Source of the DNA: an uncultured Nitrososphaerota archaeon
GTDB taxonomy: Archaea > Thermoproteota > Nitrososphaeria > Nitrososphaerales > CADDZS01
DNA length: 64,000 nucleotides
NCBI GenBank assembly: GCA_963799845.1
Contig: CAWCYI010000006.1
Coordinates: 512,001 to 576,000, forward strand
Direction of reading: 5' to 3'
A program made the position numbers and the translations under genes. Below are positions 1-64,000 of the stretch, piece after piece. The notes beneath the pieces were generated by a model. The model saw only the letters and a program-made list of their open reading frames with translations. It was not told where the DNA came from and ran no database searches. The stretch's first letter is position 1, and every line of letters starts with the position of its first letter.

Positions 1-394
1 CTCTGCAGAACAGTTTGAGATAAGTCGAAAGATTGGGACCGAACCTTCTTTTTCGAAGTGCAGACTGGTGATAGTTGACGACATCACTACCAATTTCGTC
101 TCGGATTATCCTAAGGAAAGTGAAATCCCCGCGAGACAGAGGGCACTGTCTCTGTACGCGCGAGGCTTGTCTTACATTGCGAACAAGAAAGGGGTGTCGG
201 TCCTTTTGACCAATTCTGTTAGATCAAGAGGAGATCTTGGGGAGGGCGAAACGACCGGAGAGGTATTATCAGAATTCGCCCTTTACAGGCTGCACTTTTC
301 AAGAATAGACAGGCAACGACTCGCGACTCTAGTCCAGCCGAGTCTATCAAAGCAACAAATCATTTTCGAGATTAATCAATCTGGTATTATCTAG
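1..394 (+). CDS. RecA/RadB-like recombinase paralogue, C-terminal part (starts before the window)
   Basis: Walker B-like VIVDDIT and VLLTNSV..GE..TG motifs of the RecA fold. Confidence 0.65.
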   Translation, partial: SAEQFEISRKIGTEPSFSKCRLVIVDDITTNFVSDYPKESEIPARQRALSLYARGLSYIANKKGVSVLLTNSVRSRGDLGEGETTGEVLSEFALYRLHFSRIDRQRLATLVQPSLSKQQIIFEINQSGII

Positions 395-804
395 ATGTGG
401 CAAGCACTGAATAGAACACAATAGTTGTAAGTGTTAAACAAAATCCAAGTAAAAATGAACATCATGATGTACGTTCCTATTCCCTGCGTGAAGAGTCTGT
501 TCTTGTCTTTTGGTGCTATTCCTTTCAGGATTGTGTATTTCGCGAAATAGTATGACAGAAAGTAGATGACTATGGCAATGTAGATGCCATAGTAAGCGTT
601 CGGATTTACAATAATTTGATTCGTGTTGTTTACGACAGATGAGGAGTTTACAATGGGCGTCACAAGTCCAAGAATTCCAGAAAGAAATCCACCTAGTGCC
701 CCAAAACCCACTCTATACCAAGCCAACTGGCCCAGCCTTTGCCTCTGTACAGATGGGTCAAGTGAAGGAGCGGACGGAACGGCGTTTTTGGAAGGTCGAG
801 ACAA
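391..804 (-). CDS. three-TM membrane protein, EMC6/Rab5ip-like
   Basis: WYRVGFGALGGFLSGILGL and GIGTYIMMFIFTWILF segments resemble TM1 and TM3 of EMC6. Confidence 0.55.
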   Translation of the reverse strand: MSRPSKNAVPSAPSLDPSVQRQRLGQLAWYRVGFGALGGFLSGILGLVTPIVNSSSVVNNTNQIIVNPNAYYGIYIAIVIYFLSYYFAKYTILKGIAPKDKNRLFTQGIGTYIMMFIFTWILFNTYNYCVLFSACHI

Positions 805-954
805 CTTAATTCATCTTTTGAAAATGGATCCTATTTGATCGTATGCCCAACCGATTATCGGGATTTTCAAAAGAGAAAGTGCTCGACATCTTTTTAGGGT
901 TTCGGTTCTTTTCTGGTAATTCTCTCTGTAAATAAGCGTGGAACGATATTTCTT

Positions 955-3012
955 ATGGAAATTTCAGCGATCGAAATTCATCTACTTTGCAAAAAAATTT
1001 CCGAATCCGTATCTGACTATTTTGTAAGCGGAATTTATTCGATGGAGCAAGGTGCAATGATAAGGCTCAATCATTCGTCAAAGCCCGAGAAGTTGGTTGC
1101 AATTTCGTCTTTCGCCAATTGGATCACGACGAAGAACCTCACGATATCCCAGGCAACAAAATTTGTTTCACGGCTTCGAGTCTTGGAGAGAGTCGGACTG
1201 CATTCTGTCGAACAGGTGGGCAATGAACGAATTGCAAGATTCTCTTTCGTAAGCAGAAAGGGAGAAAAGAGAATTTTGTACGCGGAATTTTTTTCACACG
1301 GCAATCTGATTCTGACTGACCCGGAAGCTAACGATTCGATAATTGATGTTGAAAATCCGCAAACATTTCGGCACAGGAGTCTCGTTGTGGGAGAGAAATA
1401 TGTTCTGCCTCCGACGAGGGGAATTTCGCTTCAAGATATTGACCTTCAAAAACTCCTCTCTGCGCATTCTACGGCTATTGGTGGCGCCGAATCTCTATCG
1501 GCCGTCCGGTGGTTTGGTCGAACTGTCGGGACTTCCAGAAAATTTGTTGAAGAAATATTCTTTAGAGCAAATGTCGATCCAGAGACTCCTGCAAAGTCGC
1601 TGCTTCTAGACGATTTGCATTCCCTCGCAGATGCTTGTGATCGACTAAGGTCCGACCTTCAAATCAGCGACACCGGTTACATCTTGGTCCCGAATGAAGA
1701 CAGCGATTTGGATATTGATGTCTGTCAGATAGTTCCCAATTCTTGGAAAACACTTTCCGAGCAGGGACTCGCGACAATCCGTGCTTTTCCCAGCCTAAGT
1801 GAGGCGCTCGATGAAGTTCAGGTCCAGTCATTGGTTCTTGATAGAAAGAGATTCGTTTCCAAAAAGGCTCGCGCAAAGGCCTCCGAGCTCGCTTCCGCGA
1901 TTGCAAAACAAGCCTCCCAGATTGAACTAAACAAGGCGTGGGCGAGTGAATTGAGGGAGGAGGCAAAGAGGCTCATGTCTCTCGGACTCCCAACTGTCGG
2001 TCCGGAAAGCGAAATTGCGGGAAAATTGAAGTCGTACGATTTGATCGAGGTCTCGGAGAACTCTGGAAATCAAGCGCGATTCGTGACGGAGCCAAGGTCC
2101 TTTCTCAAATCGTACTCCGGGACCGCGCTGGCATCAAGATTGTTTGACGAGGCAAAACGTATGGACTCGGAGACGCGCAGCTTGGAGAAAATTATGCTCG
2201 AGTTGGAGGACCAAAAGGGAGACCTACTCGAAAAGACGAGGACGCAAGAAGAAAAAGCAGAAAGAAAAATGGTCACCGAGCGTCGCGAGAGACAGTGGTT
2301 CGAGAGGTACAGGTGGTTTGTCACTTCAAACGGAAAGCTCGCGCTTGGAGGGAGGGACAGCACTTCAAACAGCATAGTCGTCAACAAGTACGTGACAAAG
2401 AATGACATCGTATTCCACGCTGATCTGCACGGCTCACCTTTTTTCGTTTTGCGAAATAGGGATCAGCAATCCACACCACCGTCAGACGACGTTGCTCTGG
2501 AAATGTCTCAAGCAACGGTTGGATTTAGTCGAGCTTGGAAGGACGAACTTGGCTCGGCCGATGCTTATTGGGTTTATCCCGACCAGATAAAGAAGGGAGC
2601 TCCATCCGGCGAATATCTCCCGCGCGGTTCATTTTTCATCGAGGGGAAAAAGAATTTTGTGCGTCACGTCAAAGTAGAACTTTCGGTCGGAATAATGTCA
2701 AGTTCCGACCTTCCTGAGGGCGACGGTAAAGGCCTAGAGGATTCGAACGAAGAGAAGCCGGCGGATGTCAGCGAGCTTCTGGTTGTTTGCGGGCCCGAAA
2801 AGTCAATTGCAAATTACTGCTATTCGACTGTTCGGATCGCCCCTGGAAAGGAGAAGGCGAGCTATTTTGCAAAGCGGCTGAAACAGCAACTTGTCAACAA
2901 GATAAAAGAATCTGAAGTGAAAGAGTCGAGCAAGAAACTGCAACTTGATGATATCATGAGAGCCCTACCGTCGGGGACGTACAAATTCGTCGCAGAGAAA
3001 CAAAACAATTAA
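955..3012 (+). CDS. rqcH: ribosome quality-control protein Rqc2/RqcH (NFACT family)
   Basis: ERIARF..YAEFFSHGNLIL NFACT-N, coiled coil, and WFERYRWF..GGRD..N..FHAD..GSP NFACT-R motifs. Confidence 0.92.
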   Translation: MEISAIEIHLLCKKISESVSDYFVSGIYSMEQGAMIRLNHSSKPEKLVAISSFANWITTKNLTISQATKFVSRLRVLERVGLHSVEQVGNERIARFSFVSRKGEKRILYAEFFSHGNLILTDPEANDSIIDVENPQTFRHRSLVVGEKYVLPPTRGISLQDIDLQKLLSAHSTAIGGAESLSAVRWFGRTVGTSRKFVEEIFFRANVDPETPAKSLLLDDLHSLADACDRLRSDLQISDTGYILVPNEDSDLDIDVCQIVPNSWKTLSEQGLATIRAFPSLSEALDEVQVQSLVLDRKRFVSKKARAKASELASAIAKQASQIELNKAWASELREEAKRLMSLGLPTVGPESEIAGKLKSYDLIEVSENSGNQARFVTEPRSFLKSYSGTALASRLFDEAKRMDSETRSLEKIMLELEDQKGDLLEKTRTQEEKAERKMVTERRERQWFERYRWFVTSNGKLALGGRDSTSNSIVVNKYVTKNDIVFHADLHGSPFFVLRNRDQQSTPPSDDVALEMSQATVGFSRAWKDELGSADAYWVYPDQIKKGAPSGEYLPRGSFFIEGKKNFVRHVKVELSVGIMSSSDLPEGDGKGLEDSNEEKPADVSELLVVCGPEKSIANYCYSTVRIAPGKEKASYFAKRLKQQLVNKIKESEVKESSKKLQLDDIMRALPSGTYKFVAEKQNN

Positions 3013-3058
3013 GAGCGCTAAGGTCAGCTGATCATTAGCTAGTCAGGCGACAAGTGCC

Positions 3059-3661
3059 ATGCCCTCCAAATTTTCTTCATCGGTGAGGACTAGAGTTCTC
3101 GTCCGCGAAGTGATGAACAGTCCAGTCATAACAGCAGATCCCGACGAGTCGATTAAACAGGTTTCCGAAAAAATGACCGCCTCGAAAGCAGGGAGCGTAG
3201 TCATAACCAAAAACGAGCGACCCATCGGAATAGTCACCGACGGGGATATAGTAACAAAAGTGGTTAGCATGGATTCCAAGCCTAGTTCAGTCAGGGCCGA
3301 GGATGTCATGTCAAAGCCTTTGTACACAATCGAAAGCGAGAGGGAAATTATTGAAGCAGCACGGGTGATGAGAAAGTTTGGAATTAAGAGGCTGGGTGTA
3401 AACTACAAAAACAGTCTCGTCGGGATTATCTCCATTTCTGACATCCTTGCTATCACGCCCGAGCTTTTCGACATAATTTCGGAAAAGGCGATGATCATGA
3501 CTGGTCAGGCCTCAAAAGAGCCCGCGTTCCTCGCCGGATACTGCGATTCCTGCAATCAGTGGTCCGATGGACTGCTCGAAATTGACGGCCGATTCATGTG
3601 CGAGGAATGTACCACAGGAAAAACCGAAGAAGAACTTCAGAACCCTATCGACGGGGCTTGA
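3059..3661 (+). CDS. CBS-pair protein with C-terminal CxxC-CxxC zinc ribbon
   Basis: two CBS repeats (GIVTDGD, GIISISD) followed by CDSC...CEEC. Confidence 0.9.
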   Translation: MPSKFSSSVRTRVLVREVMNSPVITADPDESIKQVSEKMTASKAGSVVITKNERPIGIVTDGDIVTKVVSMDSKPSSVRAEDVMSKPLYTIESEREIIEAARVMRKFGIKRLGVNYKNSLVGIISISDILAITPELFDIISEKAMIMTGQASKEPAFLAGYCDSCNQWSDGLLEIDGRFMCEECTTGKTEEELQNPIDGA

Positions 3662-3721
3662 AGTACTTTCACGATTGATCAAGCTTCCGAATTTCCGGAA
3701 AAAGAGCAACCCAGATTTCTC

Positions 3722-4174
3722 TTGGATGGGATGCTCGGCTCTCTTGCAAGAAAGCTGCGAATCCTAGGATTTGATGCCGTGTACGATCCAAAATCTGAAG
3801 ACGACGAGCTTAGAACATTGGCGATGGCAGATGGCAGAATCTTGCTTACGGGCGACTTTGAATTGTTCAAATCTGCCAAGAGATCTAACATTAACTCGAT
3901 TCTGATAGATTCTCCAAACGAGCGAGACAGACTCTTTGAAGTGCTTAAAATGTCGGGAACAACCACAATTCATACTGAGCAACTGGTTTCCAGATGTTCG
4001 CAGTGCAATGGAGAACTTTATGACACGGGTAAGATGAACAGAAACAGTCCTGTATTTTCCTGCCGAACCTGCGGCAAGAATTACTGGAAGGGAAGCCACT
4101 GGAATAAACTAAACGCATTGTTCGAGGATGTGAACGAAATGCTGCTCCAAGAACAAGAAAAAAATGATGTGTAG
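3722..4174 (+). CDS. Mut7-C RNase domain protein (DUF82); true start probably upstream (~3674)
   Basis: (RFLL)DGMLGSLARKLRILGFD, SRCSQCNG and CRTCGKNYWKGSHW. Confidence 0.88.
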   Translation: MDGMLGSLARKLRILGFDAVYDPKSEDDELRTLAMADGRILLTGDFELFKSAKRSNINSILIDSPNERDRLFEVLKMSGTTTIHTEQLVSRCSQCNGELYDTGKMNRNSPVFSCRTCGKNYWKGSHWNKLNALFEDVNEMLLQEQEKNDV

Positions 4175-4182
4175 ATTGAAAT

Positions 4183-4812
4183 TTGAAATCTCAAAATCCC
4201 TTTGACACCACGTTCGGAGAAGAGGACGGTCCATTCCTGCTCTCAGTGACCAGAAATGTCATTTCCACATATTTGGAAACCAAGAAGAGAACGATCCCCA
4301 CTTCTTTGTTGTCCGATCCGCGCTTCAAGCAAAAAATGGGTTGCTTTGTGACTTTGAAATTAGACGATTCGGAAAAAACATTGCGGGGCTGCATTGGATT
4401 TCCCGAACCTGTATACGAGCTTTCAAAGGCTCTAACTCATGCGGGAATTGCTGCCGCGGCTGAAGATCCCAGATTCACTCCTGTAAAATCCGCAGAGCTG
4501 GAATATCTTTTGCTTGAGATCAGTTTATTGACAAAACCAGTCGAAATTACTGTAAGAGATCCCAGAGATCTCTTGAACAAAATCGAGGTTGGAATGGACG
4601 GACTGATGCTACGATGGGCGTACGGCTCGGGGCTATTGCTCCCTCAGGTTGCTACAGAATACAATTGGAGCGTTGAAGATTTTCTTTGCAACCTTAGCAT
4701 GAAGGCGGGAGCACCGCCTGATCAGTGGCTAGTTCCCGGGACCCTAGTCTATCAGTTCAGAGCCCAAGTTTTTCAAGAGAATTCACCCGGGGGACACGTG
4801 TCGATGCATTGA
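4183..4812 (+). CDS. AMMECR1 family protein (TIGR00296)
   Basis: GCFVTL, LRGCIG, DPRF and GLLLPQVA motifs. Confidence 0.93.
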   Translation: MKSQNPFDTTFGEEDGPFLLSVTRNVISTYLETKKRTIPTSLLSDPRFKQKMGCFVTLKLDDSEKTLRGCIGFPEPVYELSKALTHAGIAAAAEDPRFTPVKSAELEYLLLEISLLTKPVEITVRDPRDLLNKIEVGMDGLMLRWAYGSGLLLPQVATEYNWSVEDFLCNLSMKAGAPPDQWLVPGTLVYQFRAQVFQENSPGGHVSMH

Positions 4813-4988
4813 GTTTGTACTCATCACTTTCCGAATTAAGCTGGAATAATGAAATTCATGATTCCGGGGACAACCCGAATTGGTTTCGGGCTCGACGCAA
4901 CACCTTCTTACACCGTTTCAAGAGCGAATAATTCAAAAGCAGACTACGACTCGAGTGTTAATTAGATCCGGAAAAAGGAAAATTTCGA

Positions 4989-6308
4989 ATGACTGTTCAC
5001 GAAGCAACTAGACCCAAGAGTCGAACACATACCGTCGCCCAGGCTTTGGCCTCGCCAGCTGGGACCATGGTAACGATCATGGGATGGATCGCCACTAAAA
5101 GTTCGATCGGAGGGATCAAGTTCGCTTCAATCAGGGACGGTACGGGTTACATACAGGTTGCGTGCAAAAAGGACAAAGTGCCACCTCAATCTTTTGCTGA
5201 TTTCGAATCGGCGACTCGAGAATCCGCGGTTGCCGTTGAAGGTATCATTCGTGAAGACAAACGGGCGCCTGGTGGCAAGGAAATTTCCGTCACGGGATTC
5301 TGGATAATCTCGCTGGCTGAAGACTGGCCGATCACGAAGAGCGCGGTAAAATCTCTATCGTTTCTCTACGACAAGAGGCACCTTGCCATAAGGGGAAGGA
5401 AGGCGTCTGCTGTTATTCGAATTAGAGCGGAAATCGTCTATGCCGCGTTCGACCACTTTGTCAAGAATGGCTTTACTCTGATATCGGCGCCCTCCATCGT
5501 TCAAAACGCCGTCGAAGGAGGATCCACTTTGTTTGAATTAAACTACTTTGGCAAGAAGGCATATCTGAGCCAGAGCGCACAGCTCTATGAGGAAGCCGCG
5601 CTTGGAGCGCTGGGCAAGGTCTTCATCTACCAGCCCGCATTTAGAGCGGAGAAATCCAAGACAAACAAGCATCTGACTGAGTTTTGGATGATCGAGGCGG
5701 AACAGGCATTTACGGATCAGGATGACAACATGAGACTTCAGGAGAACCTTGTCAAGTCGATGGCGGAAAGGGTACGAGTGAACCGGGCTGAGGATCTCAA
5801 GACCCTGGGTCGAAGCTTCAAATTTCCGGAAGTCCCCTTTCCGAGAATAACCTACGACGAAGCAAGAGAAATCTCAATCAAAAAAGGTGTGTTATTCGAA
5901 TGGGGCGAGGATCTCCCAACAGAAGGCGAGAGATTAGTGTCAAAGGAGTTTGAAGTTCCATTCTTTGTCACCGGTTACCCTCTCACCGCTCGTTCATTTT
6001 ATCACATGACAGAAGAGACCAACGACAAAGTGACGAAATCTGCCGATCTCATTGCTCCCGAAGGCTACGGCGAAATTGCGACGGGTGGCCAGAGGATTCA
6101 CGATTATTCGCAGCTAATGGAGCGGATAGCAAGACAGGAGCTCCCAACCGAATCTTTCGAGTGGTATCTGGAACTGAGAAAATACGGTATGCCGGAGCAC
6201 TCTGGATTTGGAATAGGGGCCGAACGAACCACGAGGTGGATCTGCGGGCTGAAACACATTCGAGCAACGAGTTTGTTCCCCAGGACGATTAGCAGAGTAA
6301 AGCCCTAA
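4989..6308 (+). CDS. asnS: asparagine--tRNA ligase
   Basis: OB domain, VEGGSTLF, YLSQSAQLY, FRAEKSKTNKHLTEFWMIEAE (AsnRS-type motif 2) and HSGFGIGAER. Confidence 0.88.
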   Translation: MTVHEATRPKSRTHTVAQALASPAGTMVTIMGWIATKSSIGGIKFASIRDGTGYIQVACKKDKVPPQSFADFESATRESAVAVEGIIREDKRAPGGKEISVTGFWIISLAEDWPITKSAVKSLSFLYDKRHLAIRGRKASAVIRIRAEIVYAAFDHFVKNGFTLISAPSIVQNAVEGGSTLFELNYFGKKAYLSQSAQLYEEAALGALGKVFIYQPAFRAEKSKTNKHLTEFWMIEAEQAFTDQDDNMRLQENLVKSMAERVRVNRAEDLKTLGRSFKFPEVPFPRITYDEAREISIKKGVLFEWGEDLPTEGERLVSKEFEVPFFVTGYPLTARSFYHMTEETNDKVTKSADLIAPEGYGEIATGGQRIHDYSQLMERIARQELPTESFEWYLELRKYGMPEHSGFGIGAERTTRWICGLKHIRATSLFPRTISRVKP

Positions 6309-6351
6309 TTTTGAATAAAGATTCCGAAAAGTTCTGCGTTTTGATCAGGTT

Positions 6352-7425
6352 GTGTTCCATAAATTGACAAAAGAGGAAACGAATGAATCCGACGCCACAG
6401 GGAGCTCGCCAGATCCGAGAAATGACAAGATAATTGCCAACCTTGAGATCGATGAACTTGATGGGATAGGTCCTGCAACAAAAGCGAAACTGAACGAAAT
6501 AGGAATCTCCACCGTCTTGGATTTAGCGGTAAAGTCGCCAAGCGAGGTTGCGGATGCGATTGGCTCTGATCTTGCACGCGGTACTGAGCTTTGTAGTAAA
6601 GCGAGAGCCAAGCTGGTCGAGCTGAAGTATTTCGACGATGATTTCGTATCCGCGTCCGAAATCTACAAGCGGCGGAAAGCGATAGAACGAATTTCTACAG
6701 GTTCCAGAAACTTGGACGACTTGTTAGCCGGCGGCATCGAGACCCAGGCGGTCACGGAATTTTACGGGGAATTTGGTTCCGGCAAGACCCAGATCTGCCA
6801 CACTCTGTGCGTCATGACCCAACTTCCGAAAGACCTGGGAGGATTGGGCGGGAGCGTGGTCTACGTTGATACGGAAAATACGTTTAGACCCGAACGAATC
6901 GCTGAGATTGCCCGGGCCCGCGGACAGAACTCTGACGCTATTCTGGATGGGATCATAGTCGCCAAAGCTTTCAATTCGTCTCATCAGGAATTAATACTGG
7001 GCGCGCTCGGCGCACAGATTAGAAGCCACGGAATCAGACTCGCAATCGTAGACAGCGCAGTCGCACATTACCGGGCAGAATTTCTCGGGAGAGGAACCCT
7101 TTCCGAGCGACAGCAGCGCCTGAACAGATTCATGCATACTTTAGTTAGGACAGCTGAAGTCTACAACATTGCTGTGGTTGCGACAAACCAAGTGCAATCC
7201 TCGCCGGACACTTTCTTTGGAGATCCGACAAAAGCAACCGGTGGAAATGTTGTGGCCCACACCAGCACATACAGGATCTATGCAAGAAAATCGGGAAAAA
7301 ACAGAGTCGCAAGAATGGTGGACAGTCCCTATCATGCAGAAAGAGAAGTAGTATTCGTTTTGAATGAGAGAGGAATTGACGATCCTTCGGAAGAAACCAC
7401 TTCCCGCAGACGAAGTTCAAACTGA
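6352..7425 (+). CDS. radA: DNA repair and recombination protein RadA
   Basis: HhH N-terminus, GEFGSGKTQ, DTENTFRPER, RAEFLGRGTLSERQQ. Confidence 0.97.
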   Translation: MFHKLTKEETNESDATGSSPDPRNDKIIANLEIDELDGIGPATKAKLNEIGISTVLDLAVKSPSEVADAIGSDLARGTELCSKARAKLVELKYFDDDFVSASEIYKRRKAIERISTGSRNLDDLLAGGIETQAVTEFYGEFGSGKTQICHTLCVMTQLPKDLGGLGGSVVYVDTENTFRPERIAEIARARGQNSDAILDGIIVAKAFNSSHQELILGALGAQIRSHGIRLAIVDSAVAHYRAEFLGRGTLSERQQRLNRFMHTLVRTAEVYNIAVVATNQVQSSPDTFFGDPTKATGGNVVAHTSTYRIYARKSGKNRVARMVDSPYHAEREVVFVLNERGIDDPSEETTSRRRSSN

Positions 7426-7510
7426 GAAATTCATTGCGTGATAAAATTATTTCTGAATTACAAATTGCAAACTTTATAACGCCAATTCGGAACCTTTTTC
7501 CGAAAATGCA

Positions 7511-10204
7511 TTGCGTGCAAGCAGCATCGTTTTTCTCGTGCTAGCCATTTCAGCCCTTTTGGTAACACCCATCGTTTTTACCTTTGGCAATGGAGTCCCA
7601 AATTCAAAGTTTCTGGCGCCTTCGACCTCATCGCCCTATTCCGAGAACCTTTCGCTTTATCTGACCTCGAGCGAGACTTTTTGGCGGGTGGATCTATTTG
7701 GCGGGAACATCACCGTTAGCTCGGTTTCACCCCCGTCATCGGTTTCAGGTTACTCGATCACTCTAACTCATTACGATACTTGGAAGTCACAGTTCGAAAT
7801 ATTCACGAAATACGGCTACGGTCTTCTCGGGGGCAGTGAACCTTATCCGGATGGCGCGGTTTTAGTTGTGAATACCACCTCCCAGTCTGATGCGTCCCAG
7901 CTTGCAAATTCGCTTAGCCAGCACTTCGGCTTGGCTTTTGAGCAGATTGCGTCTTCCTCCGGCAGTTTTACTTTCTTCTCCCCGATCTCATACGTAACCG
8001 AGATCCATGTGTATTTCTTTCCCCTGATTCCGCAATCAGCAAAAGGATTTGCTTCAATGTTCACTGAATCACAACTCGAATCGAACGATCTCGACTATTT
8101 CAAACTCAGCTATTCCTCCAGCTCATCAGAATACTCGCTGTCGTATGGAGGACTTGCGGCGCTCAGCTCAACATCATTCTCGCTGTACAGCCAGCTCGGG
8201 TTGATTCAGAGCGCCTACAATTATTCATCGGATGCCACAAGTTCGACGATACAAATACATGTTCTGGGCGGTCTGATCAGCGCGTCAAACGCCACCTTCG
8301 TGAATAATTTTTCCAATCTCTCTGCGTCATTGACCGCCAGCGCTGCGACCGCGACGGGAAATAGTTCCAATACAGTCCCGAACATTAACGCAACTTTGGA
8401 CTTTTCATTTCCCACAATTCTGGCTTACAGACAGATCACGCCTACGCTGACTCCTTCTCACGACGCGAACGTATCCGTAACGGTTTACGTCAGAAACGTC
8501 AGTCCAACCAGCGCTCCGACAGCAAATAACGTGCAGTTCAACGATTCTTGGATTTACAATAACAAGAACGACTTCAATCTGACCGTGGGACAGACAGGGA
8601 AGGATGCTAACCTTTCCTCCGGCACCACGGAAACAGTCGCTTACGCATTTACCGTTGTTGGTTCTAACGGAACAATACATGTACCGGCAACTCCAGTCAC
8701 TTATCAGTTCAGTTCTGCTGGAAACAAGACTGTGACTGCAACTGCATACCTGAACCCGGAGACTATTGTAATTGGAGGGGCAAATACCCCCCTGCTCGAA
8801 GCAACTGAGAGCCTGCCTAGCGGCACAATTCAAGCAGGGCAAACCTTTTCGGTGAACGTCTCGATTACAAACAAGGGTAGCGGCCCCGCAATCAACCTAG
8901 TTTCAGGGACTCTGAAGAAAGCAAACCTCCCCGTTGGATCAACGTGGAGCTTCCTGTCAAATGCAAGCTCGGGTGGTCTCACTTCAACAAATTCCACCGT
9001 ATCGTATCCGGTTTCTTGGTTTGACGCGAGTGGAGCTGCGCACAACACTACGACGAATACTATGAGCGCCGTTTTCAGCTTCAGTTCGCCGGGAACGCCA
9101 GCCATGTACCTGATAAAGTCGGTTCAACTTTCTAACACATCTGAATCTGCGAATGTCACGCTTACGGTCTTTAACGGATCTCCGAACGAAGTGTCGAACG
9201 TTTCGATCCTGGACTCTTTTCCGACCGGATTGATGTTCTCGAAGAGCTTCAATACTACAAGCCTTCATTCCAGCGGACAGTCGGTTAACGTCAACATTTC
9301 ATCACTGCCGGGAAGTTCGAACGAGTCATTCATTTATTCGATGAATGTAACGGCTCAGAACCAGAATTTCATCTTCCCTCCTGCAAATATTTCTGCCAGT
9401 TGGAATAATGAAACCATAGTCCACTACAGCGGGGGTTACGGTCTTCCTCTAGGAGTCAAAGCTACTAAAATGATTACGCCGTCGGAGGGATTTCAGGGAA
9501 CCAACGTAACGATTTCCCTTGATGTTGTCAACAACGGTTCTCTGCCGGTTTATGATGCCAGCCTCGGCATAGTTCAGGATTCGTTCCTGCAAATAACTTC
9601 ATCGCAAAACTCTTCCCTCCAGTCAGTTCTCGGAGCCGGACAGACGTTAGCCGAGTCGCTAAACGGATATCTTACCGGGACGCAGGGGACATACAACGCT
9701 TCATCAGCAGTCGCGAGCTTCCTCTTTGCGGGAACAAATCAAACGGCGTCGAGCAACACATTCAACGTAACGGTCTACGCCCTACCCAGCGCAAATCTCA
9801 CTTTCAGCGGCCTCAAGATCGAGGAGGATCACAACATTGTCGTTTCAGAAACGGTCGAAAATCCGTCTAACGTCGTAATCAGTGATGTAACATTTAGAAT
9901 TGCGGTTCCGAAGGGGTTGACAGTCGAAAGCGGTCAGAGCCCCAACTTTACTATACCGTCAATCGCTGCAAACTCCAACGCCACCCACCAGTTCACGATA
10001 ATAACCAGCCAGCCCAACGCATACGAGTTCGGAAAGGGCAACCTGACATTCTACTACCAGAACCACATCGTCTTTGGAAACAGCAGCGTTGTAATAGTAA
10101 ATATCAGTGACGACATCACTTTGAGGTACGGCATTCCAATAATAATCGGGCTCGTAATTGTCGTCGGAACTATACTTTACGTTCGCAGGCTGACTCCAAA
10201 GTAA
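7511..10204 (+). CDS. large surface-anchored glycoprotein with Ig-like (DUF11/CARDB/BatD-like) repeats
   Basis: signal peptide, S/T/N-rich with many N-x-S/T sequons, repeated V.V.I.N.G motifs, C-terminal TM plus RR. Confidence 0.75.
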   Translation: MRASSIVFLVLAISALLVTPIVFTFGNGVPNSKFLAPSTSSPYSENLSLYLTSSETFWRVDLFGGNITVSSVSPPSSVSGYSITLTHYDTWKSQFEIFTKYGYGLLGGSEPYPDGAVLVVNTTSQSDASQLANSLSQHFGLAFEQIASSSGSFTFFSPISYVTEIHVYFFPLIPQSAKGFASMFTESQLESNDLDYFKLSYSSSSSEYSLSYGGLAALSSTSFSLYSQLGLIQSAYNYSSDATSSTIQIHVLGGLISASNATFVNNFSNLSASLTASAATATGNSSNTVPNINATLDFSFPTILAYRQITPTLTPSHDANVSVTVYVRNVSPTSAPTANNVQFNDSWIYNNKNDFNLTVGQTGKDANLSSGTTETVAYAFTVVGSNGTIHVPATPVTYQFSSAGNKTVTATAYLNPETIVIGGANTPLLEATESLPSGTIQAGQTFSVNVSITNKGSGPAINLVSGTLKKANLPVGSTWSFLSNASSGGLTSTNSTVSYPVSWFDASGAAHNTTTNTMSAVFSFSSPGTPAMYLIKSVQLSNTSESANVTLTVFNGSPNEVSNVSILDSFPTGLMFSKSFNTTSLHSSGQSVNVNISSLPGSSNESFIYSMNVTAQNQNFIFPPANISASWNNETIVHYSGGYGLPLGVKATKMITPSEGFQGTNVTISLDVVNNGSLPVYDASLGIVQDSFLQITSSQNSSLQSVLGAGQTLAESLNGYLTGTQGTYNASSAVASFLFAGTNQTASSNTFNVTVYALPSANLTFSGLKIEEDHNIVVSETVENPSNVVISDVTFRIAVPKGLTVESGQSPNFTIPSIAANSNATHQFTIITSQPNAYEFGKGNLTFYYQNHIVFGNSSVVIVNISDDITLRYGIPIIIGLVIVVGTILYVRRLTPK

Positions 10205-10261
10205 TTACGTTATTTCTAACTGCTATGCTAAAAAGCGGGAATTATCTACGTTGTTCTGATC

Positions 10262-11044
10262 TTGACTTCGCAACCCGTCGGCGAAAAGACCAGGCGAATC
10301 TTGCAGGATCTTGGTCTCACTGACTATGAGATCAAGGCATACATCAGTCTGCTTTCTAATCCAGGGGTTCAGGCAAGCGAGGTCAGCAAGGGATCGGACG
10401 TTCCAGTGTCCAAAATTTACGAAATCTTGGGAAACCTCGAACGTAAGGGATGGGTCGAGTCCCAGCACAGCCGACCAACCAGGTATTTCCCAAAGTCGCC
10501 TTCGACCGCCCTTCAAGCTCTCCGCCTGAGGATGGAGGCCGAACTGAAGCAAAATGAGGACCACCTTCTCAGCGAACTGATGCCCCTCTATGAGATGAAG
10601 GAGATACAGGAGAGGCCCGACATCTGGATAATTCGCGGCGACTACAACATCATTGCGAAGATAACTGAATCGATCGACCGCTGCAAGAAGGAACTTCTCG
10701 TCGTAATCCCGCCTGCTCTAAATTCTGTGGTCGAACTTGTTATCCCCGCTCTCACCAACGTCAAGGCTGCCGGGGTAAATGTCAGAATCTTGATGAGCGG
10801 AGAGGTTGCCGAACGATCGATGGTGAAGATAGCGTCGCTGGCGGAGCTGCGCATGAAGGAGAATATGTTCGGGGGCGGAGTCATCGTGGATGCAACCGAG
10901 GTGATCTTGTTGTTAGGGCGTAGCTCGGAGAACAGAGAAGCTCTCGCAATCTGGTCTGACCACGCTGGTCTTGCTTCTTTTGCCAAGAACTATTTTGAGT
11001 TCCTCTGGACCGAAGCTCTCCCAAAGGAAAAAGTACGTTCGTAG
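10262..11044 (+). CDS. TrmB family transcriptional regulator
   Basis: LGLTDYEIKAY..VPVSKIYEIL..LERKGWV..RP wHTH plus effector domain. Confidence 0.92.
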   Translation: MTSQPVGEKTRRILQDLGLTDYEIKAYISLLSNPGVQASEVSKGSDVPVSKIYEILGNLERKGWVESQHSRPTRYFPKSPSTALQALRLRMEAELKQNEDHLLSELMPLYEMKEIQERPDIWIIRGDYNIIAKITESIDRCKKELLVVIPPALNSVVELVIPALTNVKAAGVNVRILMSGEVAERSMVKIASLAELRMKENMFGGGVIVDATEVILLLGRSSENREALAIWSDHAGLASFAKNYFEFLWTEALPKEKVRS

Positions 11045-11140
11045 AGACTCTGAAGTGCACTCACTATTCGTTTTGAAAGGTCGATTATTTTTTATATGAT
11101 TTGCAAACTGGAAGTTGTTTGGAACAAGACAGGGTAGAAT

Positions 11141-11587
11141 ATGATCGAGGAAACGTCGGCGGGAGCGGTTGTTTTTCGAGAAGATCCCGTTCGGTCCGCC
11201 CGTCTGTTTCTCGTGCTCCATTATCCTGCCGGACACTGGGACTTCCCAAAGGGAGCCGTCGAGAAGGGAGAAACTGAAGAGCAGGCGGCAAAGAGAGAGA
11301 TATTCGAAGAAACCGGAATACGAGTTGATTCATTTATTTCGAATTTTCGAAAGCAGATCGAGTACTACTACAGGAGGCAGGATAACCTCGCCCACAAACG
11401 CGTGATATTTTTCCTCGCCAAGACTAACGAGAGCAAGGTGCGTATCTCATTCGAGCATTCCGGCTATGATTGGCTCACGTTCGAGCAACTACTGCGCAGA
11501 TTGACGTTCGAAAATGCGAAGAACGTTTTACGGGAAGCTAATTCATTCCTCACGAAGGAAGCATCATCGTCTCAAAAATCTGCCTAG
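11141..11587 (+). CDS. NUDIX hydrolase, Ap4A hydrolase-like
   Basis: SAGAVVF, GHWDFPKG, Nudix box GETEEQAAKREIFEETG, SFEH. Confidence 0.92.
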   Translation: MIEETSAGAVVFREDPVRSARLFLVLHYPAGHWDFPKGAVEKGETEEQAAKREIFEETGIRVDSFISNFRKQIEYYYRRQDNLAHKRVIFFLAKTNESKVRISFEHSGYDWLTFEQLLRRLTFENAKNVLREANSFLTKEASSSQKSA

Positions 11588-12341
11588 CCGCCGCTCGCGG
11601 ATCGGGTTCTGAGATGATAGATCTCCCGAATATCAAATAATCGGCTCCTGCCTCTATCGCGGCCCTCGCATCTCCGCCCTGCGCGCCTGAGCCCGGGGAA
11701 ATTATCTTGATGTCTTTCTTCAACCTAGAACGCGCGATCCTGATCTTTTCTGTCCGCGTCGTTCCCAATACGACTCCATCTGATCCCCAGGTATTTGCTC
11801 TTTCGAGCATAAGATCAAAGATAGAACTGCCGTTTTTCAGCTCAAGACCATAGCCCTCATCAGCGCCCGGGTGACTCATGTACGCGAGGCTGATCACACC
11901 TTTTCCGAGTTTGTGGGAGGTTTCGTAGACTTCATCGAGAGCTCCCTTGAAGCCGACAAACGGATTCACGATCACCGCGTCAAACCCGGAGTCCCAGAGA
12001 TAATCCGTTGCAACCACATCGGTGCTGTCGATGTCGTTCAGCTTGATGTCAGCTATGGAGACCAATCCGTCGGAGTGAACGCTATCGTTCAGCGCCGAAA
12101 TCTCATGAAGCGAAAGCGGAATGATCAAATGGAAATTGATCTTTACGCAGCAGACAAAATCAGAAACAAATTCGACTAATTTCAGGGAATCGCTCAGGAG
12201 ATTCCCCGTTTTCTTTCTGTGGGGGATATCTAGCGCCAGAATAATTTTTGATTTTGTTTTCTTCGAACATTCATCAAGAAGTTTGTTAAAAGGCTCTGTC
12301 GCTGGTGAACCAGATTTTCTGTCATCCGACACCCGGTTCAA
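11550..12341 (-). CDS. pyrF: orotidine-5'-phosphate decarboxylase
   Basis: ILALD, DIKLNDI catalytic motif, SPGSGAQGG, FGRSI. Confidence 0.95.
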   Translation of the reverse strand: MNRVSDDRKSGSPATEPFNKLLDECSKKTKSKIILALDIPHRKKTGNLLSDSLKLVEFVSDFVCCVKINFHLIIPLSLHEISALNDSVHSDGLVSIADIKLNDIDSTDVVATDYLWDSGFDAVIVNPFVGFKGALDEVYETSHKLGKGVISLAYMSHPGADEGYGLELKNGSSIFDLMLERANTWGSDGVVLGTTRTEKIRIARSRLKKDIKIISPGSGAQGGDARAAIEAGADYLIFGRSIISEPDPRAAARQIFETMMLPS

Positions 12342-13051
12342 TCAGATTCGACTAGGGGGTGCCTCTCTTTAAGCCTAATAATCTTTACATAGAAACTGCC
12401 ATGTTCATCTGTTCTGTTTGTAAAGAAGGCTTGAGCTTTTGACGTGGAGTACCCTACAAAGTTTTGCTCGGGCTTCGAATCCTGCTCATAAAAAAAGAAA
12501 ATTGACGCCTCTTCAAATTCTTCAATCCTCGTAAATGCCCCCACAATCCATTTTCCCTTTCCTGAGGGAAAGGCAAATATCGGCAGAGGGGGTTCCTCGA
12601 ACATTATTTTGTAAGTTGCCACTTTCACCAGACTCATCAGGTCTTTGACCTGCAGGGAAAGAAATTTCGGACTTTTTCGTTTTCTAGTTTTCAAATCGTC
12701 CTCGAAGATCTTTGGGAAACGTAAGACCTCGATTATCGGAGCGTAAACCACGGAGGGGTTAACCGGCACGTCAACCAGGCTAATCTCCTCCCCGGCGGAA
12801 GTTGTTCGATAACCTAGGAAATGTTTTGAATCCACCGCCTTTGCGTAGTAGAAGACCGGTGATCCAACGAAAAAGTCGAGCTGGGTCGAGATCCGAAAAT
12901 TATCCCCGTCACGGCTGATGAACGTCGGAAGTGGAGCACGCTCCAGTGCGCAGGCAAGCCGAGCGAGGTCGTTAAGAGATTCCAATTCGATGAATGTCGC
13001 GGGTCTCAGACTTTTTTCGAGACCTTCGGTTCTGGATTGGGCTCTAGGCAA
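12338..13051 (-). CDS. conserved archaeal hypothetical protein with internal duplication
   Basis: 237-aa ORF overlapping the pyrF start; two similar halves. Confidence 0.75.
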   Translation of the reverse strand: MPRAQSRTEGLEKSLRPATFIELESLNDLARLACALERAPLPTFISRDGDNFRISTQLDFFVGSPVFYYAKAVDSKHFLGYRTTSAGEEISLVDVPVNPSVVYAPIIEVLRFPKIFEDDLKTRKRKSPKFLSLQVKDLMSLVKVATYKIMFEEPPLPIFAFPSGKGKWIVGAFTRIEEFEEASIFFFYEQDSKPEQNFVGYSTSKAQAFFTNRTDEHGSFYVKIIRLKERHPLVESD

Positions 13052-13125
13052 ACAAAAATTTCGCGTCTAATTAATTAGATAAGGTTTGCATATCCAAATC
13101 TCCGGATTTCATTTCGAGATCTTTT

Positions 13126-13587
13126 GTGAGCGTCGGAATTCGAATGAGTACCAAACAAGAAAGAGGAATTTCCTTGGTTTATGAAAGGATCAAGAGATCG
13201 CAAAATCGGGTGATTTCGCTAAATAATGAAAATCGACTCAGAGATTTGAACGAAATCTGGGAAGCTTACTACGATGTCGAGGAGGCCATTCTTATCTCAA
13301 AAATCATCTTCGGAGGGTTTGATAAGCCGGGCAAGTTGAGAAAATTAAACGTCCCGCCAAATTTCGACTTTTCCAAATTGACTGACCGTGAAATTAGGGC
13401 AAGGTTTGAATTCACTGGAAAAAACCTTTCCTCCGCGGAAAGCAAGCTCGGAATTAGATCGGGAGACGAGACGATCGAATACTTGCGCAAAGCTCGTGAT
13501 GAACTCAAAGTTATGCTTTTGAGTCCAGAGAAGCTTTCTAGGAAAGTACCCAGAACAGGAAGCGCCAGGCGGCGAGCCCGGACCTAG
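13126..13587 (+). CDS. hypothetical protein
   Basis: 153-aa ORF divergent from the upstream gene. Confidence 0.65.
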   Translation: MSVGIRMSTKQERGISLVYERIKRSQNRVISLNNENRLRDLNEIWEAYYDVEEAILISKIIFGGFDKPGKLRKLNVPPNFDFSKLTDREIRARFEFTGKNLSSAESKLGIRSGDETIEYLRKARDELKVMLLSPEKLSRKVPRTGSARRRART

Positions 13588-13598
13588 ATTCGCATGAA

Positions 13599-13910
13599 CT
13601 ACTCTTTCTTTTCAGGAGAAGTTTCTTTCTCCTTCTCTTCTTCATCTTCTTTTTCGAGTTTCTTCTTCACGAAAGTTAGCGAACCGCCCTCGCTGAGCAA
13701 TCGAAATTGCTTTTTCAAATCTTTGGCGTGGAGGAACCGCTTAAGATAAGTCCTGACCTCTGGCGATGTTACGTGTGACCTAGGCGACTTGTCATCAAAC
13801 GTAATGACGTCTCCATCCTTGTCGCTCTTTACCGGAAGTTTACTCTCTATGAATGTGACAACATCATCCTTCAAATCCGAATCCAGTGACGAAACGTCTA
13901 TGCTTACCAT
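13599..13910 (-). CDS. ribosomal protein eL22 (L22e)-like
   Basis: IDVS..FIESKL..VRTYLKRFLHAKDLKKQFRLLS resembles the eL22 core; charged tail. Confidence 0.6.
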   Translation of the reverse strand: MVSIDVSSLDSDLKDDVVTFIESKLPVKSDKDGDVITFDDKSPRSHVTSPEVRTYLKRFLHAKDLKKQFRLLSEGGSLTFVKKKLEKEDEEEKEKETSPEKKE

Positions 13911-14941
13911 TTCCTGCTTTCCTTTCTCCTTTCTATTATATCCTCAGCTTCCGGGCCGGTCCCGATATAAACTACAGGTGTCCCCAATTCTGCTTCAATC
14001 TTATCAATAAACGCTTTCGCATCGGGCGGGAGGCGGTCATACTCTCTCTCGTGGCTTGATTCGGGGAACAGCGCGTCCAATTTTGTTAGACCGATCTGGG
14101 TTGCTGAATTGAGGACGACGGATTCTTTGGCGAGCTTGAAGTTGAATGGAGCGGCCCTGCGAAGTCTACCCGTAACGCTGCCGTATTCCTGCCACCCCCT
14201 CTTCACTGTCTCCTCCAGAGTCAATTCACCTTCTAAAGCGCCCGAACCGACCCTAGTAAGAAACGACTTGAACACGACTAACACATCGTCGACCCGCTTT
14301 GGCCCTATTCCTACGTCGGAGCAGATCCCGGAAGCGCTGACATCCTTGCTCGTTACATAGGGATAATCGCCATGGTAAAGCGAGAGCAAAGCGCCCTGAG
14401 TTCCCTCGACCAAAACCAGCTCCTTTCTGTCTAGGGCCGAGTTCACTTCGACCGAAACGTTCTCGACGTAATCATGGAGAATCGGATCATCCAACGCTAT
14501 CTTGCCAGCCCTCAGGACTCTGTCAGCATTCGCCGGCCCGGTGCCCGTCCCAGTAGTCCCGATGACTTCTTTCAAACGACCCTCCTTGTCCATCTCCAAG
14601 TGCTTTTTTTCAATTATAGCGCAGTTCCTGTCCACTTTGGTTCGTGAGTAAGAATTTGTTTCTGCAACTTCTTTCAGGAAAACCTCGGGATCTATGAGAA
14701 CCCCCGCGCCCAGTAAGAGAGTTGTCTTCTCATTCACGACCGCGCACGGGAGCATGCGCAGTTTCATTATTTTTCCGTGATAGAGCACGGTGTGCCCTGC
14801 ATTGGGGCCGACCCCTCCTCTAACGGCAATGGTCGGATTTTGTCTCAGGGCAAGGTACGAGATGATCTTTCCCTTCCCTTCATCCCCATAAGCTCCACCA
14901 ACAACAACGCAACAACCCATTTGAAAACACTTTGACAGCAT
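13904..14941 (-). CDS. purA: adenylosuccinate synthetase (short archaeal type)
   Basis: GDEGKGK, GPNAGHT, GTTGTGTGP, EGTQG, YPYVTS, TKLD. Confidence 0.97.
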   Translation of the reverse strand: MLSKCFQMGCCVVVGGAYGDEGKGKIISYLALRQNPTIAVRGGVGPNAGHTVLYHGKIMKLRMLPCAVVNEKTTLLLGAGVLIDPEVFLKEVAETNSYSRTKVDRNCAIIEKKHLEMDKEGRLKEVIGTTGTGTGPANADRVLRAGKIALDDPILHDYVENVSVEVNSALDRKELVLVEGTQGALLSLYHGDYPYVTSKDVSASGICSDVGIGPKRVDDVLVVFKSFLTRVGSGALEGELTLEETVKRGWQEYGSVTGRLRRAAPFNFKLAKESVVLNSATQIGLTKLDALFPESSHEREYDRLPPDAKAFIDKIEAELGTPVVYIGTGPEAEDIIERRKESRKW

Positions 14942-14979
14942 ATTCTCTGAGAAAATGTATTTGTTAGACTATCGTCAGG

Positions 14980-15759
14980 TTAGCGACCAAAACGCCTGGA
15001 TCTCCGCTGGTAGGTGCGAACGGCTCTCATCAAATCGATTTTTCGAAAATCCGGCCAGTACTCATCCATGAAGACAAGTTCAGAATAAGCACTCTGCCAC
15101 AAAAGGAATCCCGAGAGCCTTTCCTCGCCGGAAGTCCTGATAACGAGATCAGGATCAGGATTGGGCAGATACGAGGTATAAAGAGAGTGCTCAATCGTTT
15201 TCTGATCAATCTCGTCCGGAGAGAGCTTACCCTCTTTGACCAATTTTGCAATAGATCTTACCGAATCAACTATCTCTGCTCGTCCTCCGTAGGCTATCGC
15301 GATATTCAAGAAATGATCTGAATAGCCCGCAGTTTGTTCTTCTATTTTTACTAGTATTTCCCTCATTCTTGGAGTAACGAGTTCAAGCCTTCCAATCGCT
15401 TTGACCCTCACTTTGAAACGAGTTATCCGCTCGTCGCTGAGTAGACGGTTCAGACGTTCCGTAAAAAGCTCAAAGAGTTCCTTCAGCTCGTCAGGAGACC
15501 GGTTGAGGTTCTCCGTCGACAAAAGGTAAAGCGTAATTGTCTTGATTCCTATCTCGTGACACCATTCCAAAAGATCCTCCGCGGTGTTTGCTCCCTCGAT
15601 GTGCCCGATTACCCGTTCAATCGACTTCTTGCTGGCCCACCTTCTATTGCCGTCCAAGATAATCGCTATGTGTCTGGGGACTTCCTCCCTCCTGATACTT
15701 CTCGAAAGAATTGATCCGTATATCTGGTAAACGCCGAGATAATTCAGGATCGAAGCCAT
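14980..15759 (-). CDS. uppS: cis-polyprenyl diphosphate synthase
   Basis: HIAIILDGNRRWA, STEN, YGGRAEI, IRTSGEERLSGFLLWQ. Confidence 0.96.
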   Translation of the reverse strand: MASILNYLGVYQIYGSILSRSIRREEVPRHIAIILDGNRRWASKKSIERVIGHIEGANTAEDLLEWCHEIGIKTITLYLLSTENLNRSPDELKELFELFTERLNRLLSDERITRFKVRVKAIGRLELVTPRMREILVKIEEQTAGYSDHFLNIAIAYGGRAEIVDSVRSIAKLVKEGKLSPDEIDQKTIEHSLYTSYLPNPDPDLVIRTSGEERLSGFLLWQSAYSELVFMDEYWPDFRKIDLMRAVRTYQRRSRRFGR

Positions 15760-15956
15760 TTGCGCAACTCACTATCCAATTTGCCAGGGGCTAGTCCAGG
15801 TTTTTCTCACTGACACTGATGTCTATCTACTTTCACGATGGAAAGTTTCAATAGTTTTCAACGGCAAGCCAATGTTAGGGAACTAGGATTCTTCCTAGAA
15901 AGTCACTAAGTAAATAGGGCGTTATAACTTTTGACCCTAAACTAGTCCAACAGCGA

Positions 15957-17186
15957 TCAAACTTCGATAGCTTGGGTTTCCCTTCTTCTTCTGCTGAAAA
16001 ATCGGTACAGATATGCAGCGATAGTGAAATTCACTGCCAATGCAAACATGATTATTGCCACGAAGAAATCGCTGTTGTTTTGCGGGGAAATAAGGACGTT
16101 TGCAAAGATAGCCACTGGAAAATACAGCAATCCTAACACGAAAAGTTCGACCAGATACCTCGCAATTCTCCTGGAACCGGGACGGATTAAATTGAAGAAA
16201 ATCGTCGTCGTGATATAAATTGCAAATCCCATCCAGACGAAGAGCTGTGAAGTTCGAATGAAATACCCTGCCATCTGGGGCGCATCGTTCAGGAATAACG
16301 AAGGCGTTTTCGAAACCTCTTTCGCCAGCATACACGGGGTGGAAGAACAAGTAGCTGCCGCTCCTATCGGAAAGAACGCTGCCACTCCTGTCGCAATTCC
16401 GACGAGCACGATAAGGACGCTCGCGATTACCGAGAACAGCCGCAGGTATCCGGTCGCAGAAAGTTTCCCTATCGACTCAATTCTCCTGTCAATGTCAAAA
16501 CCTCTAATTATGAATACGACGCCGATGAAAACGACAAGTATCAAGGGAGTATCTGCATTGGGAAAAAAATACGAAGTCAAGACCAACGCAACGAAAATTA
16601 TTCCCGGCACGCCCAGGGCGTACTTTGCGTATCTCGAATCAAAAACGAGCATCCGGAGGTATCTTCCGAGAACCTGATACGATTCCTCCACGGAGCGGCT
16701 GTGCTTGACAATTACCTTTCTAATCGAAACTATTGGCACTAGACTCTGTATGACAGGGGCGAGCTCTTCACCTTCAGCCCCATCCGAAACCAATACAGCC
16801 GAATCTGCGGGATATCCTTTGAGGACATCGGCAACCTGATTTCTAATTTTCTTGTCTCCCAACACCCCGCGCTCAAACAAGCCACTGACGATCACTACCT
16901 CGCAAAACTCGCCCTTTGAAAGAAGATTATCGTATTCCTTTATCGCGGCAAATATCGCATTTGCATCAGCTTCCTCAGGATCTGAAATAGAGAGTTTGGT
17001 CGCCGCTGAAACACACGCATCCCTACCGATTATAGGAGTCTTCATCCCTGTTTTGACGCCAATGTCGTCGTCCCGATCAATGCAGATAATTAGAGTCCGT
17101 GAAGGTTTCGTACTTCCGGATTCGGCACTGCTGGACAAAGTAGAACGACTGAAACTCGATGCACGTATTGGTGTGTCTTGTTTCAT
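15957..17186 (-). CDS. DUF373 family membrane protein
   Basis: IDRDDDIGVKTG, DPEEADAN, VSDGAE, then several TM helices. Confidence 0.9.
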   Translation of the reverse strand: MKQDTPIRASSFSRSTLSSSAESGSTKPSRTLIICIDRDDDIGVKTGMKTPIIGRDACVSAATKLSISDPEEADANAIFAAIKEYDNLLSKGEFCEVVIVSGLFERGVLGDKKIRNQVADVLKGYPADSAVLVSDGAEGEELAPVIQSLVPIVSIRKVIVKHSRSVEESYQVLGRYLRMLVFDSRYAKYALGVPGIIFVALVLTSYFFPNADTPLILVVFIGVVFIIRGFDIDRRIESIGKLSATGYLRLFSVIASVLIVLVGIATGVAAFFPIGAAATCSSTPCMLAKEVSKTPSLFLNDAPQMAGYFIRTSQLFVWMGFAIYITTTIFFNLIRPGSRRIARYLVELFVLGLLYFPVAIFANVLISPQNNSDFFVAIIMFALAVNFTIAAYLYRFFSRRRRETQAIEV

Positions 17187-17205
17187 GGGCTCAAAACGGC
17201 TTGCA

Positions 17206-18084
17206 TCACTTTAGGATCTCGTTGTCGTCTCCAAAGACTAGCTTCAGCTCGTCAAGACTGAGCTTTTCGCCTTGTTCGTATTTTTTCCTCGCATCCTCTC
17301 TAGCTCGATCGATTATCCCCCTTGTTTTCGCCTTGTTCGTCTCGTAATCCCTGGATCGCCTTCCGTCGAGCTGGCTACGTCTCTGGTTCCTGAAACCGTC
17401 CAGATCGCCGGTGGCCTTGGTAATGTTAGTGTCCAGTTCCATCAGAGTATTATTAATTCCCTCGATTTCTTGAAACAGCTGATGCCTTTGGTTGAGCATC
17501 GTGGCAACGCGCTCATGTTTTGCCTTGACTTCGGTATCGTTCTCCGCTCTAAACCGATTCATCTCATCCAATTTCGATTTTAGCGCCTTTATTTGGTCCA
17601 GGAGAACACCGCGCTCCTGCTTCGTGGAATACGCTTTCTTCCAAACCTTCAACTTCTTTTCAAGGTCTTTAATTACGCTGACAAGCTGTTTTTCCTCGTC
17701 CCGCGATAATCGTTCAGTTTGAAGCTTCCATTCTGCCTTTTTCCGTCTCTCGTCCAGAGCTTCGCCTCCCTTTGGTATGCTCTTTTCGAACCCTTTGAGG
17801 ACTTTGTCGACTTCGTCAGACTTTGCCTTGATTTCACGGATTTTTGTGAGAAGCTCTCTTCTGTTTGCCTTGAACGTCCCCATTTTCTCATAATATTCGT
17901 CGAGAGACTTTCTATCCGCATTAATCTTCTCGGTAAGCTCCCTGATCTCTTTTCTTATCTCACGCCTTCTCTGATCAAGACGTCGATACTCATTGATCAT
18001 ATCGAGTCTTTGAGCAGCAAGAGCGTCGATCTTTTGGCTGAGAGCCTCTAGGTCAACCTCTCCTTGAGGTTGCATTATTCCCAA
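17206..18084 (-). CDS. archaeal coiled-coil protein (COG1340-like)
   Basis: long coiled coil, EWKLQTERL, GEKLSLDEL C-terminus. Confidence 0.8.
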   Translation of the reverse strand: MGIMQPQGEVDLEALSQKIDALAAQRLDMINEYRRLDQRRREIRKEIRELTEKINADRKSLDEYYEKMGTFKANRRELLTKIREIKAKSDEVDKVLKGFEKSIPKGGEALDERRKKAEWKLQTERLSRDEEKQLVSVIKDLEKKLKVWKKAYSTKQERGVLLDQIKALKSKLDEMNRFRAENDTEVKAKHERVATMLNQRHQLFQEIEGINNTLMELDTNITKATGDLDGFRNQRRSQLDGRRSRDYETNKAKTRGIIDRAREDARKKYEQGEKLSLDELKLVFGDDNEILK

Positions 18085-18147
18085 AATTCACCCTGTTCGC
18101 TTAATATCTATTTTTACGCGCTTTGTAATAGCAAATCTAGTTATCCT

Positions 18148-18813
18148 TTATGGTATGTTAAATGTATGGTATTTGCCGCGAAGCTCTCTCATGAGAGAGG
18201 TTGCCGTCACTGTGGAAAGCCAGTCTATATTTCCGAACGACGGTTTTGACCTTCCTTTAATGATATCGAGAACTCTTCGAGCGATTGTCTCAGATTTTAC
18301 CCGCGAGGTATCGAATTCCGCTATTTTCTCGTACTTGTATTCTTTGAGACACACTGAGGCAATCAACCCGATCAATTCTGCTTCCAAGTTTTCGCGAATT
18401 TTGGCCTCTGAGTACCCCCGCGCGTCGTATCTTTTTCTGAGTACTGTCGGAGAGCAGCGTAGAACTATTACGAGGTCAAGATCTCTGTCCGGAATGACAT
18501 AAGGTAAGAGGTGTCCAGATATTATCCGATTTCCAGTCTTGATTTTTCCTCCCAGTCTTCGCACATCTACAACAAAGTCATCATCTGACTTCTTTCCGTA
18601 CCCTTCTCTAACTGCAAAATCGTTGATTGACACGAATTCTTCCTTCAAAATTTTCGACAAATGTTTTCCAAGAGTTCTCTTTCCGGTACCGGGAGATCCG
18701 GTTATTCCTATCCTTTTTGGTTCGGAAACTCGATTAATTTCAGAGTCTGGACACAACGATTTAATCGGTTTGATTTCTTGTATCCGTTGCAATTTTCTGG
18801 ATTTCATGTCCAA
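18148..18813 (-). CDS. adenylate kinase AK6/Fap7 family
   Basis: ITGSPGTGK, ISGH, VLRCSP..LRKR..RGYSEAKIRENLEAE. Confidence 0.9.
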   Translation of the reverse strand: MDMKSRKLQRIQEIKPIKSLCPDSEINRVSEPKRIGITGSPGTGKRTLGKHLSKILKEEFVSINDFAVREGYGKKSDDDFVVDVRRLGGKIKTGNRIISGHLLPYVIPDRDLDLVIVLRCSPTVLRKRYDARGYSEAKIRENLEAELIGLIASVCLKEYKYEKIAEFDTSRVKSETIARRVLDIIKGRSKPSFGNIDWLSTVTATSLMRELRGKYHTFNIP

Positions 18814-19216
18814 CCTTCAACCCTCTTTGCTAAGTTCTCAATTCGGATAATTCTGTGTAATAGTATACTCGCCTCAACTTTCGTATTAATGATTGAGGGC
18901 AACCTTGGAAAGACTGTTTTTGTCATTTAGACGAATAAGCTTTCAATAAACAGAACTTCTTTCACTCACTTTCAATACCACGATGATGATGAAAATGATA
19001 CGACCATCCATATAGACCTGCGCCCCACGGTATTATCGAAACGTTCATACCATCGAAACCCATCGCTATGTTTTATCCAAATGAAAAAGAAATATCATGC
19101 AAACCTAGATTATTTCGTCCTCTACCTTTTTGATTTCTCCAGCAGATTTTTTTTAGAATGAATTAGATCCAATTATCCTATAAAACAAAATTTATTGGGC
19201 GGAAAGTTGGAACATA

Positions 19217-20410
19217 TTGAACAAAGAAACTGACATCGCGATCATCGGAGGGGGCTCCACTGGTTCGAGCATACTCTATCATCTCGCAAAACGTGGATTG
19301 ACCGACGCGACACTTTTGGAACGCGGCGAGCAGATTGCGGCTGGGCAGACCTCCAGATCAACGGCGCTTTTACGGTCACATTACAGCATCCCGACGGTTG
19401 CAAAGATGGCCTGGGATAGTTACCAGTTTTTCAAGAATTTCGATGGAGAGGTTGGTACTTCTTGTGGGTTTCGAAAAACAGGGCTTCTGGTTTGTGGTGA
19501 TGCGACAACGGAAAAAGGACTGCTAACGAATTCACAGATGCTTCGAGGAATTGGCATTACCTCTGAACCTGTGGATAAAGGAAAAGCAAAGCAGATCGAG
19601 CCATTCCTAGATGCCGCGATATTTTCGGTCATAGTAAATGAGCCTGAGAGCGGATACGCTGATCCTTCGATAACAGCTAGCGCATTTGCGAATAAAGCAA
19701 AAGATCTTGGTTCTAGCATTCTCACAAATACCAACGTAACGAGCGTCAAGAAGGGTTCGCATTCGAAAGGCTACGAGGTCGAAACGAATAATGGCACAAT
19801 TAGAGCAAAGAAAGTCGTTGTCGCAACCGGCCCCTGGAGCAAAAATTTTTTCGGGAGTATTGGGGTCAAGATTCCCATAAAACCTGTACGACACCCGGTA
19901 GCGATTTTTCAGAGACCTGAAGAATATTCAGGGAATCATCCATTAATCTTTGATTTCCCCCGAGAGGCGTACTACAAACCTGAAGGAAACCATTTTTTCT
20001 ACACAGGCACCCTCGCGAGTGAGCTCGACTTCATGGAAATTGATCCAGACAACTACAATCAGACGGTGAGCTTCGATGAAATTACAAGATTTTCAGAAAA
20101 TGCGGCAACTGCTATTCCTATAATGGGAGCCGGCGGAAGATACCAGCGCGGGTACACGGGAGTGTATGACGTTACGCCGGACCAGCAGCCGATTATCGAT
20201 GAATTTTCAGATGTGGGTTACGAGGATCTTTTCTGCTTAATTGGTTTGAGCGGGCACGGGTTTAAGTTGTCGCCGGCTTTTGGCAGGATCATGAGCGACT
20301 TTCTCATTGGTGAGAAGACATCGAACTACGACCGCTCCATATTCCGAAGGTCCAGGTTTGAAGAGGGCAAGCTCCTATTGAGTCGCTACAGTCTGTCCAC
20401 TGTTGGATAG
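19217..20410 (+). CDS. FAD-dependent oxidoreductase (DAO/sarcosine oxidase beta-like)
   Basis: GGGSTG, ATGPWS, YDVTPDQQPII, GLSGHGFK. Confidence 0.9.
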   Translation: MNKETDIAIIGGGSTGSSILYHLAKRGLTDATLLERGEQIAAGQTSRSTALLRSHYSIPTVAKMAWDSYQFFKNFDGEVGTSCGFRKTGLLVCGDATTEKGLLTNSQMLRGIGITSEPVDKGKAKQIEPFLDAAIFSVIVNEPESGYADPSITASAFANKAKDLGSSILTNTNVTSVKKGSHSKGYEVETNNGTIRAKKVVVATGPWSKNFFGSIGVKIPIKPVRHPVAIFQRPEEYSGNHPLIFDFPREAYYKPEGNHFFYTGTLASELDFMEIDPDNYNQTVSFDEITRFSENAATAIPIMGAGGRYQRGYTGVYDVTPDQQPIIDEFSDVGYEDLFCLIGLSGHGFKLSPAFGRIMSDFLIGEKTSNYDRSIFRRSRFEEGKLLLSRYSLSTVG

Positions 20411-20623
20411 TTCTTCAGCCACTCTTTCAAGAAATGCTCCTCGACAGCGGTCGATTAGAGACTGATAGGAACTCCAATCCGGGCCCGTTGGAGAGAACTT
20501 TCATTGATCTCAACTTTCACTTCATCTTGAAACGCGGTCTCCCATTCCTGATTACCGATACCGATTTCAAAGCCATCTGTTATTTCTACTCCCTTCCATA
20601 GGATCTTACCGCAGCTGATATTT

Positions 20624-21367
20624 GTGGACACAAACTTTAGAGCTCGCGCCGTTGTTTTTGATCTATTTAGCGCAGTAGTAGACCCTGACGAATTCCGTCC
20701 AAAAGAATTCAACATCATAGCAAAGATCGCCGAGGTGTTTAATCTCGACCCAACTGTTTTCAACAAATACTGGAATGAATCAGCTCATGTTAGGAACACG
20801 AGCAGATCGAGAAAACCGCTTGACCTTATTGAAGACTATTTGGCGAGAAACAATTGCAGACGCCCATCAAAGGGTGACATGTTAATCGCTGATACACTGC
20901 TCGGCAGGTACTTCGATATGGCATTGCAAAATCCAAAGTCGGACGTCACTTTCGCTCTGCACAACCTGAAGTACCAAGGTCTGAAGCTGGGCGCTATTTC
21001 GAACACGAACTCCAGAGAGATTTCGACATGGTTTCGCTCGCCTCTTTCGGGAGTATTCGAAACGACGAGTTTTTCCTGTAACACTGGATTTGAGAATCCC
21101 TCTTTGGAGGCGCATAATTTCATCCTCAATCGTCTGGGCATAGTTTCGAGCTCCTGTGTTTATGTCAGTGGCGGAGATGCTCGTATGTTGAAGGGAGCTA
21201 AAGATGTGGGATACGGGATGATAATTTTCATGGAGGGATTCGTTGCAAAGCATCACAGTCTGCCAGATCAAGAAATTGCAGATTCTGAGGCAATGGCTGA
21301 CGCAACAATTCAGAGGATTTCAGAACTCGAGGAGCTCCTAAGACCGGGGCAGACCCAGCTTGTCTAA
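20624..21367 (+). CDS. HAD-superfamily hydrolase-like protein with degenerate motifs
   Basis: VVFDLF, GAISN, FSCNTGFENP. Confidence 0.75.
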   Translation: MDTNFRARAVVFDLFSAVVDPDEFRPKEFNIIAKIAEVFNLDPTVFNKYWNESAHVRNTSRSRKPLDLIEDYLARNNCRRPSKGDMLIADTLLGRYFDMALQNPKSDVTFALHNLKYQGLKLGAISNTNSREISTWFRSPLSGVFETTSFSCNTGFENPSLEAHNFILNRLGIVSSSCVYVSGGDARMLKGAKDVGYGMIIFMEGFVAKHHSLPDQEIADSEAMADATIQRISELEELLRPGQTQLV

Positions 21368-21562
21368 AATTAGGCAGTAATTCGTTTCGATTAGTTACTA
21401 AGAGTCCATCTTCACTTGTGGTCAGTTTGGAGATTTACTGAACTATGAAATAGGTGCTCCGGCCGAGAATTGCACCAATAAGTGTAAATCCCCTTTTTCT
21501 AGAGAAGTCAGGGAATCAACGACTCGGCAGTCCTATTTTAGAACCTGAATTTGATACCTGGC

Positions 21563-22291
21563 CTACTCCTCCGCAGCACCCCCTCGTTCCCGCAGATGCC
21601 TACGGAGAGTATAGGAAGGATCTGAATTACGCTTTGCTAGGTACCCATCTAAGTCCAATTGTTCAGAAAGCTTCTTTCCGTCCTGAATAGCCTCTGCTTG
21701 TTGCCGCTCGACCTTCCAAATGGACTTGCCAGCTTCCAGCACTTCTTCGATTGTGGCCGATGGCACGAAAAGTACGCCATCTTCATCCGCAAAAACCACA
21801 TCATCACCGTCAACAGTGAAACCGTCCCATTGAGCTGAAGAAAGATCCTGGGGAATCCTCTTATCGACGCGACGAGGACCCGCTGGATACGACCCATAGC
21901 TGAACACGGGAAAGCCCAACCGCACCAACTCTTTCGTGTCCCGATGATAACCCCGCACGACCAAACCCGCTACGCCCCACGCCCGGGCCTCCATAACAGT
22001 CAAATCACCCACGCAACTCTCGTCGCTTCGACCATCGTTATCCACAACCAGCACGTCTCCAGGCAGCGCCTTCCTCAAGACCTCAAGGAAAACGTCTACA
22101 CTCCCTCGGTGATGAGCGGGTAGCGCCCGACCTGCAACGCGCGTGTCAGGCACTAACGGACGTATGCCAGACGGGGCGATGCGCAAGGGGACTTGAAGGC
22201 GCACACATGCATCGGCGATAAGAGGAGTAGAAAGATTGGAAAAGGCGCTTTCCAACAATTTGTTGTCCATTGCGATCGTCCATTTTTTCAT
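21563..22291 (-). CDS. RraA/HMG aldolase family protein
   Basis: [33 protein letters not shown]. Confidence 0.9.
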
Positions 22292-22753
22292 GCCTGTAAT
22301 TAAGCATGAATGGCAAGTTGCAGGCGAAGGAGTTACACTACCTTTGTCGTCAAAGGGACTGTCACTGCGGAGTGAAATAAATCAGAACGAGTTAAGTGAT
22401 CTTACTTTCTTAATGATGGCAGAGAAGACCGCAACTCTGTGAGTAACCTATCTAGTTGAAAACGGAATAAGCCTGTCCAAAGAATAGGAGTTATCTTGAA
22501 GAAAAGAATCTGCCAGCGAAATGCGACAATTCACGAGGAAAGTATTGCTCGGTGAATTTAAGACAAGACTTATTCGTTAGCGCAATTTTCGATGGCTCGA
22601 CAGCAAGACAGTTTGTAAAGAAGCCATATTATCCAAATTGTTCACCGACTCGAGAAAGACCGACAAACCTTTGGCCTTCTACCTCTCGCGTCCGTTTCGA
22701 GATACTGATAAATCAGAGATTAAGTTACGCATTGAGCAAATCTGGAGGTTTTC

Positions 22754-23635
22754 ATGGATATGTCATTAGTTGAACAGGTTCGAAGCTTCAATCGGACCAT
22801 GACAGAGCGCGTTGGTGTACTCAACGATCACTTCCTGGGCCGAAACCATCCTCTTGGTGAAGCACGGCTCTTGTGGGAGATCGGAGAAGAGGGGGCGAGA
22901 ATTCGGGAACTCCGACGTCGGCTTGGGCTCGATTCTGCTAACGTCAGCCGCCTGCTGCGCTCTCTTGAGAAACAAGGCTTGATTTTGGTGAGGACGAGTG
23001 AGAATGACGGAAGAGTTCGCCTAGTCCAGCTTACCGATGCTGGCCTTCGTGAGCGAGCAGAGCTTGATCACCGAGCCGATGCTTTCGCCCGTTCTCTCGT
23101 GGAGCCACTCAGCAAGAGCCAGCGCGTCAAACTAGTCGCAGCAATGTCACAGGTAGAGCGGCTTCTGATCGCATCAATGGTCCAGGTCACAGTTGCCGAT
23201 CCAACCAGTCAGGATGCCAGATGGTGCTTTGAGCAGTACTTCACCGAACTGGGGCGGCGCTTTGATAGTGGTTTCGATCCTACCCTTAGCATTTCGGCGA
23301 ATGCGCACGAACTCACTTCCCCAGCTGGTCTGTTGCTCGTTGCCTATCTGCGAGAGGAGCCTGTGGGCTGTGGTGCATTAAAGTTTCACGAGAACACTGT
23401 CGGGGAACTCAAACGTATGTGGGTAGCTCCACGAGCGCGTGGTCTTGGGCTGGGACGGCGTCTGCTCGTGGCGCTGGAGCAATCAGCAAGGGAAGCGGGA
23501 ATCACGATCCTTCACCTGGAAACGAACCGCACACTCATTGAAGCCATCGAGCTGTACCGAAACTCTCGATACCAGGAGGTAGAAGCCTTCAACGAAGAGC
23601 CCTATGCACATCACTGGTTTGAAAAGCGCCTTTGA
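22754..23635 (+). CDS. MarR-GNAT fusion regulator
   Basis: N-terminal wHTH (SRLLRSLE..DGRVR) and C-terminal GNAT (ELKRMWV..ARGLGLG). Confidence 0.92.
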   Translation: MDMSLVEQVRSFNRTMTERVGVLNDHFLGRNHPLGEARLLWEIGEEGARIRELRRRLGLDSANVSRLLRSLEKQGLILVRTSENDGRVRLVQLTDAGLRERAELDHRADAFARSLVEPLSKSQRVKLVAAMSQVERLLIASMVQVTVADPTSQDARWCFEQYFTELGRRFDSGFDPTLSISANAHELTSPAGLLLVAYLREEPVGCGALKFHENTVGELKRMWVAPRARGLGLGRRLLVALEQSAREAGITILHLETNRTLIEAIELYRNSRYQEVEAFNEEPYAHHWFEKRL

Positions 23636-23926
23636 ACGTGCGCCACGGGGAGACCAATCGCAATCGGTTTTCCCCCCAATAACCTCTTTCTCAAAAAATA
23701 CAATCCCTCTTTAGACAATCACACGATTTACTACATCGATTGAGATCACTCCTCTTACGTTGAGAGAGTCCCCTTTTTCTCATTGTGACCGAGGTGAAAT
23801 CAGGGCTTTCCCACCAATTTCGTTGGATGGTTCAGGCAGTTCGTAACAAAGCATAGTGATTCATGGAAAATGATTTTCCATTCGGTGTTTAGTTTCAGTA
23901 TGCTTAGCTTTGGAATTTTTCATCCC

Positions 23927-24856
23927 TTATCGAAACACTTCTGTCGTCAGGTACTTCAGCCCGGTGTCCACGGCAATCGTTACAATGTTCTTTTCTCCAC
24001 CTAATTTCTTTGCAATCTGGAGCGCGCAGAGAACATTCGCACCCGTAGAGGTGCCTGAAAATATTCCCTCATCTCTCGCCAATCTTCTAGCAGTTTCCTG
24101 CGCCTCCTCGGTCGAAACAGTTACAATTTCATCGTAGAGATCCTGCCTAAGAAGCGGTGGGACAAATCCTACGCCTATACCTTCGATGTGGTGGGTTCCT
24201 TTGATTCCCTTAGAGACCTGCGGTGTTTCTGTAGGTTCTACAAGGAAAACACCGATTTCCTTTCTTTTAGCTTTGAGCACTTCCGCCACTCCCATGGCAC
24301 AGCCAGCAGTACCAAATGCCGCCACGAATGCATCTAGATTGCCATAAAGCTGATTCAGGATCTCAGTTCCGATTGTATTGTACCCTTTCAGTTGATTTTT
24401 GTTGTAAAACTGATTTGTGCGATAAGTGTGAGGCTCCTTGTCCATTACTTCCGCTACCTCCATCATTCTAGGTATAAGATCGGGAGTCATCTTACCGTCT
24501 TCACTTGGCACAATGGTCAAGTCCGCGCCGAATGCTTTCATTGTATTCCTTTTTTCTTCCGAGAACGCGTCCGAGGTCACTATCTTGAGTCTGTAACCTT
24601 TGAATGCACAAACGAAGGCAAGTGAGGTTCCAGTGCTACCTGCAGTCTATTCTAGGACCGTATCGCCCCGCTTCAACAGCTCCTGCCTTTCCGCTCCTTC
24701 TATCATCGCGAGAGCCATTCTGTCCTTCATGCTTCCTGTAGGATTGAAGAACTCCAGTTTGACGAAAACATTCGCATCAAGCCCTCTGGTCATCTTGTTT
24801 AGCCTAACTAGCGGGGTATCTCCTATAGAGAGAAGAACACTGTTTCTGACATTCAT
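23927..24856 (-). pseudogene. cysK: cysteine synthase family PLP enzyme with in-frame TAG at 24647-24649
   Basis: KLEFFNPTGSMKDR, then VLE*TAGSTGTSL in the same frame, GTAG, IEGIG; 309 codons if read through. Confidence 0.85.
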
Positions 24857-24953
24857 GTTAAGTAATCCGTCTGATCACGGAGAAGAATGTCATATTTCCA
24901 ACATAATGCTCCGTTTGCAATCCAAAAAAGATCCTCAATAGAAATCGACATAG

Positions 24954-25790
24954 CTACACGTCCAGCTTGAAAATCTTTCTGACCTGACCTTCGAACCTAG
25001 ATTGGGGTAGGAGCCTCTTGAATAAGAGGGCTGTCTTCTCTCTACCGACAGCATAACGAAGTTTGGGCTTTTCAGTCTCGATTACTCTAAGTACTGTTTC
25101 TGCAACAAGTCTAGGATCCTGCGCATTCTCGGAGCGTTTCCTGATTTCCGATAGAAATCTCATGCGAACTTGATTGTAATCATCGATTCTCACCTTGACA
25201 ATCTTGGCGGAGCTAGCGATGTTTGTACGGAAGAACCCAGGCTCAAGGATCGAAACGTTGATGCCAAGTCTCTTCGTCTCGTGCCTAAGCGCTTCAGTAA
25301 ACCCTTCGAGCGCGAATTTGGAGACAGCGTAAAATCCATGAAAGGGGAGAGCGAATTGCCCCGCGAGCGACCCTATGTTGATGATTTGTCCACTACGTTG
25401 CTTTCGCATCGTCGGTAGGACTGCCCTAACTATTCTAAGTGCTCCGAACAGGTTCGTTTCAAGTTGCAGTTTCGCCTCCTCAATGGTTGTTTCTTCTATC
25501 CTACCGATTGACACGAATCCTGCGTTGTTCACGAGCACATCGAGATGACCTTCAGTCTTTTGTTTTAGAGCGTCAACACATGGACCTGCGGACTCGTCTG
25601 AGTTCACATCGAGTGGAAGCACCTCGAACTTACGGGTCGATTGACCGTCTCTGGAGGGATTGCGACTTGTCCCAAACACCTTATACCCGCGCTCAGCGAG
25701 AAGATTAGATGTGGCCTTGCCAAAGCCTGACGAGGCTCCCGTGACGAGAACAACTTTCGGGCGAGAGGATGTATTGTTTTTGTAAGCCAA
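24954..25790 (-). CDS. short-chain dehydrogenase/reductase
   Basis: TGASSGFG, NNAG, YAVSK. Confidence 0.93.
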   Translation of the reverse strand: MAYKNNTSSRPKVVLVTGASSGFGKATSNLLAERGYKVFGTSRNPSRDGQSTRKFEVLPLDVNSDESAGPCVDALKQKTEGHLDVLVNNAGFVSIGRIEETTIEEAKLQLETNLFGALRIVRAVLPTMRKQRSGQIINIGSLAGQFALPFHGFYAVSKFALEGFTEALRHETKRLGINVSILEPGFFRTNIASSAKIVKVRIDDYNQVRMRFLSEIRKRSENAQDPRLVAETVLRVIETEKPKLRYAVGREKTALLFKRLLPQSRFEGQVRKIFKLDV

Positions 25791-25923
25791 TTAGTCTTCA
25801 CGCCATTTGAACAATCGAACTGCTAACGCGAAGAACGCGATGGATGCGACTGCGAGCACAGCAAGGTCTGTAAGTGCAACGCTGTAGTTTCCGTAAACCA
25901 TGACGTTGATCAGCCCGTCTATC
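25791..25923 (-). pseudogene. C-terminal remnant of an ABC-2 type permease
   Basis: translates IDGLINVMVYGNYSVALTDLAVLAVASIAFFALAVRLFKWRED*; no upstream gene body. Confidence 0.65.
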
Positions 25924-26092
25924 GCGCACGAACTTATCTCATTCCTCTAGGAATCCTTCTCCCACCTGCAAAGATCAATGCCATTTGTTCATGACAATTT
26001 CTCTAATTTGCAATAGTTGAAAAGTAGTATCAATTACTCTCGTTAATATAAGTTGGAGTGGCGTCGACGACCTCGGGAGATTTAATCTGAAA

Positions 26093-26800
26093 TTATGAAA
26101 CCGCTTCCAAGCTTATGAATGGATGTAACGAATTGAGAATCTTGTTCTCGGCTTTTCTCAAGTGATCGACGAAACTCGAGCGGGGAATACGCATCGCCTT
26201 TGCTACTTTGGCCGCGTTCGCCCCTCTCGGTTTCTTGTAGTATCCGATATCAAGTGCCGTTTGCAATGCGGTTTTCTGCTTCGAGGTCAGCTCGCCGAAC
26301 AAACTGGATCTTGATATATTCAGATTATCGCGAACTACGTCGCCGTCCACCTTCCTCCTTGACAGCATCTCGATTTTTCCGTAGCTATCAAGGTTGGAGA
26401 ATAATTTCCTGATGTCCGTCTGGGAAAATGCTATGACGCGACACAATTCCGAACCTTGCTGAAATATGTACGGCTGCAACACCAGGCAGTTGAATCGATC
26501 TATGGTCACCAGTGGAGGAGAAATGACTTTCTTGCAGATACACTGGCTGAAGACTATGCGGAGAGTGCTCTTTGTTAGAGATTTTCGTATAATCTTGGAC
26601 TGGAGGTTCTTCGCTAAATCCTGGATGTCTCCCTGAATCTCCTTATCGATTGAAGACAGTCCACCGATCTCGATATAGTCCTTGTGCCAGTTGCACCACT
26701 GTGAAATCGACACGCCTTGATGAGTTGAAGTGAAACGCCCAAACGGGGAATCGTACTGTATTCTGAATGTAATCTCATAGTGGGTCATAAGATTCTGCAA
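26093..26800 (-). CDS. bacterio-opsin activator-type HTH (HTH_10) regulator
   Basis: LTSKQKTALQTALDIGYY..PR..HLRKAENKI. Confidence 0.9.
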   Translation of the reverse strand: MQNLMTHYEITFRIQYDSPFGRFTSTHQGVSISQWCNWHKDYIEIGGLSSIDKEIQGDIQDLAKNLQSKIIRKSLTKSTLRIVFSQCICKKVISPPLVTIDRFNCLVLQPYIFQQGSELCRVIAFSQTDIRKLFSNLDSYGKIEMLSRRKVDGDVVRDNLNISRSSLFGELTSKQKTALQTALDIGYYKKPRGANAAKVAKAMRIPRSSFVDHLRKAENKILNSLHPFISLEAVS

Positions 26801-26851
26801 ACATTGAGCGCATTTATAGTAACAACTGTACCGTGACGGTAGTGTGAAACA

Positions 26852-27301
26852 TTAGTTGATTTTGGGTAACAGGCGGGAAATATTCGGCCCATCGACTCGA
26901 TTAGAGTTGGGAATGTCTTTCATGCTTTTGATCGAATCAGATACGGGGACATCCTTCATGATCTGCGAAAAGACTGAATCTGGTAGGAAGATCGCCGGCG
27001 CGCCGGGGAATTTCTTGAAAGTTGAGTTCAACAGTCGCTCGAAGACTCCAAGCTTTGAAAGATCTACTATCTTGACCGATAGACCAGCTTGTACGGCCAG
27101 ATCCGTGGCGTACTGGACCATGAGCTTCTGAGTCTCTTCTAGCTGATCCTCGTATAGAACCTTGCGTTCTGGGAGAGTCGTAAGAGGGATGACCCACCGA
27201 GCTGGCATAGGGACAATGATGCAGCTGACAGCCACACGCTTTGATCTCACGAAGACCTTTACAATCCGAGGTTTATGTTTGGTCCCCAAGTCCTTTTGCA
27301 C
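26852..27301 (-). CDS. hypothetical protein
   Basis: 149-aa ORF co-oriented with the HTH_10 gene. Confidence 0.6.
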   Translation of the reverse strand: MQKDLGTKHKPRIVKVFVRSKRVAVSCIIVPMPARWVIPLTTLPERKVLYEDQLEETQKLMVQYATDLAVQAGLSVKIVDLSKLGVFERLLNSTFKKFPGAPAIFLPDSVFSQIMKDVPVSDSIKSMKDIPNSNRVDGPNISRLLPKIN

Positions 27302-27979
27302 TTCTATTCCAGAATAACGTGGGAATTACACTTGGTTCTTGTGCCGTTCCCTGCCGGGTATTCTTTTAGTGGGGCAGGAAATGGGGTCCGACTTTTGGAT
27401 GAGTCGCCGCGTGTCTACTGCAACTCATAGGGAAGCACGCGTAGCCGTTCAAGATAGTATCAGCACTCCATGTGTATTAAGTACCCCGCGCGCGCTAGAG
27501 AGTCGAGTACTTTTCGGTGCTTCTTCATATTTTTCTTGGCTATTTTTAGGAAGTCTCGATGGACTGCCATAATTCTGCACTTCTTTAGCAAGTAATAGAG
27601 CCGCACGACTCCCCCGGCGTCGAACTTCGAAGCCAATCTAAGATACGAACCGAAAGAGCCGTACAAAGTCCTCTTAAGCTGAAACTCGATTTAAGTAAAA
27701 GAAGAGTTCTAGCGCTCGGTGATCGAGAACTCTCGTATATCGGGTTCAGAAAGACTCGAAATAGATTAGCCGTTTCTGGCGTCTTTATTCTAGTAAATTG
27801 GGGTTCAAATCCCAAATCTCACGTTTAGGAATTATACAATGTAGAGGATTTACTACAAGGTTTGCATATGAAAGTAATGTGCCGTCATTGGCTTGAGTGG
27901 TGTTAGAGCAGAGCCATGCCCTAAACTTTAGACGGCCAAGCATGAGAAGTTCTAGCTGCACAGAATAATAGTAAAAGCA

Positions 27980-28141
27980 TGCTCCGGCCGGGATTTGAAC
28001 CCGGGTCAGTGACTCTGGAGTTCCCCTTGCAAGGGAAATATCTCCCATATTTCTACGACGAGAGGCCACTATGCTTTTCCGTTAGATTCCGACGAAACGT
28101 ACTTTTCCAGCGAAATCAAGGCCGGGCTACACCACCGGAGC
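27980..28141 (-). tRNA. tRNA-Glu(CTC) with two introns (D-loop 28077-28119; canonical 37/38 at 28015-28058)
   Basis: GCTCCGG/CCGGAGC acceptor stem, GTGGC-CT-CTC-GA-GTCAC anticodon arm after splicing, GGGTTCAAATCCC T-arm. Confidence 0.9.
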
Positions 28142-28155
28142 GCTCTTCTTCACAA

Positions 28156-28380
28156 CTATTGCCCGCCGAGAATATTCTTTGCGGCGAGCCTTATATCTGA
28201 AGCTTTCACCGTATGTCTGCCCGCATGCAATGACAACTCGATTGCACTTTTCGCGATCTGGTTTGCAAGGTTTTGAACCACACGGCGGAGTTCCTCTGCC
28301 GCTTCATCGCTGACACGTTCGGCCCCAGATTTTTTGATTATCCGGTACACGGCAGCAAGACCGAATTCTGTTTCAGACAA
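28156..28380 (-). CDS. archaeal histone (HMf family)
   Basis: LAAVYRIIKKSGAERVS..HAGRHTVKASDIRLA; likely TTG start at 28380. Confidence 0.95.
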   Translation of the reverse strand: MSETEFGLAAVYRIIKKSGAERVSDEAAEELRRVVQNLANQIAKSAIELSLHAGRHTVKASDIRLAAKNILGGQ

Positions 28381-28499
28381 GTGACTCCTCGAAATCGAAA
28401 CGCATGCCGCGAGCATATTTTAACTTTGAGCGGCGCCATCTAAAAAGCAGAAATACGTCAAGGGACAGGCTTACTCTGTTAGTTTTTTTCTAGCCGAGA

Positions 28500-29531
28500 G
28501 TGAAATTAAATTTGCGTATCGCTGTAGTCGGCCTTGGAGTCGCGGGAAGTTATCTTCTAAACCGTCTCAGTAAGGAGCATGAAGTTACTGGATATGAAAT
28601 GCAGAAGGAGGGGGAATTCCAGGCAGTATGTGCGTGGGGTACTTCCAAAAATGAATTGAAGAAGATAATGAAGCCTCTTGGGATCGATTTCGAGAAATAC
28701 GTTCTGTTTAACGGGAAGGAAATGGCCGTCGATACCGGAAAGGAGGAATTTAGACGAATCCCACTGATAGGGCTCGTCACTTACGACAAGCACCAGCTCG
28801 AAGTCGATCTTACGAAGGGAAAGAATGCGAAATTCGGAGTAAAGGCAACGCCATCGCTTCTCAAAGACGAGAATTACGATATGATAATAGACTGCACCAG
28901 CATCCACCGAGCATTTTTACCAAAAGTTAAGGAAGATCTGTGGGTGCCATGTGTAGAGTACAGGGTCGACTATGGCAAGGGGAACACTCCCTATCAGGAT
29001 TTCTTCATCCGACCGTTCGAGGGCTTGAGTGGATATTTTTGGTATTTCCCGCTTGAAGACGGACTCGCCTACGTCGGGGCGGGAGATTTTAACAAACACC
29101 ACAACGAATTCCTGGATAAATTCAATTCGGACAACCCGGGCAAACTGATCAAGAAGATTGGCAGACCGATCAGGATTTCGCCGCCAAAGTACTGCGAGCC
29201 GTTCTACATCGGGAATGTTGTTGGCTGCGGCGAATCGATCGGCACTGTGTTTCCACTCCTGGGTGAAGGAATTATTCCCAGCCTCCAGTGCGCGGACCTG
29301 CTTTGTAAGAATCTGACCGATCTTCCGGCATACAGGAAAGCTGTCTTGGAAAAGTTCGAATACTTCAATTACGTTTACGACATTATCAAACTGAAATTCG
29401 CTGGAAAGTTCAACATGGTGAGACACCTGCCCTTAATGCTGAAGACCTACCGCGAGATGAAGAAGATGGAAGATCGGTTTGGTCTCGAAGTCAGGTTGGC
29501 TGATTTCAAAGATATCATTTCAACCTACTAG
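28500..29531 (+). CDS. geranylgeranyl reductase-like flavoprotein
   Basis: VVGLGVAG, GYFWYFP, GESIGTVFPLLGEGI. Confidence 0.85.
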   Translation: MKLNLRIAVVGLGVAGSYLLNRLSKEHEVTGYEMQKEGEFQAVCAWGTSKNELKKIMKPLGIDFEKYVLFNGKEMAVDTGKEEFRRIPLIGLVTYDKHQLEVDLTKGKNAKFGVKATPSLLKDENYDMIIDCTSIHRAFLPKVKEDLWVPCVEYRVDYGKGNTPYQDFFIRPFEGLSGYFWYFPLEDGLAYVGAGDFNKHHNEFLDKFNSDNPGKLIKKIGRPIRISPPKYCEPFYIGNVVGCGESIGTVFPLLGEGIIPSLQCADLLCKNLTDLPAYRKAVLEKFEYFNYVYDIIKLKFAGKFNMVRHLPLMLKTYREMKKMEDRFGLEVRLADFKDIISTY

Positions 29532-29573
29532 ATTTTATCTTCGAGAGTTCTCTGGACACCTCCCTGAGAATAA

Positions 29574-29978
29574 TTGATTTCTTACGAAAAAGCGCCCGAC
29601 GTCGAACAGCTCGCAGCCCTCGTCATTCGGGCGCTTACTCTGGATTATATCGACACCAACAGGCTACATTTTTACAGGAGCACCGGCAGCAGGTCAAGGC
29701 GAGTCCAGGCTAGAATTCATGGCATGGGGAAAATCTGGTTTGACGCGCTGGGATTGAAACCGCATTATATCATCGAAGTGATTTCCGAAGAGTTCGACCG
29801 GCTTGAACAGATCGAAAAAGAGAGGGTTGTCATCCATGAGCTGATGCATATCCCTTCAAAATTCAGCGGCGGTTTTGTGCCCCACAAGGGAAAAATAAAT
29901 CGAAGATCGGTCGAGAAAATGCACAAGGTATATTCTGAACGGAAAAATTCTCTCGACTCGTTTGTGAAGTCGCAGTGA
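29574..29978 (+). CDS. putative zinc metallopeptidase
   Basis: HELMH HExxH motif, ARIHG, YIIEVISEEF. Confidence 0.8.
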   Translation: MISYEKAPDVEQLAALVIRALTLDYIDTNRLHFYRSTGSRSRRVQARIHGMGKIWFDALGLKPHYIIEVISEEFDRLEQIEKERVVIHELMHIPSKFSGGFVPHKGKINRRSVEKMHKVYSERKNSLDSFVKSQ

Positions 29979-30062
29979 TCACTAGACAATATTACGGAAC
30001 GTTTTTTTAACAGCTGAAGGATTGGGATCGGGTGGCTTAGGAGTGCATCAACCAGGCATCGA

Positions 30063-30372
30063 ATGGGAGCCAGGCAAAACCAAAGAGGAGGAGCTCGACG
30101 TCGTCAGGCAGTTCTTGTAGACTTTGAATTTCCTCCGCCATCAATTTCCCCAATTTATGCAAAGCCGGTATCCTACCTGATGATAGCAGCGCTCGCACTC
30201 ACTTTTTCCGGATTTGAGCTCGCCAGGCCACACATGGCGAAATTTACAAAGTCTCAAATGTCTTTCATTAAGCTGATCGCATTCGTTGGGATCGCTCTAG
30301 CTGCGTACGAAGTTTTCTACAACTTTGCCATCTGGACAGCAGAGATTGCGACAAATTCCCTCTTGGGTGTTC
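30063..30372 (+). pseudogene. membrane protein fragment truncated by an insertion
   Basis: two TM segments (IYAKPVSY.., YEVFYNFAIW); the frame runs into an IS end at 30373. Confidence 0.55.
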
Positions 30373-30394
30373 GTGACATCCTCCCACGGCTGAA

Positions 30395-31573
30395 CAGTAG
30401 ATGCGAATCAAGTATGCTTTCCTCTCATGTCAAATGACCCACTCATTATTAGACCGATGAGATAGAGTTTCATTTGGATTACTTTGATCGATACATAGTC
30501 ATTCGGATGGAGTATCTCTCGATCGGCATTGTACATGACCCACGCGTTGTATACAAGACATGCAAAGAGATAGTAAAATAACCTTACAACATAGTTCCTT
30601 GATGTTGTTTTTACCAGGAACTGATTTGACATCCGGTAGCTCGTCTCTATGCCCCAACGATTCTTGAACAATCTCAATACTGTCTCAGCTTTGTAGGGAA
30701 GATTGGTTGCAAACAGGTACTTGTAATCCTTTGATTTGTCGTAGACCACGACCACATCAAATGACGTTTGTTCGGACTTTCTTCTCCTGTGTCCACTAGT
30801 CGTGTATGTGAATCTCCTGCCATTCCAGAGCCTCATTTTCTTTGTGCTGTAGGTCGGAGCCATTCGGACGATGTACTTGAGTCCAGATTCCTCAAGAAAT
30901 CTCAGGAAGCCTGTGCTAAGGAATCCACCGTCAAACACCAAGTATCGAATTCTGATTTCCAGCTCTTCTCGCAGTTTTCGCACAATTTGTTCGGCAGATG
31001 AAGCAAGTTCCGCAGCTGATTCTAACCCTGTAACAGCTACGATCAGTCTTTCCCCATCTACCAGAACAGAAGCTGTAAGATACTTGAACGCATAATTGCT
31101 TCCATCTCGGTGCATGGTTCCGATGACCATCGGTGTTTCTTCATGATCGCCGTAATACATGACATCGTGCAGATCCACCGCTACGGGGACTGGAAGTCGT
31201 AATTTCCGTCGTTTTCGGAGCTTCTTTACATTCATGTCTACCAAATCATCGAAGATTCGTTTGAGCCTCTCTTCTCTTTGTGATTTGATGTACGAAAGAA
31301 GAGTTTCTGCTGTCGGTGATTCGTCTAGAGACTTTGAAACACCTTCTGCAAACCCATTCACCAAGCTTGCAGAAATAAGCAGTTTTAGGTGATCGGCTTT
31401 TGAGTAAATGGCTCTCTCCTTGAGGTCGTATGTTAGCAATCCTGAGATACTTTTCTTCACGAATTCATGCAGCTTTCTTGAATTGACCTTCAATGAATGT
31501 CGGAAAGAAGCCCTAAGGCACGCTGGCCATAATAATTACGGCCGAAAACGCTTGAATTCATTCGCATCTACTG
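30395..31573 (-). mobile_element. ISH3-family insertion sequence
   Basis: perfect 14-bp terminal inverted repeats CAGTAGATGCGAAT (30395-30408 / 31560-31573) around a DDE transposase. Confidence 0.88.
30408..31493 (-). CDS. ISH3/IS4-clan DDE transposase
   Basis: AVDLH, FDGGF, RWGIETSYR motifs. Confidence 0.9.
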   Translation of the reverse strand: MKVNSRKLHEFVKKSISGLLTYDLKERAIYSKADHLKLLISASLVNGFAEGVSKSLDESPTAETLLSYIKSQREERLKRIFDDLVDMNVKKLRKRRKLRLPVPVAVDLHDVMYYGDHEETPMVIGTMHRDGSNYAFKYLTASVLVDGERLIVAVTGLESAAELASSAEQIVRKLREELEIRIRYLVFDGGFLSTGFLRFLEESGLKYIVRMAPTYSTKKMRLWNGRRFTYTTSGHRRRKSEQTSFDVVVVYDKSKDYKYLFATNLPYKAETVLRLFKNRWGIETSYRMSNQFLVKTTSRNYVVRLFYYLFACLVYNAWVMYNADREILHPNDYVSIKVIQMKLYLIGLIMSGSFDMRGKHT

Positions 31574-31643
31574 TAAAGCATGTGGGATTTCCCGCTCGCA
31601 AGTGTTAACGATAGCTGGGAGAGAAGAAGACTATCACGAAAAA

Positions 31644-31774
31644 AGCCTCGGGCGGGATTCGGACCCGCGACCTCGAGAGTACTGAGCCGTCCAAGGTGGA
31701 AAAGCTCATCCTTACCAAGGTCGCGCTAAAGCCATCTGTTTGTCAGACTCTAGCTGAGGCTGAGCTACCGAGGC
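31644..31774 (-). tRNA. tRNA-Thr(GGT) with two non-canonical introns (31728-31749 at ~22/23; 31677-31709 at 40/41)
   Basis: GCCTCGG/CCGAGGC acceptor stem, CGACC-TT-GGT-AA-GGTCG after splicing, BHB-like motifs. Confidence 0.85.
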
Positions 31775-31898
31775 ACTTGAAGGAATGAACCGAAACCTGC
31801 CAGATTCCGTTTAAAATCTTTCTCGGGATGATCTTTCAAATTTTCAGAAATTGTAAAGATTTATCTGAATTGCACAAACTGTCTTTGATCTTCTCAAA

Positions 31899-32728
31899 TT
31901 GAAACTTGTCGACGCGCACATTCACTGTTCTGAGCTGCCCGATGACGAGCTGATCAATTTCGCGAGATTCAACGGTCTAGAATACAATCTCACGGAGCTC
32001 CTCAATCTGATGGAGGAGAACGAAGTGCAGCTCGGGCTGCTCCTCAGCCCTCCAATTAGCGGCGGAATTCCCGCGCCGAACTCCAGGATCATCGAGCTCT
32101 GTCAGAAGAGCAACGACAAATTATTCCCTGTTCTTACAGTTGAACCGCAGGAAGATGAAGTCTTTCTTTCGATAAAGATGGCAAAGGAGAACAAGGGTAC
32201 GTCAAGGGGTTCAAGATCCGGTTGGGCTATGTTGAGGTGTTCCCCGACGATGCGGTCTATGATTCTCTCTACGATTTTGCCGAAGCTGAAAATCTTCCAG
32301 TCATGTTCCACACGGGAGACACTGCTACATCGACCGGGAGCTTGAAGCACTCTCAACCCCTGACACTTGATGCGGTTGCTAACCTGAGGCCCGAACTCAA
32401 AATCGTAATATGCCATTTCGGGAACCCATGGATATCAGACGTGGCGGAATTGATCTACAAGCATCCGAATGTATACGCCGATATTTCGGGACTAGTTGCC
32501 GGCGAGGGAGGACCATACTCCGAGAAGTACAGCGATTCTCTCGCAACCAAACTGAGTGATGCAATCTACTTCGCTGGGGGAGCCGAGAAGGTGATCTTCG
32601 GAACGGACTATCCGGTCGAGACATATTCCGCGGGGTTGAATCTCGTGCGCAAATTAAAGATTGATCCGGAAGACGTAGAGAAAATTTCCTGGAGAAATGC
32701 AATGAGGGTGTTTTTCCCTGACTCTTGA
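31899..32728 (+). CDS. amidohydrolase family protein, frameshifted near 32195
   Basis: DAHIH, FHTGD, CHFGNP, FGTDYP; the two ORFs join if one G is added to AAGGGTAC. Confidence 0.85.
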
Positions 32729-33227
32729 TCAAAATATAGAAATTTACGAGGCCGCGGATCTCGCGGACCGAGAATCTCTTTACCCGATCCTGGAGACCAG
32801 TTTCGACGGATGGTACCTGAGCCACTCGAAGCGAACGCTCCGGGACATTGAGAAAGTTTTTGCAGCGAAGCTCGACGGGAAAAATGTCGGAGTAGTGATG
32901 CTCAAACAGATTGATCCCAAGATTGGCTATGTGTATTACATCGCGGTCTCTTCAGAATTCAGGGGGAAGAAAATTGGCAGTCAGTTGCTCGAGTACTCGC
33001 TCACTTATTTTTCTGATCTGGGAGTTGACGTTGTCTTCGCGAGCCTCACGGTTGAACACGGGGGCGAATCTAGAGCTCTCTTTGAGTCCCACGGATTTAT
33101 CGAGACTAGCTTTGGTCAGGTCTCGAAGAAATACGGGAAACTGCACGCGATCAACATGTACAGAAAAATGCTCGTGGTGTCGGGCGAGCTCGTGGTCTAC
33201 AAAGACCTAACAAAGCGGCTCGGATGA
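32718..33227 (+). CDS. GNAT N-acetyltransferase; start uncertain
   Basis: YYIAVSSEFRGKKIG; the open frame extends 59 codons upstream of the called start. Confidence 0.8.
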   Translation: MTLDQNIEIYEAADLADRESLYPILETSFDGWYLSHSKRTLRDIEKVFAAKLDGKNVGVVMLKQIDPKIGYVYYIAVSSEFRGKKIGSQLLEYSLTYFSDLGVDVVFASLTVEHGGESRALFESHGFIETSFGQVSKKYGKLHAINMYRKMLVVSGELVVYKDLTKRLG

Positions 33228-33237
33228 ATTTAGGGCG

Positions 33238-33783
33238 TTACTGGAAACCAGATGTACCTGGCGTTGGATGGCATCGCATCGAGTTTGCAAGAGAGCGAAA
33301 TATCGTCGAAAGGTCATCGAATTCATCCGCATCTCGCTGCATGCTGTATATCACGTAGTACCTTGATGACTCTGGACAGTGGAAATGGATAGACCATATG
33401 TCCCTCTGGGATACTCCGCGAGACATCATCCCCCTCTGAATCTTGGCGTTTACGTGGGAGAGCAACGCTTTGTGCCCACCGATTTGAAGCTCGTTAAGAT
33501 CTGAGACCTCTATTGAACGAACGTCCGGTCCCTTCTTTACACGCTGTATACCATAGTCGCGATGAGCTTCCAGAGTCTTGAATCTCTTCAGTGCCTCGTC
33601 CAGAGGTCCCCACGATACGAAGAAACGGTTTCCTTGAGGGCTCTGGAAGACGACGTCTGCCTTTTTTCTGGTTCCCTTCGGGTTGAACTCGAATCTCCAG
33701 TCGCCTGGAATCTCCAACTCGATTCCGTACAAGGCAAACTTTTCTTTTCCTACCTTCACGATTTCCTCTTCGGGTGATTCCAA
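33238..33783 (-). CDS. hypothetical protein
   Basis: 181-aa ORF with typical codon usage. Confidence 0.7.
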   Translation of the reverse strand: MESPEEEIVKVGKEKFALYGIELEIPGDWRFEFNPKGTRKKADVVFQSPQGNRFFVSWGPLDEALKRFKTLEAHRDYGIQRVKKGPDVRSIEVSDLNELQIGGHKALLSHVNAKIQRGMMSRGVSQRDIWSIHFHCPESSRYYVIYSMQRDADEFDDLSTIFRSLANSMRCHPTPGTSGFQ

Positions 33784-33995
33784 AAAGATCTCTTCGAACG
33801 GCTGGCATTCTTCTCTAGTTTGTATAAAGCGTTACCTTTTGCCGGCCTGATAGATTCACCAATTCCCGCAAATACTTAGGGATCAGCCAGTTTCTCTCGC
33901 GCGGACTTGTCCCCATAAGTATTTTCAGATTTCAAACTTGTCAGACTCTTGAAAGAGACTGATTAAAGTAATTGCGTTGGGGGACTTGAAATTGA

Positions 33996-34820
33996 TTAAG
34001 CGCTCGCGGGTTTGTCCTTGTCCGATGGGGGTGTTCTCTCGGTCATCGACCTGGAATCGACAACCTCGATGTCCTGCTCAGGCAGCTCGTACCACTTTAC
34101 CTTGTCTCCAACCCTCGCCCGCATCTTCCATCCGAAAGACTTTGGCTCGGCGTCAAGTTTCTTGCGAAGTTCGGCGATCTTCCCCTTGACGATAGCCTGC
34201 TGGTTAGGATCCAACGAATAAGTTGGGAGAGATGACTCGATCCTGTCGAGGTTGAGAGTTAGGGTTCTCTGGAGTCCCCAATCCTGAGAAGCAAGTTTAG
34301 CGATGTGCTTAGCATTGATTTTGTCTGGTTCATCCTTGTCCGCCAAGTCGTGGTCCATGAATAAGGCTATGACATCGCGATATTCTCTCTCCGTAATCTC
34401 GTAGACCTGCAGTTTCGTCAAGAGAAGGTCTGAGAGAGGAAGCGTTAATTTGTCAACCAGCAGGCGGTCGGTAAAATCGAGCTTGTGACTCATCTCGAAC
34501 GTATTGAGAAATATATCGACTCTCCGGTCATTTGCAATGTCGTTGAAAATCAGCCTGCTGTAACCGTTCAGTTTGTTGAAGCGATCCCTCGGGGTGTATC
34601 CCAGTTCTTCGAAGAGCTTTTCAATTTCCTTTCGCTGCTTTCTGAAACCGACAAAATCGATGTCAACGTACCTCCTGCTCAAGTTTGCTTTAACGCTGCT
34701 TGGATTTCGAAGGCGGAACGCCAAACCGCCGAGCAGCCTAAGAGTTACTTTCCGGGACTCTGCTTCTCCGACGATTCTGTTCGCTTCGACAACAACGTCT
34801 TTTTCAGGCAGAATGATCAC
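33996..34820 (-). CDS. nucleotidyltransferase-fold protein
   Basis: LRLLGGLA..DIDF and RVDIF motifs. Confidence 0.7.
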   Translation of the reverse strand: MIILPEKDVVVEANRIVGEAESRKVTLRLLGGLAFRLRNPSSVKANLSRRYVDIDFVGFRKQRKEIEKLFEELGYTPRDRFNKLNGYSRLIFNDIANDRRVDIFLNTFEMSHKLDFTDRLLVDKLTLPLSDLLLTKLQVYEITEREYRDVIALFMDHDLADKDEPDKINAKHIAKLASQDWGLQRTLTLNLDRIESSLPTYSLDPNQQAIVKGKIAELRKKLDAEPKSFGWKMRARVGDKVKWYELPEQDIEVVDSRSMTERTPPSDKDKPASA

Positions 34821-35111
34821 ACTGACCGTTGGTTGCGCATTCAGGAGAAAGAAGCATATTCAACGTTTTGCCTAGTTTCGAACTTGAACACTGGGTTTAC
34901 CGGAAACTCAATGATTTGGGGACCGAATCGCAGAAGTGATTATAAAAATCGGGTCATCCGTGTCGTTAGTTTTTTCAACTAACATGAAAAAATTTGCCTC
35001 CTTTCGAGAAACCGTACATGCCATTGTCAATGCATGTACCGAATCACGAATTCTCCAAAAATTTCGGCATATCTTGATAAGGGCCGTTAGAACGAAACAG
35101 AAATAGAAGAA

Positions 35112-36167
35112 TTGAGAGAGAATACGCTTCATCGCCTACTCGAAGGAATCAGGCGATACGGGCTAGAGAATGTAAGTACTCTTTCGAAGTGGATAGACAT
35201 TCCCATTGAAACTGCCAGGTACATGATCTGGGAAGAACTTCCGAAGTACTGCATCTCCGTCGGCATCACGGTGAACCTGCCACGCATAGGGCTCGGGAGA
35301 TGGATGCTGCACTTCAGGCCAGTCGAAAGATCCTATACTCCCACGATCGAACAGTTTCTGAAGGAAGGAGCAGGCCTCATGTACCTCGGCCGAGTGATGC
35401 CAAACAACTCCAGTTTCGCAACCCTTGGTATACCGTTCGGTGAACACTACAAGCTCCGAGATCAACTTGAACACTTGAGGAACGCGAATATTATCGAGAG
35501 TTATACCCTTAACGAGATAGAATTCTTGCGAAATGTTTCCTTCAATCCCAGTTTCTACAATTTTAGAGCGCGAAAGTGGAATTTCAAATGGGAGGATGTA
35601 GAAAAGTCGAAGGAGTCGCTGCTCGCTCCAGAACCCGCGGAGGAGCAGGCACCAATAGTTGATTACAAGGATATTCTGATTCTGAAGGAACTTCAACAAA
35701 ACGTGCCCAGGACTCTATCGAAGCTCTCCAAGATCATCGATCTCGATCAGCACAATCTACGGTACCACTACAAAACGCACGTCCGTCGCGCCATCAGCGG
35801 ATACTACCTCAAACTAAATCCAAAAGAGTCGCTGGTGACCCATTCAACAATGGTTTTCATGCACGAATTTGGAAACGACAAGGCGTTCAACGAAGGGCGC
35901 TCGGTCGCGTTGAGCATCCCGTTCTCCCAGAGAGTCTGGAAAACTGAGCGATATTATTGCTGGCATGCTTCCTGTCCAGGAGAGTTTTCCAACAGTCTCC
36001 TGAAGTATGTCACGGAAAGATTTTCGAAAGTTTCGGGGAAATTGTTTGTCTTCAGCATTGACTCCGAAACGGAAAACGAAGGCATCATCCCGTACGCATT
36101 ATTCAACGACCGGAACGGTGTCTGGGATTACGAGCCGAAAGTCGCGCTGTCGGTTCTGAAGAAATGA
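35112..36167 (+). CDS. tandem wHTH Lrp/AsnC-like protein
   Basis: two HTH-like segments (LSKWIDIPIETARY; DYKDILILKELQ..LRYHY). Confidence 0.65.
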   Translation: MRENTLHRLLEGIRRYGLENVSTLSKWIDIPIETARYMIWEELPKYCISVGITVNLPRIGLGRWMLHFRPVERSYTPTIEQFLKEGAGLMYLGRVMPNNSSFATLGIPFGEHYKLRDQLEHLRNANIIESYTLNEIEFLRNVSFNPSFYNFRARKWNFKWEDVEKSKESLLAPEPAEEQAPIVDYKDILILKELQQNVPRTLSKLSKIIDLDQHNLRYHYKTHVRRAISGYYLKLNPKESLVTHSTMVFMHEFGNDKAFNEGRSVALSIPFSQRVWKTERYYCWHASCPGEFSNSLLKYVTERFSKVSGKLFVFSIDSETENEGIIPYALFNDRNGVWDYEPKVALSVLKK

Positions 36168-36266
36168 GAGCCTCGTGAGTCGGCCTATAGTGCGCTATTT
36201 ATCGATTGAAAATATAGAGGCCAAGTTTAAGGTCAACGGCAAAAGGCCCCAAACTGTCCTTCGGAT

Positions 36267-36719
36267 TTGAAACAGCGTTTTCGATCAAATAATCAAAGTC
36301 GAATCGAAAGCTTCAGCCATCGATCTTCGAGACTTCCAAGCTCCGGAATATTGATTGTTGAAGAAAATCCGATTTTCTTGAAATGGTACTATGAGTGCCT
36401 ATCCCGTCTAGGTCTTCGGATCTTCGCGACCGAAAATTATCACGAAGCTGCCAATTTTTTCATCGCTTTCCGGCCGGAAATAGTCGTACTTGGGACCTGT
36501 CCGAGCGAGACTCGTCGGTTGAATTTTGCCAGCGAGATAATTCAGTTGGAGCCAGCGTGCAAACTGGTTCTCCTTTCTCCAAGAGCCGAAGATTCATGGA
36601 GAACGGAAAGAATCGGGTTCGACCTAATCCTCTCGACGAGAATTTCTCAAGAAAAATTCGTTGACGGTGTGAGAGCACTTACACACACGAAAAATTTCGT
36701 CGAGATCGTTGCTCGATAG
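36267..36719 (+). CDS. receiver-domain protein lacking the phospho-acceptor Asp
   Basis: ILIVEEN, PEIVVLG, LVLLS receiver topology. Confidence 0.6.
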   Translation: MKQRFRSNNQSRIESFSHRSSRLPSSGILIVEENPIFLKWYYECLSRLGLRIFATENYHEAANFFIAFRPEIVVLGTCPSETRRLNFASEIIQLEPACKLVLLSPRAEDSWRTERIGFDLILSTRISQEKFVDGVRALTHTKNFVEIVAR

Positions 36720-36851
36720 ATTTTTTCGTCAACTTTATCCCGATCGCGATTTCTTTTCTGTTTTTGGCAATTTTTTCTTTTTGAAATTACCAATTAATTT
36801 TTAACGACAGACGCCGGCCTTCATGGGAATCAATCGCGTTTTAGTCGAATT

Positions 36852-38103
36852 TTGAGATCGAGTCACATGGCCAGAGGAGATATTGTAGTGTTGGGGTCTG
36901 GGTTGATGGGGTCGTCCATTGCCATTGATCTCCTCGAAAGCAGCGCGGTCTCCAAAGTAGCTGTTGTGGATTCTAGCGGTGACCGATTGCGAGCTCTGGA
37001 GATGAGAGCGTCCAAGCTGTCGGGTCTGGACCAGACGACCGGTAGAAACCTGAAGCTCGGGGAGAAACTTCAGACAATTGAGCTGGACATCGTGAAGAAG
37101 AGGGAGGAGCTTCAGAGCCTTCTCTCAAAGTTCGAGTTGGGCGTCGGGGCTCTCCCCCACGGGATTGCGGAGGAAGCTGTGAAGACAGCGCTTGAATCTG
37201 GAATTAGTTTCGTAGATCTCATCTATTCCTGGCGACACGACAAATCATCTTCCGTGGACGCCAAAGCAAAACAGAAGGGTGTGACAATCGTCCCTGCGTG
37301 CGGCCTCGCTCCGGGTCTGACCAGCATTCTTGCAAAGTACGCGGCAGATCAGATGGAGGAGGTTGATTCCGTCAAGATCAAGGTGGGTGGAATTCCAGAG
37401 GTACCGAAACAGCCTCTCAATTACAAAGTCGTGTTTTCGATCGAGAGTGTACTTGAAGAGTATGTCAGAGACGCCCTAATCGTGAGGGATGGGAAAAAGA
37501 TAACTGTTCCGGCCCTTTCGGAAGTCGAGGAACTGACTTTCAACGAGTTTCCTGATCAGAAATTTGAAGCATTCATCACTGACGGCCTCTCGACCCTACC
37601 GGAGACGTTGAGGCGAGTAAAGACGATGGAGGAAAAGACGATTCGCTGGAAGGGACACGCAGAGCAGATTCAGACTTTTGATGGACCTCGGATTATTCTC
37701 GGAGAGGCCGGTAAATTTGAAGACCACCGGCAATAGGGTTTCTCCCCGGGCTTTGCTCTCGACGCTTCTCGACAAGAAACTCGCAATGCACCAGGGCGAC
37801 AAGGACATGACTCTGCTCCGGGTGGATGTTCAGGGCAGGAAGAAAAAGGGCGACAAATCGACCCGAATACACCGGTATGGAATGATCGACAAGTTCGATG
37901 TCACAACTCAAAGTACCTCCATGGCTAGAACTACCGCCCACCCCTGTTCGACAGTCGCTCTTATGCTCCTAGAAGGAAAGATTACCGAACGTGGCTTTAT
38001 CCCTCCCGAACTGGCGATCAAAGACGACAGGTTTGACGAATTCATCTCTAGGTTGGAGAGAAAGGGCCTCAACATCAAGGAACAGGAGTTCCTCGCTGAC
38101 TGA
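36852..38103 (+). CDS. saccharopine dehydrogenase/lysine 6-dehydrogenase family, frameshifted near 37677
   Basis: LGSGLMG, CGLAPG, EKTIRW, SMARTTA; removing one T from ACTTTTG joins the two ORFs. Confidence 0.87.
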
Positions 38104-38111
38104 ATTAAGGG

Positions 38112-38429
38112 ATGATTGATACGCTTCAACCTGCGGAATCCTTCAACGCGGATTGGAAACCGGGAGAGATACTTACCATAGTTCGCAAGCTTTCCTTGGG
38201 AGATAAGCGAGAGAAGATTCCGACGACTTTCGTACCCATGGCACCTGAAAAACTGGTCGTCGAGAAAAACATCGATGTGCTCGCGGGCGTGTTTCACATC
38301 ATGTGGGAAGATATGCCTCGCCGGAGGACCTATCGTCTCACAATGGAAGATTTAGTGTCGCCGGATGGGCACTACCTTGGCGCAGATCTGAGGTGTGGCA
38401 GCAGCAGAACCAGTCTGACTGAATCTTGA
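38112..38429 (+). CDS. hypothetical protein
   Basis: 105-aa ORF 8 bp after the preceding stop. Confidence 0.55.
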   Translation: MIDTLQPAESFNADWKPGEILTIVRKLSLGDKREKIPTTFVPMAPEKLVVEKNIDVLAGVFHIMWEDMPRRRTYRLTMEDLVSPDGHYLGADLRCGSSRTSLTES

Positions 38430-38527
38430 TCAGATCTGTGGCTCATTTTTCATCATTCGTTTTCACTTTTCAGAATCAAAATAATTATATCGTGTGAAAA
38501 GACCGAAGTCCGCATCTTCTTCTGATT

Positions 38528-38636
38528 GCCTCGGTAGCTCAGCCTGGCCAGAGCGAAAAACTTCTGATAACCTTCAGTTGATTTGCTCAGTTGCCTTGTA
38601 AGCAATAGGTCGCGGGATCAAATCCCGCCCGAGGCT
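38528..38636 (+). tRNA. tRNA-Thr(TGT) with intron at 27/28 (38557-38590)
   Basis: GCCTCGG/CCGAGGC acceptor stem, ATTGC-CT-TGT-AA-GCAAT after splicing, perfect BHB (GAGC/GCTC helix). Confidence 0.9.
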
Positions 38637-38796
38637 CCTAAACCTACAGTGTACGATTCCTCATGCAAGGAAAATCATCTTTTTGGTAAACGAGACATGA
38701 TATACGCATCGAAGAAAAAATCAAGTCGACATCCGTTTTGAAACCACCTTGAGTATTCGCCAATAATGAAAGAGACCAAGTTTTAGGGGGATGAGA

Positions 38797-39009
38797 TTAC
38801 TTTCTCTTTTCCTTAAGATAAGATTTTCCATAGAATGAAATGGTAAATTTGTCTCCGACTCTGAAGACATATCCCTTTGTTATTAGTTGACTGAGTGTTG
38901 AGCTACACTCTAGTTCAGAGAATTTTGTTAATTCGCTAATTCTTGGAAGCGTAGCACTACCATAAAGATCCAAGACTTTCAAGATTTCAAGCTCGGATTC
39001 AACGTCCAA
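38797..39009 (-). CDS. small winged-helix protein
   Basis: ELEILKVL..TLPRISEL..LSQLITKGYV..FTISFYGKSYL. Confidence 0.75.
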   Translation of the reverse strand: MDVESELEILKVLDLYGSATLPRISELTKFSELECSSTLSQLITKGYVFRVGDKFTISFYGKSYLKEKRK

Positions 39010-39060
39010 TTTTCATTCTGTTACGAATTATCCAGTCAGAAGATAACTCGTTGGATTACA

Positions 39061-39109
39061 AAGTTTCCGAAGTGGTAGGAAGTTTACGAATCATAACAAA
39101 GTTTACGAA
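39061..39109. repeat. three 11-bp direct repeats AAGTTT(C/A)CGAA at 19-bp spacing
   Basis: copies start at 39061, 39080 and 39099 in the wHTH/kaiC divergent gap. Confidence 0.8.
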
Positions 39110-39137
39110 GTAAGCCAATCTCTTAATACTCCAGATC

Positions 39138-40721
39138 TTGGTTCATTCATCTGAATTGCTTCATGGTTCACAGGCGGAATTAACTAAATCTCGTGAACAA
39201 GTTCCAACCGGCGTCGCTGGATTAGATGATTTGATCGAAGGAGGTCTGCCTGCTCGTAGCATGGTTGTTCTGGGAGGACGACCGGGCACGGGAAAGACCT
39301 TGTTAGCAGCGCGGTTCTTGTATGAAGGAGCAACCCATGATGAACCATCGGTTTATGTTTCATTTGCCGAGAGCAAAGCACAATTCCTGTCAAACATGGC
39401 AAAGTTTGGTTTTGATTTTCAAAAGTTAATTAATACTGGAAAGTTCGAATTTATAGATCTCACAACTGTAGCTGGAGAAGCTGTCTCTGAAGCTCTGGAC
39501 TTGATTCTAAGTCAGCTGACTGAGATGAGGGCAAAGAGGCTTGTCGTCGATTCGTTCACAGCTCTTGCTCAGGGGTTTGAAAAGGTGATAGACGCAAGGA
39601 TTGCGCTTCATGTCATTCTAGGAAGGCTTGTAAGGGAAGAAGGTTGTACCACATTGCTTCTGGTAGAGATGCCATTTGGAACAGACAAAATTGGTCTTGG
39701 TATTGAAGAGTTTGTCGCAGATGGTATTATCATGCTGGATTTCGTGAACCACAAAGGAGGACCCCAACGAACGATCAACATCAAGAAGATGCGCGGCACT
39801 CAAATCAGGCTGGATACCAGCACTTATTCGATTTCTTCGAAAGATAGTTTTCTAGTGTTCCCAGCTATCGAGCTGTCCATGAAGCAAGGTTTGGGAGACA
39901 GCAGAATTCCGACACACATTCCAGGATTTGATGAACTGATAGAGGGCGGTTTTCTCGAAAGGAGTGTCTCGGCGTTGACGGGCGTCGCGGGAACTGGAAA
40001 GACAACATTTGCACTGGAGTACATTTACAATGGAGCAAAAGACGAGGACGAGAAGGGGCTTTTCATCTCTTACGGAGAGTCGAAGGATCAGCTTGAAGTG
40101 ATCGCGCGGAAATTGAGCATGAATAAATTAGACGAGATGACTAAAGAGGGTCTCGTCACAATCGCCGGCATTATTCCGGAGAAAGCTTCAATCGAAGCGC
40201 ATGTGGTCGAAGTGCAAAGATTAATCTCCGAAACAAATGCAAAGAGAGTTGTTCTCGATGACGTAACTGGACTGCAGGCAATTTGCACAGACGACGAGTT
40301 TTACTTTTTGATGAAAAATCTAACACAGCTAGCAAAATCGAAGGGAGCGACTGTGTTGTTAACTCTCACGACGAATGAACTTGCAGGATTTTCAATTACG
40401 GGAAAGGGTCTTTCGACTGTTATGGATAACATCATTTTGATGCGATATGTTGAGGTCGAGGGTCGTATGGATAGATCGATGATTTTGCTAAAGATGCGCG
40501 GGACAATGCATGATAACACTATCAAGAAATTCAGCATACGCACGGGAGGAATTGTAATGGAAGGAAGCTTTGTAGGATACATTGGGATACTTTCCAGTTC
40601 TGCAAGAAAAAGCATCGAAAAGTTTGAAGAATCGGAAAGAGAAATAGCAAAACAAGAAAGTGATGCTAGATCAAAAAGAAGGCAAGCCTTCGACCAGAAA
40701 ATGAAAGACGAAGCCCATTAG
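39138..40721 (+). CDS. double-domain KaiC/RAD55 family ATPase
   Basis: two Walker A motifs (GRPGTGKT, GVAGTGKT), two KMRG motifs, LSTVMDNIILMRYVE. Confidence 0.93.
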   Translation: MVHSSELLHGSQAELTKSREQVPTGVAGLDDLIEGGLPARSMVVLGGRPGTGKTLLAARFLYEGATHDEPSVYVSFAESKAQFLSNMAKFGFDFQKLINTGKFEFIDLTTVAGEAVSEALDLILSQLTEMRAKRLVVDSFTALAQGFEKVIDARIALHVILGRLVREEGCTTLLLVEMPFGTDKIGLGIEEFVADGIIMLDFVNHKGGPQRTINIKKMRGTQIRLDTSTYSISSKDSFLVFPAIELSMKQGLGDSRIPTHIPGFDELIEGGFLERSVSALTGVAGTGKTTFALEYIYNGAKDEDEKGLFISYGESKDQLEVIARKLSMNKLDEMTKEGLVTIAGIIPEKASIEAHVVEVQRLISETNAKRVVLDDVTGLQAICTDDEFYFLMKNLTQLAKSKGATVLLTLTTNELAGFSITGKGLSTVMDNIILMRYVEVEGRMDRSMILLKMRGTMHDNTIKKFSIRTGGIVMEGSFVGYIGILSSSARKSIEKFEESEREIAKQESDARSKRRQAFDQKMKDEAH

Positions 40722-40860
40722 TTACCAAACCGCAGGAACTCGAAAGCCTGTCAGCATAACGCCACTCTCGGGGGCAAAAATTATAGAGAGCGATGCTTGT
40801 ACGGCAATCTAAGTGCGAGTCTAGACCGTTGGTGATTTAGCCGTTCAGGAATTTAGGGTA

Positions 40861-41172
40861 ATGTATTCCGAGGCGTTAACGTATGGATTTTTGGCTTTGG
40901 GTAGACAACTTGCAAATGTGGTGAGTGATTATCTGGCAAGAAAATACGATCTGACTCCGGTTGAAACATACAAGAATCCAAAACTGATCTATGAAGCCCT
41001 CGAGAAAAGCTTAGGATATGGCTCCATTATTATTGAGACGAGGATAATAAAATCCCTATATTCACAACTTTCTTTGCCTATGGAAGGCCAGCCAAGGATA
41101 CGAATGGGTCATCCTGAAGATTTCGAGAAATACGTCTTTGAGCTTCAAGCAAAAGTTCAAGGAAGCTCTTGA
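40861..41172 (+). CDS. KaiC-associated small protein (DUF3227-like)
   Basis: ALEKSLGYGSIIIETRIIKSLYSQL pattern; directly downstream of kaiC. Confidence 0.6.
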   Translation: MYSEALTYGFLALGRQLANVVSDYLARKYDLTPVETYKNPKLIYEALEKSLGYGSIIIETRIIKSLYSQLSLPMEGQPRIRMGHPEDFEKYVFELQAKVQGSS

Positions 41173-41239
41173 GATCTTGGCGAAGTCGCATTTCTACTCA
41201 ATGAGTATCAATAGGGCGTTTCTACGATGATGTAGCGTA

Positions 41240-41812
41240 TCAATTCCGTTTCGATCTTATAGCTATTATGGTGCAACCCAGCTGCGACACCTGCGTATCA
41301 GTCTGCATCTCCAGGAATGAAGATAGAATACCAGAGAGGTATTCTGACAAGAATATCGACCACTTCATTCCAAAAGAATGCCTAACGTTGATTTCAAGAT
41401 GGCCGTCATCTTCATCGATCAGTATGTTCGTCTCGCCGATGTTGGAATTAGATGATAGAGTTTCAAGAAAATCCATAACTGTCTCGAAGTTGATTTTTTG
41501 ATACCGAAATTTGAGAAAGTTATGTGCCGATACCAAAGATGAGCTTCTGGCAATTTCGATTAATCTATCTTCGCTCATCTCATCCAAAAAAGATGTGAAT
41601 ATTTCCCTATCAATTGTAAGAAATGATGTTCCTATGCCTATGTACTGGCCCCATTCAATGTGTCTACGAAGTATTTGGCTTACGAGGCTGCTCGGAGTAA
41701 TGCCGATCTTCTTAGCTTTGGTCGCTATCGCAGCATCCAAATTCTCCTCGATCTTGTACGCTCTGGTGACCTTCTTTCGTCCTTGTTTCAGACTTCCCTC
41801 GCGAAGTACCAA
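41240..41812 (-). CDS. ribbon-helix-helix regulator with C-terminal ligand-binding-like domain
   Basis: VTRAYKIEENL..GITPSSLVSQILRRH; HSFGMKWS. Confidence 0.7.
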   Translation of the reverse strand: MVLREGSLKQGRKKVTRAYKIEENLDAAIATKAKKIGITPSSLVSQILRRHIEWGQYIGIGTSFLTIDREIFTSFLDEMSEDRLIEIARSSSLVSAHNFLKFRYQKINFETVMDFLETLSSNSNIGETNILIDEDDGHLEINVRHSFGMKWSIFLSEYLSGILSSFLEMQTDTQVSQLGCTIIAIRSKRN

Positions 41813-42589
41813 ATGTCCCTGGGGACATGCGAAATAATTGATATAATTTATGGCTTGCCTTTTCTTCCCTTATCATGTGTTTAGTTCGCTCTACTCCGCA
41901 TTACTTTTGCATCGTCGGATGATTTCGAAATCAATTTGTTCCAGTTGCAGCCATTTTCTTGGAAAATAGTTGAAAACTTGACGGCTATGACTGAATATCT
42001 CACACGACTGCAAGTATCCAGCCAGCCGTGTTATAACTAAGGAGTGCTTTACTCTATACGATTGATGACAAATGGCGACAACAAAAACGATTTTGGCAAC
42101 GTATTCCAAGAAGAGGGTTTCATGTGTGGTAATCACGTGCTACCTGCCCCGACTTGAAGAAAGCGGATTATGCGAGATCATTTTACTTGTATTGCCCGAC
42201 CCATCAACTGATGTATCAAATAGATCTCTCGACTCAGGGTGCGGAATTCATAGCAGAGTTTCCAAGTGGTTGCCGCGCTACAACGTAAGTGACCCACTCT
42301 ATCAGACGTGACGAGCAGGGAAGTTGATCATTCTCTAGATGATTGAATTAAACTTCCATTGCGGGCTTGACAAAATGGCCTAAAGATCACGGAAATAAGT
42401 TCAAAGAGTGTCGTAGAATTGATTCGAAATGCACTTTCGAGCATAGGCGGGAGTTCCTTCAAGAAGTTTCTCAACCAGGCCATATGCATCGACACTCGAA
42501 AATAGCGCGGAATCGACTACGTGAAGAATAAAGTATAGGGAGTGTGGAGAGATGCCACACAACCCTTTTGCCAATCATGTTAGATTGTA

Positions 42590-43066
42590 TTACGCAACCG
42601 GCATTAGTACTCTGTCTATTGGGTAAATTACACCATTGCTGGCTTCGATGTTAGACTTTGTTACTTTTGCATCGTTTACAAACATGCTTTTCTGGATAGT
42701 TCCTTGCGTCTTGAGCGTGACTGAAGATCCTTGCATAGTCTGTACGCTTGGGGTCCTCTTGTCGCCTGTCAAATCGTGGAATTCATTCTCAGTGATCTTG
42801 TGGTCGATTATGTGGTAGGTGACGACGTTCCTCAATTTTGAGGGGTCCTTCATCCATCCGTCCACTGTTCCAGTCGGAAGACTTCTGAATGCATCATCTG
42901 TTGGAGCGAAGACTGTAAATGGTCCCTGACTGTTTAGTGTGTCTGCGAGTGCTGAAACCTCGATCGCCTGAACCAGTGTCTTAAAATCTTCATTTGATTT
43001 TGCTTGGTTTAGGATAGATCGCGACATCTGTTGCTCATTCATTGTGGTTGCTGTTGTGCTTGTCAT
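42590..43066 (-). CDS. fasciclin (FAS1) domain protein
   Basis: GPFTVFAPTDDAF, TYHII, NGVIYPIDRVL; likely ATG at 43066. Confidence 0.93.
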   Translation of the reverse strand: MTSTTATTMNEQQMSRSILNQAKSNEDFKTLVQAIEVSALADTLNSQGPFTVFAPTDDAFRSLPTGTVDGWMKDPSKLRNVVTYHIIDHKITENEFHDLTGDKRTPSVQTMQGSSVTLKTQGTIQKSMFVNDAKVTKSNIEASNGVIYPIDRVLMPVA

Positions 43067-43081
43067 TCGAATTTCACAGTA

Positions 43082-43107
43082 TGTAATAGGCATTACGTAC
43101 TATATAC
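43082..43107 (-). promoter_or_regulatory. TATA box plus GTAAT-N4-ATTAC palindrome upstream of fasciclin
   Basis: 26-bp GTATATAGTACGTAATGCCTATTACA, identical to 56699-56724. Confidence 0.7.
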
Positions 43108-43340
43108 GTCTATGTAATCGATGTATCAAAAGAAGTGCAAAGGAACCAGTGGCTTACCTAATTCGGAAAAATGAACTCCTGAATTAAGGTCTGTCAAGTT
43201 CCAATTTTGGGCTTTCTTCGAACTCAAGTTAGGAAAAGACATTGAACAAGGCGGGATCGATCCAGAGATTACTTCTGTTCGTGGATTACTCCCTCAAATT
43301 TATCAATAATCGGCACAGCAAAACTTTCTAGGCAGCTAGC

Positions 43341-44267
43341 ATGAATTTCACAACGCACGTTATGTTCGGAGTACTGTTGGCGGCCGTATTCTTTGGCAAG
43401 CCTGAGATAATCCTCCTAGTAGCGATTGGTTCGGCGATTCCAGACTTGGACAGAGAATACGGTTTTCTAAGCAAGGAAACCTTTCGCAACGCAGAGGTCC
43501 ATCGAGCTCTATTCCATAACTTCTTGTTTCTCGGATTGCTCTGTCTGATCAATCCATTCCTCGCTCTTGGCGCTTTTCTGCACACATTTCTTGATGCTCT
43601 GACGACGGCCAGAGATAGAGGCGTCGAATGGCTTTTTCCGTTTTCGAGGTTTGTCAAAAGAGCTGCATATGATAACGATGGGAATCGCTTGGATCTCGAT
43701 CCCAATGAGAAAATATACTTCCTTCAAAATGAGATACATATCTTGACAAAGAAGACCACAAAGGACTTGAAACCAAGTGGGCCTTTATTGCCGTGGCGCA
43801 GAACTTACGGTCCGGCATTGTCCGGACGGCTGCTTGATCTGGGTATCTTTGTGGGTTCTCTCGGACTTACGCTTTTGCTTCTTCTCTTTTCTGTTCTTGG
43901 TTTTCACCAGTTCATAGATTTGGCAATCCTTCCTTCTGGACCAGCCTTTTACCTTCCACTCTTGCTCGGCGCCGCCGGGATCATAGTGAACTTTGTCGGG
44001 GGAGAGATTGACAGAAAGAAGCTTGCTAAAAACTTCAAACCTGATCATCTTTACAAGTTCTTTTTTTACCTTTCAACCGGAGACATGATACTCGCAGTAG
44101 CCCTCGGGGCAATAATGAATCCCGAAATCGTGATCTCAACGATGAGAATGATCCCATATATTGCAGCTGGTGTTGCCCTTGTCTTTCTCGTCTCTTTCGT
44201 CATATTGAAAATTTATTCCGCAAAGCCTCTGCCACTGGACGAGACGAAGGAACCGACAATAATTTGA
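43341..44267 (+). CDS. membrane-bound metal-dependent hydrolase (YdjM-like)
   Basis: THVMFG, PDLD, HRALFH, HTFLD plus TM helices. Confidence 0.85.
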   Translation: MNFTTHVMFGVLLAAVFFGKPEIILLVAIGSAIPDLDREYGFLSKETFRNAEVHRALFHNFLFLGLLCLINPFLALGAFLHTFLDALTTARDRGVEWLFPFSRFVKRAAYDNDGNRLDLDPNEKIYFLQNEIHILTKKTTKDLKPSGPLLPWRRTYGPALSGRLLDLGIFVGSLGLTLLLLLFSVLGFHQFIDLAILPSGPAFYLPLLLGAAGIIVNFVGGEIDRKKLAKNFKPDHLYKFFFYLSTGDMILAVALGAIMNPEIVISTMRMIPYIAAGVALVFLVSFVILKIYSAKPLPLDETKEPTII

Positions 44268-44556
44268 TGTAATAAGCAAATTGAACGTCAACAAGAAGCC
44301 TCGTCCCAGATAGTGTCAAAACCAAAACTGAAAGCACATTGTATTCAAACACGGTGATACCCGGTTCACTTTAGACATGAATGGTCAAAATTGCCAGCTA
44401 GAATGAACATCATAGTTTTATGAAGAATTAGCTGGAAGTGGGGTAATTCTTTTTGAATATGCGGATCGGATGGCTGGAGCCAATGTTGAGAACGTCGACC
44501 TTCTGTCTCGCTGCCGTTGACAGGAGAGCAAGACCAAGGATAAGCGGGGCCTCCCA

Positions 44557-44934
44557 ATGTTTCTAGAAGTCGTTAAACTGGTAGTGAATACCATCCTTAA
44601 TGGTGGAGTAAAAGACTCTAATGTTTCAGACCTATCCCTAGAAGTCAAAGAAAAAATGGGTACATATACCCTCGGCATTGGCTCAACGATAGTCCTAGAA
44701 TCCAAAAAGGTGCTAACGCCAAAAGAAAAAAGAAGAAAAAACCTGATCATATCGTTAATAATATCATTGATTTTCATGATTGGGCTCTCTACCATTGGTG
44801 CTTGGCTCCCGGACGCTCAGGCTGGTCTAGGGAGAACATTGATTTTACTGAGTGAAATACCAGCGTTTGCGTACAGTCTTATAAGCACGAGATTCTTGAT
44901 GAAAAAAGCATCGCGCCGTAAAGCTACCAACTGA
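44557..44934 (+). CDS. hypothetical two-TM protein, paralogue of 46863-47216
   Basis: shared LSLE.KE..G.Y.L.I.ST and NLII...ISL..GRTL..LSE.PA. Confidence 0.75.
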   Translation: MFLEVVKLVVNTILNGGVKDSNVSDLSLEVKEKMGTYTLGIGSTIVLESKKVLTPKEKRRKNLIISLIISLIFMIGLSTIGAWLPDAQAGLGRTLILLSEIPAFAYSLISTRFLMKKASRRKATN

Positions 44935-45044
44935 CGCTATCCAAACTTCACCTCAAAGAAAATCCTTTGCAGTAAGCGTAGAGAGATTGGACTGATGCGA
45001 GGATCGATATCGGGCACGGAAATTGTTCCCTTGATTCGATCGGT

Positions 45045-45527
45045 CTATTTGCCCGTTGCCGGAAAAGATGCAAAGTAATTTGAAGAGCTTTTCCGTCCGA
45101 TTGTCTCTATCACTTCGGTCCAGACCACGTCTCTCACGCCTCTCATGGCCTTCACATCTTCAAGCAGATTGAGCAAAACGCCGTTATCCTTTACGAAGAC
45201 TTCGACACGCAAATCGATTGTGTGTTCTCCGATTGTTCTTGCCGCGTACACTACCTCGTCACGCTTCAAAAGCTCCTTTCCGAGCTCAATTGTAGCGCCC
45301 CCTGTGGTATATATGAGAAGATCCACTCTCCTATATCCGAACTTCATCGGATCAAGCGCGTAAGTTTTTATGAGATAGTCAGACTCAAGTCTTTTCCGCG
45401 CTCTCTGAACAGTGCTCAAGGGGACTCCGAGTTCCAGAGAGATTTCATGCGTTGGCATTTTTCCTTCAGAGCCAAGCAGGAGCCGTAGAATCTTGCCATC
45501 TGTTTCTGAGAATTGCGAAATCATCAT
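45045..45527 (-). CDS. Lrp/AsnC family regulator (copy 1)
   Basis: HTH EISLELGVPLSTVQRARKRLE plus RAM-like domain. Confidence 0.9.
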   Translation of the reverse strand: MMISQFSETDGKILRLLLGSEGKMPTHEISLELGVPLSTVQRARKRLESDYLIKTYALDPMKFGYRRVDLLIYTTGGATIELGKELLKRDEVVYAARTIGEHTIDLRVEVFVKDNGVLLNLLEDVKAMRGVRDVVWTEVIETIGRKSSSNYFASFPATGK

Positions 45528-45550
45528 GAATTCTTACCTCTTTCAAACAT

Positions 45551-45709
45551 CTAATGCCAACGGCTCAAAATTGTCATTGAAAGTGCGTTGCATCTATTGC
45601 ACTGCACAGTAAATTGAATTCCAGCGCCCATCTCCTTGAGTTCCTTAACGTTCCACTCGTGTGAGAGATAGTGATCAGCCAAGGCTTTAGGATTCTGTTG
45701 CACTTCCAT
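45551..45709 (-). CDS. small putative zinc-binding protein (52 aa)
   Basis: HYLSH...CNRC; lies just upstream of Lrp copy 1. Confidence 0.5.
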   Translation of the reverse strand: MEVQQNPKALADHYLSHEWNVKELKEMGAGIQFTVQCNRCNALSMTILSRWH

Positions 45710-46048
45710 CTGGACCTCTGAAAGCTTTGGAATCGAACATTGCGTTATTTTTCCGGAATTGTGATACTCTGGCGTTATCAATTTTTAGACTATCTTGATA
45801 GCAGCACGGCTTGAATGAAAGCTAGGAGTTCAATAATCGTCCGAAAAAAGAGATAATCCGCATAAATTGAATCCTAGATGAATAGAAATAGGATTAAGTC
45901 TCGGTCTATTTGGGCAATTTGTTCATTTCAATGATTCGTTTTGGCAATAGACTAATCTTCCTCTCTCGAACGGAGTTTTCCCCTGCTCCTGGTAGGGACT
46001 TACTAAACTTGCCAGAACCTAAGATAAGAAATGGATGCCATTCATATG

Positions 46049-46354
46049 TTACTGGTTTGCTTGAACTTGTGAAGAAGTTTCTAGAGTTCCAACAAGCGTC
46101 ATCAAGTCCTCTTTGCTAGTCTTTAACGCGACTTTGTCTCCTATTCCCTGCACGTGCGTCACATCAATTGGAATATGCGTACTGCGGAAGACTTTCCTCA
46201 TCTCGAACTCTTTAGCCACGTCTCCATCAAGCTGGACATCCAAAGATCCAATCTTCCAAGTCTTTTCATCGAACATTACGTTCTTTACTGTCCCTATCAC
46301 CCAGCCATTTAGTCCAATCACTTCTTTGTCCATCAAGTCAAGTATGTTCATCAT
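46049..46354 (-). CDS. PRC-barrel domain protein
   Basis: DLMDKEVI..GWVIGTVKNVMFD..VQGIGDKV. Confidence 0.9.
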   Translation of the reverse strand: MMNILDLMDKEVIGLNGWVIGTVKNVMFDEKTWKIGSLDVQLDGDVAKEFEMRKVFRSTHIPIDVTHVQGIGDKVALKTSKEDLMTLVGTLETSSQVQANQ

Positions 46355-46486
46355 TTACCAAGCTCAGCCCTCAGTTGATCCTCGCTATCGGATAAGGCTT
46401 ACTCTCTTCCAATTTGTTCAGGACAAGTCTAGAACTGCTAACAAGCTAAAACGGATCTCCGGATGTCTTCTTGTCGGAGTGATCTG

Positions 46487-46771
46487 TCAAGAGACTTCCG
46501 AGGCTGCGAGCAGACCCATTAATTCTTCCTTGCTAACCTTCAGCGTAACCTTGTCTCCGATTCCTTGCACAATATTCACGTCTAATGGAATACGATAATT
46601 TCGAAAGACCTTCTTCATTTCAAATTCCCTTGCCACATTTTCATCAAGCTGGACATCAAGTGATCCAACTTCCCATGCTTTTTCATCAAACATTACATTC
46701 TTGATGGTCCCGATCAACGAACCATTCAATTCAACAATTTCTTTGCCCAACAAATCCATCATGTCCATCAT
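46487..46771 (-). CDS. PRC-barrel domain protein (tandem paralogue)
   Basis: DLLGKEIV..GSLIGTIKNVMFD..VQGIGDKV. Confidence 0.9.
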   Translation of the reverse strand: MMDMMDLLGKEIVELNGSLIGTIKNVMFDEKAWEVGSLDVQLDENVAREFEMKKVFRNYRIPLDVNIVQGIGDKVTLKVSKEELMGLLAASEVS

Positions 46772-46862
46772 TTAGGAACTCACTTTGCGTTGAAACTTGC
46801 CGTCCGATAAGGCTTTGGAATGGGAGTCATTCGAGTGATGCGACGTCATCCAAATTAAGGGA

Positions 46863-47216
46863 TCAAGAAATGTTTCTAATTATGTACCGCGTGCTGATGA
46901 TGTTGACTAAAATCGCTGGGAATTCGCTCAAATAGACAAGCGTTCGACCAAAAACTGCATCTGGAAGTAAGGTTCCAACCACGGCCAGCGCAACCCAAAT
47001 GGACAGAGAGATGAAAAATACTATAATCAAATTCCTACTTCCCGTATATCTACGTACTAGTTCCCCTTTTGTTGCAACAAGCACTGTCGAGTTAATATCG
47101 AGAACGTACTTTCCATCGGTCTCCTTGAGTTCGAGAGACAAATTTGTAATCTCAGAGTCTGTAATTATGAGATGAAGCCAGAAGTTCAAAACCATTTTTG
47201 AGAGCCTTGCGAACAA
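46863..47216 (-). CDS. hypothetical two-TM protein, paralogue of 44557-44934
   Basis: see paralogue. Confidence 0.7.
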   Translation of the reverse strand: MFARLSKMVLNFWLHLIITDSEITNLSLELKETDGKYVLDINSTVLVATKGELVRRYTGSRNLIIVFFISLSIWVALAVVGTLLPDAVFGRTLVYLSEFPAILVNIISTRYIIRNIS

Positions 47217-47586
47217 ATGACCATTACCTAGATGTTCATTGCATTTTCCTTATGTCACAGATTACTAAAACTAGGCTGGTGGACGTTTTTCAAATCCTCG
47301 AGGGCCTCATGATTGACGGTCGATTCTGGCAATGCTGAAATCATTCTCCCAACTAATTCTTGATTCACGGTAGAACTACTTAATGCCATCGGCGAATACG
47401 TGCGCATGTAGCAGTTTTGAGTGGCAAGACACTGCTTAATGTGAACGATCTAGTCAAATATTATACCCCCAATGAGCCGTGATCTCACAAATCATTAGAG
47501 AGTCTTCGCAATTGAGCATTCTTGGGCTTCTCGAATGATACTACGCCAATATAGTACCTAGTGCCCATAAGAGGTGGTCTTATTTT

Positions 47587-47838
47587 ATGACAACAACAAC
47601 GCAAAAAGCAACGGAAACTATGGAGAACGTCGGCAAAAGTGTTCACCATCAGACGGAGAAACTAAACGATTCTTTGGACACTGTGAGAAAACAATTAGTT
47701 ACTTATGGGGACGAGATTCAAGAGTACCTAGGGAAAGTCGACGCTAAAGTCGATGCGTGGAAGTTTTCCATCGAGAAGCAAAATGAAGGACTTATCGTGG
47801 ACATCGCGTTCCGTGCGACGATACATCCGAAAAGGTAG
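47587..47838 (+). CDS. hypothetical protein, paralogue of 52429-52710
   Basis: shared Q.YL.KVDAK.D..KF..EK..EGL.VD..FRAT.HPK. Confidence 0.8.
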   Translation: MTTTTQKATETMENVGKSVHHQTEKLNDSLDTVRKQLVTYGDEIQEYLGKVDAKVDAWKFSIEKQNEGLIVDIAFRATIHPKR

Positions 47839-47888
47839 ACTGAATCATTTGCTGGGATTAACGGATAAACAAGAGAAGATAGAGTAGC

Positions 47889-48011
47889 ATGATATTCTCA
47901 TTAAGAAAGAAAAATAACAAGAGCGGGATCGGAACTCTAGGCGTCATAGTAGTTGTGGTGCTTGTAATAATCGTTCTCGCATGGTTCGGGTTCGGCGGAC
48001 TGCATCTCTAA
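47889..48011 (+). CDS. 40-aa class III signal-peptide micro-pilin-like protein (copy 1)
   Basis: MIFSLRKKNNKSG|IGTLGVIVVVVLVIIVLAWFGFGGLHL; paralogue at 53417-53539. Confidence 0.75.
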   Translation: MIFSLRKKNNKSGIGTLGVIVVVVLVIIVLAWFGFGGLHL

Positions 48012-48016
48012 ACCTT

Positions 48017-48035
48017 AGAGACGCTCTCTTTTTTT
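48017..48035 (+). terminator. short hairpin plus T7 tract after the micro-pilin
   Basis: AGAGACGCTCTCTTTTTTT. Confidence 0.5.
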
Positions 48036-48445
48036 GCACCACCTTCGGTGGGCCTTGTGCGCGCTGACGCAAGGCGTATGTGATCCTAACGAGATTTAGA
48101 AGCTACCTCTAGTGACAACTTTTTTTCTTGGAGAATAATAATCAGAAAGACGTCAATCTAAAATCCGTTCAACTTTGACCTAACAAGTAGCGGAAAGCAC
48201 TGAATCTCAAATTTTCTCGAATAAACCTGAGAATCCTCCAATTTCATATTCTTGTCTACCAGGCGAAATCTGCGAATTTACTTCCAACGGGAGAATATCG
48301 AGATTTCATAATCTTCCGATGTCTGGTGGTTAGCTGGTTCTCATTAGTCCGAATTCCTTTCGCTCGGATCACGCTCTCAAATTTGATAATCGTATCTTGG
48401 CTTTAAGAGAGGCCTTGGTCCATAGTTCTCGTTGAGTGATTAAGC

Positions 48446-49114
48446 ATGATATTCAACGGGCTTGAACAAATGACTAAGCATTTGCAGCTTTCCGAAGAAG
48501 ACAGGAAAATGTTAAAGCTTCTAGTTGATTCCGGGGGAAAAATATCATCGTTCGAAATATCTCAACAATTTGGAGTCTCATTGAGCACTGTTCAGCGGAG
48601 GCGGAAGAAACTCGAAGATACTTATTTCATAAGAACTTACTCGCTGGACCCCGTGAAGCTCGGATATCGAAGGATCGAGCTTCTGATATACACAGTAGGT
48701 GGCACTACGATCGATATCGGAATGGAACTTCTGAAGCGTGAAGAGGTGACTTCCGTATTCAGAACTTTGGGAGAGCATGCGATTGACCTACGCGTTGAAG
48801 TCTTCGTGAAGGATAATGCAGCTTTGCTCGATCTTCTTGACCAGGTAAGAGCTATGAAAGGAGTCAAGGATGTAATCTGGACTGAAATTTTCGAGCCCAT
48901 GGATATGACGAGTGCTACAAATCGTGTCTCCAGGGGGAATGAGGTAGAACCACGGCCTGCCAACCTAGCTAAGAGCGAATTGAAAACGTATGAGAGATAT
49001 GCGTCTATCGCCCTTCCTGAAATCCCTGCCCACTCGAACTTTGCACTAGATCTTCCTGAACGATCCACTGAGGAATTGAAAATTCTGGAAAGAATTAATG
49101 TAATCGGGCAATGA
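48446..49114 (+). CDS. Lrp/AsnC family regulator (copy 2) with C-terminal extension
   Basis: EISQQFGVSLSTVQRRRKKLE; RTLGEHAIDLRVE. Confidence 0.9.
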   Translation: MIFNGLEQMTKHLQLSEEDRKMLKLLVDSGGKISSFEISQQFGVSLSTVQRRRKKLEDTYFIRTYSLDPVKLGYRRIELLIYTVGGTTIDIGMELLKREEVTSVFRTLGEHAIDLRVEVFVKDNAALLDLLDQVRAMKGVKDVIWTEIFEPMDMTSATNRVSRGNEVEPRPANLAKSELKTYERYASIALPEIPAHSNFALDLPERSTEELKILERINVIGQ

Positions 49115-49413
49115 ATTTTTTTGAATAGATATCTGAGAAAATAAAAGTTGGCCGGAGGGCATCAAAAACAACGGACGGGAAGAGGATTTCTCATTTCATG
49201 GATTTTCAGAAGAAAGTGATCTGGGAACTAGCGCTGGAAATGCCTCGGTTCGACTCAGGTCAGTCAAGTTGATCGCAAAAGGAATCTTACTGTCACTTTC
49301 TAGTCATATCAAACGATGGTCGGTGATTGTTTCGTCAGTTTTTAGCCATTATTTGAACAGTTCATTATTATAGATCCTACGCGGTCTGATCAACACAGGT
49401 AATGTGAAAATTT

Positions 49414-50025
49414 ATGGCAACAATAAATCAGCAGATGTCAGATATACTAGATACAGCAAAGTCAATTGGTGACTTCAAAATGCTTATGCGAGTAGTAGAG
49501 GGAGCAGGTCTTGCAGACACTCTAAAGAGTCAGGGCCCTTTCACAGTGTTCGCTCCTACAGACGAAGCATTCAGGAATCTTCCAACTGGAGAATTGGATG
49601 AATGGTTGAGAGATCCTTCAAAGTTGAGGAGCATAGTCACCTATCACATCGTTGATCGCAAGATCGATGAGAATGAATTTCACAGGTTGACTGCAGATAG
49701 GAGAACCCCAAGTGTAATGACGATGCAAGGATCATCAGTCGTGATCAAGACCCATGGGACCCTATCAAAAACAATGTTCGTAAACGATGCGAAAGTAATC
49801 AAGTCTGACATTCTAACCACTAATGGTGTAATTTACATCATTGACAGAGTACTCGAGCCTGCGCCTGCAGCTCAAGCGCCTATGACCGCAGCTCCACAAA
49901 CAAAGAGTGAAGCCACGGCTCCGACTCCAGAAACCGCCACTCCGGCTCCTCAAACCACAACTCGAAACGAGTCGACGACAACTACTACGACTACAACAAC
50001 GAATCCTCCAAATCCGACCTCCTGA
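49414..50025 (+). CDS. fasciclin domain protein with P/T-rich tail
   Basis: GPFTVFAPTDEAF, NGVIYIIDRVL, poly-Thr tail. Confidence 0.92.
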   Translation: MATINQQMSDILDTAKSIGDFKMLMRVVEGAGLADTLKSQGPFTVFAPTDEAFRNLPTGELDEWLRDPSKLRSIVTYHIVDRKIDENEFHRLTADRRTPSVMTMQGSSVVIKTHGTLSKTMFVNDAKVIKSDILTTNGVIYIIDRVLEPAPAAQAPMTAAPQTKSEATAPTPETATPAPQTTTRNESTTTTTTTTTNPPNPTS

Positions 50026-50393
50026 TTTAACTCATGAGCGCGGCCTCAAAGGAGTGTATTTGCACTCCTTTGGACTAGAGGCCCAACATCACTTCACTCC
50101 TGAGATACAACTTCTGTCTGCTGGGACCCAGAATTGACGCCTGAAAAACCAAGTTCACTTTTGCAATCGTGGAAATATCAGAAAAAAGAGGGGAGGTACT
50201 TCAAACAAATACCTCCGATGGAAATCAAGTACTTTAGCCTTAGATTCTCTTTCTAGCCTTCCCGACCTCTTTCTGCACCCTACCCCTGACTTGCTCCATC
50301 TTTCCTTTTACTTGTTGGCTCTTGTTATTCGTAATTTTTCCAACCGCTTCGCGGGCCTTTCCCTTAGTATTCTCTCTTTCGCCTTCTCTGATT

Positions 50394-51433
50394 TGTCTCT
50401 TTTCCGACAATTATTTCGCAAGCTGGTAAACAGGAGTAGACTGGGAGAGTTTTGGAAGAGCGTAACAAAGCGTTACGAGAAACATGTGCCCGCGAAGTCT
50501 TGATAGCGACAAGATCAGTTACCTCTTCAGAGCTAGAGAAAGGGGCGAGACCTGCGCAAACATTGCTCTCCAGCTCGGGGTGTCAAAGAGGAGGGTTGAG
50601 CAGATACTTGCCCAGCATAGGAAAGGTGGGGGTGTGCCTCTCCTCCTCAAGAAACCAGGAAGGAAAAGCATTCCAATTACCGACGAGGAAACTTCACTCG
50701 TCATTGATGCTTATCAGAGATATAGGGCAAACGCCCTCTACCTTGAACGAAAGATCGAGTGCGATAGCAAGATTCACATCAACCACAACAGGATACACAG
50801 GGTGCTCCTGATGAACTCCTTTGCGTCAAACTCTAGGAAGAAGTGGATAAGGAGGAAGTGGGTCAGATACGAGAGGGAGCACTCGAATTCATTATGGCAT
50901 ACGGACTGGCACGAGGTAAAGGATCCGAGGTGGAAGGGCAAGTGGCTCACCTGCTATGAGGATGATGCTTCTCGTCTCATTACCGGATTTGGGGTCCATG
51001 AAACGCTGACCTCGGAGTACTCTGTTTCCTGTCTTGAGAGCGCCATGAAGGAACACGGCAAACCTGCATCGATCCTATCCGACCACGGAACCACATTTTA
51101 CACGATGGAATCTGAGAGGAGGGAGAAGGGGATGACAGAATTCGAGAGGTGTCTCTTGAAGCACAAGATAAGATTCATCCTCGGAAGAGTCAACCACCCC
51201 CAGACGAACGGCAAGATCGAGAAGTTCTTCGACATATTCGAGAGTAAGATCAAGTGGTTCTCCTCGATAGATGAGTTCATGAAGTGGTACAATGAAGTGA
51301 GGCCTCATGGAGCCCTTGACCTCAAGACGCCAACCCAGGCTTACTACGAGAAGATGCCGCAGTTAGATGCTCTTGAATATCCTTTGTCTATGGAGGTCTC
51401 CTGACAGATGCGAAATGATTTCTGGAAAAAACA
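50394..51433 (+). mobile_element. IS481-family insertion sequence with 12-bp target duplication
   Basis: TGT...ACA ends, imperfect TIRs, CCTTCTCTGATT at 50382-50393 and 51434-51445. Confidence 0.9.
50484..51404 (+). CDS. IS481-family (rve) transposase
   Basis: HTH, WHTD, DDASR, SDHG, PQTNGKIEKF, YNEVRPH. Confidence 0.93.
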   Translation: MCPRSLDSDKISYLFRARERGETCANIALQLGVSKRRVEQILAQHRKGGGVPLLLKKPGRKSIPITDEETSLVIDAYQRYRANALYLERKIECDSKIHINHNRIHRVLLMNSFASNSRKKWIRRKWVRYEREHSNSLWHTDWHEVKDPRWKGKWLTCYEDDASRLITGFGVHETLTSEYSVSCLESAMKEHGKPASILSDHGTTFYTMESERREKGMTEFERCLLKHKIRFILGRVNHPQTNGKIEKFFDIFESKIKWFSSIDEFMKWYNEVRPHGALDLKTPTQAYYEKMPQLDALEYPLSMEVS

Positions 51434-51655
51434 CCTTCTCTGATTTGTTTAGACATTATGGAATCATTGAGAGTTCAGCGCAAGTGAGTATTAATGGGAT
51501 TTCGCCAGCATTGTGATTCAAATGCGCTTTCTTAGTCATTCTGGAGACGCTTAATGACCTTTGCTTCAAGCTTTAGGGCATTTGCTGGGCGATTCGTTAT
51601 CATAGCACGAGAGCAGTTTACACACCAAGGAAATGAAAGAGAAAGGTAAATTGAC

Positions 51656-52072
51656 ATGAGCACAGCCCCAGAAGATCTAAAGAACATACTTGGACCAAAC
51701 GAGCAGGTACAGATCTATATCAAGCAGAAATTTTATCATCCAAAGATCAATATCGACTCGGTCGTCATAACAAACGAAAGAATAATTCTGAGACATCCCC
51801 ATGCCCTCACACTGAAAAAAGATTATACTGATTTCAATTATCAAGATATTTCAAACGTCGTGTTGAACAAGGGAATCATTAGATCAACTGTAAATTGCAC
51901 ACTTCGATTCGGCGGAGATGCGTTATCGCTAGCTTCCTTGCGCAATTCGGAGGCAGAGAAGGCCTATGGTTTAATCAGAGAGAATCTCGTCCGATACCAG
52001 TCGCCACTCACTGCACGATCAGAGGGAGTCCCTTCTCTCCAGGCCGTGCCAGGAACAACTCCCCGAACGTGA
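51656..52072 (+). CDS. prokaryotic PH-domain protein
   Basis: LGPNEQV..VVITNERII..DFNYQDISNV..GII. Confidence 0.75.
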   Translation: MSTAPEDLKNILGPNEQVQIYIKQKFYHPKINIDSVVITNERIILRHPHALTLKKDYTDFNYQDISNVVLNKGIIRSTVNCTLRFGGDALSLASLRNSEAEKAYGLIRENLVRYQSPLTARSEGVPSLQAVPGTTPRT

Positions 52073-52428
52073 AGCAACGATAGGTTCCGAAATGAGCGGT
52101 AATCCGACGATTCGCGTCATGCAGCATTTCACTGCGATTTCATTAGCACATGATTTGACGGCGAAAGAGTTCGAGACGGTGTAGAAAGATGGTCCAGATT
52201 GTAAAAGAAAAAGCAGAAGGCAATTCGAAACTAAAACCAAAAAACTTCCTGAGTTAGCCTTTGAGAGCGGTGAGAAGGGGCACGAAAACGAGGGCGGACA
52301 TGAAATGCCTAGAGAAGGAAAGCCCTTTCGACAACAGGGCATATTGATTATCCTGTTCACAAAATCACTTCAATTTGAACTTCTGACCTTTATAGAAAGA
52401 AGTACTTCTACTAAATGTTGAGAAATTT

Positions 52429-52710
52429 ATGACAACCTTGGTTACAGACAATGAAGTAGAGCCGGAAAGAAGTTCCGGCGATTCGGCGGGTCAATCAGAG
52501 GACTCTGAACCTAAGGTCGGTCTGAAGCAGCACCTCTCAAACTACAGTAATCAGGTTCAAGATTACCTAGACAAGGTTGACGCGAAAATTGACGGATTCA
52601 AGTTCACGTTAGAGAAACACGGCGAAGGACTCACGGTAGATCTTTCATTCAGGGCAACATTACACCCAAAAAATGCAAAGACCGCTGAGAAAACTGAGAA
52701 AGAAGTCTGA
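52429..52710 (+). CDS. hypothetical protein, paralogue of 47587-47838
   Basis: see paralogue. Confidence 0.8.
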   Translation: MTTLVTDNEVEPERSSGDSAGQSEDSEPKVGLKQHLSNYSNQVQDYLDKVDAKIDGFKFTLEKHGEGLTVDLSFRATLHPKNAKTAEKTEKEV

Positions 52711-52943
52711 GTCCGACTCTAGCACAACAAAGAAACTTGCCCGGCGCAGTCCGTTACTAAGCCACGTCCACTCAATCAAATAGGAGAATCTATTCACGTA
52801 CAAATTCCTGTTTCGAAAACATTGGACGTCAGTGAAAAATATTGGCCTTTTGAGTAGATCTCTCGATCTCGTTCAAGCATTCGAGAAAGAGACTACTTTC
52901 CTATCCGTCAAGTAATCTCGAACTCAGATGCGCCGTGAGTCTG

Positions 52944-53273
52944 TCAGACGATGAAGCCAATGATTATGCCTATTACAAGGCCGATACTAAGAGGTATGAT
53001 CCCAAGGAAGATGGCCACGTAGGTCGCCGCAACCGGTCCATAAGTGGTTATTAGATTTTTTACTCCTGATTCGAGGCTGGCGAGGCTGACAAAGCCGAAG
53101 TAAGACGCCACGAGTGCGACGACGATCAGTATTATCGCGATCATTAGTGCTTTCCTGATAAAGTACCCTATGATTATTCCAATGATTAGAGGGATTGCCA
53201 TCACAACAAGTGAAGGAATTCCCCCGCCAAAGGTTCCACCTATTAAGTGAAAAATGTCATTGATTAGTGTCAA
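52944..53273 (-). CDS. small Gly-rich membrane protein, FUN14-like
   Basis: GIIIGYFIRKALMIA..YFGFV pattern; three hydrophobic segments. Confidence 0.6.
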   Translation of the reverse strand: MTLINDIFHLIGGTFGGGIPSLVVMAIPLIIGIIIGYFIRKALMIAIILIVVALVASYFGFVSLASLESGVKNLITTYGPVAATYVAIFLGIIPLSIGLVIGIIIGFIV

Positions 53274-53416
53274 AGCTATCTACTTCCACTCGATTCCCGT
53301 TGATTGCTAGTCTGCCTTCTCATCGTATAACGTTTTCTCGCGGGTCTAATCAGTGATTTCCCTAGTTGGGTTTTTGTTAATTGTTTCCTTACCATGTTAC
53401 ATTCACTCTTCAAGGA

Positions 53417-53539
53417 TCAAAGGTGCAGGCCAGCGAAGCCGAAGTACGCAAGAACGATGATTACAACGACGGCAATTATTATGACTTCGAGAGACCCCAT
53501 CCCAGACTTGCTATTATTTTTCTTCAATAAGAATCTCAT
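53417..53539 (-). CDS. 40-aa class III signal-peptide micro-pilin-like protein (copy 2)
   Basis: MRFLLKKNNSKSG|MGSLEVIIIAVVVIIVLAYFGFAGLHL. Confidence 0.75.
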   Translation of the reverse strand: MRFLLKKNNSKSGMGSLEVIIIAVVVIIVLAYFGFAGLHL

Positions 53540-54057
53540 TTGAGATCAGAATCTAACATTGTAACGGAGAGCTCAGTTGCTATGAAAACAAGCCGTTCAA
53601 TTTTTGCTCAATTAGCGAAGAAATCTGAGGTCGAATCTTTCAAAGATGACCAAAACGATACATGGCCTTGTCTCAAGTGGATGAAGCAGTCTACAATTAT
53701 CGATCCAATTTGAAATTGCACGAATCTGTTGTTTCGAAATGATAGAATTGCAGGCCAGATTTTAGAATTGAATCCTATCCAGATTTCAGCCTAGGAAAAT
53801 TGCCGGAAAACAAATCTTAACATGAATCTCACAAGTTTAGGGCACTTTTGCTTTTCCGGAACTTTGAAGCACGAGTACCCAAGTTTGTTGTAGTATCAAG
53901 AAGGAATATGATCCATCCGAACTGCTCAAATGGTTTTTTCAGTCATTCAAAAGCGATGGACGAGTATTTTTCATCAAATGTCTGGTTTCAACTGAAATGT
54001 TACTTTTCATACTAGCTCGCTTTACTCACAAGGTAACTATTCAAGAGGAGATCATAA

Positions 54058-54285
54058 ATGAAATCATCACGAAAAGACGCAATAACTCAAATCTTCGAGA
54101 TGGAAATGCCAACTGAAGCGCGGACCAGTAAATTTGTCGAAACTGGATCTCTCGGATTACTTCTTTCAACTGATACTGTGTACCGCACATGCTTCAATTG
54201 TCAGGGTCATCCTAGCTATCCAGAGATACCTCCTTCGACGTTACACCGTGGTCAAGAATGTCTGATATGTGGAATCAGACAATAA
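54058..54285 (+). CDS. small CxxC-CxxC protein
   Basis: GAGGAG upstream of the ATG; CFNC...CLIC. Confidence 0.5.
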   Translation: MKSSRKDAITQIFEMEMPTEARTSKFVETGSLGLLLSTDTVYRTCFNCQGHPSYPEIPPSTLHRGQECLICGIRQ

Positions 54286-54410
54286 ATCTGACTCTCATTT
54301 TCGAACTAATGTGAACGAATAGGCAGTATGTTACGTTTCTAAATACGAAATCGTTATCGCTACAGTGGATGATGGTTTGTTGAATGGCCAACACACCCTG
54401 TTTTTTCATG

Positions 54411-54566
54411 CTATCGAACATCCTCCATGATCTCCTGACTGAGCATTTCGTCTACACGATAACTACCCGTAGACATATCAACTAGAATTACATGGTTGCG
54501 TCGGGGAAATTCTTTCCCAAATACCCGAATCAGTATTTCGATGGCATTCTTTTTTTCTGTATCCAT
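54411..54566 (-). CDS. 51-aa hypothetical protein downstream of SPFH
   Basis: AGGTGA SD-like motif, then MDTEKKNAIEILIRVFG... Confidence 0.4.
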   Translation of the reverse strand: MDTEKKNAIEILIRVFGKEFPRRNHVILVDMSTGSYRVDEMLSQEIMEDVR

Positions 54567-54659
54567 TTTCACCTACCTTCCAACTATTTCGTCAACCCGT
54601 TTCAAATGCGCGGAATTTACGCGGACAATTCTCAACAGACTCATCGTCGTCTCCATAAT

Positions 54660-55497
54660 TTACGGAATAATTGGCGAAACGGCTTGTTCCTCTTGTTCTT
54701 GCTTGTCTTTCGGGGGAGCAATTAACGGCGCTACATTTGGTTGGAGCGATCCGGCACCTGCGGTTGGCATATTGGTAGGGACCAACATCAAAGTTCCGCG
54801 GCCCTGCAGGCCTCAGCTCGTATAAGATATTCATCCATCGGAGCTCCATAGCTCTTGGATTCGCAGAATACAAGTTTGCAGCGTCGACCATCTTTTGCGC
54901 TGCCTGAAATTCCGCCTCAGCTAAAGTAATCCTCGCTCTTCGCTCTCTTTCTGCTTGAGCCTGTCTTGACATCGCTTCTTGAAGGGCCGCAGGAGTGGTA
55001 ATGTCCCTGATTTCGACAGCAGTAACCTTAACCCCCCAGTTTTCCGTTTTCAAGTCAATAATCTCTCGAGCTGATGCGCCTATCTTTTCCCTTTCATAGA
55101 GCAGATTATTGAAGCTAACCCCACCGATTGTCTCTCGAAGTGTGGTTTGGGCTGCAAGTTGAGTTGCCATACTGTAATTTTCCACATTCAGCGTTGCCTT
55201 CTCGACATCAACAGGCTGGTAGTACATCACGGCATCTACGTTTACCGGAACGTTGTCACGGGTAAATGTTTGCTCGGTCTTGAAAGTCAACACCTGCAAC
55301 CGGGTTGAAATGATGTAGGGAACCTTGCTAATGAATGGTGGAACGTAGATTATCCCAGGGCCTTTCAGACCCCTATAGCGGCCCAGAGTTAATAGCGGTG
55401 CTCTTTCCCACTCACGGAGAATCTTGATGCCTGAAAGAAAAATGCCCAAAACCAAGATGGCGATGACCCCCACTAATGCAAGACTGATAATGCTCAA
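54660..55497 (-). CDS. SPFH/stomatin-like protein, frameshifted near 54813
   Basis: TRDNVPVNVDAV, AQTTLRETIG, WGVKV, AMSRQAQAERERRA; removing one base gives YELGLQGRGTLMLVP..* ending at 54660. Confidence 0.88.
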
Positions 55498-55690
55498 GAT
55501 GGATCTATTGCTATCGTTACTAGCCTGGCGTTTTAGGTCAATATCAATATGAAAGCGAATCGTTCAATTTGTTAGGCAATATTGGAGAAAGCCTTCACAT
55601 GGCATGACGCATTGACCAGAATGACCTCATTTGCACAATAATTTGCCTTATTTGCTCACAAATTACTCGTTGAAGCATGATTGAGGCAAA

Positions 55691-55711
55691 GTTCCAATGT
55701 CACTTTGGAAC
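55691..55711. promoter_or_regulatory. 7-7-7 palindrome between divergent SPFH and Lrp copy 3
   Basis: GTTCCAA-TGTCACT-TTGGAAC. Confidence 0.45.
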
Positions 55712-55783
55712 ACTATGAGAGACATGACAGTAATAAGATAGAATTAGAAAAGCACATATCTAATAAAACCCTTTCTGCAATCC

Positions 55784-56266
55784 ATGCCACTTTCTCAGCT
55801 CTCGGACCTTGATAGGCAAATTTTGAGACTCCTTGTAGAATCCGAGGGAAATATTCCGACTCACGAGATCTCGCAAGAGCTACGCATTCCACTGAGTACT
55901 GTACAAAGAAGACGAAAGAGACTTGAAGAAAACTATCTGATTCGGTATTATTCGCTTAATCTCCAAATGTTTGGATGGAGACGGATCGATCTCCTCATCG
56001 CCACAGAAGGCGGCGCTACCATTACTGTCGGAAAGGAACTATTAAAGCGAGATGAGGTAATTTTCGCGGCGAGAACAATTGGAGAGCATACAATAGACCT
56101 AAGAGTCGAGACACTCGTAAAAGACAACGGGGAATTACTCGATCTCTTAGAAGAAGTGAAGGCGATGAATGGAGTAAAAGACGTTGTTTGGACGGAGATA
56201 GTGGAGACGATAGGCCGAAAGAATCCGCCAAATGATTTTTCACGCTATTGGAAGAATCCGGAATAG
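55784..56266 (+). CDS. Lrp/AsnC family regulator (copy 3)
   Basis: EISQELRIPLSTVQRRRKRLE; RTIGEHTIDLRVE. Confidence 0.9.
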   Translation: MPLSQLSDLDRQILRLLVESEGNIPTHEISQELRIPLSTVQRRRKRLEENYLIRYYSLNLQMFGWRRIDLLIATEGGATITVGKELLKRDEVIFAARTIGEHTIDLRVETLVKDNGELLDLLEEVKAMNGVKDVVWTEIVETIGRKNPPNDFSRYWKNPE

Positions 56267-56690
56267 TAGCTTCCTAAGTTTCGAATCGATCAAAATTCAG
56301 CTTAAAGAGCAGGGTTTATTCTTCGTGTCAACAATTACCCAGAAGAAAATTTCCAACTGTCACTTCTTTCGAATTTCCTACTCAAATGGAAAGGAAAGAT
56401 GGGTTGCCTTCGACCCGCTCAAGGGACCGAAGTTGGCTGTTTCAGAGATGAAAAGGCTTGTACAAAAATCAGATTCCGAAGCAGGAACAAAACAACCAGG
56501 CGTTGTTTGGTATATGGGGAAATTAGCTTTGTGGAAGGTGTAATTGCTCTCAAACAGTCTTGGTCATTGTAAAGGCGAATCCGAATTAAACCTAAGACTC
56601 CTCTAGATTTACTGATTCCAACACAGATAGTACTCAGCTAAAATTAGGTCAGAAAATGATCTTAAACTGGTAACAGGCAGTGCTAGTTCA

Positions 56691-56742
56691 ACATAGGTGT
56701 ATATAGTACGTAATGCCTATTACAACTAGTGAAAATTGCATG
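56691..56742 (+). promoter_or_regulatory. copy of the fasciclin promoter and start codon, with no fasciclin gene
   Basis: 26-bp identity to 43082-43107 and the same 41-bp distance to an ATGACAA start. Confidence 0.7.
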
Positions 56743-56867
56743 ACAAAACAGCAACGGAATAAGCCTTCAGCAAGGCAGAATAATTTTGATAACTTTCCTA
56801 GTCGCAAACCGATTACCTATCGTGTAAAGCAGGTAGTTTGAATGATTTAGATGGATTGTGAAAGTGC

Positions 56868-57305
56868 ATGAATCTATTTCATAGGTCTAGACAGGAGACT
56901 GCAAAAGTACAGACAAGTAATGCTGTCCAGATGGGCATCTCGCCTTTGAAGAATCTCGTCATAAGCGATCCAAAGATGTTCGCTGCATTGCAGAATTTTC
57001 TGATCGTTGATCCGGAAAGACAAATACCGCTGCTCGACAGTGTCAGCACACTCCTAGCGAAGGGGGACGCAGCCAAAGCACAAGGAAACAGAATGACTGC
57101 TCGCGCAGATTACGAGATTGCCGCAAAGATTGAGATCTACAGACAAAACAAGGACAGCGCAAGGACATTTCTGGTATTAGCTGAAGGAGTCTCTGACAAA
57201 GGACAGCCTCACCACGAATATCAAGAAACAATGCTAGCTAATATGGACAAAGTCATGCGGATTTCGAATGAGTTCCAAGATTTTGTGCCCCATCAATTAA
57301 AGTGA
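56868..57305 (+). CDS. hypothetical helical protein
   Basis: 145-aa ORF. Confidence 0.7.
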   Translation: MNLFHRSRQETAKVQTSNAVQMGISPLKNLVISDPKMFAALQNFLIVDPERQIPLLDSVSTLLAKGDAAKAQGNRMTARADYEIAAKIEIYRQNKDSARTFLVLAEGVSDKGQPHHEYQETMLANMDKVMRISNEFQDFVPHQLK

Positions 57306-57336
57306 AAAAGCACTGACGGAATCAGCACTCGACAAC

Positions 57337-57471
57337 ATGCCCGATCCAAAGAAGAGTCGGGAACAAAAGGAAACGAAACGCGAAGAAATGAATGAAGAGG
57401 TTCACGATATTGAGGACACTGAGGAAGAGAAATTGTATGAAGAAGACTGGAACTCGGATGAGTCTGATTGA
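57337..57471 (+). CDS. 44-aa highly acidic microprotein
   Basis: MPDPKKSREQKETKREEMNEEVHDIEDTEEEKLYEEDWNSDESD*. Confidence 0.5.
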   Translation: MPDPKKSREQKETKREEMNEEVHDIEDTEEEKLYEEDWNSDESD

Positions 57472-57541
57472 AAATAGTCCGGTCTACCCACTTGTTACGA
57501 GATCTTTGCACCTTTGACGCATAGAAACTATATTCAGTAGG

Positions 57542-58549
57542 GTGCAGAGATTTCATGAGATGGCAGCCGAAGTAGAAGGCAAGTCAGGTCTAATAGACAG
57601 GGTAGTAATTCGCTATCTTCGTCGCAACGAAATCGAAAAAGCTGAAACACTCGGGCGTCTGGCGTTTGGGACTTTCCTTCGCATTCCCGACCCTCTTCAG
57701 AATCCCGAAAGCAAGAAGATGATTTCTCATCGGTTTTATGAGGATCCAAAAAACATCCTGGCCGCGGAACTGGACGGCGAACTCGTCGGAACAAATATCC
57801 TCACAGAGTGGGGAAGCTTTGCCTTCTTTGGTCCTCTGGCGGTGAGACCCGATCTCTGGGATTCGGGAGTTGGCTCGGAACTTGTCGAATCGGCACTCGA
57901 AGTATTTGCAGAACATGGAATAAGCCACATGGGATTATTCACATTCGCGGATAGTCCGAAACATCTCGGTCTCTATCATAAGTTCGGTTTCTGCGCGAGA
58001 TTCTTGACTCCATTAATGGAAAAGGAAATCGAAGACGCTTCCCATCAAGAAACTGTCGGCAAAAAGTTCGAGGTGTTTTCAGATTATGACGGAGCGAAAA
58101 AAGAAGAAGCCTTGCGATCTATGATAGAGCTCACAAACGAACTCTATCACGGCCTAGATCTTTCTGATGAGATCCGAATGGTTGACTCGCAGAAACTGGG
58201 CGATACCCTGCTCTTGTTCGAGAATTTTTCCCTTTCGGCTTTTGCGGTGTGTCAGAGTGGTCCGAACACGGAAGCTGGGAGAGGTAGACTTTACATCAAG
58301 TTTGGAGCGGCGAAAACCGCTCATGAGGCAGACCGAAAATTCGACGAATTGCTCTCCGCTTGTGAAGCGTTTGCCGTTCAGAAAGGTTTGAACGTCGTCG
58401 AGGCCGGGATGAATCTGTCCCACGAAAGGGCCTATGATATCATGCTAAAAAATGGATTCCGAACTTCATTCGTCGGCGTTGCAATGCAAAAACCTAACGA
58501 GCCTGCCTTCCTCCGAAAAGAGACTTTTGTAATAGAAGATTGGCGTTAG
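57542..58549 (+). CDS. GNAT acetyltransferase (tandem fold)
   Basis: FGPLAVRPDLWDSGVG, LYHKFGF. Confidence 0.87.
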   Translation: MQRFHEMAAEVEGKSGLIDRVVIRYLRRNEIEKAETLGRLAFGTFLRIPDPLQNPESKKMISHRFYEDPKNILAAELDGELVGTNILTEWGSFAFFGPLAVRPDLWDSGVGSELVESALEVFAEHGISHMGLFTFADSPKHLGLYHKFGFCARFLTPLMEKEIEDASHQETVGKKFEVFSDYDGAKKEEALRSMIELTNELYHGLDLSDEIRMVDSQKLGDTLLLFENFSLSAFAVCQSGPNTEAGRGRLYIKFGAAKTAHEADRKFDELLSACEAFAVQKGLNVVEAGMNLSHERAYDIMLKNGFRTSFVGVAMQKPNEPAFLRKETFVIEDWR

Positions 58550-58570
58550 CCTGGGAAATTCTCTGCGGAC

Positions 58571-59186
58571 CTAAAGGGCCGTCAGATACGCCCCGAAGGC
58601 GATTCCCCAGATGGTGTAAGGGTAGATCACGAGGCGCTCCATACCACCGAATCCTAAAAGAGAGTCTGTCTCCCAGAAGGGGGATTGCGAAAAGTGATAT
58701 TACGCCGAGCAAGACCGAGAAATATCTGAAAGGAGATTTCGTGAATCTGTACGCATAGATCGCCGAGATAGCCCCGAAAACAAATACGATAAACGCCCCA
58801 AGGGTATGTATGGCAAGAATCGAGTTTTCCGGGAAAATCGACGCGATGATGGTTCCGACAGGCGGAAGAAAGTAAAGCAGCTTAATCGGTTTGCTTTCGA
58901 GGAATTCGGACAGGGAGCTTCTGAAAACAAGTAATACCACTGCGACCAGAGCGAGTACGCCGGAAGCGAAAAGCTGCCCGTCCCAGAGCAACGTCGTGGA
59001 ATGTCCCAGCGCGCCAAGATCGCTTAGGGCATTCGTTCTGACGCTATAGTTAGGATAAACCGATTCAGCAACAGTGTTCAAGATCGTGAAAATAATTCCG
59101 CTTGAAATCAAAAGAGCTCCGGCACGTCGCGAGTCCCTTATTCTTATTAATCTCAGATCAGCCCTTGATTTCTCGGATTGACTCAT
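58571..59186 (-). CDS. DUF998 membrane protein, frameshifted near 58655
   Basis: YPNYSVRTNALSDLG, FPEN..IH; the corrected tail reads GFGGMERLVIYP..YLTAL* ending at 58571. Confidence 0.8.
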
Positions 59187-59484
59187 CTAGGCCATTGAAA
59201 TATAATCACTCAGACTATTTCAGATTTGTCAAGAAATTCGTGGTTTGTGAGCTACAGGTCATTGAGGTAGTCGCGCGGATAGAACGTGAGGTATTATGAT
59301 AGATCGTGGTGCCAGTCTGTCAGCAAAAGTCCAGGAGTTGTCAATGCATACTCACGACCGAAGCAGTCTTCGAAAGGCTGAGCAAAGATGATTTTGGTCG
59401 CTTGTGATGAGGAAAAAGCTTCACTAAGCAAGAATTTCGTGCTGATCTCTTAGAAGGACAGAAAAATGAAGATTCGAGTTGCTC

Positions 59485-59781
59485 TCAAGATGCCTGAACT
59501 ACTCTTGTCCAGTTTACCCCAGCACAGTCAACCCTGAGGTGCCTGCCGACTCCCCCACAAGTGATGCACTTTGGAGAGTAGAGTTCAGCTTGAGATTCAA
59601 GCCGTCTTCCAATTGATCTAGTTTCCCGGTCAATAAATTCGTCTAGTTCCGTCTTGACGATCTTCGCACCCTCCAGCTTTTGCCACTCGAGAAGCAGTTT
59701 TCGCTTTCTTCTCTCCTTTTCCTCCTCTGTGATAGCAGATTGAGTGGAAAGCTTGGACTCTTTGGAATGCGACTCGGTCAT
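59485..59781 (-). CDS. small protein with CCHC-like zinc knuckle
   Basis: CITCGGVGRHLRVDC. Confidence 0.55.
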   Translation of the reverse strand: MTESHSKESKLSTQSAITEEEKERRKRKLLLEWQKLEGAKIVKTELDEFIDRETRSIGRRLESQAELYSPKCITCGGVGRHLRVDCAGVNWTRVVQAS

Positions 59782-59881
59782 TCTGAAGCTAATCTAGAAC
59801 TGTAGTCAAAATCGAATATTTATCTTATGGAGTGTCTATTCGATCTAATCTTTAGGTGTGTTTCGTTTTAAGTGGAGTCAC

Positions 59882-61339
59882 TTACGCCTGAGACTCTTTC
59901 ACAGGGGCACCCTCGGAAATCACGACAGACTTTTTCCGGCTTGTCATGAGTGTAAACGCTAGAGCTACTATCAGCAATCCGGCGGAAATCTCGAACGCGA
60001 AACTCTCTCCCGAAAGGTAGGAATTTGCCAGAGAAGGCGAAAGCTTTCCCGACAAGTTTCCGATGAACAGCTGGTAGACGATACTTGCAGGGATGACCGA
60101 AGTTGCTGCCGTTAGCGAAAGCGCAAAGCTCAGAATCATTCCAGTGTTTCTGAAAGTGTTCATGATACCTGATCCAACGCCGTACTTTGCCGGAGGAGTC
60201 GCCGACATTATGGCGCTCGTGTTCGAGGGCCAGAAGAGGGCGAGCCCGATTCCCGAAATTGTTTCGATGATCGCAATTTCTAGCAGAGTTGTATTGGCTG
60301 TCAACCTGCTGAAAAGTACTAGGGCAATCGTCGTCAATGCGAGACCACTGGCCGATATCCTTCTTGAGCCGAATTTGTCGGAGAGGATCCCTCCAATTGG
60401 ACCAACCGTTGCCGACGCGACTGCAAATGGAATAATCAGATAAGATGCATGTAGCGCAGACAATCCGCTGATCCCCTCCAGATAGAAAATCAACAGGAAG
60501 TTTACGCTGAAGACCGAGAGGAATTGCAACAGTGCGGCGATTATCGAGAAAGTAAAATCCCTGTTTTTGAAAAACTCGAAATTCAGGATTGGATCTTTGC
60601 TGAATCGAGTTTCCCAAATTGCAAATAGAGCGAAAAACACGGGAGACAGTGCCAAGGCACCAATTGTGAACAAATCGCTCCATGAATATAGCAAACCCCA
60701 GGATATCCCGAGCAGCAGACTAAGCAGGCCAAGAGTGAACAAGACAGCGGCCGGAAGATCGAACGAACCACGCCTGCCCTGCGGTTTGCTCGCCCTCAAC
60801 GTTTTGTAAGCCCAAGCTGTTGCAAAAATTCCTATCGGGACATTGATCAGGAAAATTAATCGCCAGCTAGTGTAAGTTATTATTATACCGCCGAGTATTA
60901 TCCCTACAACGGATCCGATCCCCCAAACTATCGACATGAGACCGAAAGCTCTACCATTTTCGTTGCGCGGAAAAGCCTCGGAAAGAATAGCGAAGGAGTT
61001 TGCGATCAAAAGTGCGGCTCCCATACCCTGGATCACTCGAAACGCAACGAGGGAAAAGCCGTTGGGAGCGAGACCGCACAGAGCCGATCCGATCGTGAAG
61101 ACAACAAATCCGATGTTGTACATGAGTTTCCTACCATACATGTCCGAAAGTCTTCCGAAGCTCAGTACGAAAGCGGTGTTTACCAGGAGATAAGCCACGA
61201 TCACCCATATCATGGTTACAAAATCTGAATGGAGATCCTCCGCCATAGGGAATAGCGCGAGGAGGACAACGGTACTATCGACCGCAGACATCAGAGCTCC
61301 GATCGATGTGACGGATAGGGCCTTCCACTTGTATTCCAT
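59882..61339 (-). CDS. MFS transporter (DHA2/EmrB-QacA type)
   Basis: D.TVV, GRLSDMYGRK, FRVIQGMG, WRLIFLINVPIG. Confidence 0.95.
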   Translation of the reverse strand: MEYKWKALSVTSIGALMSAVDSTVVLLALFPMAEDLHSDFVTMIWVIVAYLLVNTAFVLSFGRLSDMYGRKLMYNIGFVVFTIGSALCGLAPNGFSLVAFRVIQGMGAALLIANSFAILSEAFPRNENGRAFGLMSIVWGIGSVVGIILGGIIITYTSWRLIFLINVPIGIFATAWAYKTLRASKPQGRRGSFDLPAAVLFTLGLLSLLLGISWGLLYSWSDLFTIGALALSPVFFALFAIWETRFSKDPILNFEFFKNRDFTFSIIAALLQFLSVFSVNFLLIFYLEGISGLSALHASYLIIPFAVASATVGPIGGILSDKFGSRRISASGLALTTIALVLFSRLTANTTLLEIAIIETISGIGLALFWPSNTSAIMSATPPAKYGVGSGIMNTFRNTGMILSFALSLTAATSVIPASIVYQLFIGNLSGKLSPSLANSYLSGESFAFEISAGLLIVALAFTLMTSRKKSVVISEGAPVKESQA

Positions 61340-61392
61340 GCGCTGTCAGAGTCCCAGATTTTTTCTTCCCTTTGGAATTCTGTAATAGAGCC

Positions 61393-62319
61393 TTAGGAGA
61401 GTCTCATTTGTGATTCGTCAGAGAGCTTTTCGTCGGCTTGTTCACCTGATTTTTTTCTCTCCATCTCGCCTAATACTTCTTCCTGCTTTGCATTTGAGAG
61501 ACCCAGCTTCATCAACATTTCGAGGGAATTCAATACCGCCGACCCGTGAAAATGATTGTTGAAGTATCCGTAGACTTTTTTCACTTTTTCGGAAACTTTC
61601 TCGACCCGGTCAATCCATGGATCAAGTTCATCCTCCGAATATTCGTAATTATACCAGACCCTCTTACCCTTTCCGTGCCACCTGATGAATGCGAAATTCG
61701 CGGTCACGGTCAGGTCTACAGGAAGCAAGGGTTCGTCAACAATCGTGTTTGAAACGTTATACTTTCTGAGAAGAGAATGAAGGCCCTCCGCGTCTTCCAA
61801 CCATGACGTGTTCCGGAATTCCGCCGCGAACATGTAATCGTCAGGTAAGATTTCCAGAAAATTTTCAAGAAGCCGAATATCTTTGCGAGCGAAACTCGGA
61901 GGAAGCTGGATCAACAACGGCCCAAGCTTTTTGGAATCTTTGAGCGGGGCAAGGATTTCAAGAAACTTTCCGAGGTCCACCTCGACTCCCTCCGCAAGAT
62001 CGAGCTTCTTATCGTGGGTAATCAATTTTGGAATCTTTGTCGAGAACTGAAAATCAGGCGGAGTGTTTCTGGCCCATCCGTAAGCAAGTCCCTTGTTGGG
62101 ATACGCATAGAAAGTCGAATCGATCTCGGCCGTTGAAAATACTCCCGAGTAGTACGACAATTTTGGCGTCTTGGAATCCGGATAGAAGACCTTCTCCCAC
62201 TCCTTGTAAGACCAGCCCGAAGTCCCAAGAAGTACTTTCTCGGAGTTGGCCTGCTCATCTTTCTTGTTGAAGTATTGGTTATTTTTTGTCAAAGGTCGCA
62301 GTTCTCTTGAAAGCGGCAA
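61393..62319 (-). CDS. DUF72 family protein; start uncertain
   Basis: GTSGWSY, EIDSTFY, ITH, QLPPSF, EFRN, RWHG, YFNNH. Confidence 0.92.
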   Translation of the reverse strand: MPLSRELRPLTKNNQYFNKKDEQANSEKVLLGTSGWSYKEWEKVFYPDSKTPKLSYYSGVFSTAEIDSTFYAYPNKGLAYGWARNTPPDFQFSTKIPKLITHDKKLDLAEGVEVDLGKFLEILAPLKDSKKLGPLLIQLPPSFARKDIRLLENFLEILPDDYMFAAEFRNTSWLEDAEGLHSLLRKYNVSNTIVDEPLLPVDLTVTANFAFIRWHGKGKRVWYNYEYSEDELDPWIDRVEKVSEKVKKVYGYFNNHFHGSAVLNSLEMLMKLGLSNAKQEEVLGEMERKKSGEQADEKLSDESQMRLS

Positions 62320-62470
62320 AGGGCAATCTCAAACTACAGAAGGGTTTTCTATAACCAAAGTTGTAATATTTGCTATAAATTAGTACTAGCTAGAGCACTA
62401 TATAGAATCTGGAATATCGATAGTAAAGATATTAATCGGATTTAGACATTTTAACATCGGCCATAAGAAT

Positions 62471-62626
62471 ATGGCCGTTGTCCTAAACAGTTGCGCACGG
62501 TGCGGGAGGGAAATTTCCCAGCATGAGGTCGGGTATTTTAATTTGAACGAGAGGACCGATCGATTCGACCTCGAATGCAGAGTGTGCTATAAATTTGAAA
62601 AACTGGGACAGAACGAAATCGTCTAG
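62471..62626 (+). CDS. 51-aa zinc-finger microprotein
   Basis: MAVVLNSCARCGREI...ECRVCYK. Confidence 0.6.
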   Translation: MAVVLNSCARCGREISQHEVGYFNLNERTDRFDLECRVCYKFEKLGQNEIV

Positions 62627-62678
62627 CTTTCTCTTTACTAGCTAGCGATAGTCTCTTTTGTTTGGAGAAACTATTGCT

Positions 62679-64000
62679 CTAGTAGAGGGCCGCGTAGTAT
62701 TCTGGCATTCCGCCGCCAGTAGTGTAGATAGCCGGGTTGAAGTAGAACCCATGGATATTCGATGTTATCACCGTGACAATCGCCGGATAGAACGTCCAGA
62801 TGTCCATTACTTCCTGATTTGCAAGTATTGACATCGCGTTAGCGGCCTGAGCTACTTCGGTTGAGTTACCGGTCGCGGTCCCCGCTTCTGCCTGATTCCA
62901 GTAGGTCTGCATCTGAGTCAAGTTCCATCCGCCCGGTGCGGTGTAGATACCTCCCGGTGAAAGGATCGGGCCCAGAAAGTCGGTAGCCCACGGATAGTCG
63001 TCATACCATCCGAACGGCGCTTCAGCCCAAGAATAAACCTGTCCTGAGAAGGCTTCCGTAGTCATCTGACCTAAAGGAACCGGAAGGACGGTGACCGTGA
63101 GGCCCATATTGTAGGTAGAACTCACATTGTTTATCGCAGAGGCAAGAGAAGTGTAAATCGCCGAATCGACTGTATCTCCGGTTGCGTAGACCAGACTTAC
63201 TGTTTGTCCAACCGGGTTCTTGCAGGTCCCTCCATTTGACTGGAGAGCGGCCGCCGAGCAACCGAAAGTGTTGTTGAAGACTCCTGAAGGCGCAACAGTC
63301 CCGTTATAGAATGTAAAGTGGGTCAGTGGCGTCTCCATCGCACTCAGTAGGAGGTCCTGAACCGCGGTAAGGTTGAAGCTGTATCTCGTAGAAACGGAGG
63401 CATTGTAAGATCCGCTCGGAGGGAATCCTGGTGGTATCAACTCGTTTGCAACCTGGCCCAGCTTGTTGTTCGTGTTGACATTGACATCTGAGATATTGAC
63501 GGCATCAGCAAAAGCAAGCCGCATCCTGATGTCCGCGAAGGGCTGGAAAGAGTAGTAGGTCCCCGTCAGAGGGTTCGAGACGTTGGTTCCGAAAGGATCA
63601 AACCAAGTGGCGTACTGAGTGAAGGTTCCGTAGATCGTCACTCCGGAAACGTCAGAGACAAGTTTTCCATTATCTAGCCACTGAGTCCTGTCCGCAATAT
63701 CGTATAGGTGATCGTTCGTGATGTCGATTGACATGGCCTGCCCCGACCTGGCCGCGTTTTCTATGTCAAGATCTCTGGTCGTCTGCGAAGGCACGTAATT
63801 GATGTTAATTGTTGGAATTTGCGCCTTGATGTGATTTGGCCCGCCCCAGTAGGTCGGGTTAATCTTCAAGATGATGTTGTTGGTGGATTGCCCCACGCTC
63901 TGGATCACATAAGGACCGGTCCCGGCGAGAGAACCTTCGTACGAACCGTCGAGATAAGTCTGCGCGCACCCTTTCGGCGTTATCCCGGCGTTGCAGGTCG
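62679..64000 (-). CDS. ABC transporter substrate-binding protein, family 5 (5' end outside window)
   Basis: GTGPY..INPTYWG, PFADIRMRLAFADA, WYDDYP. Confidence 0.85.
   Translation of the reverse strand, partial: TCNAGITPKGCAQTYLDGSYEGSLAGTGPYVIQSVGQSTNNIILKINPTYWGGPNHIKAQIPTININYVPSQTTRDLDIENAARSGQAMSIDITNDHLYDIADRTQWLDNGKLVSDVSGVTIYGTFTQYATWFDPFGTNVSNPLTGTYYSFQPFADIRMRLAFADAVNISDVNVNTNNKLGQVANELIPPGFPPSGSYNASVSTRYSFNLTAVQDLLLSAMETPLTHFTFYNGTVAPSGVFNNTFGCSAAALQSNGGTCKNPVGQTVSLVYATGDTVDSAIYTSLASAINNVSSTYNMGLTVTVLPVPLGQMTTEAFSGQVYSWAEAPFGWYDDYPWATDFLGPILSPGGIYTAPGGWNLTQMQTYWNQAEAGTATGNSTEVAQAANAMSILANQEVMDIWTFYPAIVTVITSNIHGFYFNPAIYTTGGGMPEYYAALY

What the first reader, a model, noticed from the sequence alone, without database searches (positions are those of the whole stretch)
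38700..57471. tRNA-Thr-adjacent island: candidate KaiC/Lrp-controlled general-stress and adhesion regulon built from paralogue pairs
Seen in the sequence: directly after tRNA-Thr(TGT), gene density drops and many families occur in multiple copies. There are three Lrp/AsnC genes, two fasciclins, two PRC barrels, two micro-pilins and two pairs of unknown proteins. Single-copy genes include KaiC with a DUF3227-like partner, csbD, SPFH, PH-domain, FUN14-like and zinc microproteins. Established: CsbD is a sigma-B general-stress protein in Bacillus, and KaiC-like ATPases are proposed archaeal signalling hubs. Inference: this is a coordinated stress, dormancy or surface-attachment programme in an organism without sigma factors, wired through Lrp paralogues and shared promoters. 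I do not recognise this combination as a described system.
Basis: partly seen in the sequence, partly recalled or inferred. Interest (0 to 1): 0.78.

Follow-up and report, generated by a model that had tools for sequence, protein, structure and literature searches.

The report
Small-gene stress patchwork after tRNA-Thr
This stretch of a soil ammonia-oxidising archaeon's genome is a patchwork of duplicated small stress-type genes and regulators rather than one switchable programme, but two of its genes share a distinctive promoter with chaperone genes elsewhere in the genome.

Summary
An intron-split tRNA-Thr(UGU) is followed by 18.8 kb of low coding density (0.64 against 0.82-0.85) holding KaiC, three Lrp/AsnC-like genes, two fasciclins, two PRC barrels, CsbD, SPFH, bPH and paralogous small unknowns. 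"DUF3227-like" and "FUN14-like" got no Pfam hit. The island is not one regulon. It is a mosaic of modules that are conserved separately in relatives, and across 67 further Nitrososphaerales Lrp loci the island families rarely or never recur. One shared cis-element is real: a ~45-nt promoter (TATA box plus GTAAT-N4-ATTAC) upstream of Fas1 and u145. The same element precedes Hsp20, a thermosome paralogue, an HTH_45 regulator and hemerythrin-like genes in this genome, and thermosome genes in relatives and in two other families. Two island genes therefore belong to a dispersed chaperone-type regulon. Within the family its distribution matches the expanded Lrp subfamily (12 of 13 genomes concordant), but distant operator-bearing genomes lack that Lrp, so the regulator is unresolved. 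No RNA data were available.

The parts
38528..38636 (+). tRNA-Thr(UGU) with a 34-nt non-canonical intron (38556-38589) between the D-arm and the anticodon stem
   Evidence: Rfam RF00005 29.3 bits. Sequence read. The spliced 75-nt sequence folds into a cloverleaf with loop CUUGUAA. The gene is conserved after the saccharopine dehydrogenase gene across the family.
38797..39009 (-). 70-aa winged-helix protein (wHTH70), divergent from KaiC
   Evidence: Weak TrmB-type HTH hit. 81% identical orthologue beside KaiC in G003.
39061..39109 (.). three direct repeats AAGTTT(A/C)CGAA, 19 nt apart, in the wHTH70-KaiC intergenic region; candidate operator
   Evidence: 3 of the 12 genome-wide copies lie here, and only 1 exact copy is kept in G003.
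39138..40721 (+). two-domain KaiC-like ATPase (527 aa)
   Evidence: Pfam PF06745 334 bits with 2 stretches. NCBIfam KaiC 329 bits, below the 408 cut-off. Walker A GTGKT occurs twice.
40861..41172 (+). u103, 103-aa unknown, conserved downstream of KaiC
   Evidence: Orthologues next to KaiC in G005 (41%) and L127 (46%). No Pfam hit at E<=5.
41240..41812 (-). u190, 190-aa unknown whose N-terminus looks like a DNA-binding motif (by eye), conserved with KaiC-u103
   Evidence: Only sub-threshold HTH/SeqA_N hits.
42590..43093 (-). Fas1, single FAS1-domain protein; the true start is probably the ATG at 43066
   Evidence: Pfam Fasciclin 128.8 bits. No N-terminal hydrophobic segment. Start inferred from the promoter layout.
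43061..43118 (-). chaperone-type promoter/operator copy 1 (TATATAGTACGTAATGCCTATTACA) upstream of Fas1
   Evidence: the repeat finder I3, nhmmer, model R1 63.6 bits.
43341..44267 (+). YdjM-family membrane protein
   Evidence: Pfam YdjM 49.3 bits. 79% orthologue between an Lrp gene and a PRC gene in G010.
44557..44934 (+). u125p, membrane protein, paralogue of u117
   Evidence: 40% identity to u117. Hydrophobic segment at residue 63.
45045..45527 (-). Lrp1, Lrp/AsnC-like regulator
   Evidence: Pfam HTH_24 26.7 bits, RAM 19.4 bits (below 25). Member of a 12-copy subfamily.
46049..46771 (-). tandem PRC-barrel genes PRC1 (46049-46354) and PRC2 (46487-46771)
   Evidence: Pfam PRC 31.5 and 36.9 bits. 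Direct repeat D1 at 73%.
46863..47216 (-). u117, paralogue of u125p
47587..48011 (+). u83 (83 aa, amphipathic-helix type) followed by micro1 (40-aa TM protein, 47889-48011)
   Evidence: The u83 promoter resembles a degenerate operator copy by eye.
48446..49114 (+). Lrp2, Lrp/AsnC-like regulator with a C-terminal extension
49414..50025 (+). Fas2, FAS1-domain protein with a Thr/Pro-rich tail
   Evidence: Pfam 121.8 bits. 70% identical to Fas1.
50240..50395 (-). csbD, 3' part, cut off from its own start codon and promoter, which now lie at about 51435-51460
   Evidence: Pfam CsbD 49.5 bits. Empty-site alignment with G003 and a 13-bp target duplication CTTCTCTGATTTG.
50396..51434 (+). IS481-type insertion sequence (transposase 50484-51404), multi-copy
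   Evidence: rve. IS481 is the best NCBIfam match, 156.7 bits, below its cut-off. At least 7 copies of >=95% aa identity on contig C6. About 10-fold depth and contig breaks at both ends in soil contigs. Absent from G003.
51656..52072 (+). bacterial-type PH domain protein
   Evidence: Pfam bPH_3 48.9 bits. 95% orthologue in G003.
52429..52710 (+). u93, paralogue of u83
52944..53539 (-). u109 (multi-TM, 52944-53273) and micro2 (40-aa TM, 53417-53539)
54058..54285 (+). u75, CxxC...CxxC small protein with 7 paralogue hits in the genome
54510..55546 (-). ~1-kb G000-specific insertion carrying an SPFH/Band_7 gene. The assembly has one extra base at 54814; without it the ORF is an intact 278 aa
   Evidence: Pfam Band_7 119.6 bits. 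Gap in G003:C336. Soil contig lacks the base. Corrected reading is 87% identical to the C4 paralogue.
55784..56266 (+). Lrp3, Lrp/AsnC-like regulator
   Evidence: 97% orthologue in G003.
56684..56745 (+). chaperone-type promoter/operator copy 2
   Evidence: 62.2 bits
56740..57305 (+). short basic leader ORF (56740-56841) and u145 (56868-57305), a TPR-like all-alpha protein
   Evidence: AF2 pLDDT 84.9. VIA best Z 9.0 to TPR domains, not decisive.
57337..57471 (+). 44-aa acidic ORF, status uncertain

Best explanation
The region is a genus-level variable stretch downstream of tRNA-Thr in a soil Nitrososphaerales genome. It has filled with duplicated small genes of stress type and one-component regulators, and the genome holds several such regions. 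It is a mosaic of at least four modules, each with its own regulator gene. (a) wHTH70 (or an Lrp in relatives), divergent from KaiC-u103-u190. (b) Lrp-YdjM-PRC. (c) csbD-bPH-u93-u109-micro2-u75. (d) Lrp3-[promoter]-leader ORF-u145. The Fas/Lrp/u125-family trio is duplicated in mirror image around the PRC pair. Only Fas1 and u145 are wired into a demonstrable shared circuit. Each sits behind a ~45-nt promoter in which a TATA box is followed by the palindrome GTAAT-N4-ATTAC, about 37 nt ahead of the start codon. Elsewhere the same promoter drives Hsp20, one thermosome paralogue, an HTH_45 regulator, two hemerythrin-like genes and a second u145 paralogue. Inferred mechanism: a dimeric DNA-binding protein occupies the palindrome between the TATA box and the transcription start, repressing these genes until proteotoxic or energy stress releases it. 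The regulator is not identified. Shown: gene content, module synteny, IS disruption of csbD, and the element and the genes it precedes. Inferred: promoter function, repression, and stress induction.
For: Content and density. Module synteny: G003:C336 keeps csbD-bPH-u93-u109-micro2-u75-Lrp3-u145 without the IS or SPFH; G005:C58 has Lrp-KaiC-u103-u190; G010:C200 has Lrp-YdjM-PRC; L127 has u190-u103-KaiC divergent from an Lrp. The tRNA-Thr left flank is conserved in the family, but the downstream content differs: an integrase in G001 (unpublished genome), acc/PHA genes in G009 and other genes in G010. Other G000 loci show the same style, with coding 0.42-0.63 and PRC, Lrp, CsbD, Usp, DUF892, Hsp20, ice-binding and TreT-like genes. 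Element: 10 sites in G000 at E 4e-17 to 2e-12. Downstream genes were identified by Pfam as HSP20, Cpn60_TCP1, HTH_45 and Hemerythrin. In relatives, of 17 sites, 7 precede thermosome, 2 fasciclin, 2 u145-family genes, 3 a ~45-52-aa micro-ORF and 3 other or unclear. The core also precedes the closest thermosome orthologues in G039, G030 and G051, which belong to other families. The half-sites stay fixed while the 4-nt spacer varies. The exact palindrome occurs 9 times in the genome, 6 of them in these sites. Background: duplication accounts for 77% of gene gains in Thaumarchaeota, and transcription families are expanded more than 10-fold in Nitrososphaerales (PMC7603488, passages read).
Against: No expression data: no RNA run holds the sequence, so neither promoter activity nor stress induction is shown. 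The element could be a strong constitutive promoter shared by abundant proteins. Only 3 of 30 sampled thermosome loci across the order carry it, so it belongs to one paralogue with a patchy distribution, not to thermosome genes in general. My gene calls use a home-made caller, so small ORFs may be wrong. Relatives are fragmented MAGs (58-96% complete), so absences are weak evidence. The enrichment of island families around Lrp paralogues leaves room for more shared regulation than I could detect by motif.
Confidence: 0.68

Rival explanations
1. One reading: the whole island is one coordinated stress, dormancy or adhesion programme controlled through KaiC and the Lrp paralogues.
For: An Lrp gene is divergent from KaiC in G005 and L127. 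4 of 7 Lrp loci outside the island have another island-family paralogue within 6 kb, against a random mean of 0.49. Intergenic regions are long. One shared promoter exists.
Against: Only 2 of about 26 genes carry the shared promoter. The modules separate in relatives. In 67 new Lrp loci each island family occurs at 0-2 loci, and the commonest neighbour there is a receiver-like protein (24 of 67, recognised by eye). csbD is IS-disrupted, and SPFH is a late insertion. Neither fasciclin has a signal peptide.
Confidence: 0.12
2. The expanded Lrp subfamily is the protein that binds the GTAAT-N4-ATTAC operator, so the island's Lrp genes are local regulators of the chaperone-type regulon.
For: In the 13 family genomes, element and Lrp subfamily are both present in 6, both missing in 6, and the element stands alone in 1. 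My own hypergeometric arithmetic gives 7/1716 = 0.004, overstated because kin are not independent; one of the 6 positives is the unpublished G001. Lrp3 lies 0.4 kb upstream of operator copy 2, and the same Lrp-u103b-operator layout precedes a thermosome gene in G005:C184. 2 of 7 operator sites outside the island lie within 6 kb of an Lrp gene (P=0.007). The recognition helix is conserved in about 10 of 12 paralogues. In other families, two-RAM-domain proteins carry a weaker operator.
Against: G039, G030 and G051 have the operator before a thermosome gene but no Lrp-subfamily member: 0 of 5 genomes at E<=1e-10. Co-variation may only reflect a shared accessory gene pool. No binding data exist.
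Confidence: 0.2
3. The region is a horizontally acquired mobile genomic island integrated at tRNA-Thr.
For: It abuts a tRNA. GC is lower, 0.42-0.46 against 0.47-0.49. Content downstream of this tRNA differs between genera, and in G001 (unpublished genome) a tyrosine integrase follows the same tRNA.
Against: No integrase and no repeat of the tRNA 3' end within the region. Both ends are shared with G003 at 84-88% DNA identity. Most families have paralogues elsewhere in the genome. Low GC goes with low coding density.
Confidence: 0.1
4. It is a defence island.
For: tRNA-adjacent variable regions often hold defence genes, and a KaiC-like P-loop ATPase is present.
Against: PADLOC gave only generic HTH or P-loop matches, none for the other proteins.
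Confidence: 0.03

Closest known systems
Phr / HSR1-type heat-shock regulons of Euryarchaeota (recalled from memory; PMC10746257 seen only in a search listing)
   Same: A palindromic site next to the TATA box is shared by hsp20 and chaperone genes, and a small winged-helix gene carries the same site, as an autoregulated repressor would.
   Different: The motif sequence differs, no Phr homologue was sought, and the lineage is a mesophilic soil Nitrososphaerales. The set also includes fasciclin, TPR-like and hemerythrin-like genes. Inducibility is untested.
Bacillus sigma-B general stress regulon
   Same: Many small proteins of stress type (CsbD, amphipathic-helix proteins, bPH, SPFH, Usp, DUF892) are encoded by the genome.
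   Different: Archaea have no sigma factor. No common promoter was found for most of the genes, and the island's csbD copy is split by an IS.
Duplication-driven genome expansion in Nitrososphaerales (PMC7603488, passages read)
   Same: Paralogue-rich content, expanded transcription-factor families, lineage-specific gain and loss, and a large genome (4.6 Mb).
   Different: In the passages read, that paper does not describe this locus, the Lrp subfamily or the promoter element. Its supplementary tables were not opened.
tRNA-linked genomic islands
   Same: Position directly after a tRNA gene, variable content among relatives, and an integrase at the same tRNA in one relative.
   Different: No integrase and no att repeat here. 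The content is paralogous to the rest of the genome and is shared with the nearest relative.
Archaeal Lrp/FFRP local regulators (LrpA, LysM, Ss-LrpB; recalled)
   Same: HTH plus RAM architecture, genes placed beside candidate targets, and tandem a/b pairs that suggest hetero-oligomers.
   Different: NCBIfam scores are far below every equivalog cut-off. There are 12 paralogues, and both ligand and DNA site are unknown.

Membership tests
KaiC (PF06745) | two RecA-like P-loop domains, each with a Walker A motif | tested here: met
   334 bits against a cut-off of 26.6, 2 stretches. GTGKT occurs twice in the translation.
circadian-clock KaiC equivalog (NF006799) | score above NCBI's equivalog cut-off | tested here: not met
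   329.1 bits against a cut-off of 408
Lrp/AsnC | N-terminal HTH | tested here: met
   HTH_24 at 26.7, 28.4 and 32.6 bits against a cut-off of 21.9
Lrp/AsnC | C-terminal RAM (AsnC_trans_reg) domain | tested here: inconclusive
   19.4, 24.3 and 21.4 bits against a cut-off of 25. The hits sit in the right position, and LrpA aligns over the full length at E 1e-5 to 5e-9.
CsbD (PF05532) | CsbD domain above cut-off | tested here: met
   49.5 bits against a cut-off of 40
CsbD (PF05532) | intact gene with its own start and promoter | tested here: not met
   The IS with a 13-bp target duplication lies within the first codons, and the native ATG is on the far side of the IS.
Fasciclin / FAS1 adhesion proteins | FAS1 domain | tested here: met
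   128.8 and 121.8 bits against a cut-off of 22
Fasciclin / FAS1 adhesion proteins | export signal or membrane anchor, as expected of a surface adhesin | tested here: not met
   Maximum Kyte-Doolittle(15) in the first 45 aa is 0.17 (Fas1) and 0.95 (Fas2), with no TM segment anywhere. This is a simple hydropathy check; no signal-peptide predictor was run.
PRC barrel (PF05239) | domain above cut-off | tested here: met
   31.5 and 36.9 bits against a cut-off of 21.2
SPFH / Band_7 | domain above cut-off plus an N-terminal membrane segment | tested here: met
   119.6 bits. KD 3.21 at residue 3. Intact at 278 aa once the read-supported base is removed.
   No family at E<=5 for u103. HMMER filters drop most very weak matches.
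   No family at E<=5 for u109
   micro2 hits Flp1_like at 20.7 bits against a cut-off of 33.5, and micro1 gets no such hit. At 40 aa there is no globular part.
IS481 family insertion sequence | DDE (rve) transposase, multiple copies, target-site duplication | tested here: met
   rve 40.4 bits. IS481 is the best NCBIfam match but below cut-off, 156.7 against 224. At least 7 near-identical copies. 13-bp duplication. About 10-fold depth.
tRNA-integrated mobile island | integrase and a direct repeat of the tRNA 3' end | tested here: not met
   No tyrosine or serine recombinase among the ORFs. No repeat of the tRNA 3' half downstream.
archaeal operator-controlled heat-shock regulon | one conserved site beside the TATA box shared by chaperone genes | tested here: met
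   Found before Hsp20 and a thermosome paralogue in G000, before 7 thermosome genes in relatives, and before thermosome genes in 3 genomes of two other families.
archaeal operator-controlled heat-shock regulon | induction by heat or another stress, and a cognate regulator | not testable with these tools
   No RNA run holds the sequence, and no DNA-protein binding tool is available.
anti-phage defence systems (PADLOC) | match to a system-specific component | tested here: inconclusive
   Only generic HTH or P-loop matches (mad8, MkoB, Csa3-type HTH), none to other island proteins.

The most novel reading that the evidence does not exclude
A subset of soil Nitrososphaerales carries an undescribed, accessory chaperone regulon defined by a ~45-nt promoter with a GTAAT-N4-ATTAC operator. 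It couples a dedicated thermosome paralogue and Hsp20 to cytoplasmic fasciclin-domain, TPR-like (u145) and hemerythrin-like proteins. Within the family it travels with a 12-fold expanded Lrp subfamily whose members, possibly as hetero-oligomers sensing different metabolites, tune the regulon locally. This would give a sigma-less archaeon a modular stress response.
Probability: 0.3. Interest if true: 0.65.

Novelty: new variant of a known kind. Interest (0 to 1): 0.45.

Why it matters
How ammonia-oxidising archaea regulate stress responses is poorly known. In three literature searches I found no described heat-shock or general-stress cis-element for them. A sharply defined promoter/operator shared by chaperone genes and by unknown small proteins would give a testable entry point. 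It predicts regulon members (fasciclin, u145, hemerythrin-like proteins), candidate regulators (Lrp subfamily, HTH_45) and a simple assay. The island itself is an instance of the duplication-driven, regulator-rich genome expansion already described for Nitrososphaerales, so it is ordinary as an island.

Tried and rejected
Expression: the look-up of sequencing runs listed no RNA holder, so co-expression was not tested. The DNA contigs served only for structure.

Defence island: PADLOC gave nothing specific.

Mobile island: no att repeat and no integrase. The G009-type right flank (acc/PHA genes) lies on another contig of G000, so this is not a simple insertion.

HTH_45 as a co-varying regulator: the family occurs in 13 of 13 genomes, so its distribution is uninformative.

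'Same DNA site, different ligand' pattern among the Lrp paralogues: not seen. Mean pairwise identity is 0.65 for the HTH and 0.74 for the RAM domain.

Operator as an order-wide thermosome feature: rejected, 3 of 30 loci.

ESM Atlas for u145 and u83: only low-scoring leads.

Foldseek on PDB for u145: no match at E<=0.001. VIA gave TPR-like matches with best Z 9.0, below the level that is decisive for helical repeats.

Earlier findings of this scan: none for this genome.

No systematic de novo motif discovery (MEME-type) was run on all island promoters. I inspected them by eye and searched with one profile, so weaker shared motifs could have been missed.

A literature search on Lrp/KaiC expansion failed on a disallowed character and was not repeated.

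Full report
OBSERVATION. The window is G000:C6:512001-576000 of a 4.6-Mb, 9-contig assembly (86.7% complete, 4.9% contamination). Related records returned by the search for related loci are Nitrososphaerales MAGs. ARAGORN found no tRNA, and Rfam gave one marginal hit at 38571-38636 (29.3 bits). Reading the sequence shows a tRNA-Thr(UGU) split by a 34-nt intron between the D-arm and the anticodon stem: exons 38528-38555 and 38590-38636. The spliced 75 nt folds into a cloverleaf. A codon-usage gene caller that I trained on long ORFs of this genome gives a coding fraction of 0.64 and a median gene of 125 aa for 38700-57471. The left flank gives 0.82 and 221 aa, and the right flank 0.85 and 335 aa. 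GC is 0.42-0.46 against 0.47-0.49.

Pfam confirms KaiC (334 bits), two fasciclins, two PRC barrels, CsbD, Band_7/SPFH, bPH_3 and YdjM. It also shows three Lrp/AsnC-like proteins whose HTH is above the cut-off and whose RAM domain is just below. The paralogue pairs are real: Fas1/Fas2 at 70%, PRC1/PRC2 at 64%, u125p/u117 at 40%, u83/u93 at 54%, and two 40-aa TM proteins. u103 ('DUF3227-like') and u109 ('FUN14-like') have no Pfam match at E<=5. One micro-TM protein has a sub-threshold Flp1_like hit.

An rve transposase at 50484-51404 belongs to a multi-copy IS. Its best NCBIfam match is IS481, below the cut-off, and contig C6 alone holds at least 7 copies of >=95% aa identity. Soil-metagenome contigs break at 50395/50396 and 51433-51435 and show about 10-fold depth there. 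Aligning the empty site with the syntenic G003 contig shows a 13-bp target duplication. It also shows that the IS lies within the first codons of csbD, so the native ATG and promoter are now at about 51435-51460. The same contigs lack one base at 54814. Without that base SPFH is an intact 278-aa protein, 87% identical to a paralogue, so its apparent frameshift is probably an assembly indel. SPFH is itself a ~1-kb insertion (54510-55546) that G003:C336 lacks.

IS IT AN ISLAND? The left flank up to tRNA-Thr is conserved in the family. Downstream, only G003 (same genus, 84-88% DNA identity) shares the content. G003:C141 has tRNA-wHTH70-KaiC, and G003:C336 has csbD-bPH-u93-u109-micro2-u75-Lrp3-u145. 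G009 has acetyl-CoA carboxylase and PHA genes after the tRNA, and G010 has other genes. G001 has a tyrosine integrase there; G001 is an unpublished genome, so this point rests on it. G000 has no integrase and no repeat of the tRNA 3' end. The position is therefore a variable hotspot, but this content is not a recent mobile insertion.

IS IT ONE REGULON? Within G000 the Lrp genes belong to a 12-copy subfamily of 57-78% identity. Outside the island, 4 of 7 Lrp loci have another island-family paralogue within 6 kb, against a random mean of 0.49 (P=0.0007). Examples are C4:768-771 kb (Lrp x2, PRC-like, u145-like, CsbD) and C8:67-71 kb (Lrp, wHTH70-like, CsbD). Six such loci have the same low density (0.42-0.63) and also hold Usp, DUF892, an ice-binding protein, a TreT-like glycosyltransferase, stand-alone RAM proteins, Hsp20 and HTH_45.

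In relatives the modules occur separately: Lrp-KaiC-u103-u190 in G005:C58 and L127, Lrp-YdjM-PRC in G010:C200, and csbD-Lrp in G005:C59. Beyond the family I examined 79 Lrp loci from Nitrososphaerales MAGs, 67 of them new. In those 67, KaiC occurs at 2 loci and u103, u190, YdjM, CsbD, bPH and SPFH at 1 each. Fasciclin, PRC, u145, u83 and u125 occur at none (tblastn, weak for small proteins). Unbiased clustering of neighbours found a receiver-like 146-aa protein at 24 of 67 loci, recognised by eye and not run through Pfam, and no island family. The combination is lineage-specific.

THE SHARED PROMOTER. Repeat I3 links the regions upstream of Fas1 and of u145. A profile of it finds 10 sites in G000. 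All share the layout (G)ACATAG-N3-TATATA-N4-GTAAT-N4-ATTACA, with a start codon about 37 nt after the TATA box. The genes downstream are Hsp20, a thermosome paralogue (behind a short basic ORF), an HTH_45 winged-helix gene, two hemerythrin-like genes, u145 and a u145 paralogue, Fas1, a fasciclin fragment, and one unclear site.

In the family, sites were found in G005 (6), G012 (4), G003 (3), G001 (2, unpublished), G002 (1) and G010 (1). None was found in G004, G006, G007, G008, G009 or G011. Of these 17 sites, 7 precede thermosome genes, 2 fasciclin, 2 u145-family genes, 3 a ~45-52-aa micro-ORF and 3 other or unclear. In other families the core TATATAGTxCGTAAT-N4-ATTAC precedes a thermosome gene in G039, G030 and G051, and weaker versions precede two-RAM-domain proteins. 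Across 30 best-hit thermosome loci of the order, however, only 3 have it (G000, G039, G030). These are the closest orthologues at 74-78% identity, so the element belongs to one thermosome paralogue with a patchy distribution. Fixed half-sites with a variable spacer, placed between the TATA box and the start, suggest the site of a dimeric regulator. This is an inference.

WHO BINDS IT? Within the family the Lrp subfamily and the element co-occur: both present in 6 genomes, neither in 6, element only in G002. Lrp3 lies 0.4 kb upstream of operator copy 2, and the same layout precedes a thermosome gene in G005:C184. Against this, G039, G030 and G051 have the operator but no Lrp-subfamily member: 0 of 5 genomes at E<=1e-10. 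HTH_45 carries the operator on its own gene but occurs in all 13 genomes. The regulator is unresolved.

OTHER POINTS. Neither fasciclin has an N-terminal hydrophobic segment, so a surface-adhesion role is not supported. Under this promoter they look like cytoplasmic stress proteins of unknown function. The u145 family has 48 homologues; those carrying a source name are from Nitrososphaerales or Thaumarchaeota, and none has a Pfam domain. It folds confidently (pLDDT 84.9) into an all-alpha TPR-like repeat. Foldseek found nothing at E<=0.001, and the best VIA match is Z 9.0 (rmsd 3.1, 85 aligned), which is not decisive for helical repeats. PADLOC found no defence system.

LITERATURE. Three searches returned no paper describing a stress cis-element or this gene combination in ammonia-oxidising archaea. 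A fourth search found no paper mentioning fasciclin among the 10 listed. PMC13674081 (passages read) reports up-regulation of an Hsp20 and higher thermosome transcript abundance in Nitrososphaera viennensis treated with the nitrification inhibitor DMPP. PMC7603488 (passages read) shows that duplication dominates gene gain in Thaumarchaeota and that transcription families are expanded more than 10-fold in Nitrososphaerales.

VERDICT. The region is an ordinary duplication-built accessory patch. It did lead to a conserved chaperone-type promoter that appears to be undescribed and that recruits two of its genes.

Noticed in passing
window 31645-31776 (-): A second tRNA-like gene whose ends nearly match those of the tRNA-Thr, apparently interrupted by intron sequence. 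Neither ARAGORN nor Rfam found it. The same pair of fragments lies upstream of the amidohydrolase gene in relatives.
   Followed up: partly
window 36852-38103 (+): Saccharopine dehydrogenase is split into two overlapping frames in G000 but reads in one frame in G006. Because soil contigs reveal single-base indels elsewhere in this assembly (50498, 54814, 56298), this is probably also an assembly indel and not a pseudogene.
   Followed up: partly
window 56740-56841; G000 C6:~1188883-1189005; L080 (G010:C202): A short, very basic ORF (33-46 aa) starts at the predicted transcription start behind many operator copies, ahead of the main gene (thermosome or u145). The u145 leader and the G010 thermosome leader share an RQxxNNF...RKP..Y.V pattern. 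It may be a leader peptide or a 5' UTR element.
   Followed up: no
operator sites, G000 and relatives: Two operator classes: GTAA(T/C)-N4-ATTAC before thermosome, Hsp20, Fas and u145, and GACAC-ACCy-ATTAC before HTH_45, a u145 paralogue and a ~45-52-aa MATT...RERISRLGS micro-ORF.
   Followed up: no
window 42590-50025: Mirror-image arrangement around the PRC1-PRC2 tandem: Lrp1, u125p and Fas1 on the left, u117, Lrp2 and Fas2 on the right. Orientations are consistent, and DNA identity is 70-74% in repeats I1 and I2. This suggests an old inverted segmental duplication.
   Followed up: partly
window 29574-31493: A phage-type metallopeptidase domain protein and a DDE_Tnp_1 transposase lie in the left flank, so mobile DNA is common around this locus.
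   Followed up: no
G000 genome-wide: Five thermosome genes at 69-71% identity to one another's N-terminal 462 aa, against 1-4 matches in the other genomes sampled, and a genome far larger than those of its relatives. Either real duplication-driven expansion or some strain merging in the assembly.
   Followed up: no
G000 C8:66325-67128 (L199:4325-5128): An ice-binding-like protein (Pfam Ice_binding, 218.7 bits) sits beside an Lrp paralogue and a CsbD gene.
   Followed up: no
window 56232-56543 (+); L016, L019: A conserved ~72-aa ORF (u103b) follows Lrp3-type genes in G000, G003 and G005. Its start is unclear, and the assembly has an indel at 56298.
   Followed up: partly
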